In this document: positions 1 to 64,000 of the stretch, one piece after another
Layout: every line of letters begins with the position of its first letter
Position numbering within the stretch: position 1 is the first letter of the stretch
Origin: Candidatus Poribacteria bacterium
Lineage (GTDB): Bacteria; Poribacteria; WGA-4E; PCPOR2b
DNA: 64,000 nucleotides
Assembly (NCBI GenBank): GCA_965247655.1
Contig: OZ252032.1
Span: forward strand, 5,339,843 to 5,403,842
Reading direction: 5' to 3'
Made by a program: the position numbers and the translations under genes
The notes under the pieces: model-generated
Seen by the model: the letters and a program-made list of their open reading frames with translations, nothing else
The model's database searches: none
What the model was told of the DNA's origin: nothing

Positions 1-182
1 GGAAAATAGGCAAAATCCAATCCCAATAACAAACATCGCGGTCATCGCAAACTTAAACCAGTCAAATCCCTTTTGTTGTTTCATCATTTTCTCCTGCACT
101 GTTCCAATACTAAATCTTCTGCACAGAAACCCCTTCGGAGTAACAATGGTTTTCACTATTCCCTTTAGCAGCGATTGTCTAT

Positions 183-1154
183 TCATTGCTTATCCGATTT
201 GAGATGCCCCCACAATGTGACATAGTTGCCTCGTGTATCAACAAGGAGCGAACGGTCGGGAATCACCCAAGTCGGATACATATCATTGCCCGGGTGAGTG
301 GTAACCTGCCTCGCCTCACCCCCATTGGCGTTAACGACGTGAATATCCCAGCCCGTTTGCCCTCGAAACGACATGAAGGCAATCCACCGCCCATCGGGGG
401 ACCACGCGGGTAAACGGGCTGATTTGGGGTGATTGGTCACTCTGACGATATTGGCACCATCGGCGTTCATCACGTAGATGTCCTGTTGGGCGATATTGTG
501 TAGGTTGGAATAGAAAGCAATCTTTCTCCCGTCGGGTGACCAATCGGGGTGTCGGCCCTTTGGACTCAGTTGTATCCGATTTCTTCCATTTCGGTCCATC
601 ACAAAGATTCCGCCCCCATGAAATGCGATTTTTTCGCCATCGGGAGACCAAGAGGGACCGCCATACTGGTGTTTATCTGCCGCGTTTGTTAGCTGTTTCC
701 AACCATCTCCGTCTGCTTTTATAATACAAATATTTGAACGGATCTCGTCCCGTAGCCGACATGTCAATGTCAACCACTTGCCATCCCCAGACCAAGCAGG
801 AAAAGAAAAATTCATCCCCAATCCTCGCAACCGGGCGGTGATGTTTTTCTGTTTTCCGGTGCGAAGTTCTAATATAAAGAGATTACCTTCTTGTTTGGCG
901 TTGCGCTGACTAAAGGCGACCCATTTGCCATCAGGAGACCATGCCATGCCAGCAGCGTTAGGGGTATGAAGCCACTTTCGCTCGTTAGTACCATCGGCGT
1001 TAATTAGGTAAACCTCCCTTTTTCGACCCTCTCGCTTCGAGTTAAACGCGATGATTCCGGTCGGCTCGGCGGACGCATAATCATAGATCAGTAGAAGAGA
1101 TAGGGCTAGCAGGTGTATCATCAAAAGGGAGTTGATGACAGATTTGAGTTTCAT
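183..1154 (-). CDS. TolB-like WD40-type beta-propeller periplasmic protein (signal peptide)
   Basis: Repeated PxWSPDGKxIAF motifs (AWSPDGKWVAF, PSWSPDGEKIAF, PDWSPDGRKIAF, PAWSPDGRWIAF); hydrophobic N-terminal signal MKLKSVINSLLMIHLLALSLLLIYDYASA. Confidence 0.85.
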   Translation of the reverse strand: MKLKSVINSLLMIHLLALSLLLIYDYASAEPTGIIAFNSKREGRKREVYLINADGTNERKWLHTPNAAGMAWSPDGKWVAFSQRNAKQEGNLFILELRTGKQKNITARLRGLGMNFSFPAWSGDGKWLTLTCRLRDEIRSNICIIKADGDGWKQLTNAADKHQYGGPSWSPDGEKIAFHGGGIFVMDRNGRNRIQLSPKGRHPDWSPDGRKIAFYSNLHNIAQQDIYVMNADGANIVRVTNHPKSARLPAWSPDGRWIAFMSFRGQTGWDIHVVNANGGEARQVTTHPGNDMYPTWVIPDRSLLVDTRGNYVTLWGHLKSDKQ

Positions 1155-1476
1155 CTATTTTCTCATTGCTTGCGCAGAAATTTAGAACTGCTGAAGGTAT
1201 CGCTTTGATAGCAGAGGTGTTCACACAGCTGCTGCTCAGGTATCTACTACATAACCTCGATTGCTTCAAACAAGCTCAGTTGAGGGATTTGAATCGTCAG
1301 CAGGTCATCTAACCAACTATGCACACATGTCTCCCCTGAGACAAGGCTTCGCACGGACTTCGGCGACTGCGCTGACGACAACTCGATCTCCAAATCTGCC
1401 ATTTTGACTGGCTCGTAAAAACTCACTCCGAAATGCCCCGAACCGTTCACCAGATGCACCAAGTGCAAAACGCAAA

Positions 1477-1512
1477 GAGCAACCGAGTTTTCAAGAAAAA
1501 ACTCGGTTGCTG
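1477..1512 (-). terminator. Hairpin (12-bp stem agcaaccgagtt/aactcggttgct) just downstream of the sulfatase stop; U-rich tract follows on the minus strand
   Basis: Perfect inverted repeat seen in sequence, located 40-75 nt after the stop of 1554..3047(-). Confidence 0.5.
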
Positions 1513-1553
1513 TTGCACGATTTCTTCACATGAACCTCTAGCTTTAGCACGCT

Positions 1554-3047
1554 TTATTTGTCTTTTCCCTCAGAGTGCCACTGTATTTGAGACATATTCG
1601 TGCGAGGCGGCGGGGGCCAATGCGAACCGCGTTGGCTGGTGAGCCCTCTGTTGGGACCGGGGATAAAGTCTCGGTCAGGCACACCGATGAGTTGCCCATT
1701 TTCAGCCCAAGCTTCGTCGCCACCATAGAGTTGACTGACGAGCAGATCAGTCAGATTGGTGAGGATGTCGGCATGTTCAGTGGAAGCGGAGAGATCTATC
1801 AATTCATCTGGATCGTTTTGTAAATCGAAAAGCTGCCGACAGTTGCCAACCGGATAATAGATGAGTTTGTAGCGTCCATCGCGGATCATGCGCGTGGCAT
1901 GGTTATCCTCGCCAACCTCACCATAGAACCAATCTCGTCTCTGCTCACCGACCATTGAAATCCCTTCAACCGTCTCAGGGATATCAATGCCCGCCAAGTC
2001 GAGCAGCGTTGGCATCACATCCGCCCAACCGACCAATCGGTCATCAACACGGTTGTAACCCACCCGCTCATCCCCAGCGACGCCGAGCAGAATCATCGGG
2101 ATGTTGGCGGAGTATTCGTAGAAGAGCCGCTTCGCCCACATACTATGGTTGCCGAGCATATCGCCGTGATCGGACGTGAAGCAGATAATGGTATTGTCGA
2201 GGATGCCTTCCTCACGCAATGTCCCGATAAGGACGCGCAGCTGATGGTCAATATGGGTGCAGAGGGCATAGAAGGCGCGACGGGCGGCAATGATCTGGTG
2301 CGGTGTGAACTTAGCCCCTCGAGCGGTGTTGGCTTTCAGGCTGAAAGGTAGGTCTTCTGAGGAGGTTGACCAGTCGCCGGAATACGGTTCATCAATCGGA
2401 ATATCGCGGTAAAGATCGAGATATGTTTGTAGGGGGACGATCGGAGGGTGGGGGTGACGGTAGGAGATAAACCAGAAAGCGGGACGATTCGGATCACGGC
2501 GTTTAACGAACCGTGCCATCTGATTCGTCGCCCAGTTGGTCGCATGGGTCTCCTCTGGAAGGTGCCATGGACGGTTGACGTATTCGTTGTTACCCATGCC
2601 GTGGTCGAAGTGTCGTCCGGCATATCCCTGATCGCCGAGAAAAAGTTCGTAATCATCTAACACCCCGTACTGGACGCGCCCTTCCTCATCCAATATCACA
2701 TCGTCGAAGCCGATGCGGTTACGCTGCGGGTAGACGTGCAGCTTTCCAACGGCATAGGCTTGATAGCCTGCGTCCCGAAAGGTTTGTGCCATAGTCGGGA
2801 CTGCGGGCATGGTCAGTTTATCTTTGAAAACCCGATCCCCGTGGGTGCGGGGTGTAGTCCCCGTCATAAGGGTCCGACGGGCGGGAATGCAGACCGGACA
2901 TTCGGTATAGGTGTTAGTAAAACGAACCCCGCTGCGGCAGAGTTCATCAAGGGTCGGGGTTTGGATGGTTGGATGTCCTGCAGCTCCGAATAGGGCAGCG
3001 GGCCAATGGTCGGTACTTATTAAAAGCACATTTGGTTGGGTAGACAT
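1554..3047 (-). CDS. Cys-type sulfatase (formylglycine-dependent arylsulfatase family)
   Basis: N-terminal LLISTDHW and sulfatase signature C-x-P-x-R (CPVCIPARRTLMTG); length 497 aa; AAGGAA RBS 8 nt upstream of ATG. Confidence 0.9.
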   Translation of the reverse strand: MSTQPNVLLISTDHWPAALFGAAGHPTIQTPTLDELCRSGVRFTNTYTECPVCIPARRTLMTGTTPRTHGDRVFKDKLTMPAVPTMAQTFRDAGYQAYAVGKLHVYPQRNRIGFDDVILDEEGRVQYGVLDDYELFLGDQGYAGRHFDHGMGNNEYVNRPWHLPEETHATNWATNQMARFVKRRDPNRPAFWFISYRHPHPPIVPLQTYLDLYRDIPIDEPYSGDWSTSSEDLPFSLKANTARGAKFTPHQIIAARRAFYALCTHIDHQLRVLIGTLREEGILDNTIICFTSDHGDMLGNHSMWAKRLFYEYSANIPMILLGVAGDERVGYNRVDDRLVGWADVMPTLLDLAGIDIPETVEGISMVGEQRRDWFYGEVGEDNHATRMIRDGRYKLIYYPVGNCRQLFDLQNDPDELIDLSASTEHADILTNLTDLLVSQLYGGDEAWAENGQLIGVPDRDFIPGPNRGLTSQRGSHWPPPPRTNMSQIQWHSEGKDK

Positions 3048-3354
3048 AAACTATTCCTTTTTTTGGTGCAAGTTTTCTATCACAGCGATAGATTTACTAT
3101 ATCCCGCCCCGGACCGCCCGTCGGAGGATTCTCTCCCGTGCGAAAGTTGCGGCTCCTTCGGCAAACTCAAGGTAGGCTTCTGGTCGGAACATAGACAACA
3201 CTGATTTGTAGGAGGGCGGGGCAAGGATCAAGGGGCTCGGAAATGCGTCACAGTCGAAACACAAGTGTGCCAAATCTTAGATGCTCTAGAGTTTGTGTCT
3301 CCGCTTTTATCTGCGTGAATCTGCGCCCCACAAAGACCAGTCGCCAGAAAAGGT

Positions 3355-4113
3355 TCAACAATCATAATCAAATAGGCATCGCGCCGCTTCACTGAGACGG
3401 GAAAAGGTTTTTGTATTGAGAACACCCCAATCCGACGCTGATCTGTCCACATGCGGATCGTGGCGGCGACACCAAAAACTGGTAACATTTGGGCGGTCGT
3501 TTTGGCTGCGATTCAACGTCGCCCCGTGCCACAGATGGCTATTGAAAACCACAACCGTACCAGCAGCGCCGATCAATTTTATCTCATCCGGGTGTGCTTC
3601 CTGCGGTGCTTCCATCATATCCTGTGGGTGTTTGCCGCTACGATGGGACCCGGGAACGGCACGAGTGGGACCATTCTCCTTGGTGAAGTCGGTCAGCATC
3701 CACATTGAGTTGCAGACATAATACGTGCCCGGTTTGGCTGGCGGTCCGCCGTAGTCAACATGAAGCGGTTGGTGACCACCCCCTGGCCGATTGGGGCGCG
3801 AATGGATTCCTAGAGATCTAAAATCTTCCCTCAACACATGAGCAACTGCCGCAAGTAAACGTGGGTGCGTGAAGCAGGCATCAAAAGCAAAGGATTTATT
3901 TTGCATGTTTGTGCACTCCTTCGGCATACCCGGTTCGGCGGTGCTTTCGAGGGTGAACAACGCCTCCATTTCCGACCGCATCCGAGCGACCGACTCGGCA
4001 GGGATGAGGTTTGGAAAGGGGAGAAAGCCATCTTGATCCAGCCTGAACTTTTCCTCGTCAGAAAGGGTGTTTTCCCGGACGCCGAGGGCATAAAGTGCCT
4101 CTTGAAATGTCAT
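3355..4113 (-). CDS. Phytanoyl-CoA dioxygenase (PhyH) family Fe(II)/2-oxoglutarate-type oxygenase
   Basis: HxD motif (LHVDYGG) plus distal His (HLWHGATLNRSQNDR) typical of PhyH-family dioxygenases. Confidence 0.6.
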   Translation of the reverse strand: MTFQEALYALGVRENTLSDEEKFRLDQDGFLPFPNLIPAESVARMRSEMEALFTLESTAEPGMPKECTNMQNKSFAFDACFTHPRLLAAVAHVLREDFRSLGIHSRPNRPGGGHQPLHVDYGGPPAKPGTYYVCNSMWMLTDFTKENGPTRAVPGSHRSGKHPQDMMEAPQEAHPDEIKLIGAAGTVVVFNSHLWHGATLNRSQNDRPNVTSFWCRRHDPHVDRSASDWGVLNTKTFSRLSEAARCLFDYDC

Positions 4114-4213
4114 AATGTTGCTTTCTGCCCGTTTACGTGAACCGACAATTTGTGTATTGACTCAATTACCTTTTTTAATCGCACCCCAAGTGGTTGCCAA
4201 TTTTTCTCGTGGG

Positions 4214-5095
4214 TCAACGGCAAAGCGCACTGGTCCCTCTGCCCACGCGGGCCCCCCCCCCTGGTCCCGGAAGACGCAGGGTCGGTTTGCCACCTTCGGC
4301 ATCAACAACATAAATCCCAACAGATTCGAGGTCGTTACCTTCCAGCCCCCCAAAGGCAATTTGATCTCCCGCCGGCGACCAAGCGGGACCTTGGCCCGAA
4401 AAAGGTAAGTCTGTTAATTGCCGAATCTTTTTACGTCCTATCATATCCATGATGTAAATTTGCGACTTTCCATTTCGATCTGAACTAAATGCTAACTCGG
4501 TGCCATCGGAGGACCAAGCGGGGTAGTGATCATCCCCCGGATCGACGGTGAGCCGCCTTGGATTCAGTGGATTTATATCAATATTTATATCCATGAGGTA
4601 GATATCCCAATTCCCTTCGGCAAAGAGGTCAGAACGGAAGGCAATCTGAAGACCGTCTGGAGACCAAGTAGGTGACATACTAACCTGTGTTCCATGGATT
4701 TCTTTGCCCTCGCGCGTCTCTACATCAAAGATCCAGAGAGATAGCCCCTTCATTACGGCAATTTGACGTCCATCTGGAGACCAAGCCGGCCGAAAGAACG
4801 TACCGGCAGCAATATTTCTTCGATTTTTCTCGGCATCCATTACAACGAGTCTTCCATCGGATATAAAGGCGAGAAGCGTCCCATCTGGGGACCAGGCGGG
4901 CCAGCTGTCCCGTGCCAAATCGTCAGTCAACTGTATTGGTTCGCCGCCTTTTCCATCAACGACATAAATGTCCATGTTTCCATTTGGGGGGCGACGGGTA
5001 TATGCGAACTTATCTTCAGCCGCTTGTATCTTCATCAATTCAACACCCGGGGCAGTAAAAATCAGTGCCCAGAACAGCAAAGTCAACCCTCTCAT
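4214..5095 (-). CDS. TolB-like beta-propeller periplasmic protein
   Basis: PAWSPDGxxxAF repeats x5; start placed at internal ATG (MRGLTLLFWALIFTAPG signal peptide) preceded by AGGAG RBS, not at the longer ORF start 5239. Confidence 0.8.
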   Translation of the reverse strand: MRGLTLLFWALIFTAPGVELMKIQAAEDKFAYTRRPPNGNMDIYVVDGKGGEPIQLTDDLARDSWPAWSPDGTLLAFISDGRLVVMDAEKNRRNIAAGTFFRPAWSPDGRQIAVMKGLSLWIFDVETREGKEIHGTQVSMSPTWSPDGLQIAFRSDLFAEGNWDIYLMDINIDINPLNPRRLTVDPGDDHYPAWSSDGTELAFSSDRNGKSQIYIMDMIGRKKIRQLTDLPFSGQGPAWSPAGDQIAFGGLEGNDLESVGIYVVDAEGGKPTLRLPGPGGGARVGRGTSALCR

Positions 5096-5222
5096 TTGAG
5101 ATCTCCTTTGATAAACATTCTTGCAACTAAGGGCGCATGAAAATAGGAGTGCGAGAACGTTGGGCCCCCGACGGAATCGGATGCAGGGTATCAATCTGTT
5201 TGTGAATCCTCCTGAACACCGT

Positions 5223-6173
5223 TCACAGATCAATGTCATCGGCTTCCAAATTCAACCATCGCATCTCGTCGGAGGACAGTTGAATCGCCAACGCCGCAAG
5301 ACATGAAGCGAGCTCCTCTTGAGTCAGGGGACCAACGAGCGGAAACGTCGGAAACGACTGGCGCAAAACGTATGCCAACGAAATCTGTATTGCCGTACAT
5401 CCTTTCTTCTCTCCAAGTGTTTGTGCCCGTCTGAGTCGCTCAAAATTGTCATCGGTATAGTACACCCGCACCATGTCCTGATTTTCCCGCTTTTCAGGGG
5501 CAAAACGCTCGCTGAAGAACCCTCGTGCCTGTGAGGACCAAGGTAGCAGCGGAAATTGTGTTTCGTGATGCCACTTCCACGCCGCTTCCGACACAGACAC
5601 AACACCCTTCCACATCGGTTCCATGGGAATAGCCAAGCTGATATTATTGCTGCTGACCACAAATCCGTGCAACCCATGTTCTGCAGCGTATTCATTCGCT
5701 TCTTGGAGGCGTTCAAGCTCCCAATTCGATGCGCCGATCGCTCGCAGGTTGCCCGCACGAATTTCTTGATTTAGGTGCTCGATGATTGTACCGGCGGGGA
5801 TGCTTGGGTCATCTCGATGCAGCAGAAATAGGTCGATATAATCGGTTTGTAGACGGAGGAGGCTTTCATGGATGTCATGCGCCAGTTCCTCTGGACTCAG
5901 GCGCGGACGTGGCACCGCAGCATGTGGATGTCCGCCCTTGTCAACCAAAAACACTTTAGATCGATTTTTCCGATTTTTCATCCACATACCGAGCAGCCGT
6001 TCGCTATCGCCACCGCCGTAGCTATGTGCGGTATCAAGTGCGTTGCCACCGGCTGCAAAAAATTCGTCTAGCATCGAATAGCTGTGTTCCATCGTATCGG
6101 GCGTAAAGAGCATACACCCAAGCACAAGCTGAGAAATCTCTTTCTCTATTCCTGGGATTGTTCCGTAATTCAT
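5223..6173 (-). CDS. Aldo/keto reductase
   Basis: AKR motifs (LDTAHSYGGGDSERLLG, IGASNW); start moved to ATG 6173 (MNYGTIP) behind GAGGAG RBS; track start 6188 is TTG. Confidence 0.85.
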   Translation of the reverse strand: MNYGTIPGIEKEISQLVLGCMLFTPDTMEHSYSMLDEFFAAGGNALDTAHSYGGGDSERLLGMWMKNRKNRSKVFLVDKGGHPHAAVPRPRLSPEELAHDIHESLLRLQTDYIDLFLLHRDDPSIPAGTIIEHLNQEIRAGNLRAIGASNWELERLQEANEYAAEHGLHGFVVSSNNISLAIPMEPMWKGVVSVSEAAWKWHHETQFPLLPWSSQARGFFSERFAPEKRENQDMVRVYYTDDNFERLRRAQTLGEKKGCTAIQISLAYVLRQSFPTFPLVGPLTQEELASCLAALAIQLSSDEMRWLNLEADDIDL

Positions 6174-6557
6174 TGCGTCTCCTCTCAATAAGTGTGTTGG
6201 ATATATGATAGCAAAAAAAGAGCAAAAGGTCTATGCTAACCACAATTTTTGCCCCGTAAACGAAAACTATGCTACAATGACGCAAGTTGCTAGATAGCCC
6301 GTAGGTCGAGTTTCCATACTCGACATCTAAGACGACACACATGTCGGCCCGCCGGGGCTTTAGGAGGCAGGCTTTGGGGTTCTATACACATACCGCCCCG
6401 CTGGGGCTATGGGTCGGGCAAGATGCCCGACCTACGGGTGTGGTCAGTTTTGATACACATATTGCCCCGCTGGAGATGTAAGTGGCAACTTGCGCTAACA
6501 CTAGCAACTTAGGTTACAATACACACTGGATTTTTAACCTTTGGGAGGATTTCAGCG

Positions 6558-7748
6558 ATGAAGATTAAAACCCTTGAAATGCTTACGCTACACATCCCTT
6601 TTTACACCGATTATGTCACCCGACACATGCAACGCGCTTTGACGCACTCGGAGCAGATAGAAATATATCGCGTTGAGTTAGATAACGGCGTTATCGGCTA
6701 TGGCGAAAATATGGGGGATGAGTCCGGCAACTTCGATCGGGTCATCGGACAAAACCCGTTTGCAATCATGCAGGACGACAGCATCGGTTTCGGTATTCAG
6801 ATGTCCCTGTTTGATGCCGTCGGCAAATCGGTTGGCGTCCCTGTTTACCAATTGTTAGGTGCAAAGGTTCGGGACCGCTGCCCGATTTCGTGGTGGGATA
6901 TTGATATGCCGCCGGAGGATTGGGTGAAAGAGGCGGAGGAGTCCGTGAAGCGTGGCTATACGTCGATTAAGCTGAAAGCCCGTCCGTGGCGAGACATCTT
7001 CGAGCAGGTGGAGGCTGTCGGAAAGGTTGTCCCAGAAGGTTACAAATTGGACATCGATTTCAACGGTTTTCTCCGAACAGCGGAAGGCGCACAACCCGTT
7101 TTGCAAGAGTTGGATAGGCATCCCAACGTCGCATACTACGAAAGCCCATACTATCTCGGCACAGATATCGAAGGTGCCGGACGTCTACAGGAAGTGGTAG
7201 AAAAACGGATTGTCGAACACTTCAATGAACCGTGCCTACACGCCCGCTGCTCTGGCGGGTTTGTCGTCGGAGGTGGGGCAACGGGGACGCGAAGAACCAA
7301 TGCGTTGTGCGCTTCGTTTGATAAACCGTTCTGGCTGCAGATGGTCGGAACGGGCATTACGACCGCGTACGCCATGCACATCGGCGCGGTCCTGTCCCAT
7401 GCACAACTGCCCGCAATTACCTGCTTCGAGTTGTGGGAGCATAATCTCTTAACGCAACAGTTGGAGGTAGTGGATGGAACAATTGCCACACCGGAAGCAC
7501 CGGGGCTGGGCATTGAGGTTGACGAGTACGCGCTAGAACGCTACCGTGTTGAGCCGGGAACACCTTCGCCTACGGCACTCTATAAGCAGAGGGAACGAAC
7601 TTGCCGTGTACATATTCCCGACAGCAGAGGCGGTGAGGTTGTCCACGATTTTACAGGCGAGGGTGTCTATTATCCCGCCTTTAGTGAAGGGGAATATCCG
7701 GGATTTGTTCGTGGTGTTCGGATGGAAGTAATCGAAGGGGAAGGGTAA
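6558..7748 (+). CDS. Enolase-superfamily enzyme (mandelate racemase / muconate lactonizing enzyme-like)
   Basis: KxK (IKLKA) and metal-ligand DIDFNG motifs; GGGAGGA RBS. Confidence 0.8.
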   Translation: MKIKTLEMLTLHIPFYTDYVTRHMQRALTHSEQIEIYRVELDNGVIGYGENMGDESGNFDRVIGQNPFAIMQDDSIGFGIQMSLFDAVGKSVGVPVYQLLGAKVRDRCPISWWDIDMPPEDWVKEAEESVKRGYTSIKLKARPWRDIFEQVEAVGKVVPEGYKLDIDFNGFLRTAEGAQPVLQELDRHPNVAYYESPYYLGTDIEGAGRLQEVVEKRIVEHFNEPCLHARCSGGFVVGGGATGTRRTNALCASFDKPFWLQMVGTGITTAYAMHIGAVLSHAQLPAITCFELWEHNLLTQQLEVVDGTIATPEAPGLGIEVDEYALERYRVEPGTPSPTALYKQRERTCRVHIPDSRGGEVVHDFTGEGVYYPAFSEGEYPGFVRGVRMEVIEGEG

Positions 7749-7819
7749 ATCTGAATGTTCAGATGACAGGTGCTAGGGGCAACGATCGCCGCTGCTCCTA
7801 GTACCTCGTCACTACAAAT

Positions 7820-8239
7820 CTAAGGCATATCGAGTTGAGCAGCAATCTCGGTCAACCTGCTTTCCATTTGACTTGCAACCACTTCAAGTTTTTCCCCATC
7901 AATTTTCAACTGTCGAATCCTATCATCTTGGTGTGACAGAATGCAAAACATGTAGTTTTTCCGCAAATCAAAACCCGATTGTTTGATGTTCTCTTTCACA
8001 GTGCCTTCCGGGTAATACCACCGTTGTCCTCGGGTCTGTTTCAGGTTCACATGACAATGACCCTCGTCACCACCAAAACAGTCGAACCGCAAAACCTCGT
8101 CATCATAGAAATATAAAGAGGCTGCCGGCCCATGGCCCCCTCGGTCAGACCTCCAATACACTTCTAATCTAACGTTATCCTGTACCGGGTACTCAACCCA
8201 ATCAAATCTCTCCTGATTATTTACTATCTTAGACGCCAT
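7820..8239 (-). CDS. Hypothetical protein (139 aa, CFGGDEGHCH motif)
   Basis: Clean ORF with GGAGGAA RBS; no family recognised. Confidence 0.5.
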   Translation of the reverse strand: MASKIVNNQERFDWVEYPVQDNVRLEVYWRSDRGGHGPAASLYFYDDEVLRFDCFGGDEGHCHVNLKQTRGQRWYYPEGTVKENIKQSGFDLRKNYMFCILSHQDDRIRQLKIDGEKLEVVASQMESRLTEIAAQLDMP

Positions 8240-8472
8240 CTGTTCCTCCAGTTATGAGCAAGTTCGCAGCCCTTCAAACAGAAGTAGGCTTCCTAATAAT
8301 GGACATGGGCTTAAAGCCCAGACCTATCAGGGAAATCTCCAATCCTTTAGCCGAATCTCCCCCGACTTTGTTATACAGTCTAGCACTACCGGAAAATAAT
8401 GTCAAGATTAAGATTCTGTTCATCGATTCTCAGGAATATCTAAAACCCCTTTTCCCATTTTTCACAGGTTCC

Positions 8473-9543
8473 TTAAGGGAGTTCAACCTCTACCCGGCGA
8501 CCCGTCTGACTGGATTCCAAAGCTGCATCAATTATGCGGGCGACTTGGAGTGCGTCCCGTCCCGAGGCAGGCGGGGTGCCTTCGCCTTGTCCTGAACGAA
8601 TAAAGTCACGGATGAACTCCTCTCCAGCAATGCCACCATACGCCGGAGATTGACCCAAGGTATAGTCAAATTCGCGCTGAGGCGCAGACGCCCAAGAACC
8701 TTGAGCTGTTTCAACACTCATATGTTCTGCAACGCCTGGGGAAGCCCAGTAAATCCGACCGTTCTGACCATTGACGCCAACATAGGTATCGTAACTGGGT
8801 TGGTTGGGATATTTTGATCCACTCAACGCAAGGGTATAGCCCGCATGTAGAGAACCAACCGCTCCCGAACGCAAACGAAAAGAGAGCGTAGCAATATCCT
8901 CCACATCAATATCCTCACCGCTGCGTGTTGCGACCTCGGCAGACACCGACACAATTTCGTCGTGGGTGATGTAGCGTAACATGTCAATATAGTGACAGCC
9001 CAACCACGCCAAGATTCCACTCCCCGCGTATTCGTGGCGAAATAGCCATCCTTGGGGGTTGCGGTATTGTACCTGTGTCGTCAGCATACGCATCTCAATC
9101 GACATCAGCGGTCCCAACAAGCCCTGTCCTATAAGATCCCGTGCTTCACGAATCATCGGATTGTACCGATTTTGATAGCAGACGCCCAACTGCATACCTG
9201 CGCGCTCCGCCGCATCAACAACTCGCTGTACATCTGGGGCGGTTCTGCCGACCGGCTTTTCTGCCATTAGGTGCTTGCCAGACTCCAATATCCGTATAAA
9301 AACATCTGGCTTCAAGTCCGTTCTCATGGTGGCAATGGCAAAGAAGACATCGTCCCGCGCTAGAATTTCATCCAAATCGGTGGTGATGCTTTCCACCTTA
9401 TGTTCCTCCGATTGTTGGATGGACTCTAGAGCAGCTTGGTCTTCTCCCCAAATAAAAATGCCTTCAACCTCCGGCAATTCCTGTAATGTGCCGAGATGTC
9501 CTTCAAAATGAGCATTTCCTGGGCTTAGCAGCAACACTTTCAT
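8473..9543 (-). CDS. Gfo/Idh/MocA family NAD(P)-dependent oxidoreductase
   Basis: N-terminal Rossmann fold MKVLLLSPGNAHF, family-typical EKP motif (LMAEKPVG); start at ATG 9543 behind GGAAAG. Confidence 0.8.
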   Translation of the reverse strand: MKVLLLSPGNAHFEGHLGTLQELPEVEGIFIWGEDQAALESIQQSEEHKVESITTDLDEILARDDVFFAIATMRTDLKPDVFIRILESGKHLMAEKPVGRTAPDVQRVVDAAERAGMQLGVCYQNRYNPMIREARDLIGQGLLGPLMSIEMRMLTTQVQYRNPQGWLFRHEYAGSGILAWLGCHYIDMLRYITHDEIVSVSAEVATRSGEDIDVEDIATLSFRLRSGAVGSLHAGYTLALSGSKYPNQPSYDTYVGVNGQNGRIYWASPGVAEHMSVETAQGSWASAPQREFDYTLGQSPAYGGIAGEEFIRDFIRSGQGEGTPPASGRDALQVARIIDAALESSQTGRRVEVELP

Positions 9544-9957
9544 TTTTTCTTTCCTTTCATTTAATAGAGTTGTTCGCAAAAATATTATCCCATAGAATAT
9601 GGCAAAGAGAATCGGTATAAGATCTGGTGGTTTCCTTATAACGCAATATTATAAATGGAATTGTAACATAATAACATCTTTTCACAAAATTGGGCAGATC
9701 AATTATTGATAAATCTTCGAGAAGCAGCATCGTACCTCCATCGAAGTTGAAAATGCGAAAAGCCGACCTCTCAACAGGTTAGGGTTATTTAGTGAGGTGT
9801 CGGGATTCGGAGATCCCTCCTACAGGAAAACTAAATGTCCCTACCAACAGGGATCCATCGTTTGACAGCCTAACGGCATTATGATATTCTTTTGTGGCAT
9901 TGAAGATGATTGGCTACAATTCGCCAAAAACAGGAAACGTCTGCTAAGAGGTGAAAC

Positions 9958-10425
9958 ATGCTTAAATTCTATATCGGCCTTGTACTTGCCCTGTTGGTAT
10001 TCGCCATATTTTTCGGCTTTGTGACATCGGCACAAAAGACGGAGGATGGAACTAAGAAGGAAGGGGTGACGTTAGAAGCACTTGGGGTGACAGCGGAACA
10101 AAAAGCACAAATCAAAGCTTTGTGGGAACTTAAACGTCAAAGGCATCGTCAAGCAATCAAAAATCTGAAGCCCCTGAATCGGCTTGCCAAAGATAAGATG
10201 GCATCAGATGACCAAGTCCGAGAGGTTTTGAAAAAATTTCGCCAGCAACACTTAGCGCGAGAACAGAAGGTTGAGATCGCTGAAGAAGATCTCATCAAAT
10301 CTCTGCCGCCACGTGCACAGCTGCATCTGACCATCTTAGGTGTGTTAGACAACGGTTTAGCTCCCCGGCGCTTCAGCACTGCTCCGAAGAGAGAAGACAA
10401 CATACCAAAACCGAGCGACAGGTAG
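9958..10425 (+). CDS. Secreted LTxxQ-motif protein (Spy/CpxP-like periplasmic protein)
   Basis: Signal peptide MLKFYIGLVLALLVFAIFFG; LGVTAEQKAQIKAL and charged helical repeats. Confidence 0.4.
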   Translation: MLKFYIGLVLALLVFAIFFGFVTSAQKTEDGTKKEGVTLEALGVTAEQKAQIKALWELKRQRHRQAIKNLKPLNRLAKDKMASDDQVREVLKKFRQQHLAREQKVEIAEEDLIKSLPPRAQLHLTILGVLDNGLAPRRFSTAPKREDNIPKPSDR

Positions 10426-10451
10426 GATAGATCTGTGGGCACAAAAGAAGG

Positions 10452-10524
10452 TGGAGCATATCGGACTTGAACCGATGACTTCTTGCATGCCATGCAAGCG
10501 CTCTCCCAACTGAGCTAATGCCCC
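10452..10524 (-). tRNA. tRNA-Ala (anticodon GGC)
   Basis: Minus-strand read GGGGCATTAGCTCAGTTGGGAGAGCGCTTGCATGGCATGCAAGAAGTCATCGGTTCAAGTCCGATATGCTCCA; G3:U70 Ala identity pair, anticodon loop ATGGCAT, T-loop GGTTCAAGTCC; CCA not encoded. Confidence 0.9.
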
Positions 10525-10594
10525 ACTTGAATATTTTTATTTTACCATATCAACCCGCGAAGCGCAAGGAAAAATCAGCCTTCTCTGAAAACCA

Positions 10595-11413
10595 TCATGA
10601 ACCTGTACTGTGATAGCACCGCAGCCCACTACACCAGAGCAGATAGCTAACACAGAGCATCACTAGTGCAACAACCGGTGCTCCAAATTGAAAGAGTTCA
10701 GGCATACCGAGAAACTCGTCTTTCTGAAGAAGCTGCTGGGCGGGATAATACGTCACAAAAGCGACGGGGAGAACAAACGTCAAAAGCAGCCGCACGGCGA
10801 GTGGATAGATGGAAATGGGAAACATTGCCGCTTCTTTGGTGGCGGTAATGAGCAGATCCGTCAATTTACCCGATTTTGTCGTCCATAGCGCGACGGTCGC
10901 ACTGATGAGCATGAGTGCGAACATAATCAGTGTGCCACTCAGAATCGTTGTGAGGGTGAACAGCGCGACGTTCAACGTCCAACGAATCTCGGTCAAGTGG
11001 AACGCAACAACGAAGATAACAACACTTGTCAATGCCCGCGAAACATGAATTAATTCTATACGGCTTGCAAGAATGTAGAATAGTGGTGGCACAGGTCTAA
11101 TCAGTACACCGTCCAACTCGCCGCGGATGATATATCGGTCAAAATCGTCCAACTGGCTCCCCAATATCCGCATGAATGAGTACGCCAAGTTCCCTAAGCC
11201 GTACAGGAATACCACTTCTGCCCACGTCCAGCCATTAACGGTGCGAAACTTGGCGAGCAGCGCGCCCAATAAACCGAGCAAGCAGACTTCGCTGATAACA
11301 ATGCCGAAGCACATAAAACCAAACGAGAGCCGGTATTGAAGCCGGGAACGCATATACGCGCCAGCGAGAAGAAAGTAGAGTTTGAAGTAGCGTCGCACAA
11401 TCGATCCTTCCAT
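10595..11413 (-). CDS. ABC-2 family transporter permease
   Basis: Six predicted TM helices; operon with ABC ATPase; AAGGAAG RBS. Confidence 0.65.
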   Translation of the reverse strand: MEGSIVRRYFKLYFLLAGAYMRSRLQYRLSFGFMCFGIVISEVCLLGLLGALLAKFRTVNGWTWAEVVFLYGLGNLAYSFMRILGSQLDDFDRYIIRGELDGVLIRPVPPLFYILASRIELIHVSRALTSVVIFVVAFHLTEIRWTLNVALFTLTTILSGTLIMFALMLISATVALWTTKSGKLTDLLITATKEAAMFPISIYPLAVRLLLTFVLPVAFVTYYPAQQLLQKDEFLGMPELFQFGAPVVALVMLCVSYLLWCSGLRCYHSTGS

Positions 11414-11472
11414 ACTTCCTTAAGATGTAGGGAACGCAGATCTGCGTTCCCTACGATTCCAATGTGCTCGCT

Positions 11473-12270
11473 CTATCCGCCCTGAATCACCAATTTACGG
11501 AAAGCCGCTCGGTATGCCAACCGTCCAACCCCGACCAACATAACCACCCAAGTCAATTGTATCAACAGTGCCGTAACGAGGTTCTCTCCTATTAATTGAC
11601 CGGTGTAAATGGCAGTTGGAAAATAGATAATAGCACGAAACGGCAAGACCGCCGCAACTTTGGCTAAAAAAGCAGGATAAAACTCCAAAGGCAAAAAGTA
11701 GCCGGAAAACAACATAGCCAGCCCCCATATAACAAAGGCGTAAATACCGCGGATCTCGACAAGCCAGAAGGCAAAGATACCGATTATAAATTCTATACTG
11801 AACAGAATGACATACCCTAAAACCACGCTAATGAGAAAGAGAAAAACAGTCAAAAGCGATGGCGGTAGCGATAGCCCAAACACACCGTAAAACAGCAAGA
11901 ATTTTGGGAGCATATTGAATAGCACCGTATGGCTTGAAGTTCCCGCAGCTGTCGCAAACGTCATCAATTGGAAATCAATTGGTTTCATTAAATCGGTGAC
12001 TACCTCGCCCGTGCGTACCTTCTCTTCGATAATACGCGCCACCCGGAGTGTGAATGTGAAGGTCAACAAGGTTTGTGAGACGACGATGTACGTCAGAATC
12101 CTGTTCAGGTCGTATCCTTCTACCGATGTCCGCCCTGTGTATAACGCCTTCCACAGATAGACATAGATCAGCATGAACAGCACGTTGATAAACAGTTCCA
12201 TCCACAACTCGAACCGATATGTCAGCGTCCGTTGAAAGGCTTTCGTCGTAAAAGTGAGATATTTTTTCAT
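11473..12270 (-). CDS. ABC-2 family transporter permease
   Basis: Polytopic membrane protein immediately downstream of the ABC ATPase. Confidence 0.65.
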   Translation of the reverse strand: MKKYLTFTTKAFQRTLTYRFELWMELFINVLFMLIYVYLWKALYTGRTSVEGYDLNRILTYIVVSQTLLTFTFTLRVARIIEEKVRTGEVVTDLMKPIDFQLMTFATAAGTSSHTVLFNMLPKFLLFYGVFGLSLPPSLLTVFLFLISVVLGYVILFSIEFIIGIFAFWLVEIRGIYAFVIWGLAMLFSGYFLPLEFYPAFLAKVAAVLPFRAIIYFPTAIYTGQLIGENLVTALLIQLTWVVMLVGVGRLAYRAAFRKLVIQGG

Positions 12271-12290
12271 TATGATACGATCGCCGGGTA

Positions 12291-13274
12291 TTAGTGCATG
12301 CCTAACTCATAGATGCGTCGGACAATCTCCTCAATCTCCGGTTCCGATATCGTTAAATCCTGAATCTCATAGCGCGCCGTCAACTGCGCGATGACTTCGG
12401 AGGCTGAAATGGTATCGCGGTCAAATGCGAGCCAGATACGATTTCCGTCGTGCCGGGTCAGATCTACCTCCTCAAGTTGAATATCGGAATACGCTTGTGC
12501 GAGGTCAACGACGAGCATCCGGGTTTTGCCGTAACGCTTTTTCAAGGCATCAATCCCACCGTCATAGATGATTTTGCCGCTGTCAATGATAACCAATCGC
12601 TGGCAAACCTTCTCGACATCGTTGAGGTCATGCGTCGTCAGAATAACCGTGACTTGGCGTTCCGCGTTGACTTGCCTCAGAAACTGACGCACCTGCTCTT
12701 TGGCAACCACATCCAAGCCGATCGTCGGCTCATCTAAGTATAAGATCTCCGGATTATGTAGCAGTGCTGCCGTCAGATCGCACCGCATCCGTTGTCCGAG
12801 ACTTAATCTTCGCACCGGCGTGGACAGAAATGGCTGCAATCGCAACAGTTCGCTGAAAAATTCGAGGTTCTGTTTGTACAGATTCTGCGGGATTTCGTAG
12901 ATATGCTTGAGCAGTTCAAAGGAGTCGATAACGGGTAGATCCCACCAGAGTTGGGTTCGTTGTCCAAACACCACGCCGATCCGGCGAGTATTTTCCTTCC
13001 GGTGGCGATATGGCGTCAATCCCATCACGTCAATATGTCCCGACGTTGGCACAAGGATCCCTGTCAGCATCTTGATGGTTGTCGATTTTCCCGCTCCGTT
13101 GGCTCCGATATATCCGACCAATTCCCCACGATCAAGGGTGAAATTCACATCATCAACCGCTTTGATAATATCGTGCTGGCGTGAGACCGTGCTACTAAGA
13201 TTTCCCCAGAACCCGGTGCGGCGTTTATGGACTTTGAAATGTTTGCTGAGGTGTTCGACTGTGATAATTGGCAT
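12291..13274 (-). CDS. ABC transporter ATP-binding protein
   Basis: Walker A GANGAGKST, signature LSLGQRMR, Walker B ILYLDEPT. Confidence 0.9.
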   Translation of the reverse strand: MPIITVEHLSKHFKVHKRRTGFWGNLSSTVSRQHDIIKAVDDVNFTLDRGELVGYIGANGAGKSTTIKMLTGILVPTSGHIDVMGLTPYRHRKENTRRIGVVFGQRTQLWWDLPVIDSFELLKHIYEIPQNLYKQNLEFFSELLRLQPFLSTPVRRLSLGQRMRCDLTAALLHNPEILYLDEPTIGLDVVAKEQVRQFLRQVNAERQVTVILTTHDLNDVEKVCQRLVIIDSGKIIYDGGIDALKKRYGKTRMLVVDLAQAYSDIQLEEVDLTRHDGNRIWLAFDRDTISASEVIAQLTARYEIQDLTISEPEIEEIVRRIYELGMH

Positions 13275-13400
13275 TTTTTTTAGCGTCAGGTTATCAGGAG
13301 GTTGATTTGAAAAAAAACAGAATTATTTGCATCAAGAGGGGGTTACATTATACCATATTTAATCTATGCCTTCTTCTTAGATGAGTTAGGAAGTAGAACT

Positions 13401-13719
13401 ATGACTATTATCAACCCCAAAATGACTGAAACGTTCATAAAAGTTGGTGGACTCCGGCTATGGACAATCGTGCAAGGGAGAGGTGTTCCAGTGGTTCTGT
13501 GCAGCGGCGGTCCCGGTTGCTGCGACTATCTCAGTCCGATTGCTGGAATGCTCGATGATCTGTGCCAAGTGATGCGATTCGATCACCGCGGTTGCGGTCG
13601 CTCCGACGAAACTGAATCCTATACGGTGGAAACGTGCATTGAGGATTTGGAGGGGATTCGTCAACACTACGGCATCGAGCGTTGGCTTATATTTGGGCAT
13701 TCATTCGGAGCAGACTTAG
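13401..13719 (+). pseudogene. Alpha/beta hydrolase (proline iminopeptidase-like), 5' part, interrupted by IS insertion
   Basis: Nucleophile elbow GHSFGAD at the break; reading frame continues in 14606..15040 after the IS. Confidence 0.8.
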
Positions 13720-14605
13720 AACCTGTTTTAAAAGTCATTTGATGCGGTTCCGCATCAAGTAAATGGAAGCAATATACACCATAGCCTCAGCGGTCTCAGC
13801 CGAGCGTTCATAGTCCAAAGTCAATCGGCGAAACCAACCGAACCAAGAAAAGGTGCGCTCCACAATCCAACGTAATGGGACGACCACAAATCCCGATTGC
13901 CCAAGAGATGGAGCAATGTCCAATTGACACTGATGCGTTAAATATAGCCAGTCGCCTAATTCTCCGCGATAGCCAGCATCAGCACAGACTAACTGAATCG
14001 TTATCTGCCAACTAAAGACCTCGTTTAGTAACTCTATTGCGACTCGATTATCACTGACATTGGCATCAGTGACTTTGACTCCCAATGGAATGCCAATTGT
14101 ATCGGTGACTATATGGCGTTTACGACCTTTGACTTTCTTGTGCCCATTAAACCCTCTACTATCTGCCAGTTCGGTCGTCTTGACCGATTGGCTGTCAATG
14201 ATAGCTACGGTCGGTGACGGGGATTTGCCAATATCACTACGGGTTTGCTCGTGAAGTGCTTGATGAATCATAACCCATGTCCCTAAAGTTTTCCACTTTC
14301 TGAAGTGGGAATAGACCGTTTGCCACGGTGGCATGTGACGCGGCAACATTCGCCACTGACACCCTGATTTGACTATATAGAAAATAGCGTTGATAATTGA
14401 GCGCATCTCCCACTTGAGAGGTCTACCTATGGGTGAAGGTTCTGGCAAATAGGGTAACAGTTTGTCCCACTGGGCATCGGTCAAATCTGTAGGATACTTT
14501 GGTGTAGTCATGTTTAGGCCTTTCATTAGGTCAGTAGTTTACTGCTCTAATGGTTTAACATAAACATTAACTTTTGAATAGCCTTTTTCTTTTTAAAACA
14601 GGTTC
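13720..14605 (-). mobile_element. IS5-family insertion sequence (IS427-like group, about 886 bp)
   Basis: Perfect 16-bp terminal inverted repeats (GAACCTGTTTTAAAAG at 13719-13734, CTTTTAAAACAGGTTC at 14589-14605), 4-bp target duplication TTAG (13716-13719 and 14606-14609; fits IS5 YTAR target), single DDE transposase ORF. Confidence 0.85.
13735..14526 (-). CDS. IS5-family DDE transposase
   Basis: N-terminal LPxxPPWQTVYSHFRKW motif (DUF4096-like) and DDE_Tnp_1-like C-terminus. Confidence 0.85.
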   Translation of the reverse strand: MKGLNMTTPKYPTDLTDAQWDKLLPYLPEPSPIGRPLKWEMRSIINAIFYIVKSGCQWRMLPRHMPPWQTVYSHFRKWKTLGTWVMIHQALHEQTRSDIGKSPSPTVAIIDSQSVKTTELADSRGFNGHKKVKGRKRHIVTDTIGIPLGVKVTDANVSDNRVAIELLNEVFSWQITIQLVCADAGYRGELGDWLYLTHQCQLDIAPSLGQSGFVVVPLRWIVERTFSWFGWFRRLTLDYERSAETAEAMVYIASIYLMRNRIK

Positions 14606-15040
14606 TTAGCGTTAGCTTATTCCCTGCGTTATGGTAAGCATGTACAAGGATTTGTTTGTCTATCGGGGGGCAGGATTCACAATGACCGTGACTGGCACCG
14701 GGTCTATAGCCAGCGACGCGATCAGGGGCTTGAAACACCACCAGAGCAAGACTATCCAGCAAATATGGAAGTCAACAGGCAAGTCAATAAATCATGGAAA
14801 CAGTTTATCAAGCGTCCATCACTACTTGCGGAATTGTCAAAATTGAAGATACCGGGTATTTTCATATATGGCGCACAAGATATCAGACCGAGTTGGCCCG
14901 TGGAACAAGTTGCTCAATTGATACCCAATGCAGAAATGGAAATCTTCGAGAGTGCGAATCACCAGATTTGGCTTGGGCATGAGGAATTGTTGCGAAGCTG
15001 TTTGAGAGAATTTGTACTCAAGCATATCCAAAGTAGATGA
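14606..15040 (+). pseudogene. Alpha/beta hydrolase, 3' part (continues 13401..13719)
   Basis: In-frame continuation LALAYSLRYGKHVQGFVCLSGG...ANHQIWLGHEELL (catalytic His region). Confidence 0.8.
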
Positions 15041-15138
15041 CAGTAGCATTTGCAGGCAGATCTTCCATTTTTACCAACCGAAACCTTGGCAAAGTACGTA
15101 ATCCTTTTCACCCTTCTGTTAAGAACTTGAGGTAACCA

Positions 15139-15543
15139 ATGCAAGATTACGACTATAGTCTTACATGGTATCACGGCTCTCAGCAAGAGCTGACCACACT
15201 TGGGGTCGGAAGTTCAATTACACAGAACAGAAATGTAGCAAAAGCGTTCTCTCACAGACCGTCCCTGCTCACCCTGTCTAAGGGCGGTACGGTGAAGCAC
15301 GATGGCGTGACACCCGGTTATCTCTATACCGTTGCCGATGAGATTGGTCCCAATGATGTGTATCCACATCCCCATCCGGCGAATGTCACTCGCTGGGAGT
15401 GGCTGACCAACCGAGAATTGAAACTGGAATTAATCGAACAGACTATCGTGACGGACAAGGAACGTCTGACAGACCAAGAAATTGCAGAGATAAAGCGGAA
15501 ACAGGAGGAAAGGGGCGAGCAGACTTTCACGGAGTGTGTTTGA
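15139..15543 (+). CDS. Hypothetical protein
   Basis: ORF with TGAGGT RBS; no family recognised. Confidence 0.45.
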   Translation: MQDYDYSLTWYHGSQQELTTLGVGSSITQNRNVAKAFSHRPSLLTLSKGGTVKHDGVTPGYLYTVADEIGPNDVYPHPHPANVTRWEWLTNRELKLELIEQTIVTDKERLTDQEIAEIKRKQEERGEQTFTECV

Positions 15544-15657
15544 TCTGAGTTGCTACCTATTCCAGAGAAACCAATTTTTGCAGATATTAAACAAGTCGGG
15601 TGTGTTTGCGCTCAAGCATAAATGCTTGGGATTCCATACCTAAAGGTTAATCATTGA

Positions 15658-16563
15658 ATGACTAACGCCGAAAACCACCCTATTATTGTGCTTGGTGTAG
15701 AGCGCAGTGGAACCTCTGTCGTTGCTGAGATGGTGCACAGATGGGGTGCGTATGCCGGAGTGCCTGAAATGTTGCATGAAGCGGATGCACATGCGCCCAG
15801 AGGGTATTGGGAATTTCTACCGTTATGGGATTTGTTGGCAGAGTTAGGCGATTTCGCTTCCGGGGCAACTTGGTGGGATCATGACTTCCAACAGCGAATC
15901 GAAGACAAAGCCGCTGACCCCGTGTATAGGACCAAAGCCACCAAATTGATGTCTCAAATGCACAAAGGTGGTCCTTGGTTTTGGAAGGATCCGGCACTCA
16001 GCCATTTTTTGCCGTTTTGGAAACAGATATGGGGCGATGCGATTTATATAATTACAGTTCGCAACCCCCTCGACACCGCAGTGTCGTGGCAGAAGTTCAT
16101 TATGCCATCCAATGTGAAAGTCTGTATTTCGTTTGTCGCAATGAATTTGCTGCGTTGGCAGCACATGATGACGCTGATACTACAGCACACGGAAGATGCA
16201 CAGCACCGACTCTTCCTTGGCTACGAAGATATTATACGTAAACCTCGTGTGCAGGCTGAGAGGCTAGCTGGGTTCCTGAATTTGAAGTTTGAGAACCGAA
16301 TCCCACCGATTCAGGCGATGGTTGAGGCGGTTGATCCCCAGCTATGGCGAAACGATTGCCGGATGCCGTTTGACCAAGTGCCGGAGGCAACAGAGAGCCA
16401 GAAGGCACTCTATTCCTTTGCAAGACAGAAGATCAAAAATCCATTGGAACCGTTCGACATTACAAAGTATCCACTGCCACCCGGATACCTTGAGTTCCTA
16501 AACATTCAAGAGGCTTTACTGAAAGCCTGTCGAGAACTTGAAACACCTCTGATAGAAAGTTGA
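15658..16563 (+). CDS. Sulfotransferase-family protein
   Basis: 5'-PSB-like IIVLGVERSGTS and 3'-PB-like RNPLDTAVS motifs. Confidence 0.55.
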   Translation: MTNAENHPIIVLGVERSGTSVVAEMVHRWGAYAGVPEMLHEADAHAPRGYWEFLPLWDLLAELGDFASGATWWDHDFQQRIEDKAADPVYRTKATKLMSQMHKGGPWFWKDPALSHFLPFWKQIWGDAIYIITVRNPLDTAVSWQKFIMPSNVKVCISFVAMNLLRWQHMMTLILQHTEDAQHRLFLGYEDIIRKPRVQAERLAGFLNLKFENRIPPIQAMVEAVDPQLWRNDCRMPFDQVPEATESQKALYSFARQKIKNPLEPFDITKYPLPPGYLEFLNIQEALLKACRELETPLIES

Positions 16564-17534
16564 TGAAAACACCGGTTGAGGTGCTATTCACGAGCAATAG
16601 CCCTCTATGGGATCGGATAGATAAAAATCTAACAGGAGTAGAGATGGAAATTGTCCAGTATACACCCAAGCTGCAAAGCGTTTTGACGGCATTCTATAAC
16701 CGTCAGACCGTCAATGTTCCACATTGCTACCCGGTCACGGAAGAGGAGTTCGCCCTTGCGATGTGCGGAGTTAATGGTAAACCGGATATACAGGAGACTG
16801 GACTCGATTTTGAGACAGCCTTCGTTGGGATAGAGAACCGTGCTGTACAGGCGTTTATTCACATAGGTATCGGTCAGGTTGGAGATAACAGGGGCGTTAT
16901 TCGGTTTTTGGGGTACGAGCGCGGTGCCCGGCGTGCCGGGCAAGCCGTGCTTGAAAAAGCGGAAGCCTATCTGGAAGCGTGTAACGTCGCCCACATTGAT
17001 GCCTTTTCACAAGACTCTCGATATCGTTTCTATCATTTTGAAAACGCTGGCTTATCGGACGGATTTGACCATGTTCAAGCACTCCTTGGATTCAACGGCT
17101 ATCAATGCTGTTCAGGGGAGGTTTTTTTAGATTGGGAGAACTATTCTGTCACACCAATACCTTCAAGTGCGCCGGTAACGTTTTCTATCGACTGGGAACA
17201 GGGGAGGGGGCAACGTCCCAATTGTACTGTACGTGCCTACCTAGATGGTGAAGAAGTTGGAGAATGTGAGTCTGTCTCCGGCGGCGAGTTTTCAAGCCAC
17301 CCCGATGCACAAGACTGGCTTCATACTATTGGGCTCGATATCGAAGACCCGTATCAAGGGCAAGGTATTGGGCGTTACCTGCTCCAACGCTCGCTTCAAG
17401 AGATGCGTAAAGTCGGGTATCGCCACGCAACGATTAGCACTGACTGGGAGAACTACCGTGCATTTCTGTTTTACAGCAACTGTGGCTATCGCGTCGTGGA
17501 TTGGACTTACGAATTAGAGAAACATTTCGATTAG
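16560..17534 (+). CDS. GNAT-family N-acetyltransferase (C-terminal GNAT, N-terminal uncharacterised domain)
   Basis: C-terminal QGQGIGRYLLQRSLQEMRKVGYRHATIST GNAT core. Confidence 0.6.
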   Translation: MMKTPVEVLFTSNSPLWDRIDKNLTGVEMEIVQYTPKLQSVLTAFYNRQTVNVPHCYPVTEEEFALAMCGVNGKPDIQETGLDFETAFVGIENRAVQAFIHIGIGQVGDNRGVIRFLGYERGARRAGQAVLEKAEAYLEACNVAHIDAFSQDSRYRFYHFENAGLSDGFDHVQALLGFNGYQCCSGEVFLDWENYSVTPIPSSAPVTFSIDWEQGRGQRPNCTVRAYLDGEEVGECESVSGGEFSSHPDAQDWLHTIGLDIEDPYQGQGIGRYLLQRSLQEMRKVGYRHATISTDWENYRAFLFYSNCGYRVVDWTYELEKHFD

Positions 17535-17648
17535 ACAGTCAGAGTAGAAACGCTAGTTGTAACAGGGATGTCCTCGCAAAGCCTGAAGTAATGTTCTTGA
17601 ACAAACTACTATAAGCAAGGCGGAATCCTAAAGGTGAAAGGTATTACC

Positions 17649-18533
17649 ATGGATGAAACAACTGAGATTGGAGCAGAGAACGTATACGATTTTCTTAAAC
17701 AGTTCGCTACAGATATCTCCCTAGCAGATCTGAAACCTGTATCCCATCGTCACCGGGGCGGTGATAGCCTGACCTTCTACTACCGTGACGACAGTATCCT
17801 CAAGGTTCCCCGCCTTAATGATTACCGCCCAGGACTCCTCAAAGAAATTAAACTCACAGAATACCTGCACACACAGTCACTACCCTTCGTTGTGGCAAAA
17901 CCGATCCTAGCGCATGAAGAGGGATTCTATGCGATGTTTTCAAGGATTGATGGTGCTTCGCTTCCGATAGAAGCACTTGAAGAACTTACCCCCGAAGAGT
18001 TGGAATCCTTTGGCAGATCTATCGGCACTTCCCTCTCTTTCTTGCACAATCACAAATTTCCGATCGAGGTCTTGGACTACATCCCACGCGCGGATGATCC
18101 CTTTGAAGTGGCACTTCGTGAGGCAAGGGGGCAGCTCGCTTTTATTGAGAAACACACTGTAGAAGTAGATACAACTCAATGGACTGAAAAGCTAGAAAGC
18201 CTGCGGGAATCCTTAAATCAGCGGTGGGCTGTGGTTCACTGCGATCTCCAAATAAACCACCTACTTTTTGTCCAAGGAAATCTGGAACAACTCGCCGTTA
18301 TCGATTTCGCGGATACGCTGATGCACGATCCCGCCGTAGATCTATCCGAGTTTGCCATAGAAATGTATTCAGATTTATCCCCTGACGGTATTGCAGCCAA
18401 AAAGATTATCAATGCGGTTCTAAAGCATTATCAAACAGACGATTCTGAGATTGAAGCGAAAATCGAGTTTGGACTTCTCCTTTTTGCAATTAGGTGCGCC
18501 TACCAAGAGGCAGTGAAACTTATCCGCTCATGA
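17649..18533 (+). CDS. Aminoglycoside/choline-kinase-type phosphotransferase (APH family)
   Basis: Catalytic loop VVHCDLQINHLLF and IDFADT motif; start at ATG 17649 behind AAAGGTGAAAGG (track start 17634 is GTG). Confidence 0.75.
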   Translation: MDETTEIGAENVYDFLKQFATDISLADLKPVSHRHRGGDSLTFYYRDDSILKVPRLNDYRPGLLKEIKLTEYLHTQSLPFVVAKPILAHEEGFYAMFSRIDGASLPIEALEELTPEELESFGRSIGTSLSFLHNHKFPIEVLDYIPRADDPFEVALREARGQLAFIEKHTVEVDTTQWTEKLESLRESLNQRWAVVHCDLQINHLLFVQGNLEQLAVIDFADTLMHDPAVDLSEFAIEMYSDLSPDGIAAKKIINAVLKHYQTDDSEIEAKIEFGLLLFAIRCAYQEAVKLIRS

Positions 18534-18675
18534 ACTTTCCCGTTGCCATTTCTCCGAAGATGGTATAATTAGACTTGGATGTTTTCAGGGTTATGGTCCT
18601 TTTGAGGTTGTCAAGTCACCATAGTCAATGAAGCTGCTATATTTATACTTTTCTCTGATACAGAAAGGAAATTCT

Positions 18676-19839
18676 ATGAAGATTAAAGAAATTCGCGTTG
18701 TAGAAATTGAGTTAAATCCGAAACCGACAACACCCCCACGGACACCGAGTCGGTCCGGAACGTATCAAATGAATCGACCCATTTCCCGTTACCCAACGTT
18801 CGACAAAAAAGAGGGAGATGTCTCCTTAGAATGGAAAAGGCCCGCATGTATTGTGACAGCGGAAGATGGCACTTGGGGATTTGGTATATCGCTTCATGGC
18901 GGTCCTGTGACCCGAATCATCACAGATTACTTTGCCCCGCGTCTCGTTGGCGAAAATTGCATGGCGACTGAGAAATTGTGGGACATGATGGTACGGTCAT
19001 CAGCCGCCTTTGGTACGACAGGTTTGACCAGTTACGCGATCAGCGCGATCGACTGTGCCCTGTGGGATCTCAAAGGCAAAATTCTGAAGAGACCTGTTTA
19101 TGAATTGCTGGGTGGACCACAGAAGGAGAAAATCTTCTGCTACGCTTCTGGCTTTGATCAGGAATGGTATATGGAGCTTGGATTCAAAGCGACAAAATTA
19201 TTCACACCTTACGGTCCGGAGCAGGGGAAAGAGGGCTTAATCAAGCTCGAAGAATTGGTGGCGAGCACGCGAGAAGTGATCGGCGATAAAGTTGAATTGA
19301 TGTTGGATGCTTGGACCGGTTTTGACGTTGAACATACCGTGCGCGTCTGCGAGATCATGAAACCTTACGGCTTGAAGTGGATGGAAGATTATATTCCCCC
19401 TGATGATTTTGTGGGGTACGAAACAGTCCGTCAACGCATTCCTTGGCAAACGCTCGCTACGGGAGAACACTGGTATCTACCAACTGTCTTTGCTGCTGCC
19501 GCGGGTCGGCGGTTAGTCGACATCTTCCAGCCAGACGTTTTGTGGTGTGGCGGTATCACTGCCGCAGCCAAAATCTGTCACATTGCTGAAGCGAACGGTA
19601 TCTCTGTGATTACGCACGGCGGAATGAATTATCCCTACGGTCAACATCTGTCATTTGCCATGCCTGCCATCACGTGGGGCGAGCGGTCCGAAGGTATTTC
19701 TCCTCCCGGTGTGCCGCTTGAAGAGATGGCCAAGTTGCCCGGTACTTCAGTCATCAAAGATGGTTACCTCGTACCATCGGAGGCCCCCGGTTTCGGTCTT
19801 GAAATTGATGAAGCTTGGATAGAGAGTGTCAGTAAATAG
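18676..19839 (+). CDS. Enolase-superfamily enzyme (mandelate racemase / sugar-acid dehydratase-like)
   Basis: AISAIDCALWDLKGK, LMLDAWTGFD, ATGEH motifs; start at ATG 18676 behind AAAGGAA. Confidence 0.8.
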   Translation: MKIKEIRVVEIELNPKPTTPPRTPSRSGTYQMNRPISRYPTFDKKEGDVSLEWKRPACIVTAEDGTWGFGISLHGGPVTRIITDYFAPRLVGENCMATEKLWDMMVRSSAAFGTTGLTSYAISAIDCALWDLKGKILKRPVYELLGGPQKEKIFCYASGFDQEWYMELGFKATKLFTPYGPEQGKEGLIKLEELVASTREVIGDKVELMLDAWTGFDVEHTVRVCEIMKPYGLKWMEDYIPPDDFVGYETVRQRIPWQTLATGEHWYLPTVFAAAAGRRLVDIFQPDVLWCGGITAAAKICHIAEANGISVITHGGMNYPYGQHLSFAMPAITWGERSEGISPPGVPLEEMAKLPGTSVIKDGYLVPSEAPGFGLEIDEAWIESVSK

Positions 19840-20080
19840 AATAACGCAAATTGCTAGGTATTCTAGTTGGTCAAGTTTCTTATTTCGCCCCGATACTTGG
19901 CAGGGCGGGTCTTCTAGACCGCTCTAACCTTTTCCATAATTTGTAGGTTGGGCTTCCTAGCCCAACCCTCAAAGTCTCAGCGGAGCGACAGGTAGCAACT
20001 TGCGTTAGAATATACAAAGAGGGGAAACATCCTCGGCTATGAATTAGAACAGGTAGATTCATAGAGGAGTATAATTTGAC

Positions 20081-21031
20081 ATGATGTATATTGATTTTGT
20101 CGAAGCCCTATCCGCGGACGATCTGGCGGCTATAAGGAAAGCCGCCAAAACTGACGTTCACTGTCATGCGTACTTTGGCACACGATTAGAGAATGTGGAA
20201 CACTGGTTGGGGCACTCACTGATGAAGGCACCTTCCAAAATGAGTGGACTCGATGCGATGATGGAGTACGCAGATGCGGTCCTAACCCCTCACATAAAAC
20301 ATCGCGAAGGTTTTGAGTTCGTCGCAGCGTCAGCGGTAAGCGATGCAATACAGGATGGCGTGGTTGTGTTTGAGATGAGCTTTGACATTCGGATGGCTGC
20401 CTACTATCCAGATGGCTTAGCTGGGGTTCGGACGTTTATTGAGGCGTTAGTTGACCGGTATCGGACGCAGATTAATCTACGGCCAGAACTTGGCTTTCCC
20501 CGGACGAGTGCCGACAATCCAAGCCTGATGAAGTTAGTGCACCAAGCGATAGAATTCGGTCTGTTTCAGTCAATTGATCTGTATGACCGTCAAGAGGCGT
20601 GCGCTCCTGAGGCTGTGAAGCCCTTGTATGCAAAGGCACAAGCTGCGGGAATGAAACTGAAAGCACATGTTGGAGAGTTTAGGGGTGCGGCGGAGATAAA
20701 GCGGACTGTCGAAGTCCTCGAATTGGACGAAGTCCAACACGGCATTGGCGCATCGGAATCGATTGAAGCCATGCGCTGGCTCTCCGAGAATCAGATTCAG
20801 TTGAATGTGTGCCCAACGAGCAACGTGATGTTGGATGCCGTGTCGGATCTCGCGTCTCATCCCATCCGCGTTTTGTTTGACAACGGTGTGCCGGTGACTA
20901 TTAATACAGATGATCCGATGATATTCGGTCAAAGCGTCTCAGACGAGTATCGAAATCTCTACCAAGCGGGTATCTTCACCGCTCAAGAGTTGGACGATAT
21001 TCGGTGTGCGTCACTTGAAGTGCTTGTTTGA
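20081..21031 (+). CDS. Adenosine/AMP deaminase-family metal-dependent hydrolase
   Basis: TDVHCHAY metal-binding start, HVGEF, and ADA signature-like TINTDDPMIFG. Confidence 0.7.
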   Translation: MMYIDFVEALSADDLAAIRKAAKTDVHCHAYFGTRLENVEHWLGHSLMKAPSKMSGLDAMMEYADAVLTPHIKHREGFEFVAASAVSDAIQDGVVVFEMSFDIRMAAYYPDGLAGVRTFIEALVDRYRTQINLRPELGFPRTSADNPSLMKLVHQAIEFGLFQSIDLYDRQEACAPEAVKPLYAKAQAAGMKLKAHVGEFRGAAEIKRTVEVLELDEVQHGIGASESIEAMRWLSENQIQLNVCPTSNVMLDAVSDLASHPIRVLFDNGVPVTINTDDPMIFGQSVSDEYRNLYQAGIFTAQELDDIRCASLEVLV

Positions 21032-21227
21032 TTTACTGTGACTTTTGATAGAAACCGAGACAACGTGTTTACGTTGTGGGCGACGAGGCACTTGGCTCCT
21101 TGGGCAACTTGAACTGGAATCTATATGGCGTTTTGTCCTGCTTGAAGAACAGGCAAAATTAGGATCACGGCAGTTGACACATAGTTGTCGCTGCGGCAGC
21201 TCTATTCTCATGACGTGGAGGAACACG

Positions 21228-22097
21228 GTGATTAATACCAAGTTAAAAGGCAAAGTCGCCCTGATCACAGGCACCAATCATGGCATTGGTGCTGCAACTG
21301 CTCTGGCTCTGGGCACCCAAGGCGTAAAGGTGTTTGCATCATTCTTTCGCCCACCGTGTCAATACAGCGAAACAGAATTGAAGAAAGCCGAGAAGACCGG
21401 ATTAGGTGGTGATGTTTTCTACCGAGCAATGCAACAAAAGTCTATTGAGCACCTCGTAAATCAGTTTGAAGAAAGGGGCATGAAGATATCTGTCTTAGAA
21501 GCCGACCTTGCTGATGCAACAAACATCTCGAAACTTTTCGATGCTTGTGAGAAGGAGCTAGGACCCGTTGATATCTTGATTAACAATCACACCTATTGCG
21601 TTCTGGAAACATTTGATCCTGAGCAAAGTTCAAAAGACGGGAGAGGCATTTTTCTACCCACCGCTTCAAGCATCGACGCACACTTTGTTATTAATTCCCG
21701 ATCGTATATATTGATGATGCAAGCGTATTTGAAGCGATACCTTAAAAACGGACTGAACTGGGGACGCATTGTAAACACCAGTACAGATGCCGCACATTGC
21801 CACCCGCTGAACATCAGCTATGCCGCAAGCAAACACGCAATCGAATCTTATAGCCGCTCTGCTGCATGTGAGATGGGAAAATACGGGATAACTGTCAACG
21901 TAATCGCTCCCGGACCGATTCAGACGGGCTACATCACACCTGAAGCTGAAAAAGGAATTGCAGAATCTACACCGTTAGGTAGGATTGGCAAACCTGAAGA
22001 TGTGGCGGAGGTTACTGTTTTCCTCTGTTCTGAGCAAGCCCGTTGGCTCACAGGGCAACTACTCTATGTTGGAGGCGGCTATCGAATGCCTCAATAG
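21228..22097 (+). CDS. SDR-family short-chain dehydrogenase/reductase
   Basis: TGTNHGIG cofactor motif, YAASK catalytic YxxxK; GTG start 6 nt after GGAGG (ATG 21210 is an alternative). Confidence 0.8.
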   Translation: MINTKLKGKVALITGTNHGIGAATALALGTQGVKVFASFFRPPCQYSETELKKAEKTGLGGDVFYRAMQQKSIEHLVNQFEERGMKISVLEADLADATNISKLFDACEKELGPVDILINNHTYCVLETFDPEQSSKDGRGIFLPTASSIDAHFVINSRSYILMMQAYLKRYLKNGLNWGRIVNTSTDAAHCHPLNISYAASKHAIESYSRSAACEMGKYGITVNVIAPGPIQTGYITPEAEKGIAESTPLGRIGKPEDVAEVTVFLCSEQARWLTGQLLYVGGGYRMPQ

Positions 22098-22160
22098 GTA
22101 GGCGTTCAGCGACTTGAAAATCTTAAGCGATATTTTGACACTTGAGAGGTTGAATCATCT

Positions 22161-22955
22161 ATGATTAAAATTCATGAAGCCAATCGTCGGCACTGGAATA
22201 ATCAGGCGGCAAGATGGGAGGAACGCTTGAATCGTGATGGACGTTGGCGCAAGTGCCATAAAGAGCCTGAATTGGCATTTGAGGGTGAGACACTTGCCAC
22301 AATCCGAGAGATGGTGGGTGATCTTCACAACAAGCAAGTGTGCGTAATTGGTAGCGGGGATAACATGGCAGCCTATGCACTTTCAGGATTAGGGGCAGCC
22401 GTGACTTCCACAGATATTTCGGAGGAACGATTGAAATTGGCAGCCGATCGTGCAAAAACCCTCGGCGTGTCAATTGATTTTGTTCATTCCGATGCCGCTG
22501 CTCTCGGATTTGCAGACGATTCGACCTTTGATCTTGTCTGCTCCACAAATGGCTTTTTCGTGTGGATTGCCGATCTTGGTGCGGTATTTCGTGAGGTTTC
22601 GAGAGTCCTGAAGCCAGGAGGCGCATACATTTTCTACGACATTCATCCATTCATGCGTCCATGGAAAGAGCAGGTAACGCCTATTGAAATGGCAAAGCCT
22701 TATTGGGACACCGGACCATTTCAAGAGTCCGCGGACGAATCGTACGAGTTTAACTGGACCTTAGCGGATTTGCTTAATCCACTAGTACAAGCAGGGTTGA
22801 CATTGAAAAAAGTTGTCGAAAGCTCAACACAAGATCCCGGATTTTGGCAGGGAAGCAGTGATGCGTCTGACATCGATGAATCATTACTTGATTGGAAAAG
22901 GAATCCCCGTGCTGGATTGCCGGTCTGGCTAACAGTCGCCTGCATCCAAAATTGA
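22161..22955 (+). CDS. Class I SAM-dependent methyltransferase (paralog of 27127..27923)
   Basis: Motif I VCVIGSGDNMAAYALSGLG and motif post-I TSTDISE. Confidence 0.8.
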   Translation: MIKIHEANRRHWNNQAARWEERLNRDGRWRKCHKEPELAFEGETLATIREMVGDLHNKQVCVIGSGDNMAAYALSGLGAAVTSTDISEERLKLAADRAKTLGVSIDFVHSDAAALGFADDSTFDLVCSTNGFFVWIADLGAVFREVSRVLKPGGAYIFYDIHPFMRPWKEQVTPIEMAKPYWDTGPFQESADESYEFNWTLADLLNPLVQAGLTLKKVVESSTQDPGFWQGSSDASDIDESLLDWKRNPRAGLPVWLTVACIQN

Positions 22956-23018
22956 TTAAGGTACGGTTAGCACACAATAGCAAATTACCCGGGTTACTTT
23001 GCGCAAGGAATCCACACA

Positions 23019-23540
23019 ATGATAGAAATACGGGAAGAGCAGCGAGGGGAGTATCAGGAAATCCGTCAGGTTATCGTCGCTGCATTCGGTGGTGACTCCG
23101 AAGAACCCGCAGCCAATGTCGTTGAATTGCTTAGAGACAGAAATAAGGCACCGGTTGCGCTCGTGGCAGTCAGTGACAATAAGATTGTTGGCCATATCAT
23201 GTTTTCGCCGGTTACGATAACACTCGCGCCCAAAGCGTTCTGTGCTGTTGGACTGGCACCCCTATCCGTCCTGCCAGAGTTTCAACGGCAGGGTATTGGC
23301 TCTATGTTGGCACGTGAAGGGTTAAAAAAATGTGCGGCGGCCGGATTTGAGGTCGTAGTCGTGTTGGGAAGTCGCTATTACTACCCACGATTCGGTTTCT
23401 CCCGTGCTAGCCTTTACGGCTTGGGCAATGAATATGACACTGACGAGCATTTCATGGCAATAGAACTGAAGAATGGCGTTCTTGATAAAGTCGGCGGCAC
23501 TGTGCAGTATTCACCAGAATTCAAAGAGTGTGGTTGCTGA
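23019..23540 (+). CDS. GNAT-family acetyltransferase (paralog of 27983..28504)
   Basis: QRQGIGSMLAREGLKKCAAAGFEVVVVLG acetyl-CoA binding core. Confidence 0.8.
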   Translation: MIEIREEQRGEYQEIRQVIVAAFGGDSEEPAANVVELLRDRNKAPVALVAVSDNKIVGHIMFSPVTITLAPKAFCAVGLAPLSVLPEFQRQGIGSMLAREGLKKCAAAGFEVVVVLGSRYYYPRFGFSRASLYGLGNEYDTDEHFMAIELKNGVLDKVGGTVQYSPEFKECGC

Positions 23541-23607
23541 GAAATCCATCTACAGGATAATCGGTCAATAAAACTGACAAACCAATCTGATGATTTCACA
23601 AACAAAG

Positions 23608-23636
23608 TTGACTTGCTCACCTAAATACAGTATATT
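23608..23636 (+). promoter_or_regulatory. Near-consensus sigma70-type promoter TTGACT-N17-TATATT
   Basis: Hexamers and 17-nt spacer read directly; about 210 nt upstream of the 23845 start. Confidence 0.45.
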
Positions 23637-23844
23637 GCCTCTGAAAACGACCCAAACAACTCAAGCGGTCGGGCTGGCGTTATCTCGTAGAGACTACATT
23701 GGTGCAGGTCTCAGCCGTTACTGATAATTGTTGTATCAGAACCCAGACCAGCAGTTGTCCTTAATAGCACTGAACAGTAGTAAACACTAAATGGTTCTCT
23801 CGCTCAGTTCGTATCGAGTAGCGTCGTTGTAAGTTTACCACATC

Positions 23845-24432
23845 GTGAGAATGAACAAGCCGTTTGTTATATCAGTCAATTCAGTATCGGGCGGTGGAAA
23901 GACGGCACTGTCAGCTCTGCTCCACAAGTCATTGCCGGATTCGTCTCTTTTCTGCTTCGACGATTTCGATGATTCAAATATTTATCCTGTTGATTTCTAC
24001 GATTGGAGCCAACGTGGCGGTGACATCGAAGAATTCGACTGTCCTGGAATGCAAGCGGCGGTCGCAGCTGAAGTTCACCGGGGAACAGCAAAGCAGATTA
24101 TTTTGGATTTCCCATTCGGTCGTCGCCACTCGCGCTTTTGTGATACCATTGATTTTGCTATTTTTGTTGACACTCCGCTTGATGTCGCCATGGCGCGACG
24201 AATTTTGAGAGACTATACAATCAACCACGATGAATCCCCAGAAGGAACTCTGAATCGCCTCCATAACGATATGTCGAACTATTTGGTAAGGGCACGCTAT
24301 CCATATTTGGATACTTACAAGGACAGGGACCATAGTGATCTCGTTTTGGATGGGTGGCGCAGTCTGGATGATTTGAAGAACGACGTGATAGCGGTGCTAA
24401 AATCGAGGAATCTGGTAACCCACGTCACTTAA
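23845..24432 (+). CDS. P-loop NTPase / small-molecule kinase-like protein
   Basis: Walker A SVSGGGKTAL at the N-terminus; uridine-kinase/chloramphenicol-phosphotransferase-like architecture. Confidence 0.5.
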   Translation: MRMNKPFVISVNSVSGGGKTALSALLHKSLPDSSLFCFDDFDDSNIYPVDFYDWSQRGGDIEEFDCPGMQAAVAAEVHRGTAKQIILDFPFGRRHSRFCDTIDFAIFVDTPLDVAMARRILRDYTINHDESPEGTLNRLHNDMSNYLVRARYPYLDTYKDRDHSDLVLDGWRSLDDLKNDVIAVLKSRNLVTHVT

Positions 24433-24546
24433 AAACACAGTTTGCGCTGCGCCCCTTGGCCTTCGGCAACTCCTCGACAAGCCTGGGGCTCACAAACCGG
24501 CAAAGCGTTTCCGGAAATGGGGATTAAATCTGTGAAAAACCTAGAG

Positions 24547-25338
24547 ATGAACTCTGAGAGCAGAAGCACTGCACTCTACGACTATCCAGATTACTACGAG
24601 CTGGCATTCTCATTTCGTGACATCTCTCACGAAGTAACGTGTTTCGAGCAGTTGTTCGAGAGGTTCGCTAAGGTGCCGGTGAGGCGAGTGCTGGAGTTAG
24701 CCTGTGGTCCGAGTCCGCACATTCGGGAATTGTGCCGACGGGGTTACGAGTATCACGGGCTAGATACGAATGAAAATATGCTCGCCGCCGGCCAAAGGAA
24801 GGTTACTGAAAGTACATGGACAGCAGAATTTCACAAAGCCTCTATGATAGATTTCAACGTGGACACAACATACCAGTTTGCTTTCGTCGCGCTCGGCTCG
24901 CTGTATGCACGGAACACAGAGGAACTGTCTATCCACTTCAGGTCGGTGGCAAGCGTCCTTGAACCTGGTGGGCTTTACATGCTGGACTGGTGCGTACAAT
25001 TCGGTCAATCCCTCACTTTTTCAGAGACAGGTCAGTCCTGGACAGTGGAGGAGGAAGGGATCGCAGTCGAAGTGAACGTCACATTGAGGGACGTTGATCC
25101 CATCGAGCAGATTGTCCAAGAAGTGGCCACTCTAAATGTGACAGACTACGGCCGATCCCTGACGATATCTAGTTCAGACCTACGAAGGGTGATGTATCCA
25201 CAGGAGTTTCTCTTGCTAACCGACGCTATGGAGGAGTTCAAGTTTCTGGGTTGGTGGAACGATTGGGACTTGAACCAGCCATTATCACAGGTAACAGGTG
25301 AGATTAATCGGCCAATCGTACTGCTTCGTCGGGTCTGA
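24547..25338 (+). CDS. Class I SAM-dependent methyltransferase
   Basis: Motif I VLELACGPSPH; start uncertain (24517 or 24547) because a repeat element overlaps the upstream region. Confidence 0.65.
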   Translation: MNSESRSTALYDYPDYYELAFSFRDISHEVTCFEQLFERFAKVPVRRVLELACGPSPHIRELCRRGYEYHGLDTNENMLAAGQRKVTESTWTAEFHKASMIDFNVDTTYQFAFVALGSLYARNTEELSIHFRSVASVLEPGGLYMLDWCVQFGQSLTFSETGQSWTVEEEGIAVEVNVTLRDVDPIEQIVQEVATLNVTDYGRSLTISSSDLRRVMYPQEFLLLTDAMEEFKFLGWWNDWDLNQPLSQVTGEINRPIVLLRRV

Positions 25339-25532
25339 GAGGTCTGAACTACTCAGTAGCTAGGAAACCGAACGTCCACATCCGGTAACACCCGGCTGCC
25401 ACTGCACCGTCCTGCAGCAGCTTGATCTTCGGCAACCCCTACACAAACCGCCTTTTCATAGGCACTGTTGTAGGGCCCAATGTCGAGTATAATAATGCTA
25501 GATAATCATTTGTAACATCTTGGGGTGGTATA

Positions 25533-26339
25533 TTGACTGATCACGACAATCTTGAGGAGTTTTCTGATCCAGCCAACTATGATTTGGAGGATGCTAGCGA
25601 TACAGGTATCGCTTTTTACACTGCCTTAGCACAGGAAACTGGCGATCCTGTACTCGAAATCGCCTGTGGTACGGGTCGTGTCAGCATCCCGATTGCACGA
25701 TTGGGTTTTTCTGTAACTGGTTTAGATATCGTACCGGGAATGATAGAGCGGGCGCGTAGCAAATCTGTTGGCTTACCTACACGCTGGATCGTGGGCGACG
25801 CCCGTACATTTGACCTCGGCGAACAATTTCGACTCATCTTCTTGACTGGCAATGCTTTTCAGGCTTTTTTAACAAACGCCGATCAAGAAGCACTGTTGCA
25901 ACGTGTGTATGCACATTTACACGACGAGGGATTGTTTGCCTTTGAAACGCGCAACCCGATTTTCCCCCACTCCCAGACTCCAGAGGGGCTATTTGTGCCC
26001 CTTGAAACGAATGTGGAAGAACAAGATTGGTCATCCTTTATTGATACAAGTGGGCACGAAGTGCGTGTGTCGAGAACTTACGTATATGACCATGTGGCTC
26101 AGATCCATCACTGGACGACCTACAAACGCTGGCACGAAGGTGGGGAGGAACACACCAAGATCACGCGTACTGCGTTGCGCTACATCTTCCCGCAGGAACT
26201 TGCAGCACTACTATACTACAATGGCTTCAGCATCGCACAGCAGTATGGTGATTGGAGTCTAGCACCGCTGACCGCTGATAACCCTAGCATCATCTCAGTC
26301 TGCCGCAAGCGCGGAGGATTTCAATCGCTTAATCAATGA
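25533..26339 (+). CDS. Class I SAM-dependent methyltransferase
   Basis: Motif I VLEIACGTGRVS, motif II GLDIVPGM; TTG start behind GGGGTGG. Confidence 0.7.
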   Translation: MTDHDNLEEFSDPANYDLEDASDTGIAFYTALAQETGDPVLEIACGTGRVSIPIARLGFSVTGLDIVPGMIERARSKSVGLPTRWIVGDARTFDLGEQFRLIFLTGNAFQAFLTNADQEALLQRVYAHLHDEGLFAFETRNPIFPHSQTPEGLFVPLETNVEEQDWSSFIDTSGHEVRVSRTYVYDHVAQIHHWTTYKRWHEGGEEHTKITRTALRYIFPQELAALLYYNGFSIAQQYGDWSLAPLTADNPSIISVCRKRGGFQSLNQ

Positions 26340-26408
26340 AACTGACAAATCCAAACGCACCAATCATAAACGGAACTGGTGCCTATACCAACGGATTGGA
26401 GGATCGAC

Positions 26409-26992
26409 ATGGATAAATACTTGCGTCCCACGGACGTGATGGATTATAACCACCCTGAAGTTCAAGATCTAGCGCGTACTTTAGGAAACGGGATCTCAGA
26501 GCAAACGATAATCTCAAAACGCTGCTTTGAGTGGGTACGAGATGAAATCAAGCATAGTGGGGACTTCAAGATGAATCCGACGACCTGCGCTGCGTCCGAG
26601 GTATTGCGTTATAAGACAGGATGGTTTTTGCCAAGAGTCATCTGCTGGCTGCGCTCTTAAGGGCAAACCATATACCCGCTGGATTGTGCTACCAACGGCT
26701 CACACGAAACGAGAAGACGGCCCCCCTCACACTACACGGTTTGAATGCAGTTCTGCTGCCTGAATTTGGGTGGTACAGAATTGATCCAAGAGGCAACAGA
26801 AACGGGGTAAACGCTCAATTCGATCCGCCCAACGAGAAATTAGCCTGGCCGATAGCCGTTGAGGGAGAAAGGAATCTCCGAGACGTGTGGGCAGATCCTC
26901 TGCCGACGGTGGTTGCTGTCTTGAGGAGCTACGACACTTGGGAAGGGATTCGTAATCACCTTCCAGACCTGCCCTTCCAGCAAGGAGACTGA
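26409..26992 (+). pseudogene. Transglutaminase-like cysteine protease superfamily gene, frameshifted at the catalytic Cys codon
   Basis: N-part ends ...SEVLRYKTGWF and continues in another frame as (V)FAKSHLLAALLRANHIPAG...H...D; two overlapping ORFs 26379..26660 and 26621..26992; break lies in a T5 run. Confidence 0.55.
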
Positions 26993-27126
26993 ACTTTCGT
27001 CTCTATATAACACCCAATCGCTGCTGCCGCGCTCACACACCTTTGGCTTTGGGCAAACCGCTTTGCGGGTTCAGCCACTTGAAAACCTTAAGCGATATTT
27101 TGATACTTGCGAGGTCGAATCGTCTA

Positions 27127-27923
27127 TGATTAAAATTCATGAAGCCAATCGTCGGCATTGGAATAGTCAAGCACCAACATGGGAGGAACGCTTGAACCGT
27201 GATGGTCGTTGGCGCAGATGTCATAAAGAGCCTGAATTGGCATTTGAGGGCGAAACACTTGCCACAATCCGAGAGATGGTAGGCGATCTTCGCAACAAAC
27301 AGGTGTGTGTAATTGGTAGTGGAGATAACATGGCAGCCTATGCACTTTCAGGATTAGGGGCAGTCGTGACTTCCACAGATATTTCGGAGGAACGATTGAA
27401 ATTGGCAGCAGATCGTGCAGAAATCCTCGGTGTGTCAATCGATTTTGTTCGTTCCGATGCCGCAGATCTCGGATTCGCAGACGATTCGACCTTTGATCTT
27501 GTCTGCTCCACAAATGGCTTTTTCGTGTGGATTGCCGATCCCGGTGCGGTATTTCGTGAGGTTTCAAGAATCCTGAAACCAGGAGGCGCATACGTTTTCT
27601 ACGACATCCATCCATTCATGCGCCCATGGAAAGAGCAGGTGACGCCCATTGAAATGGCGAAGCCTTATTGGGACACTGGACCGTTTCGAGAGTCAGCGGA
27701 CGGATCGTACGAGTTTAACTGGACCTTGGCCGATTTGCTTAATCCGCTGGCACAAACTGGATTGACATTGAAAAAAGTTGTCGAAAGTCCAGCGCAAGAT
27801 CCCGGATTTTGGCAGGGAAGCAGTGATATGTCTAGCACCGATGAATCTTTACTTGATTGGAAAAGGAATCCCCGCGCTGGATTGCCTGTTTGGCTAACAG
27901 TCGCTGCCTCCAGAATTGATTGA
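27127..27923 (+). CDS. Class I SAM-dependent methyltransferase (second copy, about 93 percent identical to 22161..22955)
   Basis: Same motifs as 22161; conserved 50-nt upstream leader. Confidence 0.8.
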
Positions 27924-27982
27924 GGTACGGTCAGAACACAGTGGCAAGTTACCCGGGTTACTTTGCGAAAGGAATCCACACA

Positions 27983-28504
27983 ATGATAGAGATACGGGAA
28001 GAACAGCAAGAGGAGTGTCAGGAAATCCATCAGGTTATCGTCGCTGCATTCGGTGGTGACCCCGAAGAACCCGTAGCCGACGTCGTTGAATTGCTTCGAG
28101 ATAGAAACAAGGCACCGGTTGCGCTTGTGGCAGTCAGGGACAACAAGATTGTCGGTCATATCATGTTTTCACCGGTTACGATAACACTCGCGCCCAAAGC
28201 GTTCCGTGCTGTTGGACTGGCACCCCTATCCGTCCTGCCAGAGTTCCAAAGGCAGGGCATTGGCTCTATGTTGGCACGCGAAGGGTTAAAAAAATGTGCG
28301 GCGGCAGGATTTGAGATAGCAGTCGTGTTGGGAAGTCGCTACTACTACCCACGATTCGGTTTCTCTCGTGCCAGTTTTTACGGCTTGGGCAATGAATATG
28401 ACACTGACGAGCATTTCATGGCAATAGAACTGAAGAATGGCGTTCTTGATAAAGTCAGCGGCACCGTGCAGTATTCGCCAGAATTCAAGGAGTGTGGTTG
28501 CTGA
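27983..28504 (+). CDS. GNAT-family acetyltransferase (second copy, about 93 percent identical to 23019..23540)
   Basis: Near-identical protein sequence to 23019 copy. Confidence 0.8.
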   Translation: MIEIREEQQEECQEIHQVIVAAFGGDPEEPVADVVELLRDRNKAPVALVAVRDNKIVGHIMFSPVTITLAPKAFRAVGLAPLSVLPEFQRQGIGSMLAREGLKKCAAAGFEIAVVLGSRYYYPRFGFSRASFYGLGNEYDTDEHFMAIELKNGVLDKVSGTVQYSPEFKECGC

Positions 28505-28559
28505 GAAATCCAGCCACAGGATAATCCGTGAAAACTTATACAAAACGGTAAGATTAGAA

Positions 28560-29627
28560 ATGACCTCGAGCACTAAAACCAACAATACACCCAACGATGG
28601 AACCGATTTCGTAAGTGGCATTGATTTAGCCCGGATGTTCTATGTTGAAATCGTTCGCCCACTCATAGAAGGGCGAGCCCACAGTGCAGCGAGGCTAGGG
28701 TCAGGGTCGGATGTTCTCGGTTTCGATACCCCTCGATCAACAGACCACGGCTGGGGACCACAATTACACCTTTTTGTGGCAGCCTCTGAGGTAGATGCCA
28801 TCCGCACGATTATCGATTCAAACCTACCGGAGGAGTTTCACGGGTGGCCCGTGCGCTTCGGCTGGGATGAGGTCGCCATTCAGCACCATGTGAGCGTTGT
28901 ATCTCTTGGGGAGTGGCTTGAATTGCATCTGGGATTCGATCCGCAAGTGGATATTACCGTCCAAAACTGGCTTACGACGCCACAACAACTACTGCTAGAA
29001 GTAACAGCAGGTGCGGTCTTTCATGATCCGGATGGAGATTTGAAACGGGTTCGCAGTAAACTGGAGTGGTTTCCAAACGATATTTGGCTATGGCTCTTGG
29101 CTTGTCAGTGGCGTCGAATTGCTCAAGAAGAGGCGTTCGTTGGTCGCACGGCTGAAATCGGCGATGAACTCGGTTCACGAATCCTGACAGCCCGAATTGT
29201 ACGCGATCTCATGAGGCTTTGCTTCCTTATAGAGCGGCAATATGCTCCATATAGCAAGTGGCTGGGCAGCGCATTCCGAAATCTCCGCATTGCCTTCAAA
29301 CTCACCCCGTATCTGGATGCAGCACTCAAGGCTACGGACTACCTTGCTAGAGAAACGGGGCTCTGTTCTGCCTACGAATATGTCGCACGTTGCTACAATC
29401 AACTGAACCTCACCCCTCCCGTTGATCCTGAAACCCGCTTGTTTTATAAACGTCCTTTTCGGGTGCTTGGAGGAGATCGATTTGCAGAGGCGTGCTTGGC
29501 AGCCATTCAAGATGAGTGGCTGAAAGGACAACCGCTTGTAGGGAGTGTCGATCAGTTTGTGGACAGTACGGATGTCTTGAGCAGCGCACACCGATCTCGG
29601 TGTCTTACCAATATCTATGACGACTGA
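28560..29627 (+). CDS. Nucleotidyltransferase-like / DUF4037-like protein (paralog 1 of 3)
   Basis: Degenerate pol-beta NTase motif LGSGSDVLGFDTPRSTDHGWGP; shared C-terminal region with 29727 and 32047 proteins (W..L..W... APY.KWL). Confidence 0.5.
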   Translation: MTSSTKTNNTPNDGTDFVSGIDLARMFYVEIVRPLIEGRAHSAARLGSGSDVLGFDTPRSTDHGWGPQLHLFVAASEVDAIRTIIDSNLPEEFHGWPVRFGWDEVAIQHHVSVVSLGEWLELHLGFDPQVDITVQNWLTTPQQLLLEVTAGAVFHDPDGDLKRVRSKLEWFPNDIWLWLLACQWRRIAQEEAFVGRTAEIGDELGSRILTARIVRDLMRLCFLIERQYAPYSKWLGSAFRNLRIAFKLTPYLDAALKATDYLARETGLCSAYEYVARCYNQLNLTPPVDPETRLFYKRPFRVLGGDRFAEACLAAIQDEWLKGQPLVGSVDQFVDSTDVLSSAHRSRCLTNIYDD

Positions 29628-29726
29628 ATTCTATTTGTCTAACAAGCTCGTCGCCCAATCGCTTCGTGGTTCGGGTACATTGGAAGTGTGGATTCAGGGT
29701 GTACAAACGGGCAAGCTAAGGAGACC

Positions 29727-30710
29727 GTGAAATTGACAACACCTATTAAGGCCCTTGAACTTTCACGCCGGTTGTTTGAGCAACGCGGACACCCCTTACT
29801 CCAGCAACTTGATCTGCTCGATGTATGTGCGGTGGGTTGTTTTGGAGGCACTTCACAGAACGCCAATCTTGATGACGATTGGTCTCGCGATCACATGTGG
29901 GGTCCGTACCTCACCTTCGTCTTGAAGGGCGAAGCCTACAATGAACATGAGTCCGCACTAGAAAAAGCTATCGCAAAGATGCCTGATGAAATTGATGGTG
30001 TGCACTGGATTGGCTACGATGGGCCCGAGCCACGCAGAACCGGTGTCCAAGAAGCGCATTCACTTCTGCGTTTGATAACAGGTCTTGAGGGTCCCGTAGA
30101 TAGCGAAGAGGATTGGATTTCGCTCATCGAGCGTAACGGTTTTCTGGGGTGTCGCTGGACCGAACAGCTTTTTGACGCAGGTCAAGGAGCAGTTTTTCAT
30201 GGGGCATGGTTTGAGGGGATGTGGCGGGACTGGACAAAATTCGTTCCGATAAACGTCAAGTTGGCGTTAATCAGTCGCTCCGTATTTCGAATCTGGAATG
30301 CGGGTCCGACCTATAATCTCAAGCGATTAATCGCTCGCAAGGATGCGATAGGAACGCTCCTCTGTACGAGTCGGTTCGTCGATGAGGTAATGGAGTTGGG
30401 GTTCACTCTGAGTGACCAGTTCACACCTTCCTTCAAGTGGCGATCTGCCCATTTCCAACGCCTCTCGGTCTTCTCAAAAGAAACCCAGACTGCGATTGCG
30501 AGATTAGTTGAAGTAAAAGACGTGGAAGAGATTCTATCCATTGCAAAATCTATCGAGTCTGAAATTAAAAGTGTATTGCGGTCTATGTTCTCTGTCAGAT
30601 GCGGACAGAGAACCGACTTGTCCATGTATGCACACGCAATCAAAAGAAAGATACGTCACAAGCGAGTGAAAGATATGACGAATCTAGATTGGTGGGTTCA
30701 TCTCGGATGA
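29727..30710 (+). CDS. Nucleotidyltransferase-like / DUF4037-like protein (paralog 2 of 3)
   Basis: GCFGGTSQNANLDDDWSRDHMWGP motif; start uncertain (GTG 29688, GTG 29727 or TTG 29733). Confidence 0.5.
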   Translation: MKLTTPIKALELSRRLFEQRGHPLLQQLDLLDVCAVGCFGGTSQNANLDDDWSRDHMWGPYLTFVLKGEAYNEHESALEKAIAKMPDEIDGVHWIGYDGPEPRRTGVQEAHSLLRLITGLEGPVDSEEDWISLIERNGFLGCRWTEQLFDAGQGAVFHGAWFEGMWRDWTKFVPINVKLALISRSVFRIWNAGPTYNLKRLIARKDAIGTLLCTSRFVDEVMELGFTLSDQFTPSFKWRSAHFQRLSVFSKETQTAIARLVEVKDVEEILSIAKSIESEIKSVLRSMFSVRCGQRTDLSMYAHAIKRKIRHKRVKDMTNLDWWVHLG

Positions 30711-30919
30711 ACAATAGGAGAATCTGAGAGGGTATAGGAGCAAGATAGAAGAAATAACCCGCGTCACTTAACAACACGGTTTGCGCTGCGGTGCTTAGCA
30801 CCTTGGCCTTCGGCAACCTAGTTGCACAGGTTTGCAAACCGGCAAACGTTAGCGGCCATGCATCCACACTTGAGCAATAGCCTTTGTTCAACAACCATTA
30901 CCAACATGAGATTCCCGCC

Positions 30920-31918
30920 ATGATGAATGTTGAAAACATGCGACTAGTAGTCGACGTTCTGGAGTCAACGAAAGCGTGTCCGGCTTTGACGGAGATCGCT
31001 GCTCGAAGGTGGTCTCCTGAACCTCATCTCTTTTCCTATGTGAGGAGCAGTGCCACTTTCATCTTCACGTTCTATCAGGGCGAGCAAAAGAGGATTCTCA
31101 GACTTCAACACTCGGCGGACACCACTCTCGAACGAATCACCTCTGAACTTGAATTTATCCATCACGTTTTCGAGACTGGAGTCCAAGCTGCCAAAGCGAT
31201 CCCGTCACGAAATGACCAAATCGTGGAGGTGGTGGACTGGGAGGGGCACACCTTCTACGCAACCGCGTTTGAGTACATGGTCGGGAGACACTGCGAGACT
31301 CAAGATCTCACATCTGAAATGTTGTTTCAGTGGGGCAAGACACTTGCGCTCATTCATCTGGCCTCACGCAGTTTTGTGGAACCGGAGGGTTTTGCCATCC
31401 CATCTTGGGAAAACGAACTGAATCAATTGGTTAAATACATTCCAGAAGATGAAAGCCGGACGCAAGACGAGCTAAAATGCGTTCGGGAGTGGCTCGGACA
31501 GCGGGAGAAGACCTCAAAAAATTATGGCTTGATCCATCGTGACTTGGAATTGGACAACATGAAATGGGATGGTGAGCACTTCCTGGTGTTTGATTTCAAC
31601 GACCTGATGTACCATTACTTCGCAGCAGATGTCGCATCCTCTCTTGAGGAAATTCTTGGGACCGAAGATGCTGAGAAGAACTCGACGCGGTTCCTTGAGG
31701 GATATGAGCGGTCCCTAGACGACCTCGAAATCAACGTAGACGAATTCCCAATGTTCTCCCGAGCCGCCAGACTTCGCAAGTACCTCAAGCTCCTTGCATC
31801 GTACTCGGGAACGCGTCCGGAATCTGATTCGGAATGGCTGTCGGGGATGCGCAAGCGACACGAAAGCGTAATGGATTATCTCCGTGAGTCGGTCGCGACT
31901 CCATTTAGCTGGCAATGA
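30920..31918 (+). CDS. APH-family phosphotransferase (aminoglycoside/choline kinase-like)
   Basis: Catalytic loop LIHRDLELDNMKW and FDFNDL motif; ATG 30920 preferred over TTG 30884. Confidence 0.7.
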   Translation: MMNVENMRLVVDVLESTKACPALTEIAARRWSPEPHLFSYVRSSATFIFTFYQGEQKRILRLQHSADTTLERITSELEFIHHVFETGVQAAKAIPSRNDQIVEVVDWEGHTFYATAFEYMVGRHCETQDLTSEMLFQWGKTLALIHLASRSFVEPEGFAIPSWENELNQLVKYIPEDESRTQDELKCVREWLGQREKTSKNYGLIHRDLELDNMKWDGEHFLVFDFNDLMYHYFAADVASSLEEILGTEDAEKNSTRFLEGYERSLDDLEINVDEFPMFSRAARLRKYLKLLASYSGTRPESDSEWLSGMRKRHESVMDYLRESVATPFSWQ

Positions 31919-32046
31919 GCCGCTGTGCACACCTGCTAATCTGTGCATCCACGGCTTCGCCAAGTTAGTTTTCAAAAAGGTTAGTCGTCTTTAGATCTGG
32001 AACTGGTATTAGGTGCCATCTAAGAAATGTCATCGTGGAGGACTCT

Positions 32047-33030
32047 ATGAAAGGATTTGAACTATCAGAGCGATTCTTCCGAGAGATTGGGCTTCCTACC
32101 ATTGAGCAGCAATTGCCTAGGTGTATCCCGAGACTGGCAGTAGGAGTTAGTGAAGGCTCGCAAGCGCACAAGAACGACGACGAGGTGTCTCGTGATCATG
32201 GTTGGGGACCGGGATTCACGGTGTGGTTTGCCAAAAACGATTTCGATGATTACGGCGAGCATCTACGGGAAGTACTCGATACGCTGCCCAATGCGTATAA
32301 CGGATTTCGATGGAAGAATCCACCGGCTAGGACCTGTGGTGTAATCGAAATCGGTAGCTATATAGAATCTGTAGTCGGATTTCCAGAGCCCCCCGAGTCA
32401 TCTATGGACTGGTTGCGAATACCAGAGTCGTATCTGTTTGAACTAACCCCGAGCAGGCTTTATCACGATGGGCCTGGCATTGTCAGTGCGCACTTCAGAG
32501 CGTTCTCCAAATACCCCGATGATGTATGGAAGCAGCGAATGGGGGCTTGTCTTTCCTGGCTCTGGGAGTGGGGACGAAAGCATCTCTTCAGGGCAGAAAC
32601 TCGAGAAGACTACGTGAGTGCGTCTTGCTATTGGGCGCGATTCGCTGAATACGCAATGAAGGTTGGTTTTCTGATGAGTCAGCGTCATGCACCCTACCAC
32701 AAATGGTTGTGGACAGAATTTAGAAAGTTGGGTGCTATTGCCGACGAAGTTTCTCCTTTGCTCGAGGAGGGGTTCGAGAAGGTAAATAGTAGACGAGAAC
32801 TGGTTGACCGCATAGAGATGCTCTATATGGAGAGGCTTCAGAAGTTGGGCTTTTCATTAGAACTCACGGTCCAAGTAGCCGCTAGAAGATTGGCCTATCC
32901 GGACAACGAACTACTTCAATATGCTCAGGGTATTCGGGGCACAATTGAAGATCCAGAAATCAAGAAACTACACTTGAGAGAAGAACTTGTCTATCCAGCA
33001 ACTAAGGCCGCGTGGACGTGGCTACGATAG
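32047..33030 (+). CDS. Nucleotidyltransferase-like / DUF4037-like protein (paralog 3 of 3)
   Basis: GVSEGSQAHKNDDEVSRDHGWGP motif; ATG 32047 behind GGAGG. Confidence 0.5.
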   Translation: MKGFELSERFFREIGLPTIEQQLPRCIPRLAVGVSEGSQAHKNDDEVSRDHGWGPGFTVWFAKNDFDDYGEHLREVLDTLPNAYNGFRWKNPPARTCGVIEIGSYIESVVGFPEPPESSMDWLRIPESYLFELTPSRLYHDGPGIVSAHFRAFSKYPDDVWKQRMGACLSWLWEWGRKHLFRAETREDYVSASCYWARFAEYAMKVGFLMSQRHAPYHKWLWTEFRKLGAIADEVSPLLEEGFEKVNSRRELVDRIEMLYMERLQKLGFSLELTVQVAARRLAYPDNELLQYAQGIRGTIEDPEIKKLHLREELVYPATKAAWTWLR

Positions 33031-33451
33031 GGACCCCCTAGTAGTCGGCACCTAAAATCATGCCCCCGGTCCTGGGCCCCTTCGCCCAACCGCTTCGCAG
33101 GTTCGGCAATTGGGACAACGCTATGGGAACAGCAAATCAGATTACTAACACCGTAGTTATGGTCGCATTACACAGAGACAGATGAACCCTATATGACACA
33201 ACTAACCCATGGTCTGAGTCTGCCAAGAAGCTTCTTCGGACAGGCTAGGGCTTCACCCAACCTGTACTTTGGATATGCTATCTGAAAGGTGTCTTTCGAT
33301 ATCAAGTAATAGTTCCATATCCTTGTGTTGCTACCGCTCCTTGGTTTGTAGGGCAACAGTTAATCACTATTTGTGTACGGATAAAACGTTACAAGAAAAT
33401 GCGACCTACAAAAGTGGTCACCTCTGGCCACTGTCTAAGACGAGGGTAAAA

Positions 33452-34366
33452 ATGAAAAAACTCACACACGCTGCATCTCAGAGCGCGAAGAACTTCATAA
33501 TGGATCAGGGGAGGGCGTTGGACCAAAAGCGTTTTAAATTTCACTTTGAAGCCGGATCTGCTAATGCCGTCCTTACCGAGCTGGCATCTTATCAAAACGA
33601 CGATGGGGGTTTTGGCAACAGTCTGGAACCTGACATCAGGACATCGGCTTCATCTGCGATTGCGACCACGGTAGGTTTTCAGGTTCTCAGGGAAATTCGG
33701 GCACCTGTGGGGCACGCGCTGGTACGGAAAGGAATCGAGTATTTTGTCGCTACCTACGATGAGTCCCGGCAGGTATGGCCAATCATTCCACCTGAAGTGG
33801 CTGAGGCACCTCACGCCCCCTGGTGGAATTACGAGAACAGTGCCGAAAGTTTCGGTCAGTTTCTGGTCAACCCACGTGCTGAGATTGTCGGATATTTGCA
33901 CGAATTTAGCGATGAAGTGCCGACGAAATTGCTGAAGCCATTAGCCGCGGCCGTTCTGGAGCATCTGGATTCCCTGACCGACGAAATGGAGATGCACAAC
34001 ATCCTCTGTTTCGCAAGGCTCGCGGAAACGGAGGCTCTACCGAATAGGGACAAGGTTTGGGAAAAACTGGCCCAGGCGGCGGCACTTCGTGTCGCCCGGA
34101 ATGCAGAGCAGCTGACTGGCTATGTTCTCAAGCCCCTGTGGTTGGTTTCCTCTCCGGAATCACCTCTCGCCGCTGGGCTTAAGGACGAAGTGGCGATGAA
34201 CTTGGACTTTGAGATCGAACAGCAGGGTGAGGACGGCTCTTGGTCTCCGAATTTCTCTTGGGGAGATCAATATCCAGAAACGTGGCGAACAGCCAAGAAA
34301 GAATGGCAATCTAGATTCACAGTTGATACCTTGAAAACGTTGAGAGATTTCGGGCGCATCGAATAA
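33452..34366 (+). CDS. Alpha/alpha-toroid repeat protein (prenyltransferase / terpene-cyclase-like QxxDGG(F/W) repeats)
   Basis: QNDDGGFGNS and QQGEDGSWSP motifs; GAGGG RBS before ATG 33452. Confidence 0.35.
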   Translation: MKKLTHAASQSAKNFIMDQGRALDQKRFKFHFEAGSANAVLTELASYQNDDGGFGNSLEPDIRTSASSAIATTVGFQVLREIRAPVGHALVRKGIEYFVATYDESRQVWPIIPPEVAEAPHAPWWNYENSAESFGQFLVNPRAEIVGYLHEFSDEVPTKLLKPLAAAVLEHLDSLTDEMEMHNILCFARLAETEALPNRDKVWEKLAQAAALRVARNAEQLTGYVLKPLWLVSSPESPLAAGLKDEVAMNLDFEIEQQGEDGSWSPNFSWGDQYPETWRTAKKEWQSRFTVDTLKTLRDFGRIE

Positions 34367-34385
34367 GTAGGGCCTTATGCTAGTT

Positions 34386-34425
34386 AGCTTCCCTTTTTTT
34401 ATGGGAACTAAAAAAAAGGGAAGCT
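34386..34425 (+). other. Strong hairpin (15-bp stem AGCTTCCCTTTTTTT / AAAAAAAGGGAAGCT) inside the IS982 left end, upstream of the transposase start
   Basis: Perfect inverted repeat read directly; may sequester read-through transcription into the transposase. Confidence 0.6.
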
Positions 34426-34491
34426 AAAAAGTCCTCCAGTCTGTTACTATAGATGAACTTGACAATCCATCTAAAACTGGAGGATAACCTT

Positions 34492-35400
34492 ATGATAACC
34501 GATTTTGATGACCTCTGTCTATGGACTTATGTCATTGTTGATGACATTCTGATAAAACTCGAACCATTACTCCGACGCCCAGGCCCCCCTCCCCCATGTA
34601 GCGATAGTGAGTTAATCACTATGATATTGGTTGCCGAATGTAAGGGGTGGGACATCGAAACACAACTGCTATCCGACTTTAGCCAGCACCCCCATCTGTT
34701 CCCTATACTGCCTTGTCAGACCCGACTCAACCGGCGAAGACGCAATTTGGGGACAATCATCAATCGGATTCGACAGATGCTCTTGTCAGACATTGAAGCG
34801 GCATCGGAGAAACTGTGTATTATTGATAGTTTGCCGATTCCAGTCATTCAGTTTCATCTGGCACCTTCGTCATCAAATAATTGGTCATGCTATGGTGCCG
34901 ATTATGGGCGGGTGGAATCGAGGAAACAGACCATTTTCGGCTATAAACTTCATCTGTTAGTCACCGCAAGTGGGGTGATTGTTGATTTTGAACTTGCCCC
35001 GGCTTCTGCAACCGATTTATCGGTTGGTTACGAATTGCTCTCTGGACACCAAGATAAGCAAGTGATAGGGGATAAAGCCTATATTAGCAACCAAGTCAAA
35101 GACCAATTAGCTCAACTCAACCGTATCGATCTGATAACGGTCCCCCGACGCAACCAGAAACAGCAGATTTCCAGACAAACCAAGCGGTGGATTAACGAAA
35201 TTAGGCAGAGGGTTGAAACGGTTAATGGTCAATTGAGTGAACAATTTCATATACAAAAGAATCATGCGCATAGTTTCTGGGGGGTATGCACTCGGTTATA
35301 CTCCAAACTCACCGCTCATACGCTATGCGTTTATCTCAATCAGCTATGCAAAAAAGAGGCGTTTTTACAGATTAAAGAGTTGGCGTTTCCAGTTCATTAG
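34492..35400 (+). CDS. IS982-family DDE transposase
   Basis: CSDSELITMILVAE, IDSLPIPV, GYKLHLLV, IGDKAY motifs; start at ATG 34492 behind GGAGGA. Confidence 0.8.
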   Translation: MITDFDDLCLWTYVIVDDILIKLEPLLRRPGPPPPCSDSELITMILVAECKGWDIETQLLSDFSQHPHLFPILPCQTRLNRRRRNLGTIINRIRQMLLSDIEAASEKLCIIDSLPIPVIQFHLAPSSSNNWSCYGADYGRVESRKQTIFGYKLHLLVTASGVIVDFELAPASATDLSVGYELLSGHQDKQVIGDKAYISNQVKDQLAQLNRIDLITVPRRNQKQQISRQTKRWINEIRQRVETVNGQLSEQFHIQKNHAHSFWGVCTRLYSKLTAHTLCVYLNQLCKKEAFLQIKELAFPVH

Positions 35401-35735
35401 TAACTAGCATAAGGCCCAAGTAGATAAATAGAATGCAGATACGGGTATGATGTTCTTGACACCGCGTGTTCATTCCGCTAAGGCAGCAATTTACGTTGCG
35501 TCGCCTGTGCTCTTTTGCCTTCGGTAATCCGCTAAGCGGGTACGGCAATTTGAAAACGCTAGGCCAAACTGTAAAACCCGAAATGTAAACACACTAGTCG
35601 ATGCTTGGAAATCTCGCCAATCCCCTAGCGCATTCGAGCGGATGGCTGCGCGAAAATGAACGCTCTTACTCGCTATCCCAATTAGACGTTCAGCATTATA
35701 TCGTATACCGGAGAGGTATATACTACAGCAGATTT

Positions 35736-37529
35736 CTACCCATCATCGCCATACATCTGCTCAATCGCCGCTTTATGGTTCTCCATAACGACCGATCGTT
35801 TGAGTTTGAGCGTCGGCGTCATCTCTCCCGATTTCTCTGAGAATTCCTCCGCCATTAAAGTGAACATCCGAACCCGCTCAAAGTCAGCAAGATCGCTCGA
35901 ATATTGGTTAATCTCACCCCGAATCAGTCGCTGAATCTCTTGCGTCTGAAGGAGTGCAGCCATGTCCCCTGTCTCAAGCTGCTGTTCTGTTGCGTACTCT
36001 TTAATCTCATCAAAATTTGGCACGATAAGCGCAGCAACACTTTTGTGTTGATCGCCGAGAAGCATAATTTCGCTGATGTAGGGACTCTGCTTGAGTTGGT
36101 TCTCAATGGGTTGCGGCGCGACGTTTTTCCCGTTGGAGAGAACGAGGATGTTTTTCTTACGGTCTGTTATTGTCAGGAATCCTTCCTCATCAATCTCCCC
36201 GATGTCGCCCGTGTGAAACCATCCATCCGTGTCAATAGCTTCCGCTGTATCTGACGGTTTGTTGAAATAGCCCTGCATGATGTGCGGTCCTCGCGACAAA
36301 ATCTCGCCATCCTCAGCAATTTTCACCTCTACGCCCGGAACGATGGGCCCCACAGTGCCAAACTTCCACCGGTCGGGCTGATTCACGCTGATGACAGGTG
36401 AGGTTTCCGTCAGACCATATCCTTCAAGGATGAGGATGCCCGCCGCATGGAAAAACTCCGCAATCGCCTTCGATAAGGGAGCACCGCCGGAGACAAAGAA
36501 GCGTAGCCGCCCACCGGTTACCGCCTTAAGTTTTTGGAAAACCAGTTTGTTGGCAATATTCGCTTTCAGCGATAAGATGGGAGATGGCTTCTTCTTCTGT
36601 TGGATGGCTTGACTCACCTTAGCGCCGACGCCGACACTCCAGTGGAAAATCTTCTGTTTGACAGCAGAACCTTCTTTGACAGAGCGGATAATTCTTTCGT
36701 GCATCCCCTCGTAGAGTCGGGGCACGCTCATCATAATTGTCGGGCGAACCTCCTGCATGTCCTGGCGAATAGTAAACAGGCTTTCAGCATACGCAATCTT
36801 CGCGCCACCGCTAAGTGGCAGATAGTGTCCCCCCATCCGTTCAAACACATGCGATAACGGAAGGAAAGAAAGGAAAACGTCATCAGGGTTGATTGTTACA
36901 ATCCCCGTGGCCGCTTGTACATTCGACATAAAATTGCTGTGGGTCAGCATTGCACCCTTCGGATCGCCTGTCGTCCCGGAGGTATAAATAATCGAGGCGA
37001 GGTCATCAGGTTCAATAGCCTCACTGGTTTGCTGGTAAATCTGATCCCCGTTTTCAACCTGCTGCCCAAGCTCGCATACCTGATCGAATGTGCGTACCGA
37101 GTCGTCTTGTAGGTCATCAAAAATAATAATATGCTGAAGACTCGTTGGGACATTTGCATCAAAGGCTTTAATTTTCTCCAACTGTCTTTCGCTGGATAGG
37201 CAGAGGATCTTTGCTCCCGAATCCCTGACGATATACTCCACCTGTGCGGACGTCAGCGTTGAAAACATTGGCACAGTAACCCCACCGTCGGCAAGTGTCG
37301 CTAGGTCTGTTATTGCCCACTCCGGACGGTTTTCTGATAGCAGTGCAACCCGATCTCCTTTCTGCAAGCCGAGTTCGGTCAGCCCTAAGCAGAAGTGTTT
37401 GATCTGGTCTGCAAGTGCTGCATAAGAGATGTCCTGATACCCCTTGTCAACTTTGTAAGATAACGCAGGCTTCGAGCCATGTTGCCGGATGGTATTTTGT
37501 AGCATTTGGTTGATTGTTATTTTGTCCAT
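35736..37529 (-). CDS. Long-chain fatty-acid--CoA ligase (AMP-dependent synthetase/ligase)
   Basis: AMP-binding motif IYTSGTTGDPKG; start at ATG 37529 behind AAGGAGG. Confidence 0.85.
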   Translation of the reverse strand: MDKITINQMLQNTIRQHGSKPALSYKVDKGYQDISYAALADQIKHFCLGLTELGLQKGDRVALLSENRPEWAITDLATLADGGVTVPMFSTLTSAQVEYIVRDSGAKILCLSSERQLEKIKAFDANVPTSLQHIIIFDDLQDDSVRTFDQVCELGQQVENGDQIYQQTSEAIEPDDLASIIYTSGTTGDPKGAMLTHSNFMSNVQAATGIVTINPDDVFLSFLPLSHVFERMGGHYLPLSGGAKIAYAESLFTIRQDMQEVRPTIMMSVPRLYEGMHERIIRSVKEGSAVKQKIFHWSVGVGAKVSQAIQQKKKPSPILSLKANIANKLVFQKLKAVTGGRLRFFVSGGAPLSKAIAEFFHAAGILILEGYGLTETSPVISVNQPDRWKFGTVGPIVPGVEVKIAEDGEILSRGPHIMQGYFNKPSDTAEAIDTDGWFHTGDIGEIDEEGFLTITDRKKNILVLSNGKNVAPQPIENQLKQSPYISEIMLLGDQHKSVAALIVPNFDEIKEYATEQQLETGDMAALLQTQEIQRLIRGEINQYSSDLADFERVRMFTLMAEEFSEKSGEMTPTLKLKRSVVMENHKAAIEQMYGDDG

Positions 37530-37749
37530 GACCAGCCTCCTTATATTCGGATTATCGGAAATATGGGAAAGGTTTTCGTAATTATCCTTCGTCTGTTTCG
37601 GTCGCCAAACGAATTTCAACGCTCACGGCACTTGTCAGTCACCTTTTGCGACGATGTGCATTATACCCCCACTTACGAAAAAGGGTCAACTGAAAAACAA
37701 AAAATAAGAGCACGTTGGAACGCAGTTGTCATGGGCTCCCCCTCCCATC

Positions 37750-39747
37750 CTACTCATCACCTTCCACATCATGGGTCACGTACTTGTTGTACCACGCCAA
37801 CTGACGCTTGAGCATATCCAGCTGATGCCGCGGCTCTCCAATGCTATGACCTTCGCGCGGATATTTGACGAATACCGTCTCAACACCGCCAGCTTTGAGC
37901 CCGGCGTAGAATTCCTCCGATTGTGGCAAAGGCACCCGGATATCTTCCTCGCCATGCAGGATGAGGGTTGGGGTTTGAACGCGATCGACATGGCTGATCG
38001 GTGATCGCTCACGGTACAATTCTAAACTCTGTGATGGAGAACCGGCGAAGTAGAGCGACATAAAGTTCGGAATATCGGTTTGTGCATAAAAGCTGACCAG
38101 ATTGATAACGCCACAAACATTACAAGCGGCTTTGAAGCGATCGGTGTGAGTGATAATCCAGCCTGTCATGTAGCCGCCATAGCTTGAACCACCGACGATT
38201 AGACGGTCGGGATCGGCAATCCCCCCCTCAATCAGAAAATCGACACCCGTCATGATGTCCTGATAGTCACCGCCACCCCAGTCATTATAGTTCGCCGTGG
38301 CGAAGCCGTTTCCGTATCCATCCCCACCGCGGAAGTTAGGAGCAAAGTAAGCAAACCCTTCGCCGCTGAAATAGTGCCATGTCGGTTTGAAACCCAAATC
38401 GCGTGAACTACGGGGTCCACCGTGTGGCTCCACAATGAGTGGATAGCTTCTACCCGCTTCATAGCCAACAGGTAAACAGAGCAAACCTTCGATCTCAAGT
38501 CCATCCCTGCTTTGCCATTGAATCACCCGCACTTCGCCGAGTGCGAAGTTTTCTAGTTGTGGATTGAGTTTCGTAAGCTGCTTCATCTCCCCTGTGCGGA
38601 TAGACCCGACCCAAACATCCGTTGGAGCGTAGGGCTCGCTGCGAGTACACAGGAATGTGTCGGCATCATTGGCGATGGAAATCCCGCCAATGACGCAATC
38701 ATCACGGGTGATTTGACGAATTTCGTCCCCTGCTTTGGAAACGGAATAAAGCGGCCAACGCACCCGATCCATTGCGATGAAGTAGATGGTTTCTCCATCT
38801 GGGGACCAGACTGGTGCATCGGCGTTCCGATCGAGCTGGGTGGCGGTCAGGTTTGTTGATGCGCCGCCTGCCGCTGAAATGATGTGAAGATCTTTCTGTC
38901 CATACCGTTCTGGGCTGTGTAAGTATGCGATTTGCCCCCCATCCGGCGACCAACGCGGCGAACTTTCACCGCCGGTGTGCGCTGTCAATTTCCGTACGCT
39001 CTTGGTTTCGATGTCAACGAGGTGAACAATCCCGTTGAACATCATATCATCTGCATTTGGGGAAGGTGCGGAGACAAAGGCAATCTGCTTCCCATCCGCC
39101 GACCACCGCGGCTCGCTGACGTGAAAGTCTCCCGCTGTTAGTCTCTGAGATTTGTCCACATTGACATTCTCATCTGATCCCTCCTCCGGTAAATTAAAGA
39201 GCAATTCAGGTTCATCGTCTAGCGTTTCGACCTCAATAACCCACAGGTGCTGCTGCTTGAAGTCATCTACCCCCATGACTATTCGGTCATCCTTGGCTTT
39301 CTTCCGCTTCTCATCAGCCTCGCTATCCTGCTCTGTCTTGAGAAATGCGATTTGCTTCCCATCAAATGACCATTGCGGATTTGATGCGCCGTTTTTTGTA
39401 TGGGTGAGTTGCTTGGCCTCGCCACCTGTGATCGGAATAATCCAGATCTGCGTTTTGTCGCCGCGCCTTGAGACAAAGGCGAGTTGCGTGCTGTCAGGTG
39501 CCCATTGCGGATTGCTGTCCCCATTGGGACCGTTCGTCAACTGGAACGGTTCACCACCATCGGTTGAAACCAGCCAGATATGACCTCGGTATTCGCTTTT
39601 TTCAGTTTCAAGGACGGGAACAGCGCGGACAAACGCCGCCCATTTACCGTCAGGCGAGATTACTGATCCACTGAGTCCTTTCATCCCGACAATATCCTCC
39701 GGTTGAAGTGTCCTCAGTTCTCGACGTTCTTGCGTGTTGTCAGTCAT
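37750..39747 (-). CDS. S9-family serine peptidase with N-terminal TolB-like beta-propeller (acylaminoacyl/dipeptidyl peptidase-like)
   Basis: Propeller repeats (WSPDG), nucleophile GGSSYGG, Asp in LHGEEDIRVP, His in EGHS. Confidence 0.85.
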   Translation of the reverse strand: MTDNTQERRELRTLQPEDIVGMKGLSGSVISPDGKWAAFVRAVPVLETEKSEYRGHIWLVSTDGGEPFQLTNGPNGDSNPQWAPDSTQLAFVSRRGDKTQIWIIPITGGEAKQLTHTKNGASNPQWSFDGKQIAFLKTEQDSEADEKRKKAKDDRIVMGVDDFKQQHLWVIEVETLDDEPELLFNLPEEGSDENVNVDKSQRLTAGDFHVSEPRWSADGKQIAFVSAPSPNADDMMFNGIVHLVDIETKSVRKLTAHTGGESSPRWSPDGGQIAYLHSPERYGQKDLHIISAAGGASTNLTATQLDRNADAPVWSPDGETIYFIAMDRVRWPLYSVSKAGDEIRQITRDDCVIGGISIANDADTFLCTRSEPYAPTDVWVGSIRTGEMKQLTKLNPQLENFALGEVRVIQWQSRDGLEIEGLLCLPVGYEAGRSYPLIVEPHGGPRSSRDLGFKPTWHYFSGEGFAYFAPNFRGGDGYGNGFATANYNDWGGGDYQDIMTGVDFLIEGGIADPDRLIVGGSSYGGYMTGWIITHTDRFKAACNVCGVINLVSFYAQTDIPNFMSLYFAGSPSQSLELYRERSPISHVDRVQTPTLILHGEEDIRVPLPQSEEFYAGLKAGGVETVFVKYPREGHSIGEPRHQLDMLKRQLAWYNKYVTHDVEGDE

Positions 39748-40028
39748 GATATTCTTTGCTCCTACTGCCGGCGGCTTTTAGAGAATAGATGTAGGCAAGT
39801 CGGGTCAATTGTGGTAAAATATCTTCTGACCCAGTAATGTGAGTTTCAGCAGGGCGGTATTATCAAACGAAAAGATCGCCCAATACGGGTGAATCCGATG
39901 CCCATGATACCCCATTTTTCAGAGATTTTCAAGCCTGTTTCAAAAAGCCTGAGACTCACACCGATAAAGATCTCATCTGAGAATATCAAAAAAGGGGAAG
40001 GTGGAGGACACAAACTCCGCCAACAGTT

Positions 40029-40859
40029 ATGAAAAACGCAACTGGAGACGCTCTTTTTGAGCTTGCACAACTAGAAAATGACCAGATTGATCTGGCTAAG
40101 GGTGCCCTCCTGATTGCCAAAGATGCCTATGCTGATTTGGACATTGAGATGTATCTACAGCGGTTAAATCAGATGGCTGAAGAACTTCAATCGCAGATTG
40201 GTAACGCAGCGGATACGAGTGACCAAATTAACCATCTAAATCGCTACCTATTTGAAGAACAGGGGTTCGCGGGCAGCAGCCAAGAACATTATTACGATGC
40301 ACGGAACAGCTATCTCAACGAAGTGCTTGAGCGCAAAACTGGCATTCCGATTACACTTTCAATTGTGTATATGGAAATTGGCAAGCGGATTGGGTTGCCG
40401 TTGGTGGGAGTCGGTTTCCCCGGACATTTTATCGTCAAGCATCGGGATTTAGAGGCCGTGATCGATCCCTTTGAGAGAGGGCAAATTTTATCGGATGAGG
40501 ATCTCTCCGAAAGGTTGACGCGGATTTTCCGTGAGTCCATGCCGATGCATCCGCGTTTTTTGCAAGCGGTTACGAATAAGGAGATCCTCGCACGGATGCT
40601 GCGGAACCTGAGACAGATCCATTTCAGGAAAGAAGAGCACGAGAAAGCGGTCAATGTCGGCGAGCAGATCACATGGCTTGCCCCTCAATCCGCGCAGGAC
40701 TATCGAGATCTCGGTTATCTATACTACCAAGTCAACGCCTACGGTAAGTCTCTGGCTGCCTTCAATACTTATCTCCGCTTATCGGATGATCCACCAGATC
40801 GGGAGGAAATTTCTAGGAATATCCGTGTCCTGACCCAACAGATTGCTAAACTGAATTAA
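40029..40859 (+). CDS. Transglutaminase-like / TPR-repeat protein (SirB1-like family)
   Basis: SIVYMEIGKRIGLPLVGVGFPGHFIVKH core followed by TPR-like C-terminus. Confidence 0.5.
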   Translation: MKNATGDALFELAQLENDQIDLAKGALLIAKDAYADLDIEMYLQRLNQMAEELQSQIGNAADTSDQINHLNRYLFEEQGFAGSSQEHYYDARNSYLNEVLERKTGIPITLSIVYMEIGKRIGLPLVGVGFPGHFIVKHRDLEAVIDPFERGQILSDEDLSERLTRIFRESMPMHPRFLQAVTNKEILARMLRNLRQIHFRKEEHEKAVNVGEQITWLAPQSAQDYRDLGYLYYQVNAYGKSLAAFNTYLRLSDDPPDREEISRNIRVLTQQIAKLN

Positions 40860-40951
40860 CCCGGCTAAACTTATCCGTTTGAATCTTCACGCGATTTAAC
40901 CCCTACGCTCCCTCACGAAAGACAAGTAAGGTAGGAACAAGGAGAAACTGC

Positions 40952-42029
40952 ATGGACCGCAAACTCCGTTTTGCCGTGATTGGTGCCGGTGGATTTGCAG
41001 AGGTATGTCAGATTCCCGGCTTGCAGCGTCACCCCAACGCTGAGGTTGTCGCACTGTGCCGACGTAACCGCGATCTGTGCGAGCAAACTGCGCTTAAATT
41101 TGGTGTTCCAACAGTCTACACAGACTATGCAGATGTGATCGCCGATGACACAATCGATGCAGTAACAATCGTAACACCAAACGTCTTCCACCATCCCATT
41201 GCGGTACAGGCACTCCAAGCGGGAAAGCACGTTTTCTGCGAGAAACCCTTAGCAATGAATGCCTCCGAGGCGCGTGAGATGTACGACATTGCCGAAGCCA
41301 AGGGTAAGATTCATCATGTCGCGTTCACGTTCCGTTACACGCATTGCCTCTATAAATTGCGTAAAATGCTTAAGAACGGCAAGATTGGCGAACCGCTCTA
41401 TGTTCGTATTCAAGCTGACGGTTGGAGTGCGCTCCAATCATCGGCAACGGCAGCATGGCGTAACCAAAGAAGCCTTTCTGGCACCGGCATTCTTGGCGAT
41501 ATGGGATCGCACTTTTTTGATGCGATTCGGTGGGTATGTGGCGATATTACACAGGTGTGCGGCGTGTTGCATAACGTGCCGCGCGTTCGTCCGCATAGCA
41601 GCACAGGTGAACCGACCCAGATCGATACCGATGATCTTGCTGCCGCTTGGTTCGAGACCAAATCCGGCTTGAAAGGTCAATTTTTCGTCAGTAGTATTAC
41701 GCCGTCACGTCCGGAAAACAAATATATTGAGGTCGTCGGTGAGGAGGGGGCACTGTTCGCTTACTTAAGCCGTGGCCAAGAGGAGGGCTTACGGTTTCGC
41801 CACCGATTGGGAGACAGTCGATCTGCCACCCGAAGCTGCCGAAGGCAAACCGCACGCTTTGGGTCGAATGATGGGGTGTTTCGTTGACGGAATTCTGAAT
41901 GGACAACTTAATCCGGATCGAGATGCCTCTTTCTTCGATGGCTGGAAGGCACAGTTGGCGATTGATGCTGTCGTCGAATCTGCAGAGCAGAAGAGATGGA
42001 TTGAGATTGGAAACGGGAAAAATGATTAA
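40952..42029 (+). CDS. Gfo/Idh/MocA family oxidoreductase, apparent frameshift near 41790
   Basis: Rossmann N-terminus RFAVIGAGGFAE, EKP motif; C-terminus continues in a second frame (ORFs 40952..41887 and 41772..42029). Confidence 0.65.
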
Positions 42030-42061
42030 TGATGTGTGATAGAAGTAGGCTCATTTTTTTC

Positions 42062-42090
42062 TTGACCGAATGGTGATTTTAGCATACAAT
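42062..42090 (+). promoter_or_regulatory. Near-consensus sigma70-type promoter TTGACC-N17-TACAAT, giving an about 310-nt leader to 42399
   Basis: Hexamers and spacer read directly. Confidence 0.4.
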
Positions 42091-42398
42091 TAATAAGGTG
42101 ACTGATAATATCAAGAAATCTCTAAGTTGTTCGGGTGATTTCTGCGTTTTAACAGTGAGTGCAAGGTTAGGGTATGAGAATTTCACTTTTTCGCGAGGCT
42201 TTCTGCGTGAATAGCCGGTGGAGGACAGCTCGACGCTGACTCTGTACATCCTCCTAGTCAGGGACCTATCGCGTGAGTGTCTCTCTATCAACTGGTAAAT
42301 CGTCTACCACAAAAAAAACAAGCCCGCTTTAGCATCCCATGTAAGATGATACAAAGGGTTACCCAACTGTTGACGCAAACTATTTCTGGAGGTAACAA

Positions 42399-43877
42399 AT
42401 GAGTGCCAAAAAAACCTCAGGGGCTTTGATGACCTCGTTGATTGTTCACGGAGTCGCCTTCTTTATCACGGGTATCTACCTCGTTACCCAAACCCAGCAG
42501 TTCAAAGATTTAGTCGGTGCCGAAGTTTTAAAGGCAAAGGAACCCCCTAAACCACAAGTTCGTAAACCGGTAATTAAGCCGGTAATTAAGCCAACTGTTC
42601 CAACCACAAACACAGTGGTAGTTGAGCAAGTTCAAGTCCAACCCAGAGTGACGACAGCAGCAGTTGTGCGACCAACCTCGGTGCAGCCACAAACCGTTTT
42701 GGAATTTGCTAATAAAGTAGTGAAGTTGGATGCTCCCCTTAATCCCAACATTCCGAAAGTGACACGCCCGAATCAGCCTGTGCCGCAAGTCGTGACACAT
42801 GCTAACCTACCGGTCTCTGATGCGCCAGGGGCGTTGGCATTTTCCGCACCCGTTGCAACGGCTCCAAGTGCCGTACCCGCCAACATCGGTCGTGGGATTG
42901 GCGGCATTGTGCAGGTGAAGGTTGCCTTTGCGCGTCCGAAGGGACTCGCTATGGTCGAACATGTCGGTGCCGTTCGCGATGCTTTGAGCGATGTCGTTGA
43001 GAACATTAACCTCGGTAACGTTGAGGTGCCTCCATTGCCACGTGGCGAACCCGGTGGGAGTGTTGTTGGTCGTGGTGCTGATATCCGCGGCGTCTTCCGT
43101 TTTACGCGTCTCCGTCACAGTCTCGCTGACTGGTGGGCAGATGCCTCCTCGCTGAACGCTTTTACCAAGTGGCTCAATGAACGTACCAAGATCAAGACCG
43201 ACATGAACGTTGAAGGCGGCGCGTTGAAGCTAAACGACGCTAACCTGATGAAATGTCCATTAGTCTTCATGACGGGACATGACCCGGCACACGTCCGTTC
43301 CAAGAACCTGATGGGTCGTCAATATGGCGGTGGCAAGATGGATAGCCGATTTTCCGAGGCAGAAATGACTGCATTGCGGCGATATCTCGTTGAAAAAGGC
43401 GGCCTCCTCGTCTTTGACGACTGCGGTATTGACGCGGCGACGCAAGCGATGCCTCGCCTATTCTTGGCACAGATGCGATATGTGATGCCAGAATATCAGG
43501 TCCAACGCATCCCAAACGAACATGAAATCTACGATAACTTCTATGAGATGGGTGGTCCACCGACCGGATTCGACATTTTCTGGTGGGGGTCTCGCCCGGG
43601 TAGGCGAAACTTCCTTGAAGGCATTTCCGTTGGCGACAAGATTTCGGTCATTTTAGTTCGCCGTGACTACATGTGCGCGATGGAGTCGGTCAGCTTACCA
43701 ACCCGCTCCGTCAAATACTCTCCCGGCGTCTATCGTTTCATGACCAACGTCGCAATTTATGCCCTGACGCATGGCTCAATTTCGGACTACTCTGGCTATG
43801 TGCCAGAAGATAGAATGGCAGCGCGGAAGCTGCCGACCGAAATACCAGAGGCAGCAAAAATTGGGGTACTTGAATAG
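42399..43877 (+). CDS. Membrane-anchored DUF4159-like protein (N-terminal TM helix, Pro/Val-rich linker, C-terminal class-I-GATase-like domain)
   Basis: TM segment LMTSLIVHGVAFFITGIYLV; CPLVFMTGHD and LLVFDDCG motifs; GGAGGT RBS. Confidence 0.45.
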   Translation: MSAKKTSGALMTSLIVHGVAFFITGIYLVTQTQQFKDLVGAEVLKAKEPPKPQVRKPVIKPVIKPTVPTTNTVVVEQVQVQPRVTTAAVVRPTSVQPQTVLEFANKVVKLDAPLNPNIPKVTRPNQPVPQVVTHANLPVSDAPGALAFSAPVATAPSAVPANIGRGIGGIVQVKVAFARPKGLAMVEHVGAVRDALSDVVENINLGNVEVPPLPRGEPGGSVVGRGADIRGVFRFTRLRHSLADWWADASSLNAFTKWLNERTKIKTDMNVEGGALKLNDANLMKCPLVFMTGHDPAHVRSKNLMGRQYGGGKMDSRFSEAEMTALRRYLVEKGGLLVFDDCGIDAATQAMPRLFLAQMRYVMPEYQVQRIPNEHEIYDNFYEMGGPPTGFDIFWWGSRPGRRNFLEGISVGDKISVILVRRDYMCAMESVSLPTRSVKYSPGVYRFMTNVAIYALTHGSISDYSGYVPEDRMAARKLPTEIPEAAKIGVLE

Positions 43878-43913
43878 AATCTTTTGATTCGGACACCTCT
43901 CGAATCAAGCAAT

Positions 43914-43947
43914 AAAAAAAGCAGCCATTCATTTGGCTGCTTTTTTT
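43914..43947. terminator. Bidirectional rho-independent terminator (A7-GCAGCCA-loop-TGGCTGC-T7)
   Basis: 7-bp GC-rich stem flanked by A-run and T-run, 37 nt after stop of 42399..43877; second small hairpin at 43886..43906. Confidence 0.75.
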
Positions 43948-43977
43948 ATTGCCTTTCCAGCCAAGAAGGAGATTTGT

Positions 43978-45363
43978 ATGGAAGTATATAAGGCACAGTT
44001 AGCCTTTTCAGAAGTACAGTTGCGCCCACTTTATATCGAAGGGTACACCGACCAACTCAGTTACGCACCGGGCGAAGAGATCGGGTTTCATATTTCCACC
44101 AGCGCATCGGAGTATTCATTGGAGATTGTGCGCGTCGGTGCAACCCGTGAGTTGGTCTGGAGCGAGAACGAACTCCCCGGATCTGCACATTCAATACCAG
44201 AGGATGCATCGTCGCACGGCTGCCGCTGGCCCACGAGTTTCAAGCTGCGTGTACCAGATACATGGCGGAGCGGATACTACGAAGTGTCAATGCGAGCGGA
44301 GGATAACGGTGGGGATTTCACGTACAGAAACCGCCGAACCGCTGAAGGAACGATGCACTTCGTTGTGCGGTCTGCACAGCCGGGACGTGACACGAAGATT
44401 CTGCTTCAACTGGCGACGAACACTTATAACGCCTACAACAACTGGGGCGGATATAGCGTCTACAGTTATCATGGCCACAGCAACTTACAGGGGCATCGTA
44501 TTTCTTTCGACCGACCGATGGCGGGACTTTTTAGCAGATGGGAGTCATTCTTTGTGGAATGGGCGGAACAGAATGGCTACACACTCGATTATGCTGCTAA
44601 CAGCGACCTTGAGTTTCACCCGGAAATTTTGCAGGGATATCGGTTAGTGTTGAGCATCGGTCACGATGAATACTGGTCTGGAGGGATGCGAAACAACCTA
44701 GAGGCATTCATCGCTGACGGTGGAAATGCGGCGTTCTTTAGCGGAAATTCGGTCTGTTGGCAAGTCCGCAACGAAGACGAAGGACGCGCCTTGACCTGCT
44801 GGAAACAGTGGTACAATACGGATCCTATTTACAAGACAGGCGACTATCGAACCTTGAGTACCCTGTGGAGTCATTACCTCGTCGGTCGGCCTGAAAACGA
44901 ATTGACTGGCGTCGGTTTTCTCCACGGCGGCTACCACCTCAGCCACGGTCAGTTCATGGATGGTTCAGGTGAATACACAGTGCATCGCCCGGATCATTGG
45001 ATTTTTGAAGGGACAGATCTCAAACAGGAAGATACCTTCGGCGGTAAGCACACCATCGTGGGCTACGAGTGCGACGGCTGCGAGCTGAAAATTGTGGATG
45101 GGCTTCCCGTCCCAACACATCGGGATGGCACTCCCGATAGCTTCCTCATTCTTTGCACTGCCCCGGTACGTTGGCATCCAGACGACTGTGAGTGGTACGA
45201 ACGTTGGGATAGAGGTCACACCGGCACCGCGACGATGGGGATTTATACCCGTGGGGGAACCGTTTTCACCGCTGCTACAACCGATTGGGCACATGGACTG
45301 CAAGGCGGTGATCCGGTTGTGGAGCGCATCACACAAAATGTGCTTGATCGGTTGTCCCGTTAA
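43978..45363 (+). CDS. N,N-dimethylformamidase large-subunit-like family protein
   Basis: Overall similarity pattern to DmfA2-like proteins; AAGGAG RBS before ATG 43978. Confidence 0.4.
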   Translation: MEVYKAQLAFSEVQLRPLYIEGYTDQLSYAPGEEIGFHISTSASEYSLEIVRVGATRELVWSENELPGSAHSIPEDASSHGCRWPTSFKLRVPDTWRSGYYEVSMRAEDNGGDFTYRNRRTAEGTMHFVVRSAQPGRDTKILLQLATNTYNAYNNWGGYSVYSYHGHSNLQGHRISFDRPMAGLFSRWESFFVEWAEQNGYTLDYAANSDLEFHPEILQGYRLVLSIGHDEYWSGGMRNNLEAFIADGGNAAFFSGNSVCWQVRNEDEGRALTCWKQWYNTDPIYKTGDYRTLSTLWSHYLVGRPENELTGVGFLHGGYHLSHGQFMDGSGEYTVHRPDHWIFEGTDLKQEDTFGGKHTIVGYECDGCELKIVDGLPVPTHRDGTPDSFLILCTAPVRWHPDDCEWYERWDRGHTGTATMGIYTRGGTVFTAATTDWAHGLQGGDPVVERITQNVLDRLSR

Positions 45364-45375
45364 ACCGAATCAGGA

Positions 45376-46350
45376 TTAAAGTCTCCCCCGATGCCCTCGC
45401 TCAACGGCTTCGCACAGTTCCATCGTCTTCACCGCCTCCTCCAGCGGACTCCAAGGAGTGGTGTCGTTCAGGATGCAGTCGGCGAAATGGCGAGTTTCAT
45501 TGAAGTCGGGTCCACCAACAGCATCGAGGTCGAGCGGTTCCTCACATAGCACCCCGTCTAAGTAAAGAGTGATTTCCGGTGTGCGTGTCAAGTCGAGGTA
45601 CGCCGACATATCTTCGGTGTGGACCTCCGCTGACTGAATTCGGTAGCCGACCCCGTAGTGGCTCATCATTGTTCCGTGACAACCGTTGTCAAAGGCGATG
45701 ACAGCGTTGTAGCGAGGTGTGCCTTCCCGCTTGCCGTGCCACGAATGACCGTATACCTCTACAGCGGTTGCTGCTTCAGTTGGTGTGCGTCCTGCCATCC
45801 AACGCAGCAGATCGACATGGTGAATTGCATCGCAGATAATCTCCGGTGGTGCAACCTCCCGGAGGCCCGGACGTTGCAACCCCGATGGCGGTTTATGATA
45901 ATTTGCCGCGACCTGCACCGCTCCGCCACGCTCTTGCAGTAATTTGCGTACCGCCAACACCTCTGGCTTGTAACGGCGATTGACGGACAGAATCGCTTTG
46001 CCCTTACTCTTGCGGGCAGCGTCAAGCATCTGCTGTGTTTCTCCGACGTTCATTCCGGGTGATTTTTCGACCGACGTATGCAGATCACGCCCCAAACATT
46101 CTACCACAATCGGCAGCAGATGGCCGGGCATGGTAACGACGTAGACAATATCTAGGTCGACCTGATCCAGCATCTCGCGGTAATCGCTGAACGCCAATTC
46201 GGGTTTATGGGTGAGCTTTGCCTGCTCCAACCGTTGGTCATCAAGCTCCGCGACTGAGATGAGTGCCATCCGGGGTTCATCTTTAATCATCGCAAAGTGC
46301 CCCTGCGCGTGCCCACCACAGCCAATAACACCCACTTTCAGATCCGCCAT
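45376..46350 (-). CDS. Gfo/Idh/MocA family oxidoreductase
   Basis: LKVGVIGCGGHAQGH Rossmann N-terminus; GAGGAGGG RBS. Confidence 0.8.
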   Translation of the reverse strand: MADLKVGVIGCGGHAQGHFAMIKDEPRMALISVAELDDQRLEQAKLTHKPELAFSDYREMLDQVDLDIVYVVTMPGHLLPIVVECLGRDLHTSVEKSPGMNVGETQQMLDAARKSKGKAILSVNRRYKPEVLAVRKLLQERGGAVQVAANYHKPPSGLQRPGLREVAPPEIICDAIHHVDLLRWMAGRTPTEAATAVEVYGHSWHGKREGTPRYNAVIAFDNGCHGTMMSHYGVGYRIQSAEVHTEDMSAYLDLTRTPEITLYLDGVLCEEPLDLDAVGGPDFNETRHFADCILNDTTPWSPLEEAVKTMELCEAVERGHRGRL

Positions 46351-46648
46351 TGTACAAATCCCTCCTCTGTTGCTAAATTTTATCCAACGTGAATTTCCAT
46401 AGGGCTGCTAATCATAGCTTTGAGCCCCTGATCACCGGTCTGTTCCGCGAGTGCCAACGCAGTTTGGAAATCCTGCGCCGCTTCCGAGACACGACCTAGA
46501 TTGGTCGTCGCACAGAAACCTCTCTTCATCAAGCGTCTCCATCCATTCGTGTCGATCCACGGAATAATCGCCTTTGCCATCTTTGTACTGAAAAATTCTC
46601 TCCAAAAGCGCGTGAACCTCTGGATTCAGACGACGGAGTTTATTCATC

Positions 46649-47140
46649 TCAGCTTCTAGCAGATCTCGTATGTTCATCTTCAGCGATCTCCTCTAACCAT
46701 GCGTAAGGGTTTTCAACACGAACGCGAAGTTGCGAATGGAAGCGTTTCGCCCTTCTAAGCATCCGATCGTCTGTAGTTAGAAGGATATCCGTTCCACTGT
46801 TTTCGGCACAGGCAATATGCAAAGCATCCAACCACTTAAATCCCAACGATTTAAGTTGTGTGCATCGCATTTATTCCGACGCACCAACCGAGACATTTTG
46901 ATGTGCAAGACTTAGTAAGGCTTCCATATCATCGCGTAGTGTTGCATCAGGGGTTTTGCTGATTTCATTCACTAGAACCGTGCTAGTAGCCCACTGCCAG
47001 TCACTTGTGAAAAACCGAGCGAGAATTGTCTGAACGGCTTCAGTGTCACGGCGAATCCGCGCTTGCGTCTGATCATTAAAAAGACGATTCAAACAACAAG
47101 TATCAAGATATATTTTCCAGATTTGAAGAAGAGTTTGCAC
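46649..47140 (-). pseudogene. PIN-domain (VapC-like) toxin gene interrupted by in-frame TAA (plus-strand TTA at 46868..46870)
   Basis: N-part KIYLDTCCL...VNEISK and C-part LDALHIACAE...LLTTDDRM together give the four acidic PIN residues; split into ORFs 46871..47140 and 46649..46870 that are in the same frame. Confidence 0.65.
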
Positions 47141-47430
47141 ATGCTTTACTCTATTGGACAGACCTGTTTTTGTGGATTTGGTATCCCTCCGTACCTACCT
47201 GTCCATCTGTAGGCACCGCTGAGAGTTTAGAGACCCCCATTATTAATTCTACTCCTTAAGAAGCGCATGACAACTGCCCCCACCTCCGTTTTGGGAGCGA
47301 GAGGCAATCGCCGATACGCGTTAGACGTTACTCACCTTCAAAATAGAGGGGCGATGGTATTCACCACTCCTCCTAGTATTGATAGTGAGATTCTTTGGAC
47401 ATGCTCAAGCATGTCATTTATAGATTGAAC

Positions 47431-48324
47431 TTAAAAGAAAAACGGATTTGACCACGCTTTCTTGCCGGTCTCATCGGTAATCTCGACGCGGACGTACTTG
47501 ACGCTGTTCGGCACTTCATATGTTGCCTCGGTCAGGGCTTCCCCTTCGGGGGCGACAATGCGTTTTCCACGACTACGCTGGGCTTTGAACACGATGGATT
47601 GTGCCGGTGAACATTTGACGGAAACGCTCCGTTTCTCTTCACCTTCGTCCATCACGTCCAGATCAATTAGCTCCGGTCCGAGGGTTGAATAGAAAGCTCC
47701 GGTGCGAAACCCTGTCATAATAGCATCGGTGGTGAGTTCAGTAGCCTTCACCATGACCCATCCGTGAAAACAGTCGTGTTCCGTGCCGTGTGCGTCGTCG
47801 GAAGCGATGCCGAAGACGGGACGACCTGCCTTGTCCAATAAATCGTCCCAAGCCTGCTCAGAAAAGCCCTTGCCGATGCCCATGCAGGTGTCGTTGTAAA
47901 CTTCAACCGCGAAGTATCCATTCAGTGGCAGATAGTCCAAAAGCGTATGTCCACACCAGTAGGGGTGGCAGAGCACCGCCGCGCCCCCTTGCCGGTTTAT
48001 CTCTTCGATGACGGCGTTGGGATGCAATTCGGCGCAGTTGATGCGCTCATGGAGGTTTATACCGACGATATGATATGTGTCACCGCCATAGGGATTGCTG
48101 GGGTGGACCTCACTGCCAGAGATTGCCAAGAAGCCGTCCCTGCTGTGGGCGGAAACATCGTTGACCTTTCGATGATCGGTCAGCACTAAGAAATCGTAGC
48201 CTGCTTCACGATAAGCTGCGAAGCGGTCTGCCATCGGCAGCCTGCCGTCCGACTCGGTGCTATGGCTGTGGGTATTGCCGCGATACCACTGCCCGGACTG
48301 TTTGAAGGGGTTAACGTTTGACAT
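47431..48324 (-). CDS. PHP-domain metal-dependent phosphoesterase
   Basis: YRGNTHSHSTESDG PHP motif I; AAGGAGA RBS. Confidence 0.75.
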   Translation of the reverse strand: MSNVNPFKQSGQWYRGNTHSHSTESDGRLPMADRFAAYREAGYDFLVLTDHRKVNDVSAHSRDGFLAISGSEVHPSNPYGGDTYHIVGINLHERINCAELHPNAVIEEINRQGGAAVLCHPYWCGHTLLDYLPLNGYFAVEVYNDTCMGIGKGFSEQAWDDLLDKAGRPVFGIASDDAHGTEHDCFHGWVMVKATELTTDAIMTGFRTGAFYSTLGPELIDLDVMDEGEEKRSVSVKCSPAQSIVFKAQRSRGKRIVAPEGEALTEATYEVPNSVKYVRVEITDETGKKAWSNPFFF

Positions 48325-48706
48325 AAAAAATCTCCTTGTTGGTTTCGACAGTTTCGGTTGGGTACTTGTATTTTAACGCAAGTTGCTAGTTGAAAAACAC
48401 CGTTAAAAAATTCTCGGAATTTTCATAGTTTTCATAGTTTTCTCAAGTATTGGATAAAGATAAAAAAGCGGGGAACCCGCGCTACGACCCGTTTCTGTAC
48501 AATTTATACGGGAAGGCTACTCGGACATACTATGAAATCCACGTCGTTTCCTATTTCTGACGATTGGCTGATTAAAGTGGCAGCTTACGTTATTTTAACA
48601 CACTGCTTTCAAAACGAAAATGGAAAAACGATTCAAAACCGCCGAAAAAAAAGATTTACGATCGGGGTGCAGTCGTGTAAAATATAATTAAGGAGAATTG
48701 GTATAA

Positions 48707-49453
48707 ATGAAGACGATTATTATCGGTGCCGGACGTGGCAGACGACTTATGCCTTTAACAGAAGATACACCTAAGTGCTTTGCAGCGGTTAAAGGAAAAC
48801 GCATCCTCGATTGGATACTCGAAGCGTGGCGTGCAGCAGATGTGGGGGATATTGTCTTCGTCGGTGGGTATCAGATTCAACGCATCCAGCACGATTACCC
48901 TGCCTTCCGTTTTTACCACAACACAGATTGGCAGCAGAATAATATCTTAGCCTCGCTTTTTCGCGCCGCAGCCGAAATGAATGAGCCGTTTGCCTGCACC
49001 TATGCGGACATTATCTATCGCCCTTGGGTGACACAGACGTTGATGGATACCCCTTACGACATCACGCTCGTCGTCGATACCGCTTGGCGAGAGCGTTACG
49101 CTGCGCGTACACTTCACCCCGAAGATGATGGTGAAAAAATCCTCGCAGACGGAGCGCGCGTCACAAGAATCAGCCGTGATATAGCACCCGAAGACGCGCA
49201 CGGGGAGTATATCGGCGTTGCAAAATTTAGCGAGCGCGGGGCGGTTCTCCTACGGGACCATTTCCACCGGGTTTGTCATGAATATGACGGCACACCTTTT
49301 CAAGGGGCAGCCTCTGTGCAGAAAGCGTATCTAATTCAACTCTTTCAGGAGATGGTTGAGCAGGGCGTGGAAATCCACAAGGTGGATATTACAGGTGGGT
49401 ATTACGAGATTGATACCACGCAGGATTATGAGATTGCGAATGAAGTTTGGTAG
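48707..49453 (+). CDS. Sugar/alcohol-phosphate nucleotidyltransferase (MobA/LicC-like NTP transferase)
   Basis: IIIGAGRGRRLMPLTEDTPKCF N-terminal signature; AAGGAGA RBS. Confidence 0.7.
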   Translation: MKTIIIGAGRGRRLMPLTEDTPKCFAAVKGKRILDWILEAWRAADVGDIVFVGGYQIQRIQHDYPAFRFYHNTDWQQNNILASLFRAAAEMNEPFACTYADIIYRPWVTQTLMDTPYDITLVVDTAWRERYAARTLHPEDDGEKILADGARVTRISRDIAPEDAHGEYIGVAKFSERGAVLLRDHFHRVCHEYDGTPFQGAASVQKAYLIQLFQEMVEQGVEIHKVDITGGYYEIDTTQDYEIANEVW

Positions 49454-49462
49454 GGATAAAAA

Positions 49463-50626
49463 ATGGCTCAACGCAAAGCACCCCCGGATTCGGCAAGAAC
49501 CGTCCCTGTTCAAAAGCCCTTTGTTCGGTTAGATGATATCGGTAATACCGGTCTTATCTTAGGAATAATAATTGGGGTGCTCATCTTCGGCAGTATTATT
49601 GTCTTTATTGTGTTTTTTGAAGACGATGTTTCTCTTCCCAACGATGCTCTTCCCCTAGGTGTGTCCCTTTTTATTGCAGGGGTTCCATCTGTCGGATTTG
49701 GGGTGGCGAGTTACGCGCTCGTGCGGCGAAAATATGGACTGCAGTGGTCTGCAATCGGACTAACATTCGACAACTGGCGACGCGGTTTGCTCTGGGTACT
49801 AGCACTGCTCCCTATGGCATTGCTCGCCTGTTGGTTGGAAGATCAGGGATGGCGGTGGCTGCTTTATCGGCATTCGATTCCGATTTTGAGCCCGTGGCAT
49901 AGTCCATTAGAATCAATTTCTCTGTGGAGAGAGGATTACGGTATTCTCGGGCATTGTGCAGCAGTGATTGTCGCTATTTTCGTTGTGATTAGTCAAGGCG
50001 TCTTCTTTTGGGGACTCGGATATAACGCTATAGAGCGCGAACATTCATCAGTCTTATCCGGAATTTTTAACGTAGCGTTCGCGCTCCTATTAGCATACTT
50101 GGTGGGATTTCCCTTTCTCCTACCTCTCCCATTTGTATCTGCGTGCGTCATCACCTTTGCATTTACACGCACACGTACTCTACTCACGCCGTTAACAATG
50201 ACAATCGGGGTTTTCGTGTTTTTTCAATGCGTCGTTCAGCCAACATGGTATGCCGTTAATCGATTTACGATACACGGGAATTGTATATGTGCTGACGACG
50301 GCACCCCTTTAGATAACGGGATTGTCACGTATGGTGGCAACGATTACAAAAATGTAACGGTGGTTAAATGGGAGGGGGGGCAGCGAGAGGGTGAGACAAC
50401 GGCTACGTCGTCAGGTGCGTACACATTTCAAAATGTATTGCCACGCGGATATAATATTGCACTCACTGTAACGTCTACGCACTACCATTGGCATGGAACA
50501 GAATCGTTTCCCCCTCTTAAAAAATGTACCTATTCCCATACCGAATTACTCCGTGGGGTCAAAAATGCGCCAAAAAACGTGGAGAGGAATTTTGGCTTGG
50601 AGCCTGACACGGTTGAGACGCCTTGA
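49463..50626 (+). CDS. Polytopic membrane protein with C-terminal carboxypeptidase-regulatory-like beta-sandwich domain
   Basis: Multiple TM helices; C-terminal DDGTPLDNGIVTYGG...GAYTFQNVLPRGYNIALT pattern. Confidence 0.35.
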   Translation: MAQRKAPPDSARTVPVQKPFVRLDDIGNTGLILGIIIGVLIFGSIIVFIVFFEDDVSLPNDALPLGVSLFIAGVPSVGFGVASYALVRRKYGLQWSAIGLTFDNWRRGLLWVLALLPMALLACWLEDQGWRWLLYRHSIPILSPWHSPLESISLWREDYGILGHCAAVIVAIFVVISQGVFFWGLGYNAIEREHSSVLSGIFNVAFALLLAYLVGFPFLLPLPFVSACVITFAFTRTRTLLTPLTMTIGVFVFFQCVVQPTWYAVNRFTIHGNCICADDGTPLDNGIVTYGGNDYKNVTVVKWEGGQREGETTATSSGAYTFQNVLPRGYNIALTVTSTHYHWHGTESFPPLKKCTYSHTELLRGVKNAPKNVERNFGLEPDTVETP

Positions 50627-50698
50627 ATTCAAATTAGCTTTACCAAATCCGAATTGGATGTTGGCATTTGTGAGAAGAATTAGAACAGGAGGGTCCTT

Positions 50699-51424
50699 AT
50701 GCAAATTCTTAATCTCGAATCAGGAACGCCTTTCCAGATGGGCAAGGGAAAAAATTGGCGGGTCGTCCATCCCGATATGGGGGCGACACAGATAACCCTT
50801 AACCACGGACAACATGCGCCCGGTCAGGAGTTCACGCAACATCTTCACGACGAATCGGAGGATATGATTGTGGTGCTTGAGGGTGGCGGTCATATCCGGC
50901 AGGGAGCGGTTTACACGCCAATTATTGCGGGCGATGGAATCTTTGTCCCAGCGCGTGAGGTTCACGGCACTGTCAATACGACAGATCAACCGGCACGACT
51001 TATAAGTTTCCAATCCCCGCCGGATATGGCACTGTACCGTGGCGAACGGGATCACCCCAACGATTCACCGAAACCGGAACTGGGGCACCGAAGCGGTGTA
51101 CAAGTGATTTCGATGGCAAAAGCGGGGCCTGTGTTCGGTAAATCGGGAGATTGGCGTAGTGTTGTTTCACCCCAGAAGGGGAGTCAACATCTGTCGCTCG
51201 ATTACGTCCAACTCAATATCGGCGAAGCGTTCACGCATAAACCCATCGGCGCAGAATCAATTTATGTGCTGATTGGTGGAGGCGCAACGGTACAGACGAA
51301 TGGAGAAACATCAACGCTTGGCTTGAGAGATGTACTCTTTCTCAGTCCTGAAGATACCTTCTCGTTATCACAGGCTGGCAGTGAACCGACCACACTGCTT
51401 CATTGTTGGGCGTTAGCAAAATAG
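50699..51424 (+). CDS. Bicupin-domain protein
   Basis: Two cupin cores (HLHDESEDMIVVLEGGG...VHGTVN and a second C-terminal beta-barrel); GGAGGG RBS. Confidence 0.65.
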   Translation: MQILNLESGTPFQMGKGKNWRVVHPDMGATQITLNHGQHAPGQEFTQHLHDESEDMIVVLEGGGHIRQGAVYTPIIAGDGIFVPAREVHGTVNTTDQPARLISFQSPPDMALYRGERDHPNDSPKPELGHRSGVQVISMAKAGPVFGKSGDWRSVVSPQKGSQHLSLDYVQLNIGEAFTHKPIGAESIYVLIGGGATVQTNGETSTLGLRDVLFLSPEDTFSLSQAGSEPTTLLHCWALAK

Positions 51425-51539
51425 GCAATCAAAGAATGGAAATAGGGGAACAGATTCATAATTTTGAGATAAATTTGCCTCAACGTCTATCAAACTCATC
51501 CAATCACGTTTCATGTTTCACGTTTCATGTATGGAGGCA

Positions 51540-51880
51540 TATTACAGGTCAGCTACCCCGCCCTGAAGGACGGGGCTTGTTGCCCGTCCCGGGACTTACA
51601 GGGTTTTCGGTCTCGGCTCGTAACTTTACACACCCGCCACCGTCCCGAGCAGCTCGGGATTAGAAGCAGCCACAGCGTGTCGGGGACAGCACCGTTTCAA
51701 CTTCCGGGCGAAACCTCAGACAAACAACGTCCCGATCCTATCGGGAGGAGCGAAAAACGAGCGTTTTTCCTAAGTCATCGAGTTACGAGAGAATTATACC
51801 CTATCAACACTTTTTAATCAACAAAAAGGAGGCACAGTGGAGACCCCGCTCTAAAGAACGGGGTCTCCACTGCGAAGATT
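51540..51880 (-). mobile_element. tnpB-less remnant of an IS200/IS605-family element (MITE/PATE-like): RE/tnpB-3' segment plus LE-like hairpin segment
   Basis: 51552-51575 is identical (24/24) to the tnpB 3' end/stop region at 54365-54388 and still encodes ...APSFRAG*; 51826-51877 is homologous to 55741-55798 including TCTCCACTGCGAAGATTTTG and a 10-bp perfect hairpin (51838-51867). Confidence 0.55.
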
Positions 51881-54289
51881 TTGATGAAAGAAGAAACTGG
51901 TGATCTGGCGATTAGCCGACAAGGCAGTCAGGTTATCGCGAAAAACAATCTATTCCAAATCAATTTTGATCTTTCCGAGGGAACCTGGAACTACACCGAT
52001 AAAACGGGTTATAGCATCATCAGGAACGCGTATACGAAGATTATTTTGCAAGATGGGACAGTCCTAACAACACTGGATCCGGGAAGTTCAGAGTTTATTA
52101 CAAGTCCTGCCACCGAAGATGAATCTGGCGTTTACCAACCAATTACATTTGCGCACCAACCCGAAGGGCATGGGGTGCGGACCCATCTCTATCTGAAATG
52201 TTATCCCAGAAAGCCTTATGTTGTATTGACCGTCGGCGTAAAAAACACGCACGAGGCACCAATTACCTTAGAACAGATTTCCACCATTGACGTCTCCCCT
52301 CACAACGGTAAAGCCAAAGGCGGTGTTTATTTAGGAGGTGCACCATCGGGCTATCATACTTTTCTAGACATGAATACACCGATGACATCTGGACTTAAAG
52401 AGATCCACGACGGGTTTCGCATCAACGAAGAGGCTTCGACCACCTCCTGTTACAACGGAGTTCTCTATGACACGGAGAGCAAGCGATCTCTCGTCTTCGG
52501 CTTTTTGAGTTTTCAAAAATGGTGGTCTGCTGTCCAAATGGGATATGATGGAGGCACGCAACAGGGTAAGGAAGAAAACCACGGCGTGAATCACTGGGCT
52601 CTCTACCATAAGTGTGAAAACCATATCTGCCGTCAAGGTGAGGAGGTATACGCTGAGTCTGTTTACTTGAATTTCGCGCATCAGGGGCGGGCGGCATACC
52701 ATGATTACGCCGAGATGGTCGGACGCCGTGTGAAACCAAAATCGCTAAATCGTGTTTTCTCAGGTTGGTGTGCTCAGGATAGTGAGGACAGGACGATAAG
52801 TGCCGCGCAAATTTCCGAACAGATTGAACAGATTACCAAAGACCGATTATCTGACCCATCAATTCCCGGCGGATTTGAGTACATCCAGATTGGAAAGGGT
52901 TGGGAAGCATCAATCGGCAGCTATCAAGCGGATGTGCAGAAGTTTCCAAGTGGGATGAAATCGGTTGCTGACCAGATTCATGCCAAAGGACTAAAAGCCG
53001 GCATCCGATTTACGCCGTTTTGCGTGGAGGCTAGCTCCGAACTCTTGAGAACGCGCTCAGGGTATTTCCTCCAAGAGCGTGGCACAAAGAAGCCTGCCTC
53101 CATCGTTTTGCCGGAAGATGGGAGGGAGGTTGCCGTACTCGATGTATCGCAACCGGGGACGCAGGCGCATATTCGTGAAAATATCCGGAAATTGATTGAT
53201 GAGTGGGGATACGATCTGGTCAAAGCGGATTTACTCGCATACGCAATAGGACCGCTGACAGAACTGAACAACTTTGTGGCACACAACTCATCGCTTACTG
53301 CTGTTGAACTGTATCGCCTCGGGGTTCAGTTACTAAATCAGATTATTGATGACAATGAAAAAGAGGTTGTGCTTGCAGCGTGTAATACATGCCGGGGACC
53401 AAGTATCGGAGACTTTGTGCTGAACGAAACATCTTCAGGTTATGGCGGCTACATCGGCGAAGGGTCTTGGGAGAGTCCGCAAGGGTTAAAACCGATTGTC
53501 AATACCCACGCGGCACATCTTCCGATGTATGGCAACGCATGGACAAATGAGTTTGGCACCCTAAGCATCAACGAACCACTCCCTCTGAATGAAGCACTTA
53601 TTGCAATGACAATGGCAGGAATGAGTGGCGGGGTTGTCACTTGCGGTGATGATTTCACGACACTCAAGCCGGAGCGAGCGGAATTGCTCGCCAAGATTTT
53701 TCCGCTAACTGGTGATTCCGCAATACCTGTTGATCTTTATGAAAACAAATTCCCGCAAATCTGGAATCTACCGGTGATATCTCCCTACGAATCCTACAAT
53801 GTCGTTGGGGTTTTTAACTGGACGAATATAAAGGCAGATGTCGATTTGGCTTTGGATTCGCTCGGTTTAAATCGCTCTCAATATTATCTTGTGCACGATT
53901 TCTGGAACCGTGAATTCCTCGGCAATGTTCGAGAGCGGGTAGCTCTGTTCGATATTCCACCCCGCTCTGTCAAGCTACTGTGTCTACGCGCTGAACAGAA
54001 GGTCCCCCAACTACTCGCTACAGATACTCACCTTACGCAAGGTAGCGTGGATGTCTTGTCCGCCGGCTGGGATAAGCGAAGCCAGAGTTTTTTAGCGGTC
54101 TGCAAGCCCCCTAGGCGCAGCAAAGCAACATTGTTCCTTCATGTACCTGAAGGTTACGCCCCTGCCACAATCGCGTGTTACGGTGCCGACTACCGCTTTC
54201 GTTGGGACAGACAGATCTATGAATTTGAATTCAATTCAAGCACAGCACTCGTACAGGTCAGCGTTCAATTTTCCAAGACATCGGGGTAA
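51881..54289 (+). CDS. Glycoside hydrolase, alpha-galactosidase-like (clan GH-D, GH36/GH27-type)
   Basis: Catalytic-region motifs GIRFTPF and YDLVKADL (KxD); 802 aa. Confidence 0.55.
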   Translation: MMKEETGDLAISRQGSQVIAKNNLFQINFDLSEGTWNYTDKTGYSIIRNAYTKIILQDGTVLTTLDPGSSEFITSPATEDESGVYQPITFAHQPEGHGVRTHLYLKCYPRKPYVVLTVGVKNTHEAPITLEQISTIDVSPHNGKAKGGVYLGGAPSGYHTFLDMNTPMTSGLKEIHDGFRINEEASTTSCYNGVLYDTESKRSLVFGFLSFQKWWSAVQMGYDGGTQQGKEENHGVNHWALYHKCENHICRQGEEVYAESVYLNFAHQGRAAYHDYAEMVGRRVKPKSLNRVFSGWCAQDSEDRTISAAQISEQIEQITKDRLSDPSIPGGFEYIQIGKGWEASIGSYQADVQKFPSGMKSVADQIHAKGLKAGIRFTPFCVEASSELLRTRSGYFLQERGTKKPASIVLPEDGREVAVLDVSQPGTQAHIRENIRKLIDEWGYDLVKADLLAYAIGPLTELNNFVAHNSSLTAVELYRLGVQLLNQIIDDNEKEVVLAACNTCRGPSIGDFVLNETSSGYGGYIGEGSWESPQGLKPIVNTHAAHLPMYGNAWTNEFGTLSINEPLPLNEALIAMTMAGMSGGVVTCGDDFTTLKPERAELLAKIFPLTGDSAIPVDLYENKFPQIWNLPVISPYESYNVVGVFNWTNIKADVDLALDSLGLNRSQYYLVHDFWNREFLGNVRERVALFDIPPRSVKLLCLRAEQKVPQLLATDTHLTQGSVDVLSAGWDKRSQSFLAVCKPPRRSKATLFLHVPEGYAPATIACYGADYRFRWDRQIYEFEFNSSTALVQVSVQFSKTSG

Positions 54290-54480
54290 AACGACGCTGT
54301 ACACCCCGATAGAATCAGGAGATTTCGCTGCGCTCAACACGATACAAAAGGAGGGATTGTCAACTACCCCGCCCTGAAGGACGGGGCCCCCGACAAGTCG
54401 GGATACAAGCACTTGTGATACCGTCCACGGGGGCTTACAGGTTTCGCGCTTCCTTCTCTTTCGAGGGTTTCAGAGCCGTT
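54290..54480 (-). ncRNA. Candidate omega-RNA (reRNA) locus overlapping the tnpB 3' end and right end
   Basis: Position rule for IS200/IS605 TnpB guide RNAs; the segment is conserved in the tnpB-less copy at 51552 and begins next to an 8-bp hairpin (54284-54314). Confidence 0.25.
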
Positions 54481-55800
54481 AGTTACCGGCGTCCCTCCAC
54501 GCAGGGCAGCAGCTGCCCGATTACCAATGTTGATTGCTGCGTTGTGGTCACGGTCAATTATCAACCCACAATCGGGGCAGTAATGGACACGGACAGACAA
54601 CGACTTCTTTACAACCGAACCACACCCTGAGCATTCCTGAGACGTGCCTTGAGGCTTAACTTGCAACAGATGCTTACCAGCTTTTGCAGCTTTGCTTTGC
54701 AGTGTTAAGCGAAAATTACCCCATGCAGCATCAGATATGCTTTTAGAAAGATAGTGGTTTTGAACCATGTTAGTGATTTTCAAGACCTCAACAGCTACCG
54801 CGTCACACTGGGTAAAAAGTTGGTGTGCGGTCTTGTAGTGGAAGTCACGGCGTTGGTTGACAATATGCTCGTGTATCTTGGCAACCCGTTCCCGTTGGTT
54901 ACTATAGCGTCTGCTCCCCTTCTGCCTTTTGGATAACCGACCTTGTGCTTGGCTCAACTTGTGTTCTGATTGACGAAAGTGGCGAGGATTGGCAACCTTA
55001 TCCCCATTGGAAGTGGTTAGAAACGATGCCAAACCGACGTCAATCCCTGTAATCGTTTGGATAGATGCTTCGGGAATCTCAGGTACATCAGGGAGCTGGA
55101 CAGTAATATTTGCATACCAGCCACTGGCTTTCCGTTGTATGGTCAGATTCTTAATTTTGCCATTGGGAAGCGCGCGGTGATAACAAATGGCAACATGCCC
55201 AATCTTGGGCACAACTATCCGAGCCATCCGTTTACGGATATTGCGAATCAACCGTTTAGATAGGTGGCTAAAGGTCATTGAGCGGTATCGGCCTTCACCT
55301 TTGAAGCGTGGGAACCCGGGTGCTTCACCTTTTTCGACACGGACAAAGAACGCTTGATAGGCTTTGTCCAAACGGCGTAAAGTGTCCTGCAAAACATCAC
55401 AGTGCTTGGTTTGCCAGAATTGAGAGACATTGCGAAGTGTGGTCAAATAGGCAGCTTGCGTTCTGTAAGTGATATTTTCCTTGTGCTTGTCGTAGGCTTG
55501 CTTTTTCATATCAAGTGCTTGGTTATAAAGCGTACGACACGCATCAAGCCAAACTTCAAGTGCCTTGCGTTGTTTCATCGTCGGATAAATGCGATATTGA
55601 TATGTTGTTTTCATGGGATTCGGTTTTCTGGATTTCAATCCGGTACTAACGGAGGTGGGAAGCAGCCCGATGGGATCGGGACGTAGTACCTTCCCACGAA
55701 AGCCAACTATAGTATACCATAAAGCCTTTAACAATACATGGAAAAGGAGCGCAGTTTCCTCCCCTCCCTAAAGGGAAGGGATCTCCACTGCGAAGATTTG
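54306..55800 (-). mobile_element. IS200/IS605-family element carrying only tnpB (IS1341-like), about 1.5 kb
   Basis: TnpB ORF flanked by end segments that recur elsewhere in the window (54306-54339 = 56921-56955; 55741-55798 = 51826-51877); no tnpA. Confidence 0.65.
54364..55614 (-). CDS. tnpB: TnpB (OrfB) RNA-guided endonuclease-like transposon protein
   Basis: N-terminal MKTTYQYRIYPT, RuvC-like ITGIDVGL, AVAVEVLK and DRDHNAAINI, zinc finger CSGCG...CPDCG; start at ATG 55614. Confidence 0.85.
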   Translation of the reverse strand: MKTTYQYRIYPTMKQRKALEVWLDACRTLYNQALDMKKQAYDKHKENITYRTQAAYLTTLRNVSQFWQTKHCDVLQDTLRRLDKAYQAFFVRVEKGEAPGFPRFKGEGRYRSMTFSHLSKRLIRNIRKRMARIVVPKIGHVAICYHRALPNGKIKNLTIQRKASGWYANITVQLPDVPEIPEASIQTITGIDVGLASFLTTSNGDKVANPRHFRQSEHKLSQAQGRLSKRQKGSRRYSNQRERVAKIHEHIVNQRRDFHYKTAHQLFTQCDAVAVEVLKITNMVQNHYLSKSISDAAWGNFRLTLQSKAAKAGKHLLQVKPQGTSQECSGCGSVVKKSLSVRVHYCPDCGLIIDRDHNAAINIGNRAAAALRGGTPVTNGSETLEREGSAKPVSPRGRYHKCLYPDLSGAPSFRAG

Positions 55801-56817
55801 ATGAACTATTCTCAAGTATTAAAGGAACTTGAAGGTCTCGTCAATGAGACCTACGGTTTATGGGATCATAACCGTGTTGGATTCCAATGGCGGCACTACA
55901 CATGGAACCACACGATGCGGGTCCGCGCCATGAGCATGGAACTTGGCAGGCGCGAGGGTGGCGACGTCACCAAGCTCGAAGTCGCGGGAACCCTGCACGA
56001 TATCACCAAGCGGTATGATGGTGAAATTTTGTCGGATGAAAACGGCAAGCGGGTCGTTAATCATGACGGACTCTGGCTGAATGAACAACTCACGCCGAGT
56101 CGAGAGAATCTCGTCACCCGGCTTTATGACGAAAACAATCTTGGCGGCACGGTTCACCACGAGTCAGGAGCAGTTGTCACCGAGAAGATACTGGCGATGT
56201 ATGATTTCGATCAGGATTTTGTTGACGCGGTCCGTGCCATTGTGTTAGCACACCTGAAACCGATGAACCTCACCGAGGATCGGTATGATTTCCTCTACGG
56301 AAACGTCGAAAATCAGATTCTCTATGACGCTGACACAATGGATCCAAATGTCGGCTATACCGCATTTTTCCGCAACGTCCACATCCACAGCTATTCCGCT
56401 ATCCGGCGCAACGGCAAGTTCGATCTTGAGGAGTATGTCCAGAGTCTACCTCGCTGGGTCAATTCCAAGCAGGCTTTCGTCGAACATTTATTGACAGAAT
56501 CGGCGAAGGAGATCGGGCAGGCACGACAGGATCGAAACCGGGAGTTGGCGGATCAGATCGCAGCGGAAGCAGGAGATATGGAGACGAATCGAAAATACGG
56601 GCTGCTCGGCGTCATTGAATACTTCGTCAGCGACACCGAAGATCCGCACTTTATGAACCAATTGGCGTATCTCAAGGAGCATTGGATCCCGGAGCGGCAG
56701 AAACAACTCGCTGAGGAAGAAACCACGGAGGCGGCTCGGGATCGTGCGAGTGAGGCGTTGGATCGGGTGATTGATTTCACTAATACGCTTGAGCGGGAGT
56801 ATCAGGGGGAAATTTGA
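55801..56817 (+). CDS. HD-domain phosphohydrolase
   Basis: H...HD motif (HTMRV...VAGTLHDITK); ATG 55801 preferred because the upstream 60 nt is the IS end segment. Confidence 0.65.
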   Translation: MNYSQVLKELEGLVNETYGLWDHNRVGFQWRHYTWNHTMRVRAMSMELGRREGGDVTKLEVAGTLHDITKRYDGEILSDENGKRVVNHDGLWLNEQLTPSRENLVTRLYDENNLGGTVHHESGAVVTEKILAMYDFDQDFVDAVRAIVLAHLKPMNLTEDRYDFLYGNVENQILYDADTMDPNVGYTAFFRNVHIHSYSAIRRNGKFDLEEYVQSLPRWVNSKQAFVEHLLTESAKEIGQARQDRNRELADQIAAEAGDMETNRKYGLLGVIEYFVSDTEDPHFMNQLAYLKEHWIPERQKQLAEEETTEAARDRASEALDRVIDFTNTLEREYQGEI

Positions 56818-56955
56818 GGTAGACAGGCGAGAAGATATGTTTTGATAGGAACGACGATATTCTGTACAACTGAGGGATTGGGGCAACCTAATCCCTCAAT
56901 TTCTCAAACCCTATAGACGCCGCCCCGATAGATTGGGATTTCGCTGCGCTCAACT

Positions 56956-57342
56956 TCACTCTTCAACCAACTCTCTTCCGGCAAACCCGGCATCAATCTC
57001 GTGCCAGTATAAGATTGCTTCTTCCCCAGCCCTCCAGCAGAGGTAGACTTCCCTACCCTCGCGAAGGTGAGGGAAGTCAATTAACCCCGGATTTATATCT
57101 TTTATCGTGCATCCATAGGACTGAATTTCTTCAATAGCGTCCCGGAACTTTCCTGTTAATCCGAGAAACTGCGGTGTTTTTCGATGCCCACCGTTGTGAC
57201 GAATGACCTCAAAGAGCGGAGTCAATTCTGCCCCAAGTTGTTCTAACTCCACCCGAAATTCCCTCAATTCTGACAATCTCTGTTCTAGCGTAGGGATCAG
57301 CCGGTTCGCTTCTTCTACAGTAAAATATCTCTTTTGTCGCAT
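56956..57342 (-). CDS. DUF2203-family protein
   Basis: YFTVEEANRLIPTLE N-terminus and DINPGLIDFPHL motif characteristic of DUF2203. Confidence 0.55.
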   Translation of the reverse strand: MRQKRYFTVEEANRLIPTLEQRLSELREFRVELEQLGAELTPLFEVIRHNGGHRKTPQFLGLTGKFRDAIEEIQSYGCTIKDINPGLIDFPHLREGREVYLCWRAGEEAILYWHEIDAGFAGRELVEE

Positions 57343-57484
57343 TGTTCACCCAACCTTTATTCTATGATAAGTTTTGATGCTGTCCGCTAATAACGATTTA
57401 CAGAAGTGTAACCCATATCCGATAAAATGTCAAAAGAGTTAATTGGATGTAGAAATTCACAAAATAATTTGGAGGCTTTTACCA

Positions 57485-60400
57485 GTGCGTATTAGCAGTT
57501 ATCTGTTCCGCCCCCGATGGATCGGGAGGCAAACACCTGTCCGTTTTTGCACACTCGTTGGCTCTTTTTTTCTATTTGGAGTTAGCGTTATTCTGATGTT
57601 AGTTTTTTGCGGAGCAGCATCAGCCGACGAAGACTCGTCAGATGTGAAACCTTACGGAATCGATCGGCGGATCCCGTGGGAGACATCCCGCGTCGTGGGT
57701 GCACCTGATGCCACCGATGATCTCTCAATCTTAGGACGCGAACCGGGGCGGTTTGTGGAGGCAGGAAAAGTAATCTTCAACGGGAAGGGTTCCTGCTATT
57801 CATGCCACACACTAAATCCTTCGGCACTGCCGGGAAGGGGACCGGATCTCACCGATATTGGGGCGCACGCTGCAACCCGAAAACCGGGGATGGGGGCAAA
57901 GGCGTATCTGATCGAATCCCTCTATGACCCAGCCATATTCCTCGTCCATGGGTACGGTAGGATTATGACGCCGGCGTGGAAACCCCCAATCAGTCTGTCA
58001 AATTTAGAGATTGAAACAGTCATCGCATTCCTTCAGAGTCAGGGAGGAGAAGTGAATCTAGCACCGTTTGAACCACCGGTTGATATACAAACCGTTGCAA
58101 GGGAGATGGAGGCACGTCCACTTATCCATGTCGCAGACGCCGAACGAGGGGCGGATGTATTTGTCAATGTCGTAAAATGTATTGCATGTCACGATGTTGA
58201 TAGAGTTGAGAAGCCGGAGGATCAAATCCTCGACGATGGGGTTGAGGTCTTTCCGGGTCCTGACCTAACGGGCATTGCAGCATTAAATAGCATCGGTTAT
58301 ATCGAAGAATCAATTTTGAAACCGAACGCCGAGATTGTGCGCGGATACGGTGTGGCATCCGTTGCAACCGGCGGCGTGGTTCTTCAGGGGACGCTTATCT
58401 CACAGGATAATGAAAAAATCGTTCTGCATATCGAAGGATCGACGGAGCCAACGGAAAGGACGCTCCTTTTGAGCGAGACTGATCCTGAACCCATTGAAGT
58501 GTTGACGGATTTGGCAGAGAAAGGGTATTTTTGGATTCAGGTGACGCCCGCCAATTCGGAACCGATTCGCGGAGATTTCGTCCGAGAGGATGAAGAGACG
58601 GTTACGCTCAAGGTTGAAACTTCCCCCGAAGGGATGCAAACGGTATCAAAATCAAATTTGAAGACCTACGTAACTGTCACCTTATTTGACAGCGAGTCGG
58701 TTGTTGGTACGTCAGTCTCTGAAAACGAGAACCAAATTGTCTTAGAGGTTAGCGGTGTGGAACGAACCATAGATAAATTCGATATTGACGAGGGTCCAAC
58801 CTACAGCCGCGCTTTCGGGAAGCGAATCAATGTGAAATCCGCGATGCCGGATAACTATGCACAACTCCTATCGGTTGATGACCACTACAACCTGCTCGCA
58901 TTCCTATCAACGCTGACCGGCAAAACGTCAGGGTCAGAGTCCGGACCGACTTTATCACTCCGCCCCAAACAGACATTCACTAAATTTCCATTAGATCAAC
59001 CGGTGTATATTGAGCCTGAGCCGGGCACTGACCAACTGCTTGTCATCGAACTAGGGGGTAAGATTCGTCGTTTCAAAGACGATACGGAGGCAGAAAACGC
59101 CGAATTTCTGATTAATACTGGGCGCGAGACTTACGGCTTGACATTCCATCCAAATTACGAAGAAAACGGCTATCTCTATGTTGTCAGCAATGGACCGATA
59201 GGAGGGAAAGTTACTGAGACCAAAAACTATGTTTCGCGCTTTACGGTGGAGCGTCAGTCCCCGTATCGCTGTGATCCGAACTCCGAGCTGATTATCCTAG
59301 AGTGGCAATCGAACAATCACAACGGCGGCGATCTTGCGTTCGGTCCCGATGGATACCTCTACATCTCCGCCGGCGATGGCGCAATGGATTCCGATACCAA
59401 CCTTACCGGTCTTCCCGGAAGCTACGATAGAGATCCCAAGGGGCAAGATCTCAGCAACCTGCCTGCGACAATTATGCGCATTGATGTCGATCATCCGGAG
59501 ATGGAACGCCCCTATTCAATTCCAAGCGATAACCCTTTCGTCCATCTTGAGGGTGCGCGTCCCGAAATTTGGGTCTACGGGATTCGCAACCCTTGGCGAA
59601 TCACCTTCGACCACGAGACCGGGCATCTGTGGGCGGGAAACGTCGGGCAGGATCGGTGGGAGATGATTCATCTGGTACGTCGCGGGGCCAACTACGGCTG
59701 GAGCCTTTACGAAGGCAGCCATCCCTTCTTTCTCAACCGCAAACCGGGGCCCACGCCGGTTGTCAAACCAACGGTCGAACACCCCCACTCCGAAGCCCGT
59801 TCAATCACCGGGGGAGTCGTCTATTATGGCTCAAAGTTTCCCGAATTGCGGGGTGCCTACGTCTACGGCGACTACGCAACTGGAAAGATGTGGGCACTGC
59901 GGCACGACGGAGAGAAACTGATCTGGCATCGGGAAATTGCCGATACAACGCTACAGATCGTGAGTTTCGGCGTTGACCATAACGACGAAATATTAATCGC
60001 AGATCTAGCACGTGGTATCTATCAATTAGAGCGCGAGTCCGAATCTACAGAAAAGTTTCCGACCCGCTTGAGCGAAACGGGCTTATTTATATCAGTGAAA
60101 GACCTTCAGACCGACCCGGGACTGATTCCCTATTCAGTAAACGCACCGCTGTGGGTGGATGGGGCGCACGTAGAACGATTCATCGCCTTACCGGGTGATT
60201 CTCAGATTGAGATGTCGGCTGCCGATGGGGTTGGCTGGAGTTTCCTCGATGAAGCGGCACTGATTCAAACCTTCGCGCTCGATCTGGAAACGGGAAACCC
60301 CACCTCCAGACACCGGATTGAAACACGGCTGCTGACCCGACAACAGGGTGAGTGGGTGGGATATTCTTATATCTGGAACGACGAGCAAACCGACGCAACC

Positions 60401-61039
60401 CTTGTGGATGCCGCTGGAACAGATCGTGTCTTCACGGTTCAGGATTCAAGTGCCCCTGATGGCAACCGAGAACAGTCTTGGCACTATCCCAGCCGGAAGG
60501 AGTGTATGGAATGCCACAGTCGCGCTGTCAACTACGTCTTGGGAGTTACCACGCTCCAGATGAACAAAGTCCACAATTACGGCACCGTTTCGGACAATCA
60601 ACTGCGGACGTTGAACCATATCGGCGTTTTCAAGAAACCGCTGTCGAAGCCGCCGGAGGAGTACCCCAAACTAGCTGACCCATACAACTCCAAAGAACCT
60701 CTTGAGGCAAGGGCGCGGTCCTATTTACACGCTGCGTGTGCAAATTGCCATGTCCACACAGGCGGTGGCAATGCTCGTATCGTGTTAGACTTCACAACGG
60801 AACTAGATAAAACCTACAGCGTTGGTTTTCGTCCGCAGCACGATACCTATGGCATCCCTGATGCAATGCTCATTGCACCGGGTGATCCAGGACGTTCGAT
60901 CCTTTACCAGCGTGTTGCTCGGCACGGTGAGGGTCAAATGCCGCCTCTGGCAACCTCACAAAAAGACGAACAAGCGGCGCAACTGCTATACGATTGGATC
61001 TCACAGATGAAACCGACTCCTGAAAATGAGAGGCATTAG
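57485..61039 (+). CDS. Multidomain cytochrome c / PQQ-type soluble sugar (glucose/sorbosone) dehydrogenase fusion protein
   Basis: Heme CxxCH motifs CYSCH, CIACH, CMECH, CANCH; beta-propeller GSDH motifs LAFGPDGYLYISAGDG, WVYGIRNPW; signal peptide; GTG start 9 nt after GGAGG. Confidence 0.7.
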   Translation: MRISSYLFRPRWIGRQTPVRFCTLVGSFFLFGVSVILMLVFCGAASADEDSSDVKPYGIDRRIPWETSRVVGAPDATDDLSILGREPGRFVEAGKVIFNGKGSCYSCHTLNPSALPGRGPDLTDIGAHAATRKPGMGAKAYLIESLYDPAIFLVHGYGRIMTPAWKPPISLSNLEIETVIAFLQSQGGEVNLAPFEPPVDIQTVAREMEARPLIHVADAERGADVFVNVVKCIACHDVDRVEKPEDQILDDGVEVFPGPDLTGIAALNSIGYIEESILKPNAEIVRGYGVASVATGGVVLQGTLISQDNEKIVLHIEGSTEPTERTLLLSETDPEPIEVLTDLAEKGYFWIQVTPANSEPIRGDFVREDEETVTLKVETSPEGMQTVSKSNLKTYVTVTLFDSESVVGTSVSENENQIVLEVSGVERTIDKFDIDEGPTYSRAFGKRINVKSAMPDNYAQLLSVDDHYNLLAFLSTLTGKTSGSESGPTLSLRPKQTFTKFPLDQPVYIEPEPGTDQLLVIELGGKIRRFKDDTEAENAEFLINTGRETYGLTFHPNYEENGYLYVVSNGPIGGKVTETKNYVSRFTVERQSPYRCDPNSELIILEWQSNNHNGGDLAFGPDGYLYISAGDGAMDSDTNLTGLPGSYDRDPKGQDLSNLPATIMRIDVDHPEMERPYSIPSDNPFVHLEGARPEIWVYGIRNPWRITFDHETGHLWAGNVGQDRWEMIHLVRRGANYGWSLYEGSHPFFLNRKPGPTPVVKPTVEHPHSEARSITGGVVYYGSKFPELRGAYVYGDYATGKMWALRHDGEKLIWHREIADTTLQIVSFGVDHNDEILIADLARGIYQLERESESTEKFPTRLSETGLFISVKDLQTDPGLIPYSVNAPLWVDGAHVERFIALPGDSQIEMSAADGVGWSFLDEAALIQTFALDLETGNPTSRHRIETRLLTRQQGEWVGYSYIWNDEQTDATLVDAAGTDRVFTVQDSSAPDGNREQSWHYPSRKECMECHSRAVNYVLGVTTLQMNKVHNYGTVSDNQLRTLNHIGVFKKPLSKPPEEYPKLADPYNSKEPLEARARSYLHAACANCHVHTGGGNARIVLDFTTELDKTYSVGFRPQHDTYGIPDAMLIAPGDPGRSILYQRVARHGEGQMPPLATSQKDEQAAQLLYDWISQMKPTPENERH

Positions 61040-61050
61040 GAGGAATGGCG

Positions 61051-62040
61051 TCAATCTATCCTATATGACAAATCAATCTGCGCTGAACTGCCAATGTTGA
61101 ACTGATGGAAACCTCCGTATATCCTTGCATCGGTACCAATGACTGATTGGTGGATTAGGACATCTTGTACTTCCGCATTCGGGTGGATAATCGCATCTTT
61201 AATAATCGCATTGACAACCCGCGTTCCATTGCCAATCGAGGCATGGGGACCGATAATAGTGCCCTCAATAACAGTGCCCTCCCCGATAAAGACGGGCGGG
61301 ATAACCACACTGTTGGGAAAGCGATAAATTTGCGGTGCCCGTTTTTCTAAAATAGACTGATTGGCTGCCAAGAGTTGGTCTGTTGTGCCGCAATGTAGCG
61401 AGTTAATGAACTCGACCTTCATCTGCTCGCCATATTCTAACATCAACTGCAACCCATCTGTCAACTGATATTCGTTGTGGGTACGGATATCTCTTTCAAT
61501 AATCTCATCTAGACAGCGGAACAGCAGTTCGCTATTTTGGATGTAATACGCGCCTTCAATAACAAGGTTTGTCGGTGGATTTTCAGGCTTCTCGATCAGG
61601 CGCGTAATAAACTTGCCATCCGTCTCAACGATACCGACTCCTTGCGGATTCTCGACCATCTTAACGCCGATAACCGTGTAAGGATTCTGGACAATTTTTT
61701 GATAGCCACATTCAAAGATTTTATCACCGAGCAGAATCAGAAGGGGTTCTCCATTGTCGCACTCTTTAGCCAGTGAGATAGCATGTCCGAGTCCCTTTGG
61801 TTCATTTTGCCAAATATAGGTTGCGGGCAGATTGTAGTACCTGTCGACATATTCGCGGAGCTGCTCTCCCTTGTCACCGACGATGAGAATCAGTTCGGAG
61901 AGATCGGGAAGTTCAAGGAGCGATTCAAGGAGATAGTTGAGGATGGGACGTCCTGCGACATGTATGAGCGTTTTAGGGGAAGTGAAAGTGTGAGGTCTGA
62001 GTCGTGTGCCGCTGCCTGCGGTAGGGATAATGACTTTCAT
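61051..62040 (-). CDS. Sugar-1-phosphate nucleotidyltransferase with C-terminal left-handed beta-helix (hexapeptide) domain
   Basis: MKVIIPTAGSGTRLRP signature, hexapeptide repeats at the C-terminus; AAGGAAGGAA RBS before ATG 62040. Confidence 0.75.
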   Translation of the reverse strand: MKVIIPTAGSGTRLRPHTFTSPKTLIHVAGRPILNYLLESLLELPDLSELILIVGDKGEQLREYVDRYYNLPATYIWQNEPKGLGHAISLAKECDNGEPLLILLGDKIFECGYQKIVQNPYTVIGVKMVENPQGVGIVETDGKFITRLIEKPENPPTNLVIEGAYYIQNSELLFRCLDEIIERDIRTHNEYQLTDGLQLMLEYGEQMKVEFINSLHCGTTDQLLAANQSILEKRAPQIYRFPNSVVIPPVFIGEGTVIEGTIIGPHASIGNGTRVVNAIIKDAIIHPNAEVQDVLIHQSVIGTDARIYGGFHQFNIGSSAQIDLSYRID

Positions 62041-62127
62041 CAAGGTTCCTTCCTTCGATGATCTGGCTGCCTTTGGGTTCAAAGCGAAACTTCAACGGCA
62101 AGAGTCCCAAATCCGAAAGGGCCGCTA

Positions 62128-63087
62128 TTACCGCCCCCTGTTTCTTTTTGGGACATAAAACAGAAAGTATCCCCCGCCTCCTGCTCCTAGAATCTTGCCG
62201 CCCAGCGCACCCGCAGTGATAGCACGCTCATAGATGGTATCCAGCTTATGGTTTGAAATGCTATCACAGAGGGTGCGCTTCAGCTGCCAAGCACGATGTA
62301 ACAGATGTCCAACCTCATAGAGGCAATCCCCCGATAGATCGGCGTCTTCGTCCCGACGTGTCGGGGGATTAAGAAACTCGCGGTTGCCCTCGACGAGGAC
62401 ATCATAAAACGTAGGCACAAGTCCCTTGATTTCCAGAAGCGTCTGGGGACTCGCATCACGTTTCTGTTCGTGTAGGATGGTCTCGGCGCATCGTTGAATC
62501 CCTGTATAGAACAGGATGAAATTTTCTTCCAAATACGCTATCGTTTCGGGGATTACTGGGATGTCTTGTATGTGGACACTCTCATCTCTGTTAAACTGAA
62601 TCCGCCTCAACCCGCCGTAGGCGGCGATATACTGATCTTGCTTCCCGATAGGTTGGTTCAAGCGTTCTATCTCAATCTCGCACGCTTGATGCGCTAGGCT
62701 TTCCGGTGACATTTCAATTCCTTGATAGGCGTACAGCGCATTGAGTAATCCGACGGTTAATGCACTTGACGATCCCAATCCACAGCCGCGCGAGGGGACA
62801 TCAGATGTCACTGTGATGGATAGTCCACCCCCGCTAGCGGGGGGGAAGGTTTTCCGCACCGTTTCTCTAATCAGAGGATGCTGGATGTAGTCAGGGTCAG
62901 AAACCGTTTCATGGCGATCTGGAGTGTTGATAGCAATTTGAGAATTTTGCTCCCTTGTGATGTGGACGGTGATATATTTGTCAATAGCGGTGCTGATGAC
63001 CTCTCCACCATATTGCCGATAAAAGTTGGAGATATCGGTTCCGCCCCCAACAAAACTGATGCGTATCGGTGTGAGCGAAATAATCAT
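62128..63087 (-). CDS. GHMP-family sugar kinase
   Basis: GHMP motif PSRGCGLGSSSALTVG; operon with the nucleotidyltransferase. Confidence 0.75.
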   Translation of the reverse strand: MIISLTPIRISFVGGGTDISNFYRQYGGEVISTAIDKYITVHITREQNSQIAINTPDRHETVSDPDYIQHPLIRETVRKTFPPASGGGLSITVTSDVPSRGCGLGSSSALTVGLLNALYAYQGIEMSPESLAHQACEIEIERLNQPIGKQDQYIAAYGGLRRIQFNRDESVHIQDIPVIPETIAYLEENFILFYTGIQRCAETILHEQKRDASPQTLLEIKGLVPTFYDVLVEGNREFLNPPTRRDEDADLSGDCLYEVGHLLHRAWQLKRTLCDSISNHKLDTIYERAITAGALGGKILGAGGGGYFLFYVPKRNRGR

Positions 63088-63166
63088 GAGGTCTCCCTGA
63101 CGGATTTCGGAAAGATTGAGAATGGTTTCCCTGTGCGAAAATCGGACGATTGAAGTTTAATCAGAT

Positions 63167-64000
63167 TCATGATGACACCAGCGAATGGCAGTACGGAACG
63201 GTTTGTTCCAAACCGTCTCGGAGAGAGGTCTGGGGTGCCCACCCCAAATCCCGCCGAATTTTCTCAGGACTGAGTGCGATGCGATGGATTTCGCCAAGCC
63301 GTGGCTCGGCATACACCGGACACATTTCAACGATGTCTTTACGCTCCGTGATAGAACCAATAATCCCTTTCAATCGGCAAAACAGGTCGTTGAGACTGGT
63401 GTGTTGCCCGGTGCTCACATGATAGATCTCCCGGTCACCGCCTGTTAGTGCGAGCAAATTTGCCGCAATGGCATCCTCAACAAAGAGGTAGTCGCGTGTC
63501 GAACTGCCATCCCCAAAGATGGTTGGAGGGACCCCTTTTAGCATGGATGCTGCGAAAATGGCAACCACCCCTGCACCCCCATGTGGCTGTTGACGGGGGC
63601 CATAGATATTGGCGTAACGCAGGACGGTGTAGTTAAGTTCCGCGTTGACCGATGCCAGAAACAGGAATGCTCGACGGTGTGTTTGCTGATCCCGTAGGGA
63701 GAGATAGGGGCGATAGGATGCGCTTCATCAACGGGGAGGTAGCTTGGCTCGCCGTAGACGGTGCCGCCGCTGGAGGCGTAAATCACCTTTTTTACATCAT
63801 ATTCGATACAACACTGGATGAGACGGATTGAGCCGATGATATTGTGTTGTGCATCGAAAACCGGATCGACGTTGGATCGGCGCACGTCGTTTTGTGCCGC
63901 ATGGTGGTTGACAATATCCGGTTTCTCTCGCTGGAAGATTTCATCAAGCGACGAATCCAAGAGGGATGCGTGGTAAAATTTCGCACACGGGTTGAGGTTG
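63167..64000 (-). CDS. NAD-dependent nucleotide-sugar epimerase/dehydratase (GalE-like); 5' end beyond window edge; apparent frameshift near 63660
   Basis: ASSGGTVYGEP, PYGISKHTVEH (YxxxK) and, in a second frame, LRYANIYGPRQQPHGGAGVVAIF...; two overlapping ORFs 63538..63960 and 63167..63568. Confidence 0.7.

What the first reader, a model, noticed from the sequence alone, without database searches (positions are those of the whole stretch)
13401..15040. IS5-family insertion splitting an alpha/beta hydrolase gene, with precise junctions
The hydrolase frame breaks after GHSFGAD (the nucleophile elbow) and resumes as LALAYSLRYGKHVQGFVCLSGG after an 886-bp element. The element has perfect 16-bp inverted repeats and a TTAG target duplication. 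This fits the YTAR target preference of IS5-group elements. The clean junction and perfect repeats indicate a recent insertion event.
Basis: seen in the sequence. Interest (0 to 1): 0.5.

Follow-up and report, generated by a model that had tools for sequence, protein, structure and literature searches.

The report
IS1031-type insertion splitting a hydrolase gene

Summary
An 887-bp insertion sequence (window 13719-14605) sits inside a 249-codon alpha/beta-hydrolase gene. Removing 890 bp (IS plus one duplicate) restores one open frame, 84-98% identical to intact 249-aa orthologues. Four related contigs carry the same locus with the site unoccupied.

The junction details need correcting. 65 independent copies in Candidatus Poribacteria genomes all start GAACCTGTTT and end AACAGG(T/C)TC. 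They are flanked by a 3-bp TNA duplication (60 of 65 matched) in a Y-TNA-R context. Here the duplication is TTA inside CTTAG, the perfect inverted repeat is 15 bp and the element is 887 bp.

These are the published features of the IS1031 subgroup (TNA, 3-bp repeat, terminus GAACCTGT as in ISLrh), not the 4-bp YTAR rule of IS5 proper. The transposase (263 aa; inferred D111/D183/E223) is intact.

The insertion postdates the split from relatives that lack it. All 21 window-specific substitutions in the gene cluster within 257 bp around the IS and are mostly synonymous, so the IS-bearing allele may have arrived by homologous recombination.

This is a new member of a known kind, of low general interest.

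The parts
13401..13718 (+). 5' part of the alpha/beta-hydrolase gene: codons 1-106, including the nucleophile elbow GHSFG (Ser101) and the left TTA (Leu106)
   Evidence: ORF list and translation. Pfam Abhydrolase_1 73.3 bits on the restored protein. Ser101 aligns with the GSSYG serine (position 105 by my count) of proline iminopeptidase 1xrm_A.
13716..13718 (.). Left copy of the 3-bp target-site duplication, TTA, within CTTAG (13715-13719)
   Evidence: Sequence. The TNA duplication rule comes from 60 of 65 other copies.
13719..14605 (-). Insertion sequence of 887 bp, IS5 family, IS1031-like; the transposase is read on the minus strand
   Evidence: Full-length blastn matches 1-887 to copies in Poribacteria genomes at 87-96% identity. 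Ends fixed by 65 copies. Net 890-bp insertion relative to L001, L083 and L084.
13719..13733 (+). Terminal inverted repeat next to the transposase stop codon, GAACCTGTTTTAAAA (15 bp)
13739..13758 (-). Hairpin of 8 pairs overlapping the transposase stop codon, just inside the terminal repeat. It is terminator-like, but the scan as a whole was not above chance.
   Evidence: 3 terminator-like sites found against 2.1 expected. The adjacent end sequence AAATGACTTTTAAAACAGG is conserved in the other copies.
13735..14526 (-). Transposase gene, 263 aa, single ORF. It has an N-terminal DUF4096 domain (residues 15-88) and a DDE_Tnp_1 domain (104-258). Inferred catalytic residues are D111, D183 and E223.
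   Evidence: The residue assignment is by motif position (AIID, CADAGY, VERTF) and is an inference.
14591..14605 (-). Terminal inverted repeat upstream of the transposase start codon, GAACCTGTTTTAAAA on the minus strand
14606..14608 (.). Right copy of the target-site duplication, TTA
14609..15040 (+). 3' part of the hydrolase gene: codons 107-249 plus the stop codon, carrying Asp197 and His224. No start codon of its own opens this frame at the junction.
   Evidence: Asp197 and His224 align with an Asp and a His of 1xrm_A, positions 244 and 271 by my count.
13618..14764 (+). Divergent tract around the IS, gene nucleotides 218-474: 101 bp to the left and 155 bp to the right of the insertion point. 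It holds all 21 substitutions unique to the window.

Best explanation
An 887-bp insertion sequence of the IS5 family, IS1031-like subgroup, inserted into a CTTAG site in codon 106 of a 249-codon alpha/beta-hydrolase gene. The gene belongs to the S33 proline-iminopeptidase-like clade. The host genome is related to Candidatus Poribacteria, which are sponge symbionts.

The single DDE transposase (263 aa) would bind the 15-bp terminal repeats and join the ends to staggered cuts 3 bp apart around T-N-A. Repair of that stagger duplicated TTA.

The insertion separates the Ser101 nucleophile (N-terminal fragment of 106 residues plus 7 IS-encoded residues) from Asp197 and His224, so the enzyme is inactivated.

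Shown here:
- the element, its ends and its duplication;
- the restored ORF;
- the unoccupied sites in relatives;
- the multi-copy family and its target rule.

Inferred:
- the chemistry of transposition;
- the catalytic residues;
- loss of enzyme activity;
- whether the insertion arose in this lineage or was imported with about 100-155 bp of flanking DNA by homologous recombination.
For: - **Excision test.** Removing 890 bp restores one 249-aa ORF.
- **Homologues.** The restored protein is 84% identical over its full length to P0001 (also 249 aa). The junction motif GADLALAYS is conserved across the homologues.
- **Unoccupied sites.** L083 and L084 carry an intact 249-aa gene with 4-5 amino-acid differences. 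L002 reads GACTTAGCGTTAGC, the same 14 bases as the restored window sequence across the junction. L001 is collinear, with a net 890-bp gap.
- **Transposase.** NCBIfam transpos_IS5_3 222.8 bits (cut-off 110); Pfam DUF4096 97.2 bits and DDE_Tnp_1 92.2 bits.
- **Multi-copy family.** 185 relatives were found in Poribacteria genomes and 80 loci fetched. In 65 copies with both ends, the element is 884-888 bp with a conserved GAACCTGTTT terminus. The 3-bp duplications are TAA 33, TTA 24, TGA 2 and TCA 1, with 5 unmatched. The base before is C in 39 and T in 17 of 60; the base after is G in 34 and A in 20 of 60.
- **Recent activity.** 62 of 65 copies keep an intact ORF. 22 copies are identical in one genome and 14 in another.
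- **Literature.** The IS1031 group prefers TNA and makes a 3-bp direct repeat. ISLrh, a member of that group, has repeats starting GAACCTGT (PMC12016507).
Against: - Subgroup placement was not tested by phylogeny against reference IS1031, IS427 and ISL2 transposases.
- The closest plasmid-borne transposases are 47% identical or less.
- No other copy lies in the 64-kb window, and the window's own genome is not in the searchable collections. Copy number and activity in this genome are therefore unknown.
- The divergent 257-bp tract around the IS means a simple in-situ transposition history is not the only reading.
- All comparison sequences are metagenome assemblies, which can be strain mosaics.
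Confidence: 0.93

Rival explanations
1. One reading: an IS5-group element of 886 bp with 16-bp inverted repeats that duplicated a 4-bp YTAR target (TTAG).
For: TTAG does occur on both sides, at 13716-13719 and 14606-14609. AGAACCTGTTTTAAAA can be read as a 16-bp inverted match if it is allowed to overlap that duplication.
Against: With a 4-bp duplication the element ends are AACCTG... and ...CAGGTTC, one base out of register. In 65 other copies the conserved element always begins with G of GAACC. Only the three bases T-N-A are repeated. The fourth base is G in 34 and A in 20 of 60, and it matches the element's own first base G, so it is not duplicated sequence. The size (887 bp) and the 263-aa transposase are below the 1.0-1.5 kb that I recall for IS5 proper; that range was not checked against a source here.
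Confidence: 0.03
2. The IS-bearing allele was not made by transposition in this lineage. It was imported from a diverged co-resident strain by homologous recombination, with the IS carried between about 100 bp and 155 bp of donor flank.
For: All 21 window-unique substitutions in the 750-bp gene lie in nucleotides 218-474, bracketing the insertion point at 319/320. Outside that tract the gene is identical to L083, with 0 differences in 493 nt. Under a uniform spread, clustering this tight has P of about 7e-9. Of the 22 differences from L083, 17 are synonymous. The outgroup L002 agrees with the window at 9 sites and with the relatives at 11, so this is an old functional allele, not decay after insertion. 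L083, L084 and L001 read CTTGG at the site, which has no TNA. The tract itself supplies the TTA.
Against: Short divergent tracts are common around this locus, for example 15863-16160 and the whole region left of 13074. The IS lying inside one could be coincidence: about 9% within the otherwise identical 2.8-kb block, and 20-40% on a looser count. No donor contig with the same insertion was found. Metagenome assemblies can create mosaics. The tract could have been imported first and the IS could have inserted afterwards.
Confidence: 0.35
3. The IS is ancestral at this site, and the relatives lost it by precise excision.
For: None directly. Precise excision between short direct repeats does occur at low frequency; this is general knowledge, not tested here.
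Against: Four separate relatives lack the IS, including the outgroup-like L002 at 87% nucleotide identity. Three of them read TTG rather than TTA at the site. Both gene halves in the window are free of any secondary damage. Within the divergent tract around the IS, 17 of the 22 differences from L083 are synonymous. These points argue against long residence as a pseudogene.
Confidence: 0.02
4. Assembly artefact: a repeat-induced misjoin placed an IS copy inside an intact gene.
For: This IS is highly repeated in related genomes and sits at contig ends in the short-read assembly PYIZ01.
Against: The element is complete. It is flanked by a matched TTA duplication in the preferred CTTAG context. 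The two gene halves abut exactly once one repeat copy is removed. A misjoin would not create a target duplication.
Confidence: 0.02

Closest known systems
IS1031 subgroup of the IS5 family (e.g. IS1031 of Komagataeibacter xylinus, ISLrh of Lacticaseibacillus rhamnosus)
   Same: Length of about 0.86-0.9 kb. Preference for 5'-TNA-3' with a 3-bp direct repeat. The terminal repeat begins GAACCTGT, identical to the first 8 nt of the ISLrh repeat (PMC12016507). The DDE transposase is about 260 aa. [quoted passage not shown] Like IS1031, which is linked to loss of cellulose production (PMC6559022), it causes gene inactivation.
   Different: The repeat is 15 bp here against 17 bp in ISLrh, and the sequences diverge after 8 nt. 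ISLrh needs a -1 frameshift between two ORFs; this element has one ORF. The host is an uncultured sponge-symbiont phylum. Transposase identity to any named IS was not measured; the best plasmid-borne relatives are 47% or less.
IS5 proper (IS5 subgroup)
   Same: It belongs to the same family by transposase homology (NCBIfam IS5 models). The target is partly palindromic with a central TA-type core, and CTTAG happens to contain a YTAR-like TTAG.
   Different: From my own knowledge, IS5 proper is about 1.2 kb and duplicates 4 bp. This element duplicates 3 bp and is 887 bp.
Eukaryotic PIF/Harbinger transposons
   Same: They are phylogenetically linked to the IS5 family, and canonical members make 3-bp duplications (PMC12730594).
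   Different: They are eukaryotic, much larger, and usually need a second Myb-like protein (own knowledge). This is a resemblance only, not membership.
Proline iminopeptidase / tricorn-interacting factor F1 (PDB 1xrm, 1mtz), MEROPS S33-type alpha/beta hydrolases
   Same: The best solved relative has E = 4e-18. The GxSxG elbow and the Asp and His positions align. JGI names the homologues 'proline iminopeptidase'.
   Different: The protein is 249 aa against 293 aa. It scores 94.9 bits on TIGR01250, below the 167.65 cut-off, so the substrate is unknown. It carries a conserved GGPGCCDY motif.

Membership tests
IS5 family insertion sequence | DDE transposase homologous to IS5-family transposases | tested here: met
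   NCBIfam NF033580 transpos_IS5_3 222.8 bits against a cut-off of 110, covering model positions 1-257 of 258. Pfam DDE_Tnp_1 92.2 bits and DUF4096 97.2 bits.
IS5 family insertion sequence | Terminal inverted repeats bounding the element, and a target-site duplication | tested here: met
   15/15 perfect repeats at 13719-13733 and 14591-14605. TTA is duplicated. The same architecture is seen in 65 copies elsewhere.
IS5 family insertion sequence | Mobility: multiple copies at unrelated sites, and unoccupied sites in relatives | tested here: met
   185 relatives were found in Poribacteria genomes, and each of the 65 analysed copies has its own distinct flanks. The site is unoccupied in L001, L002, L083 and L084.
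IS1031 subgroup | 3-bp direct repeat at a 5'-TNA-3' target | tested here: met
   60 of 65 copies have matched 3-bp flanks, and all of those are T-N-A. The window copy has TTA. The rule is as stated in PMC12016507.
IS1031 subgroup | Length of about 850-1050 bp with termini beginning GA | tested here: met
   887 bp with terminus GAACCTGT, identical to the first 8 nt of the ISLrh repeat. The size range quoted is from my own knowledge of ISfinder tables.
IS1031 subgroup | Transposase clusters phylogenetically with IS1031-group reference transposases rather than IS427 or ISL2 | not tested
   No ISfinder reference sequences were available. IS427 and ISL2 members can also give 2-4 bp or 2-3 bp duplications (own knowledge), so the assignment stays 'IS1031-like'.
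IS5 subgroup proper | 4-bp duplication of a YTAR target; element of 1.0-1.5 kb | tested here: not met
   The duplication is 3 bp and the element is 887 bp.
Alpha/beta-hydrolase fold, serine hydrolase | Pfam alpha/beta-hydrolase domain above the gathering score, with a GxSxG nucleophile elbow | tested here: met
   Abhydrolase_1 73.3 bits (cut-off 25.8). G99-H-S101-F-G103 is nearly invariant among homologues.
Alpha/beta-hydrolase fold, serine hydrolase | Ser-Asp-His catalytic triad | tested here: met
   S101, D197 and H224 align with a Ser, an Asp and a His of 1xrm_A, positions 105, 244 and 271 by my count in the printed alignment. That these are the catalytic residues of that enzyme is from my own knowledge. 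D197 and H224 are invariant in alignment A1.
Proline iminopeptidase (TIGR01250 / TIGR01249) | Score above the curated family cut-off | tested here: not met
   94.9 bits against 167.65, and 71.4 bits against 259.75. The protein is related but cannot be assigned to this family.

The most novel reading that the evidence does not exclude
The same dispensable hydrolase gene is being lost independently in closely related sponge-symbiont strains: by IS insertion in the window, and by two nonsense mutations in L001. In addition, the IS-disrupted allele in the window was acquired by homologous recombination of a short tract of about 1.15 kb (IS plus 100-155 bp flanks) from a diverged strain. That would mean IS insertions, and the gene losses they cause, spread horizontally between co-resident symbiont lineages instead of arising only by transposition.
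Probability: 0.3. Interest if true: 0.3.

Novelty: new member of a known kind. Interest (0 to 1): 0.15.

Why it matters
In itself it matters little: one more IS insertion that knocks out a non-essential hydrolase gene.

It is useful for annotation. The two hydrolase fragments should be called one pseudogene, and the IS should be described as an unnamed IS1031-like element with a 15-bp repeat and a TNA duplication.

It also marks a heavily expanded and apparently active IS family in Candidatus Poribacteria: dozens of copies per genome, and 22 and 14 identical copies in two genomes. This fits the picture of IS proliferation and gene decay in host-associated bacteria.

The 60-site target logo (Y-TNA-R) is a clean description of target choice for this element. 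The recombination-tract observation offers a small, testable case of an IS-bearing allele moving between strains.

Tried and rejected
- **Exact-product look-ups.** I looked up the transposase (263-aa and 258-aa starts), the N-terminal hydrolase fragment and the neighbouring ABC ATPase to find the window's own genome or a second contig with the same insertion. None is on record.
- **JGI metagenome scan.** I scanned for the left-junction sequence, with degeneracy to catch both occupied and unoccupied alleles. There were 0 hits, so polymorphism of the insertion within a population could not be assessed.
- **Plasmid collection.** The IS DNA gave only about 110-bp matches at 74-75% identity to other IS5-family genes. 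The protein search gave hits of 47% identity or less. No close named relative was found.
- **Promoter and terminator scan, 13200-15700.** Counts were no higher than in shuffled sequence. No claim is made about outward promoters or polarity.
- **The 1.1-kb segment at 17545-18661**, missing from L001 and L002. I considered a second IS, but it encodes an APH-family kinase, has no terminal repeats, and is present in L083 and L084.
- **The divergent tract as decay after insertion.** I rejected this because 17 of 22 differences are synonymous and 9 of 21 agree with the outgroup.
- **Other junction readings.** A CTTAG 5-bp duplication or a 1-bp duplication was rejected by the multi-copy flanks.

Full report
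**1. What is in the sequence**

On the + strand an ORF starts at ATG 13401. It reads a typical alpha/beta-hydrolase N-terminus up to GHSFGADL, then continues as EPVLKVI and stops at 13742.

A 263-codon ORF lies on the minus strand at 13735-14526.

From 14606 the original + strand frame reads LALAYSLRYGKHVQGFVCLSGG... and runs to the stop codon at 15040.

The get_sequence ruler labels the first base of each line. CTTAG therefore occupies 13715-13719 and 14605-14609.

**2.

Deleting 13720-14609 (890 bp) gives one ORF of 249 codons with only the terminal stop. The same length deleted in any register between 13716 and 13720 gives the same result. Deleting 889 bp gives eight stops.

The restored protein matches Pfam Abhydrolase_1 (73.3 bits), Hydrolase_4 and Abhydrolase_6.

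A database search found 380 homologues. The best, P0001, is also 249 aa and 84% identical over the full length.

In the alignment the junction residues G-A-D-L-A-L-A-Y are conserved, with no gap at the join.

The closest solved structure is the archaeal proline iminopeptidase / tricorn-interacting factor F1 (1xrm_A, E = 4e-18). Ser101, Asp197 and His224 of the restored protein align with its Ser105, Asp244 and His271, positions I counted from the printed alignment. That these are the catalytic residues of F1 is from my own knowledge.

The protein is below the curated cut-offs of the proline-iminopeptidase NCBIfam models: 94.9 bits against 167.65. I therefore call it an S33-like alpha/beta hydrolase of unknown substrate.

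The insertion separates the nucleophile from the acid and the base of the triad. Loss of activity follows by inference.

**3. The element**

- The minus-strand ORF scores 222.8 bits on NCBIfam transpos_IS5_3 (cut-off 110).
- It carries Pfam DUF4096 (residues 15-88) and DDE_Tnp_1 (residues 104-258).
- By motif position the catalytic residues are D111 (AIID), D183 (CADAGY) and E223 (VERTF). This is an inference.
- GAACCTGTTTTAAAA occurs exactly twice in the 64-kb window, inverted, at 13719-13733 and 14591-14605. About 0.25 matches are expected by chance even with two mismatches allowed.
- Beyond 15 bp the two arms no longer match.

**4. Where the ends really are**

The local sequence is ambiguous because the target CTTAG is partly palindromic and extends the apparent repeat. 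I resolved this with other copies.

A scan of one genome per species found 185 relatives of the transposase. Every one of the 80 best loci fetched comes from a Candidatus Poribacteria assembly.

Full-length DNA matches, positions 1-887 of the window element, range from 87% to 96% identity.

In the 65 copies with both ends present:

| Feature | Result |
|---|---|
| Start of element | GAACCTGTTT |
| End of element | AACAGG(T/C)TC |
| Length | 884-888 bp |
| Matched 3-bp flanks | 60 of 65 |
| Duplicated triplets | TAA 33, TTA 24, TGA 2, TCA 1 |

- T and A are invariant in the 60 matched sites.
- The base before the triplet is C (39) or T (17).
- The base after it is G (34) or A (20).

For the window this gives an element of 13719-14605 (887 bp), a perfect inverted repeat of 15 bp, and a TTA duplication at 13716-13718 and 14606-14608.

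**5. Which kind of IS**

A published description of ISLrh states that the IS1031 subgroup of the IS5 family prefers 5'-TNA-3' and makes a 3-bp direct repeat. It gives the ISLrh terminal repeat as GAACCTGTCTAGTATCT (PMC12016507). The first eight bases are identical to the terminus here.

[quoted passage not shown] An IS1031-group element in another symbiont is 893 bp with a 264-aa transposase (PMC3196728).

All features I could test therefore fit IS1031-like, and the 4-bp, 1.0-1.5-kb IS5 subgroup is excluded.

I did not have reference transposases for a phylogeny, so IS427 or ISL2 affinity is not formally excluded.

The nearest plasmid-borne transposases are 47% identical or less. The element is a distinct, apparently unnamed IS.

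**6. Unoccupied sites and polarity of the event**

Four syntenic loci lack the IS.

- **L001** (ENA ERZ25074053) aligns with window 8716-13717 at 97.8% and with 14613-17544 at 95.9%. About 5 bp in L001 stand in place of about 895 bp in the window.
- **L083 and L084** (ENA ERZ26167216, contigs of 2.7 and 1.6 Mb) carry an intact 249-aa gene with 4-5 amino-acid differences. Their flanks align directly across the site.
- **L002** (87% nucleotide identity in the gene) has an intact gene. It reads GACTTAGCGTTAGC at the site, the same 14 bases as the restored window sequence across the junction.

The IS is therefore a derived insertion, not an ancestral feature lost elsewhere.

**7. How recent**

The following fit an insertion younger than the split from the L083-type strains:

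- the transposase ORF, both repeats and the duplication are intact;
- neither gene half has a frameshift or stop codon;
- the element family is clearly active in relatives: 22 identical copies in CBDCUX010000005.1, 14 identical copies in OZ244950.1, and 62 of 65 ORFs intact.

I could not examine other copies in the window's own genome, because that genome is not in the searchable collections.

**8. An unexpected detail: a divergent tract around the IS**

Compared with L083, the restored gene has 22 differences. All lie in nucleotides 218-474. The remaining 493 nucleotides are identical.

Twenty-one of these differences are unique to the window relative to L083, L084 and L001. The tract brackets the insertion point, with 101 bp on the left and 155 bp on the right. 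Under a uniform spread, clustering this tight has P of about 7e-9.

Seventeen of the 22 differences are synonymous. The outgroup L002 agrees with the window at 9 sites and with the other strains at 11.

The tract is therefore an old allele that diverged under purifying selection. It is not decay after the insertion.

The three close relatives read CTTGG at the site, so the TNA target exists only in the tract's allele.

The simplest reading is that a short recombination tract from a diverged strain carried the IS in.

Against that, short divergent tracts are common in this region. The chance that the IS merely lies within one is not negligible: about 9% within the otherwise identical 2.8-kb block, and more on looser counts. 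The tract could also have been imported before the IS landed. Metagenome assemblies can also be mosaics.

I rate this reading at about one in three.

**9. Independent decay of the same gene**

In L001 the orthologue has no IS but carries two in-frame stop codons, E81 to TAG and W95 to TGA. The gene caller accordingly split it into 80-aa and 144-aa products.

Together with the IS hit in the window, this suggests the gene is dispensable in this group of symbionts. Sequencing error in L001 cannot be excluded.

**10. Verdict**

It is an IS5-family insertion sequence that cleanly interrupts an alpha/beta-hydrolase gene.

Four corrections apply:

| Item | Reader | Corrected |
|---|---|---|
| Target duplication | TTAG, 4 bp | TTA, 3 bp |
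| Inverted repeat | 16 bp | 15 bp |
| Element length | 886 bp | 887 bp |
| Target rule | YTAR of IS5 proper | TNA of the IS1031 subgroup |

It is a new member of a well-known kind, in a phylum whose genomes are full of it. General interest is low.

Noticed in passing
window 54364-55734 (- strand): A 456-aa ORF with Pfam OrfB_IS605, Cas12f1-like TNB and HTH_OrfB_IS605 domains. This is a TnpB-type protein, so a second, unrelated mobile element (IS200/IS605 or IS1341-like) lies in the window. The Rfam gathering scan found no RNA family next to it.
   Followed up: no
L001 4686-5435 (orthologue of the window hydrolase): The orthologous hydrolase gene has no IS but carries two in-frame stop codons (E81 to TAG, W95 to TGA). 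The same gene therefore appears inactivated independently in a close relative.
   Followed up: partly
window 13618-13718 and 14609-14764: All 21 window-unique substitutions in the hydrolase gene cluster in a 257-bp tract bracketing the IS. They are mostly synonymous, and about half agree with the outgroup. This looks like an imported recombination tract carrying the IS.
   Followed up: partly
window 17545-18661: A 1.1-kb segment encoding a 299-aa APH-family phosphotransferase lies between the GNAT acetyltransferase and the MR_MLE enolase-superfamily gene. It is absent from L001 and L002 but present in L083 and L084. It has no terminal repeats and is not an IS.
   Followed up: partly
L046 and L050 (about 1423-3198), L047 (2309-2876), L060 (about 2305-2330): In L046 and L050 a complete copy of the IS sits inside another copy at a CTTAG at about IS position 320, with TTA duplicated. 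In L047 a partial copy (IS positions 320-887) directly follows a complete one. In L060 two related elements lie head to tail, separated only by a shared TTA.
   Followed up: partly
L003-L016 (OZ244950.1) and L040-L061 (CBDCUX010000005.1): There are 14 and 22 sequence-identical full-length copies in two Poribacteria chromosomes, which indicates recent bursts of transposition. In the short-read assembly PYIZ01 the IS sits at many contig ends.
   Followed up: partly
window 8716-17545 compared with L001, L083 and L084: Identity to each relative switches in blocks of a few hundred bp to several kb. For example, L083 shows 5-17 mismatches per 100 bp left of about 13074 and is identical from 14765 to 15860. 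L001 shows the opposite pattern. This points to extensive recombination among co-occurring strains, or to mosaic assemblies.
   Followed up: partly
window 13739-13758: An 8-pair hairpin (TTGATGCGGAACCGCATCAA) overlaps the transposase stop codon just inside the terminal repeat. It might be a terminator or a transposase-binding feature. The scan overall was not above chance.
   Followed up: no
restored hydrolase residues 36-43 (window about 13506-13529): A GGPGCCDY motif with two adjacent cysteines is nearly invariant across homologues. A source names only two of these: one from Competibacteraceae (in the alignment) and others in the hit list from Acidobacteriota. I do not know this motif from characterised proline iminopeptidases.
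   Followed up: no

What the first reader, a model, noticed from the sequence alone, without database searches (positions are those of the whole stretch)
15139..34366. IS-bounded accessory island dense in small-molecule-modifying enzyme families
The island lies between the IS5 insertion at 13.7 kb and the IS982 at 34.4 kb. It is made almost entirely of transferases and tailoring-type enzymes: a sulfotransferase, three GNATs, four SAM methyltransferases, two APH-type kinases, a P-loop kinase, an SDR, an adenosine-deaminase-like hydrolase, an enolase-superfamily enzyme, an alpha-toroid (terpene-cyclase-like) protein, and three nucleotidyltransferase-like paralogs. The mix of kinase, nucleotidyltransferase, acetyltransferase and methyltransferase families matches antibiotic-modifying, self-resistance or natural-product tailoring loci. 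Internal duplications and repeat elements indicate recent flux. No core biosynthetic enzyme (PKS, NRPS, terpene synthase) is evident, so the substrate is unknown.
Basis: inference. Interest (0 to 1): 0.7.

Follow-up and report, generated by a model that had tools for sequence, protein, structure and literature searches.

The report
Variable enzyme-gene array in Poribacteria
The 19-kb run of same-strand genes for small "tagging" enzymes (acetyl-, methyl-, phospho-, nucleotidyl- and sulfo-transferases) is real, but it is an old, vertically inherited locus of sponge-symbiont Poribacteria whose genes are swapped in and out between fixed backbone genes, not an island brought in or bounded by the two insertion sequences.

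Summary
Of 20 genes, 14 are group-transferases: 1 sulfotransferase, 3 GNAT, 4 SAM-methyltransferases, 2 APH-type kinases, 1 P-loop kinase and 3 DUF4037 proteins with an ANT(4')/LinB-like fold. None of 26 annotated flank genes is of these families (one is a MobA-like NTP-transferase; Fisher p 2e-7, or 2e-6 if it is counted).

The "IS-bounded accessory island" reading fails. The two IS belong to different families. Each is a single insertion with its own target duplication: IS5 lies inside an alpha/beta-hydrolase gene, and IS982 lies just after a stop codon, with the empty site seen in a relative.

About 14 other Poribacteria genomes carry the same backbone in the same order between the same flanks, without these IS. 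Composition is native. dN/dS (0.04-0.28) and dS match the flanks. Between backbone genes lie slots where single genes or pairs differ among genomes, always drawn from the same enzyme families.

Around the anchor acid-sugar dehydratase, a similar neighbourhood is seen in 63 species.

No core biosynthetic gene, no attC sites and no defence system were found. No protein reaches a curated resistance or function cut-off.

The best reading is a conserved flexible locus of stand-alone small-molecule-modifying enzymes. Their substrates are unknown.

The parts
10450..10524 (-). tRNA-Ala(GGC), outside the locus, next to the conserved left flank
   Evidence: Found by ARAGORN and Rfam. The block 8752-13357 is collinear with OZ242315.1 at 87-88% nt.
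10595..13274 (-). Conserved left flank: ABC-2 exporter operon (two ABC2_membrane_6 permeases and an ATPase)
   Evidence: Pfam. Orthologs at 86-96% lie in the same position in L006-L018. dN/dS is 0.04-0.05.
13401..15040 (+). Alpha/beta-hydrolase gene (proline-iminopeptidase-like) split by the IS5 element; a window-specific slot occupant
   Evidence: Removing the IS and one TSD copy restores a 249-aa ORF with a GHSFG nucleophile elbow. The PDB alignment runs across the junction at residues 10-127. Relatives carry a different a/b hydrolase here, at 21-22% identity.
13719..14605 (-). IS5-family insertion sequence (887 bp, terminal IR GAACCTGTTTTAAAA, 3-bp TSD TTA)
   Evidence: Sequence reading. 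Pfam hits are DUF4096 and DDE_Tnp_1.
15139..15543 (+). Backbone gene hyp134 (no family)
   Evidence: No Pfam or NCBIfam hit. Orthologs at 83-88% occur in 10 of 63 loci. dN/dS is 0.16-0.18.
15658..16563 (+). Sulfotransferase. It fills a slot that is absent from the closest clade but occupied upstream of MR/MLE in 22 of 63 species.
   Evidence: Pfam Sulfotransfer_3, E 2.7e-17. Window-specific segment 15535-16625. Counts.
16560..17534 (+). Backbone GNAT with an N-terminal extension (about 300 aa; probable start 16632)
   Evidence: Pfam Acetyltransf_1. Orthologs at 82-88% lie directly upstream of APH/MR_MLE.
17634..18533 (+). Backbone APH-type kinase (APH299)
   Evidence: Pfam APH, E 3.9e-18. PDB APH(2'') hits 3uzr and 3ham, E 1.5e-8. 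NCBIfam APH(2'')-IIa scores 29.9 bits against a cut-off of 625. It lies directly upstream of MR_MLE in 25 of 63 species.
18628..19839 (+). Anchor gene: enolase-superfamily acid-sugar dehydratase (L-rhamnonate-dehydratase-like)
   Evidence: Pfam MR_MLE_N and MR_MLE_C. NCBIfam L-rhamnonate dehydratase scores 222 bits, below the cut-off of 393. PDB 2oz3, E 4.5e-57. Orthologs at 80-95% occur in 80 Poribacteria loci. dN/dS is 0.04-0.06.
20081..21031 (+). Adenosine-deaminase-like amidohydrolase. In the closest clade this slot holds GFO_IDH_MocA(-) +/- HAD, but the deaminase lies downstream of MR/MLE in 41 of 63 species.
   Evidence: Pfam A_deaminase, E 6e-34. NCBIfam 260 bits against a cut-off of 510. 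Context. L017 carries a copy at 97%.
21045..22097 (+). Backbone SDR oxidoreductase (probable start about 21228, 289 aa)
   Evidence: Pfam adh_short_C2, E 6e-44. Orthologs at 84-92%.
22161..23540 (+). Backbone pair: methyltransferase MT_A1 and GNAT_A1 (copy 1 of the duplicated unit)
   Evidence: Pfam. 22104-23568 matches 27069-28532 at 91.5%. For the paralogs, dS is 0.22-0.31 and dN/dS 0.15-0.16.
23845..25338 (+). Window-specific slot: P-loop (uridine-kinase-like) kinase and methyltransferase MT298
   Evidence: Pfam and NCBIfam. No ortholog in any of 63 loci. Segment 23550-25488 is absent from OZ242315.1, where DUF2442 and two GNAT genes lie instead.
25533..26339 (+). Backbone methyltransferase MT268
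   Evidence: Pfam. Orthologs at 85-92%.
26379..26992 (+). Pseudogene: frameshifted and truncated transglutaminase-core/NUDIX backbone gene
   Evidence: Two overlapping ORF fragments, with Transglut_core found only in the second. Intact proteins of 340-343 aa with a NUDIX domain occur in L002 and L003. The truncation is shared with L001.
27063..28504 (+). Copy 2 of the MT_A and GNAT_A unit. It replaces the 3' part of the TGase/NUDIX gene and a choline-kinase-like gene.
28560..30710 (+). Backbone DUF4037_a and DUF4037_b (nucleotidyltransferase-like)
   Evidence: Pfam DUF4037. AF2 pLDDT 81.5 with Foldseek hits 3c18, LinB 3jyy and ANT(4') 6nmk/1kan. Orthologs at 80-95%.
30884..33030 (+). Accessory pair in one slot: APH-type kinase APH344 and DUF4037_c
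   Evidence: Pfam. Absent from the 63 species loci. Present in the same slot in L086 at 91% and 97%. dS against L086 is 0.05-0.15, lower than the neighbours.
33452..34366 (+). Backbone gene hyp365 (304 aa; QNDDGGFG and QQGEDGSWSP motifs; fold unresolved)
   Evidence: The start was fixed by alignment. No family or PDB hit. AF2 pLDDT 48.
34370..35417 (+). IS982-like insertion sequence (1048 bp, 17-bp IR GGGCCTTATGCTAGTTA, TSD AAGTA)
   Evidence: Pfam DDE_Tnp_1_3. The empty site is seen in L001.
35736..39747 (-). Conserved right flank: AMP-binding enzyme and S9 prolyl-oligopeptidase with PD40 propeller
   Evidence: Pfam. Orthologs at 85-92% lie in the same position in L001, L002, L003, L018 and L086.

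Best explanation
The region is a chromosomal, vertically inherited flexible locus of Candidatus Poribacteria (sponge symbionts).

**Backbone.** A fixed, co-directional backbone sits between an ABC-2 exporter operon and an AMP-binding/S9-peptidase pair. Its order is: hyp134, GNAT324-APH299-MR/MLE dehydratase, SDR-MT_A-GNAT_A, MT268-TGase/NUDIX, DUF4037_a, DUF4037_b, hyp365.

**Slots.** Between the backbone genes lie slots. In different lineages these slots hold different single genes or gene pairs. The occupants are nearly always drawn from the same small-enzyme families: GNAT, SAM-MT, APH/CPT/P-loop kinases, DUF4037 nucleotidyltransferase-like proteins, NUDIX, HAD, a/b-hydrolase, VOC, PhyH.

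**How it changes (inferred).** Slot contents change through homologous recombination in the conserved backbone genes between lineages. Local duplication and deletion add to this.

**What it does (inferred).** The products act as stand-alone group-transfer or hydrolytic enzymes on small molecules. The likely roles are tolerance or modification of xenobiotics and stray metabolites in the sponge holobiont. They do not look like steps of one pathway.

**The two IS (shown).** IS5 and IS982 are later, unrelated single insertions. One of them inactivated a slot gene.
For: **Organism and spread.**
- DUF4037_a and MR/MLE homologs are all Poribacteria. A 100% match lies on a 6.74-Mb contig.

**Synteny.**
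- Ordered tblastn maps of L001-L003 and L006-L018 show the same backbone order and flanks without these IS.
- blastn against OZ242315.1 gives 16 collinear blocks at 83-91% nt. Replaced segments interrupt them exactly at the intergenic slots.
- L018 is a minimal version of about 9 kb.

**Slot content.**
- 16 loci yield 258 ORFs. 125 have orthologs in the window, and the other 133 fall into 41 clusters.
- The clusters scanned against Pfam are GNAT, MT, a/b-hydrolase, HAD, choline-kinase-like, CPT, PhyH, NUDIX, GFO_IDH_MocA, DUF2442 and occasional transposases.
- The pattern is phylum-wide around MR/MLE in 63 species: A_deaminase 41, MT 37, GNAT 27 and 17, APH 25, sulfotransferase 22, NUDIX 17, DUF218 16, PRK-like 14, VOC 10.

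**Native and selected.**
- GC is flat, and tetranucleotide distance is barely above the flanks.
- dN/dS is 0.04-0.28 and dS 0.17-0.77 for backbone genes, the same as the flank genes.

**Exchange of a slot unit.**
- APH344 and DUF4037_c sit in the same slot in L086. Their dS of 0.05-0.15 is below the 0.17-0.38 of other island genes compared with L086.

**IS independence.**
- Each IS has its own TSD, the hydrolase ORF is restored on excision, and an empty site exists.
Against: - No function was measured, and every assignment is at superfamily level.
- Some features are what an operon or pathway would show: tight spacing, two 4-nt gene overlaps (16560/16563 and 27920/23), and sub-modules that always travel together (SDR-MT-GNAT, GNAT-APH-MR/MLE, APH344-DUF4037_c).
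- The recombination mechanism is inferred from the mosaic pattern and one low-dS segment. It was not shown by breakpoint or phylogenetic incongruence analysis.
- The enrichment test used only this window's flanks as background, not the whole genome.
- The relatives are MAGs, so assembly errors in a variable region are possible. However, many are closed long-read chromosomes.
Confidence: 0.7

Rival explanations
1. An intrinsic resistance array. The kinases, nucleotidyltransferase-like proteins, acetyltransferases and methyltransferases would inactivate antibiotics or other bioactive compounds made in the sponge holobiont. The slots would diversify to track that chemistry. This is a functional sharpening of the best explanation, not a structural alternative.
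For: - The families present mirror the three classic group-transfer classes of drug-modifying enzymes.
- APH299's best PDB hits are APH(2'') enzymes.
- The DUF4037_a model matches LinB, ANT(4') and ANT(6).
- GNAT_A weakly matches Eis.
- Relatives add CPT (chloramphenicol-phosphotransferase-like) and VOC/bleomycin-resistance-like genes.
- L087 has an AadA_C protein in a similar array.
- An ABC-2 exporter with a DrrA-like C-terminal domain lies next door.
Against: - All matches are far below curated cut-offs, for example 29.9 bits against 625 for APH(2'')-IIa.
- Identity to the ANT/LinB structures is 12-13%, with TM 0.3-0.5.
- These superfamilies are mostly not resistance enzymes.
- The locus also holds an acid-sugar dehydratase, an SDR and an adenosine-deaminase-like hydrolase, which do not fit.
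Confidence: 0.2
2. A single pathway. The co-directional genes would form one or a few operons that tailor or catabolise one class of substrate, such as a sugar acid, a nucleoside or an aminocyclitol-like sponge metabolite. The MR/MLE dehydratase, SDR, deaminase, kinases and transferases would act in sequence.
For: - All 21 ORFs are on one strand with short gaps and two 4-nt overlaps.
- Adjacencies are conserved: APH299-MR/MLE in 25 of 63 species, A_deaminase in 41 of 63, and SDR-MT-GNAT always together.
- The flanks encode sugar and sulfated-glycan catabolism.
Against: - Slot-by-slot replacement and a 9-kb minimal version (L018) show that most members are dispensable and interchangeable.
- There is no core biosynthetic enzyme, no regulator and no dedicated transporter inside the locus.
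- Several redundant paralogs of the same families are present.
- A backbone gene is a pseudogene here.
Confidence: 0.1
3. One reading: a horizontally acquired, strain-specific accessory island delimited and mobilised by IS5 and IS982.
For: - The two IS do lie near the ends.
- Gene content differs from relatives in about seven segments.
- Other genomes also have transposases inside this locus.
Against: - The two IS belong to different families, and each has its own TSD.
- IS5 sits inside a gene that is itself a slot occupant. IS982 has an empty site in L001.
- The backbone and both flanks are conserved in about 14 genomes that lack these IS.
- Composition is native.
- dS equals that of the flanks.
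Confidence: 0.03
4. A degenerate integron-like cassette array (CALIN), or an anti-phage defence island.
For: - It is a co-directional array of small genes whose families (GNAT, MT, NUDIX, VOC, DUF4160/DUF2442) are typical of chromosomal integron cassettes.
- PADLOC gives mad2 hits to the 4 MTs and a CARF_ADA hit to the deaminase.
Against: - R''/R' core-site pairs number 4 against 3.4 expected, and none is intergenic.
- Several gaps are -4 to 70 nt, too short for attC.
- No integrase was found among the annotated genes.
- The PADLOC hits are generic domain matches with no system partners.
Confidence: 0.03

Closest known systems
Regions of genomic plasticity, or integration 'hotspots', at conserved chromosomal positions (flexible genomic islands between core genes)
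   Same: The flanks are conserved and the position is fixed. Content varies among related genomes, and IS hits occur now and then.
   Different: The variable genes are interleaved with a conserved backbone as many small slots, rather than forming one block. Composition is native. There is no integrase, phage or tRNA-attachment signature. Occupants come from a narrow set of enzyme families, and the locus type persists across a phylum.
Antibiotic group-transfer enzymes: APH(2'') kinases, ANT(4')/LinB/ANT(6) nucleotidyltransferases, AAC/Eis GNATs, CPT
   Same: The superfamilies and folds are the same.
   Different: Sequence identity is very low (12-13% to the ANT/LinB structures) and scores are far below curated cut-offs. 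No substrate is known. The genes are chromosomal and ancient in the lineage rather than mobile.
Sedentary chromosomal integron cassette arrays
   Same: Both are co-directional arrays of small, mostly promoter-less-looking genes. The mix of GNAT, MT, NUDIX, VOC and small TA-like proteins is similar, and content varies between relatives.
   Different: There are no attC sites and no intI. Many gaps are too short, and a conserved backbone is interleaved.
Composite transposon or IS-bounded island
   Same: IS elements lie near both ends.
   Different: The IS belong to different families and have separate TSDs. One is inside a gene. The locus is present without them in relatives.

Membership tests
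Composite transposon / IS-bounded island | Two copies of the same IS, or IS of one family, at the two ends | tested here: not met
   The left element has DUF4096 and DDE_Tnp_1 (IS5-type, 887 bp). The right element has DDE_Tnp_1_3 (IS982-type, 1048 bp). Their IRs are unrelated.
Composite transposon / IS-bounded island | One target-site duplication flanking the whole unit, not each IS | tested here: not met
   Each IS has its own TSD, TTA and AAGTA. Excising IS5 restores an a/b-hydrolase ORF. The empty site for IS982 is seen in L001.
Composite transposon / IS-bounded island | The unit is absent from the same site in relatives | tested here: not met
   The backbone is present in the same order between the same flanks in about 14 genomes.
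Horizontally acquired genomic island | Deviant composition, an integrase, and tRNA-adjacent direct repeats | tested here: not met
   GC is 0.45-0.51 against 0.45-0.56 for the whole window. Tetranucleotide distance is 0.0148 inside and 0.0140 outside. No integrase domain occurs in the region. The tRNA-Ala is separated from the region by a conserved ABC operon.
Conserved-position flexible locus (region of genomic plasticity) | Conserved flanking genes with variable gene content between related genomes | tested here: met
   In 16 loci, 133 of 258 ORFs have no ortholog in the window and fall into 41 clusters.
Biosynthetic gene cluster (natural-product tailoring locus) | A core scaffold-forming enzyme (PKS, NRPS, terpene synthase/cyclase, RiPP precursor and maturase) | tested here: not met
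   There is no such Pfam or NCBIfam hit in any of the 21 ORFs. hyp365 has no prenyltransferase or cyclase hit even at E<=10. Its fold could not be modelled, so a cryptic cyclase is not formally excluded.
Clinically defined aminoglycoside/lincosamide-modifying enzymes (APH, ANT, AAC) | A score at or above the curated NCBIfam/AMRFinder model cut-off | tested here: not met
   The best is APH(2'')-IIa at 29.9 bits against 625. No ANT or AAC model is hit.
Clinically defined aminoglycoside/lincosamide-modifying enzymes (APH, ANT, AAC) | Shared fold with ANT(4')/LinB (Pol-beta NTase domain plus helical domain) | tested here: met
   The DUF4037_a model (pLDDT 81.5) gives Foldseek hits to 3c18, 3jyy, 6nmk and 1kan. 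E is 6e-4 to 5e-2, probability 1.0 and TMt 0.38-0.52.
Clinically defined aminoglycoside/lincosamide-modifying enzymes (APH, ANT, AAC) | Drug modification or a resistance phenotype | not testable with these tools
   This needs expression and MIC or enzyme assays.
Integron cassette array / CALIN | attC recombination sites after the ORFs; an intI integrase for a full integron | tested here: not met
   RYYYAAC...GTTRRRY pairs number 4 against 3.4 +/- 3.1 in shuffles, and none is intergenic. Gaps of -4 to 70 nt occur at 9 of 19 junctions. No attC covariance model was available.
Anti-phage defence system | A match to a complete known system | tested here: not met
   PADLOC gives only mad2 (a generic MT match, 4 members) and CARF_ADA (the deaminase domain).
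Alpha/alpha-toroid terpene-cyclase/prenyltransferase-like protein (hyp365) | A sequence or fold match to the toroid families | tested here: inconclusive
   QW-like motifs are visible, but there is no Pfam or PDB hit. The AF2 model has pLDDT 48.

The most novel reading that the evidence does not exclude
Poribacteria, and perhaps other sponge symbionts (see the similar array in L087), may maintain a dedicated 'chemical-tolerance array'. It would be chromosomal, independent of integrons and IS, and co-directional. A fixed backbone would provide homology arms for swapping individual small-molecule-modifying genes between lineages. This would give a population-level, cassette-like repertoire tuned to the bioactive chemistry of the host sponge.
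Probability: 0.15. Interest if true: 0.6.

Novelty: new member of a known kind. Interest (0 to 1): 0.3.

Why it matters
- **It corrects a tempting misreading.** Two IS near the ends of a gene run do not make a mobile island.
- **It documents a locus type.** The locus persists across a candidate phylum of uncultivated sponge symbionts. Group-transfer enzymes of drug-modifying superfamilies are concentrated there and exchanged slot by slot.
- **It would matter if substrates are holobiont metabolites.** If the enzymes act on compounds of the sponge holobiont, the locus would be a natural place to look for tolerance or detoxification functions. It could also yield new enzyme specificities, such as the three DUF4037 nucleotidyltransferase-like paralogs.
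- **As it stands, the finding is modest.** It is a well-behaved example of a conserved flexible region with unknown substrates. It is neither a new system nor a biosynthetic cluster.

Tried and rejected
1. **IS-bounded or composite element.** Rejected on separate TSDs, different IS families, an empty site and synteny.
2. **Foreign origin.** GC, tetranucleotide profile and dS give no signal. Only 30-33 kb is mildly odd (z 2.2), like several spots outside the locus.
3. **Integron/CALIN.** There are no attC-like core pairs in the intergenic DNA, and the gaps are too short. The repeat finder and the DNA search could not take the needed settings, and the first script timed out.
4. **The ~60-nt repeat at 24416 and 30755 as a cassette junction or MITE.**
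   - It has only two good copies.
   - It is absent from 85 related loci.
   - Its predicted folding is no better than that of shuffled sequences.
5. **Defence island.** PADLOC gives generic domain hits only.
6. **Promoter and terminator scan.** Counts equal the shuffles, so it is uninformative.
7. **Terpene-cyclase-like hyp365.**
   - Pfam, NCBIfam, and PDB phmmer and profile searches all found nothing.
   - AF2 with a 30-sequence alignment at 75-93% identity gave pLDDT 48.
   - No fold search was run on that model.
8. **Exact-protein look-ups of window proteins.** The MR/MLE ORF and P0001 were not on record.
9. **Literature.** Two searches found no paper describing this locus.
10. **Rfam.** Only the tRNA was found.

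Full report
**1. What is in the sequence.**

Between 15139 and 34366 there are 21 consecutive ORFs, all on the + strand.
- sulfotransferase (15658)
- three GNATs (16560, 23019, 27920)
- four class-I SAM methyltransferases (22161, 24442, 25533, 27063)
- two APH-type kinases (17634, 30884)
- a PRK/uridine-kinase-like P-loop kinase (23845)
- an SDR (21045)
- an adenosine-deaminase-like amidohydrolase (20081)
- an MR/MLE enolase-superfamily enzyme (18628)
- three DUF4037 proteins (28437, 29688, 32035)

Two ORFs (15139 and 33269) have no family. Two short overlapping ORFs (26379 and 26621) are fragments of one transglutaminase-core gene.

NCBIfam adds no specific function, because no protein reaches a curated cut-off. 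The MR/MLE is closest to L-rhamnonate dehydratase (222 bits against 393). APH299 scores 29.9 bits against the 625-bit cut-off of APH(2'')-IIa.

PDB sequence searches agree. The MR/MLE falls in the acid-sugar dehydratase group (2oz3, E 4.5e-57). The deaminase matches adenosine deaminases at E ~5e-21. APH299 matches APH(2'') at 1.5e-8. The sulfotransferase, DUF4037_a and hyp365 find nothing.

An AlphaFold model of DUF4037_a (pLDDT 81.5, pTM 0.80) matches nucleotidyltransferase-like protein 3c18, lincosamide nucleotidyltransferase LinB and kanamycin nucleotidyltransferase ANT(4'). Foldseek probability is 1.0, E is 6e-4 to 5e-2, target-normalised TM is 0.4-0.5 and identity is 12-13%.

The 'alpha-toroid' call for 33269-34366 could not be tested. 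Alignment puts the real start at 33452 and shows QNDDGGFG and QQGEDGSWSP motifs. The model is unusable at pLDDT 48. Sequence and profile searches find nothing.

**2. Is the family density more than chance?**

Only this window is available as background.
- In the island, 14 of 20 genes are group-transferases of the named families.
- Among 26 annotated genes outside it there are none, or one if a MobA-like NTP-transferase is counted.
- Those outside genes are ABC-2 transporter, GFO/IDH/MocA oxidoreductases, a second MR/MLE, aldo-keto reductase, sulfatase, PD40 proteins, melibiase, cupin/KduI and others.
- Fisher p is 1.6e-7 (2e-6 with the one).

The observation of unusual density is therefore real at this scale.

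**3. The two insertion sequences.**

*IS5-family element.* It spans 13719-14605 (887 bp). Its ends are GAACCTGTTTTAAAA in inverted orientation, and it is flanked by TTA on both sides. Removing it and one TTA joins 13401-13718 to 14609-15040. The result is a 249-aa alpha/beta hydrolase with an intact GHSFG nucleophile elbow. The alignment to proline iminopeptidase structures runs straight across the junction, at residues 10-127.

*IS982-like element.* It spans 34370-35417 (1048 bp) with 17-bp inverted repeats and an AAGTA duplication. It sits 3 nt after the stop codon of the last gene. In relative L001 the same site is empty and otherwise collinear.

The two IS are unrelated to each other. Each is a simple, separate insertion, and neither marks the edge of anything.

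**4. Organism and relatives.**

The homologs of DUF4037_a are Candidatus Poribacteria proteins. A 100% identical protein lies on a 6,737,770-bp contig. A scan of one genome per GTDB species with the MR/MLE protein returned 80 loci. All but one are labelled Poribacteria, at 80-95% identity, and many come from closed chromosomes.

Ordered tblastn maps and the gene calls of L001-L003 and L086 show that about 14 genomes of the closest clade share one arrangement:

tRNA-Ala | ABC2-ABC2-ABC ATPase (-) | ... hyp134 ... GNAT324-APH299-MR/MLE ... SDR-MT_A-GNAT_A ... MT268-TGase/NUDIX ... DUF4037_a ... DUF4037_b ... hyp365 ... | AMP-binding (-) - S9 peptidase (-) - SirB1-like

None of them has these two IS at these sites. 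It is therefore met for the backbone.

**5. The mosaic.**

blastn of the window against the merged locus of OZ242315.1 (L011 and L002) gives collinear blocks at 83-91% nt. Segments present in only one of the two interrupt them, always between genes. The window-only segments are:

| Window segment | Content in the window | Content in relatives |
|---|---|---|
| 13358-15128 | a/b hydrolase and IS5 | other genes |
| 15535-16625 | sulfotransferase | other genes |
| 19844-21117 | deaminase | GFO_IDH_MocA on the other strand, plus HAD |
| 23550-25488 | P-loop kinase and MT298 | DUF2442 and two GNATs |
| 27069-28512 | second MT_A and GNAT_A copy | 3' part of TGase/NUDIX and a choline-kinase-like gene |
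| 30718-33358 | APH344 and DUF4037_c | an MT, a sigma-70 factor and two unknowns |
| 34364-35581 | IS982 | a CPT-like kinase |

L018 has a minimal locus of about 9 kb.

In 16 loci of the clade I called 258 ORFs inside the locus. Of these, 125 have an ortholog in the window. The other 133 fall into 41 clusters. The clusters scanned against Pfam are again GNATs, methyltransferases, a/b hydrolase, HAD, choline-kinase-like, CPT, PhyH, NUDIX, GFO_IDH_MocA and DUF2442. L008 and L015 also carry occasional transposases.

**6. Depth in the phylum.**

In the 63 species loci with full flanks, the neighbourhood of MR/MLE has the same character. The counts are:
- deaminase downstream in 41
- a methyltransferase in 37
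- GNATs in 27 and 17
- APH299 directly upstream in 25
- the sulfotransferase in 22
- NUDIX in 17
- a DHDPS-family protein in 17
- DUF218 in 16
- a PRK-like kinase in 14
- a VOC/glyoxalase in 10

The sulfotransferase and deaminase look 'window-specific' against the closest clade. In fact they are widespread alternative occupants.

APH344 is rare: only 6 proteins match at E<=1e-10. Even so, together with DUF4037_c it occupies the same slot in L086 at 91% and 97% identity. A homolog at 82.5% sits in a different array of MT, GNAT, NUDIX, AadA_C and APH genes in a 54%-GC genome, L087.

**7. Native and under selection.**

GC is flat. The tetranucleotide distance to the window mean is 0.0148 inside and 0.0140 outside. 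Only 30-33 kb is mildly high (z 2.2), like several places outside.

dN/dS of island genes against orthologs is 0.04-0.28 and dS is 0.17-0.77. Both match the flank genes.

The two MT_A/GNAT_A copies differ by dS 0.22-0.31 with dN/dS 0.15-0.16. Both are therefore maintained, and the duplication is about as old as the species splits. L001 shares the truncated TGase followed by MT_A-GNAT_A, so that rearrangement predates the window's lineage.

APH344 and DUF4037_c have lower dS against L086 (0.05-0.15) than the other island genes compared with L086 (0.17-0.38). This is what exchange of a slot unit by recombination would give. It is an inference from one comparison.

**8. Alternatives tested.**
- **Integron-like array.** attC-type core pairs number 4 against 3.4 expected, and none is intergenic. 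Nine of 19 gaps are 70 nt or shorter.
- **Defence island.** PADLOC gives only generic MT and deaminase-domain hits.
- **BGC.** There is no core enzyme.
- **Repeat at 24416-24470 and 30755-30817.** It has two good copies, is absent from 85 related loci and has no special fold.
- **Promoter and terminator scans.** They are at chance level.
- **Literature.** Two searches gave nothing on this locus.

**9. Verdict.**

The observation (gene families, IS, duplication) is largely right. The interpretation as an IS-bounded accessory island is not.

What is there is a conserved flexible locus of Poribacteria. A backbone of co-directional genes carries interleaved replacement slots, and the slots are filled from a narrow pool of small-molecule-modifying enzyme families. 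In this genome two unrelated IS have hit the locus.

Shown:
- anatomy
- synteny
- IS independence
- native composition
- purifying selection

Inferred:
- slot exchange by homologous recombination
- stand-alone detoxification or metabolite-modifying roles

Unknown:
- every substrate

The resemblance to antibiotic-modifying enzymes is at superfamily and fold level only.

Noticed in passing
window 54364-55734 (-): A TnpB/IS605-OrfB-like gene (OrfB_IS605, Cas12f1-like TNB and HTH_OrfB_IS605 domains). It is a third mobile-element-type gene in the window.
   Followed up: no
window 26379-26992 (+): The transglutaminase-core/NUDIX backbone gene is frameshifted and truncated here. It is intact (340-343 aa) in L002 and L003. 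L001 shares the truncation.
   Followed up: partly
window 24416-24470 and 30755-30817 (weaker copies at 25416-25437 and 35504-35528): A short interspersed repeat with the core CTTGGCCTTCGGCAAC lies at the left edges of two window-specific slots. Only two copies are good. It is absent from 85 related loci, and its predicted folding is no better than that of shuffles.
   Followed up: yes
L087 1-20999 (4.08-Mb contig, GC 0.544): A different organism carries another co-directional array of MT, GNAT, NUDIX, APH, AadA_C and glyoxalase genes. It includes a homolog of APH344 at 82.5% identity. Such arrays may therefore be a wider feature of sponge-associated genomes.
   Followed up: partly
L008 5759-7440; L015 5749-6537: Other Poribacteria genomes have different transposase genes (DDE_5/DDE_Tnp_1, DDE_3, and an IS5 homolog at 90%) inside the same locus, between hyp134 and GNAT324. 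The locus has been hit by IS repeatedly.
   Followed up: partly
window 1554-3047, 5223-9579, 40952-46350, 50699-54289: The flanks encode a sulfatase, an aldo-keto reductase, a second MR/MLE paralog (6558-7748), three GFO/IDH/MocA oxidoreductases, cupin/KduI and a melibiase-like enzyme. This looks like sugar or sulfated-glycan catabolism and contrasts with the transferase-rich locus.
   Followed up: no
window 10450-10524 (-): tRNA-Ala(GGC) lies next to the ABC-2 operon. It is conserved with that operon in relatives and is not an island attachment site.
   Followed up: yes
L001, L003, L002 and L016 slots (e.g. L003 6809-7392): Small DUF4160/DUF2442 gene pairs, which look like toxin-antitoxin pairs, occupy one slot in several relatives. 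The window has none.
   Followed up: no
window 30884-33030 vs L086 9965-12108: The APH344 and DUF4037_c pair has much lower synonymous divergence to L086 (dS 0.05-0.15) than the other island genes compared with L086 (0.17-0.38). This hints at recent exchange of this slot unit between lineages.
   Followed up: partly

What the first reader, a model, noticed from the sequence alone, without database searches (positions are those of the whole stretch)
22100..28510. 1.45-kb direct segmental duplication of a methyltransferase-GNAT module about 5 kb apart
The region 22110-23545 (methyltransferase 22161..22955 plus GNAT 23019..23540, with about 50 nt of leader) is repeated at 27075-28510 (27127..27923 plus 27983..28504). 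Proteins are about 93 percent identical and the nucleotide level is about 90 percent. The repeats are direct. Recombination between them would therefore delete or amplify the intervening 5 kb (P-loop kinase, two methyltransferases, transglutaminase pseudogene). The divergence suggests the duplication is not an assembly artefact.
Basis: seen in the sequence. Interest (0 to 1): 0.55.

Follow-up and report, generated by a model that had tools for sequence, protein, structure and literature searches.

The report
Duplicated methyltransferase-acetyltransferase cassette in Poribacteria island
A two-gene unit (a methyltransferase plus an acetyltransferase) really is present twice, 5 kb apart, but the copies are old, diverged versions sitting in two alternative slots of a reshuffled gene island of a sponge symbiont, so this is an ordinary product of island recombination, not a fresh duplication.

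Summary
Window 22104-23562 and 27069-28526 are direct repeats, 91.6% identical over 1459 nt with one 1-nt indel. Both gene pairs are intact, with dN/dS about 0.13-0.14.

The copies are not recent. Their dS (0.23-0.31) equals the divergence between related Candidatus Poribacteria species.

The repeats lie in a roughly 21-kb same-strand island. It sits between an ABC-2 transporter operon and an acyl-CoA synthetase gene, a site conserved in at least 14 Poribacteria genomes.

In those genomes the module occurs once. It sits either after the SDR gene (copy-1 slot) or after the transglutaminase gene (copy-2 slot), with the same junction sequences as here. The window fills both slots.

A 3.9-kb tract containing copy 1 is identical, bar one base, to another assembly (L001). 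That identity ends inside methyltransferase gene MT-C at about 26033.

My best reading is that homologous recombination between islands with different gene order joined the two slots. A strain-chimeric assembly cannot be excluded.

Island genes are separated by about 90-nt imperfect palindromes that resemble integron attC sites. No integrase is nearby, and the window's elements fold weakly. Interest is modest.

The parts
22104..23562 (+). Repeat copy 1: a 57-nt leader, methyltransferase MT-A1, a 63-nt spacer, GNAT-A1 and a 22-nt tail.
   Evidence: It is identical to L001 9944-11402 apart from one base.
22104..22135 (+). The 3' half of an attC-like element (GTTCAGCGACTTGAAAATCTTAAGC), joined 6 nt after the SDR stop codon.
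   Evidence: The same junction (TAG-GTAGGC|GTTCAGC) is present in L004, L009, L002 and L007.
22161..22955 (+). MT-A1, a class-I SAM-dependent methyltransferase of 264 aa. A 1-nt insertion at 22939 rewrites its last 5 residues.
   Evidence: Pfam hits. One search shows 13 private amino-acid changes against 3 in copy 2. All close homologues are 265 aa.
23019..23540 (+). GNAT-A1, a YhbS-like N-acetyltransferase of 173 aa.
   Evidence: Pfam hits. PDB matches 4zbg and 4rs2.
23563..23651 (+). The ancestral 3' flank of the module, carrying a conserved promoter-like site (TTGACT-17-TATATT, 23608-23636). Copy 2 lacks this flank.
   Evidence: One search shows it conserved in L001, L010, L009, L008, L012 and the L001 A0 copy.
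23845..24432 (+). P-loop protein with a weak match to the PRK/uridine-kinase family.
24428..24513 (+). attC-like intergenic element. It contains the 45-nt repeat D3, also found at 30755-30799.
   Evidence: (E = 0.2).
24517..25338 (+). MT-B, a class-I methyltransferase. Its start codon is uncertain, because the listed ORF start at 24442 lies inside the element.
25533..26339 (+). MT-C, a class-I methyltransferase. Its cassette begins at GTTGTAG (25467). The tract identical to L001 ends at about 26033 inside this gene.
26379..26992 (+). Transglutaminase-like gene, frameshifted by a 1-nt deletion at 26625.
27002..27100 (+). A complete attC-like element that overlaps the first 32 nt of repeat copy 2. 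Layout: TATAAC ... CAATCGCTG ... central hairpin CAAACCGC-TTT-GCGGGTT ... CAGCCACTTG-AAAAC-CTTAAGC.
   Evidence: (E = 5.9e-13).
27069..28526 (+). Repeat copy 2: leader, MT-A2 (27126-27923, 265 aa), spacer, GNAT-A2 (27983-28504) and tail.
   Evidence: The block is colinear with L013 8370-12500.
28527..28545 (+). Remnant of the 3' end of the element that precedes DUF4037a (CGTGAAAACTTATAC). It is fused to the tail of copy 2, and L013 has the same junction.
   Evidence: The full element is present in L001 14761-14850 and L010 14164-14254.
28560..29627 (+). DUF4037a gene. Its likely start lies downstream of the listed ATG at 28437, which falls inside the repeat.
14527..35564 (+). The variable island. 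All genes are on the + strand. It lies between the ABC-2 transporter operon (10595-13274, - strand) and an AMP-binding gene (35736-37619, - strand). Transposase genes sit at 13735-14526 and 34453-35400, and a terminal element at 35474-35564.

Best explanation
The two repeats are diverged alleles of one two-gene unit, a methyltransferase plus a GNAT acetyltransferase. This unit can occupy either of two slots in a hypervariable, cassette-structured island of Candidatus Poribacteria.

Most genomes fill only one slot: after the SDR gene, or after the transglutaminase gene. The window fills both.

The most likely cause is homologous recombination between islands with different gene order. A crossover inside the shared gene MT-C (about 26033) would join a left block (SDR, MT-A1, GNAT-A1, P-loop gene, MT-B, 5' part of MT-C; L001-like from 22104 rightwards, since L001 has no SDR gene upstream) to an L013-like right block (3' part of MT-C, transglutaminase, MT-A2, GNAT-A2, DUF4037a).

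Shown: the repeat, its age, purifying selection on both copies, the two conserved slots, and the identical tract with its end in MT-C. Inferred: that this crossover created the two-copy state, and that both enzyme pairs are expressed and useful.
For: - **Slots.** Copy 1's left junction is shared with L004, L009, L002 and L007, and its 3' flank with most species. Copy 2's left junction is shared with L010 and L013, and its right junction with L013.
- **Copy number.** None of 14 species-level island loci has two copies within 10 kb on either side.
- **Age.** dS between the copies is 0.31 (methyltransferase) and 0.23 (GNAT). Window-versus-L013/L010 orthologues give 0.11-0.43.
- **No strong sister signal.** There are 7 shared derived sites against 22 and 26 private ones, and quartet counts are star-like.
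- **Recombination tract.** The window and L001 differ at 1 of 3929 positions over 22104-26032. They then differ at 22 of 293 up to 26325, and are 93-94% identical in other shared blocks.
- **Independent precedent.** L001 carries a second, 91%-identical copy about 10 kb upstream in a different arrangement, so multi-copy states recur in this clade.
- **Selection.** dN/dS is 0.13 and 0.14. The SAM-binding motif and the acetyl-CoA (Q/RxxGxG) motif are identical in both copies.
Against: - No independent assembly shows the two-copy arrangement.
- Identity of the window to L013 and L010 does not change at 26033, so the native versus imported origin of the two halves is not shown directly.
- The window's left flank (the SDR gene) is neither L001-like nor L013-like, so at least one more event is needed.
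- By raw identity the two window copies are each other's nearest relatives: 92% against at most 90% for any other genome. That also fits a duplication within this lineage.
Confidence: 0.5

Rival explanations
1. An old duplication within this lineage, for example a tandem duplication of a multi-gene segment followed by partial loss. Both copies would have been kept by selection. The window would then be an intermediate between the two single-copy gene orders.
For: - The window's order equals the order after the SDR gene plus the order after the transglutaminase gene.
- Both copies are under purifying selection.
- The copies are nominally each other's closest relatives, 92% against at most 90%.
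Against: - It needs repeated precise losses in L013, L010 and all genomes that use only the SDR slot.
- The signal for the two copies being sisters is weak: 7 shared derived sites, and star-like quartets.
- It does not explain the tract identical to L001 that ends inside MT-C.
- Genomes using the SDR slot carry a transglutaminase-NUDIX fusion, which the window lacks.
Confidence: 0.2
2. A metagenome assembly chimera. Two co-existing strains, one with each gene order, would have been joined by the assembler inside the shared MT-C gene, producing an apparent duplication.
For: - The switch from 99.97% to 92.5% identity with L001 lies inside a gene that both architectures share.
- The window's MT-A2, GNAT-A2 and MT-C proteins are not on record in any other assembly.
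- No single-copy relative has both slots filled.
Against: - L001, an independent 2.7-Mb contig, also has two diverged copies in direct orientation.
- Mosaic identity (89-95% to L013 along the island) shows real recombination is frequent here.
- The related assemblies are 5-7 Mb single contigs or chromosomes. I infer these are long-read assemblies, whose reads would span 5 kb, but the window's own sequencing technology is unknown.
Confidence: 0.15
3. Site-specific cassette duplication. An integron-type recombinase encoded elsewhere would have excised the methyltransferase-GNAT cassette at its attC-like sites and re-inserted a copy at a second attC-like site.
For: - attC-like elements flank cassettes in the island, and one abuts copy 2.
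- The module and the MT-C cassette both begin with GTT. In L010 the SDR stop codon is joined directly to GTTGCAG.
Against: - No integrase is present in the 64-kb window or in any of 26 related loci.
- The repeat's left edge lies in the central hairpin, about 25 nt upstream of the putative R' box. Its right edge lies in an L' box. Neither is at a G|TT crossover point.
- The window's elements fold no better than shuffled sequence.
- An 8% divergence means any such event was ancient.
Confidence: 0.1

Closest known systems
Flexible (hypervariable) genomic islands at conserved chromosomal sites, reshaped by homologous recombination between strains. This comparison rests on my own knowledge of the concept as described for marine bacteria.
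   Same: - The site is fixed between conserved flanking genes in at least 14 genomes.
- Gene content and order differ between species and between near-identical strains.
- Identity is mosaic, including a tract that is essentially identical between lineages.
   Different: - All genes are on one strand.
- Many genes are separated by a shared family of structured elements about 90 nt long.
- The content is almost entirely small group-transfer enzymes: methyltransferases, GNATs, APH kinases, DUF4037 proteins and a sulfotransferase.
[quoted passage not shown] 2016, PMC4889954)
   Same: - ORFs are co-oriented, and an imperfect palindrome starts 0-90 nt after the stop codon.
- The element ends carry conserved AAC ... 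GTT triplets (TAAC / GTTA).
- Inner arms differ in sequence between instances but stay complementary.
- The central region varies in length.
- No integrase is nearby, and the elements are degenerate.
- Duplicated cassettes occur in such arrays.
   Different: - The R' consensus is only partly GTTRRRY.
- The unpaired spacer is longer on the 3' arm, whereas as I recall it the canonical attC site carries its extra bases on the 5' (R''-L'') arm.
- A conserved central hairpin (CAACCGC-TTC-GCGGTTCGG) is shared across elements.
- The window's elements are not thermodynamically better than shuffles.
- The repeat's edges are not at the expected crossover point.
- IntegronFinder's attC model could not be run.
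Ordinary segmental duplication (paralogous gene pair) with later divergence
   Same: Two direct copies about 5 kb apart, both intact and under purifying selection.
   Different: Each copy has its own conserved orthologous context in other species. Their divergence matches inter-species divergence. One copy lies in a recently exchanged tract.

Membership tests
Direct segmental duplication | Two same-strand copies with significant nucleotide identity across genes and non-coding leader. | tested here: met
   91.6% identity over 1459 nt. The leader is 89.5% identical and the spacer 88.9%.
Direct segmental duplication | The copies arose from one another within this genome, so they should be supported sisters relative to orthologues. 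| tested here: inconclusive
   They are nearest by raw identity. Site patterns and quartets are star-like, and dS equals inter-species dS.
Integron cassette array / CALIN | At least two attC sites: an imperfect palindrome with conserved AAC/GTT triplets, R and L boxes, and a variable central part of 20-100 nt. | tested here: inconclusive
   - TAAC...GTTA ends, with inner arms that co-vary: cognate pairing -10.3 versus non-cognate -6.9 kcal/mol, 0 of 20000 permutations as good.
- Covariation in the central hairpin and terminal pairs: 82.6% of cells paired, 0 of 500 shuffles as high.
- The covariance model gives 5 hits in the window, all inside the island.
- Folding z-scores of the window's elements are -0.7 to +0.9.
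- The curated attC model was not available.
Integron cassette array / CALIN | Elements sit immediately 3' of co-oriented ORFs, one per cassette. | tested here: met
   In the window, elements start within about 75 nt of stop codons (24428, 27002, 30764, 33037, 35474). In L024 and L026 most elements (about 6 of 10) follow the stop of a same-strand ORF within about 90 nt, on either strand; three have no clear same-strand ORF. The left half of the island (14.7-22 kb) lacks clear elements.
Integron cassette array / CALIN | Cassette boundaries lie at the G|TT of the R' box. | tested here: not met
   This result is for the duplicated module. Its left edge is in the central hairpin and its right edge in an L' box. 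Some other boundaries do start with GTT: MT-C at 25467, and the L010 junction SDR-TAG|GTTGCAG.
Complete integron | An integron integrase (intI) adjacent to the array. | tested here: not met
   Pfam on all large ORFs that flank the island found none. ORFs in the gaps between transporter and first cassette in six loci were listed and read by eye, and none looked like an integrase.
REP/MITE-like dispersed repeats | Copies scattered genome-wide in either orientation, independent of gene strand. | tested here: not met
   No model hits fall in the 43 kb of the window outside the island, or in the conserved flanks of the loci. Most hits (about 6 of 10 in the two-strand loci L024 and L026) follow the strand of the preceding ORF. 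The sample is only about 0.6 Mb.

The most novel reading that the evidence does not exclude
The island could be a cassette array of an integron-like system not described so far in the sponge-symbiont phyla Poribacteria and Latescibacterota. Its genes would be bounded by a distinctive family of attC-like elements: TAAC ... co-varying inner arms ... a conserved CAACCGC-TTC-GCGGTTCGG hairpin ... GAAAAC-GTTA. These elements would be serviced by a recombinase encoded elsewhere, or now lost. The methyltransferase-GNAT module would be a fused double cassette that this system, together with homologous recombination, moves between slots and even between phyla. Methyltransferase homologues of 73-82% identity, with similar elements nearby, occur in Latescibacterota.
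Probability: 0.3. Interest if true: 0.6.

Novelty: new member of a known kind. Interest (0 to 1): 0.35.

Why it matters
The duplication itself is routine. It is one more paralogous pair of small-molecule-modifying enzymes, with no unusual mechanism required.

What could matter is the setting:
- The island sits at a fixed chromosomal site in an uncultivated sponge-symbiont phylum.
- It is rebuilt from gene-sized units in every species.
- It exchanges multi-kilobase tracts between lineages.
- It carries structured intergenic elements resembling integron recombination sites, with no integrase nearby.

If those elements are real recombination sites, Poribacteria and Latescibacterota would join the lineages that use cassette arrays to trade accessory enzymes. 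The island would then be a tractable place to study how cassettes become fixed.

Tried and rejected
- **Collapsed or duplicated-read artefact.** Rejected. The differences between copies follow codon structure: 67 of 105 coding differences are at third positions, and dN/dS is 0.13.
- **Recent gene conversion between the copies.** No signal. Mismatches are evenly spread (4-13 per 100 nt), and an 80-bp identical run is not unexpected at this divergence.
- **Consistent faster evolution of one copy.** Rejected. MT-A1 has more private amino-acid changes (13 versus 3, four of them from the terminal frameshift), but GNAT-A2 has more than GNAT-A1 (6 versus 2).
- **Integrase next to the array.** The candidate ORF 12291-13274 is an ABC ATPase. 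No tyrosine recombinase was found in the window or in any locus.
- **Rfam.** Only a tRNA passes the gathering score. Nothing credible appears in the island at E <= 5.
- **Metagenome scan with the 19-nt hairpin core.** Of 59 loci, most are chance matches. Only L030, L059 and L034 carry full elements, and none has an integrase.
- **A shift in identity to L013 or L010 at the proposed crossover.** None was seen.
- **Breakpoints in the closest genome pairs (L006/L008, L002/L009).** They are heterogeneous and not tied to one motif.
- **Other same-family genes in the island as recent duplicates.** They are not. The three DUF4037 genes are only 24-26% identical. The two APH genes and the pairs MT-B/MT-C and MT-A/MT-C give only short local matches of 23-34% identity.
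- **Promoter and terminator scan.** Counts do not exceed shuffles.
- **Bootstrap tree script.** It timed out and was replaced by site-pattern counts.


Full report
**1. The observation**

A self-comparison of the 64-kb window finds one long repeat, 22104-23562 versus 27069-28526. The copies are direct, 91.57% identical over 1459 nt, with 122 mismatches and a single 1-nt indel at 22939.

Each copy has the same layout:
- a 57-nt leader;
- a spacer of about 60 nt;
- a 173-aa GNAT acetyltransferase (23019-23540; 27983-28504);
- 22 nt of tail.

The genes in between are a weak PRK-family P-loop protein, two unrelated class-I methyltransferases (MT-B, MT-C) and a transglutaminase-core gene. The last is split by a 1-nt deletion at 26625 relative to L013 and L002.

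**2. State of the two copies**

Both gene pairs are intact. Nei-Gojobori estimates are as follows.

| Gene | dS | dN | dN/dS |
|---|---|---|---|
| Methyltransferase | 0.31 | 0.041 | 0.13 |
| GNAT | 0.23 | 0.033 | 0.14 |

Of the 105 coding differences, 67 are at third codon positions. The SAM-binding motif and the acetyl-CoA motif are unchanged. The differences are therefore real alleles under purifying selection, not sequencing noise.

Mismatches are spread evenly. The longest identical run is 80 bp and 14 runs reach 25 bp. Recombination between the copies is possible but has a poor substrate.

The indel gives MT-A1 a derived C-terminus. All close homologues are 265 aa, like MT-A2. The closest solved structures are generic small-molecule methyltransferases and YhbS-like acetyltransferases, so the substrates are unknown.

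**3. Where the window comes from and what surrounds the repeat**

The exact MT-A1 protein occurs on a 2.7-Mb ENA metagenome contig, fetched as L001. A scan of species-representative genomes finds relatives at 86-89% identity in Candidatus Poribacteria chromosomes of 5-7 Mb, and at 73-82% in Latescibacterota. I recall both as sponge-associated lineages.

In at least 14 Poribacteria genomes the module lies in the same chromosomal place. It is part of a run of + strand genes between an ABC-2 transporter operon (window 10595-13274, - strand) and an AMP-binding acyl-CoA synthetase gene (35736-37619, - strand).

In the window this island spans about 14.5-35.6 kb. It encodes a sulfotransferase, GNATs, two APH kinases, an enolase-superfamily protein, an adenosine deaminase, an SDR, four methyltransferases and three DUF4037 proteins. 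Two transposase genes sit at its edges.

The other same-family genes in the island are only distant relatives: 24-26% identity among the DUF4037 genes, and short local matches of 23-34% for the others. The methyltransferase-GNAT pair is the only young duplicate.

**4. Two slots**

Across the related islands the module occurs once per locus, in one of two main positions.

- **After the SDR gene.** L004, L009, L002 and L007 have it here, with the same junction as window copy 1 (SDR stop TAG, 6-9 nt, then GTTCAGC...). The same conserved 3' flank of about 90 nt, carrying a TTGACT-17-TATATT site, follows the module in L009 and in most other species, but not in L004, L002 or L007.
- **After the transglutaminase gene.** L010 and L013 have it here, with the same upstream element as window copy 2. 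L013 also shares copy 2's right junction, where the module tail is fused to the truncated leader of DUF4037a. Window 25489-29634 is colinear with L013 8370-12500.

None of these genomes has two copies within 10 kb on either side. The window has both slots filled.

L001 also has two copies, but the extra one (A0, 91% and 89% identical to the window copies) lies about 10 kb upstream in yet another context. In other species the module has still other left neighbours. In distant Poribacteria and in Latescibacterota the methyltransferase occurs without the GNAT. This suggests the pair is a fusion of two units.

**5. Age and origin**

By raw identity the window copies are each other's nearest relatives: 92% against at most 90%. 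The signal for them being sisters is weak, however.

- At sites where five outgroups agree, 7 changes are shared by both copies, against 22 and 26 private ones.
- Quartet counts with L013 or L010 plus L004 are essentially equal for the three topologies.
- dS between the copies (0.23-0.31) matches dS between window genes and their L013 or L010 orthologues (0.11-0.43).

The two alleles are therefore about as old as the species splits in this clade.

There is also direct evidence of recent exchange. The window and L001 differ at a single base from 22104 to 26032. They then differ at 22 of 293 positions up to 26325, after which homology stops. The other shared blocks are only 93-94% identical.

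That tract contains copy 1 and ends inside MT-C, the gene shared by both gene orders. From 22104 rightwards the window therefore reads as an L001-like left block joined, within MT-C, to an L013-like right block; the SDR gene to the left of 22104 has no counterpart in L001. This is what a homologous crossover between an island with the SDR-slot order and an island with the transglutaminase-slot order would produce, with the two-copy state as a by-product.

I rank this explanation first, at about 0.5. Its weak points are these:
- No identity shift relative to L013 or L010 is seen at 26033.
- The SDR flank is unlike both L001 and L013.
- No second assembly shows the arrangement.

**6. Rival explanations**

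- **An older duplication in place, with differential loss (about 0.2).** It fits the gene order. It requires repeated precise losses and does not explain the identical tract.
- **A strain-chimeric metagenome assembly switching inside MT-C (about 0.15).** It would look identical in sequence, and only reads can exclude it. L001's own two copies and the pervasive mosaicism (89-95% identity to L013 along the island) argue that real recombination suffices.
- **Integrase-mediated cassette duplication (about 0.1).** It is disfavoured because the repeat's edges are not at the expected crossover point and no integrase is present.

**7. The intergenic elements**

Many intergenic regions in the right half of the island, and in related loci, carry an element of about 70-95 nt with a recurring layout:
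- ..YTAAC-A.. at the 5' end;
- an inner arm;
- a conserved hairpin (CTTCGGC-AAC-CGC-TTC-GCG-GTT-CGG);
- the complementary inner arm;
- GAAAAC-GTTA.. at the 3' end.

*Evidence for a conserved structure.*
- The inner arms differ between instances but stay complementary. Examples are CACTTGCG/CGCAAGTG in L024 and CGGTTTGC/GCAAACCG at window 30777/30834.
- Cognate arm pairs bind better than non-cognate pairs: -10.3 versus -6.9 kcal/mol, with 0 of 20000 permutations as good.
- A covariance model built from nine instances outside the window finds 39 hits at E < 1 in 584 kb.
- The window hits (24428, 27002, 30764, 33037, 35474) all lie inside the island, on the gene strand, and start within about 75 nt of stop codons.
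- In the Latescibacterota loci, most hits on either strand follow the stop of a same-strand ORF.
- Pair counts show covariation in the hairpin and the terminal TAAC/GTTA pairs. 82.6% of cells are paired, no shuffle in 500 reaches this, and slid controls give at most 39%. The alignment used was fitted to the model.

This layout resembles integron attC sites and, with no integrase nearby, a CALIN as defined by Cury et al. (PMC4889954).

*Evidence against membership.*
- No intI is present in the window or in any locus.
- The R' consensus matches only partly.
- The spacer asymmetry appears opposite to what I recall of the canonical site.
- The window's elements fold no better than shuffled sequence (z from -0.7 to +0.9). 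Only the Latescibacterota example folds convincingly (z of -3.7 and -4.7).
- Rfam has nothing.

The repeat's left edge (GTTCAGC) falls in the 3' arm of the central hairpin of such an element. Copy 2 has the whole element (27002-27100). Copy 1 has only the 3' half, fused to the SDR stop codon. The repeat's right edge in copy 2 is fused to the 3' remnant of the next element. These look like old deletion joints, not integrase crossovers.

I treat the elements as probable degenerate relics of attC-type sites (about 0.5). I put the chance that an active cassette system explains the island at about 0.3.

**8. Verdict**

The finding is real but ordinary: a diverged, selectively maintained second copy of a two-gene unit. 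It was most likely assembled by recombination within a hypervariable island of a sponge symbiont. The island's cassette-like architecture is the more interesting lead and deserves a proper attC and intI analysis on the complete chromosomes.

Noticed in passing
window 22104-26032 versus L001 9944-13872: A 3.9-kb tract (MT-A1, GNAT-A1, the P-loop gene, MT-B and the 5' part of MT-C) differs at a single base between two assemblies. Elsewhere in the island those assemblies are 93-94% identical or non-homologous. This points to recent exchange between lineages, with one end inside MT-C.
   Followed up: yes
window 24428-24513, 27002-27100, 30764-30854, 33037-33126, 35474-35564; also L024 and L026: A family of structured intergenic elements about 90 nt long that resemble attC sites. 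They have TAAC...GTTA ends, co-varying inner arms and a conserved CAACCGC-TTC-GCGGTTCGG hairpin. Poribacteria and Latescibacterota loci share them, and no integrase is nearby.
   Followed up: partly
L016, L018, L020, L024, L026 (Latescibacterota chromosomes): Methyltransferase homologues of 73-82% amino-acid identity occur in a different phylum, without the GNAT partner. One genome (OZ252100.1) has two distant copies. This suggests transfer of the cassette between phyla.
   Followed up: partly
window 13735-14526 (-) and 14765-15040 (+): An IS4/IS5-family DDE transposase sits at the left edge of the island. Next to it is a 91-aa ORF that looks like the C-terminal fragment of an alpha/beta hydrolase. 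A full-length 299-aa gene occupies the equivalent place in L004.
   Followed up: no
window 34371-34434 and 34453-35400: A near-perfect AT-rich palindrome (TAGCTTCCCTTTTTTT...AAAAAAAAGGGAAGCTA) follows the last island gene. It gave spurious miRNA hits on both strands. An IS982-like DDE transposase gene follows it, lying between that gene and the terminal attC-like element.
   Followed up: no
window 54364-55734 (-), with repeats at 51548-51576 and 54359-54387: A TnpB protein (IS605 OrfB, Cas12f-like TNB domain). A 29-nt direct repeat (96% identical) has one copy abutting the gene's 3' end and the other 2.8 kb away.
   Followed up: no
window 26625: A single-base deletion relative to L013 and L002 splits the transglutaminase-like gene. 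It could be a true pseudogene or a homopolymer error in the assembly. In genomes that use the SDR slot, this gene is fused to a NUDIX domain (L002 12386-13408).
   Followed up: partly
window 6558-7748 and 18628-19839: Two enolase-superfamily (MR/MLE) genes, one outside the island and one inside it. The island copy is the most conserved island gene across species, at 93-96% amino-acid identity.
   Followed up: no
window 10452-10524 (-): A tRNA gene lies just beyond the far end of the ABC-2 transporter operon, about 4 kb from the left edge of the island.
   Followed up: no
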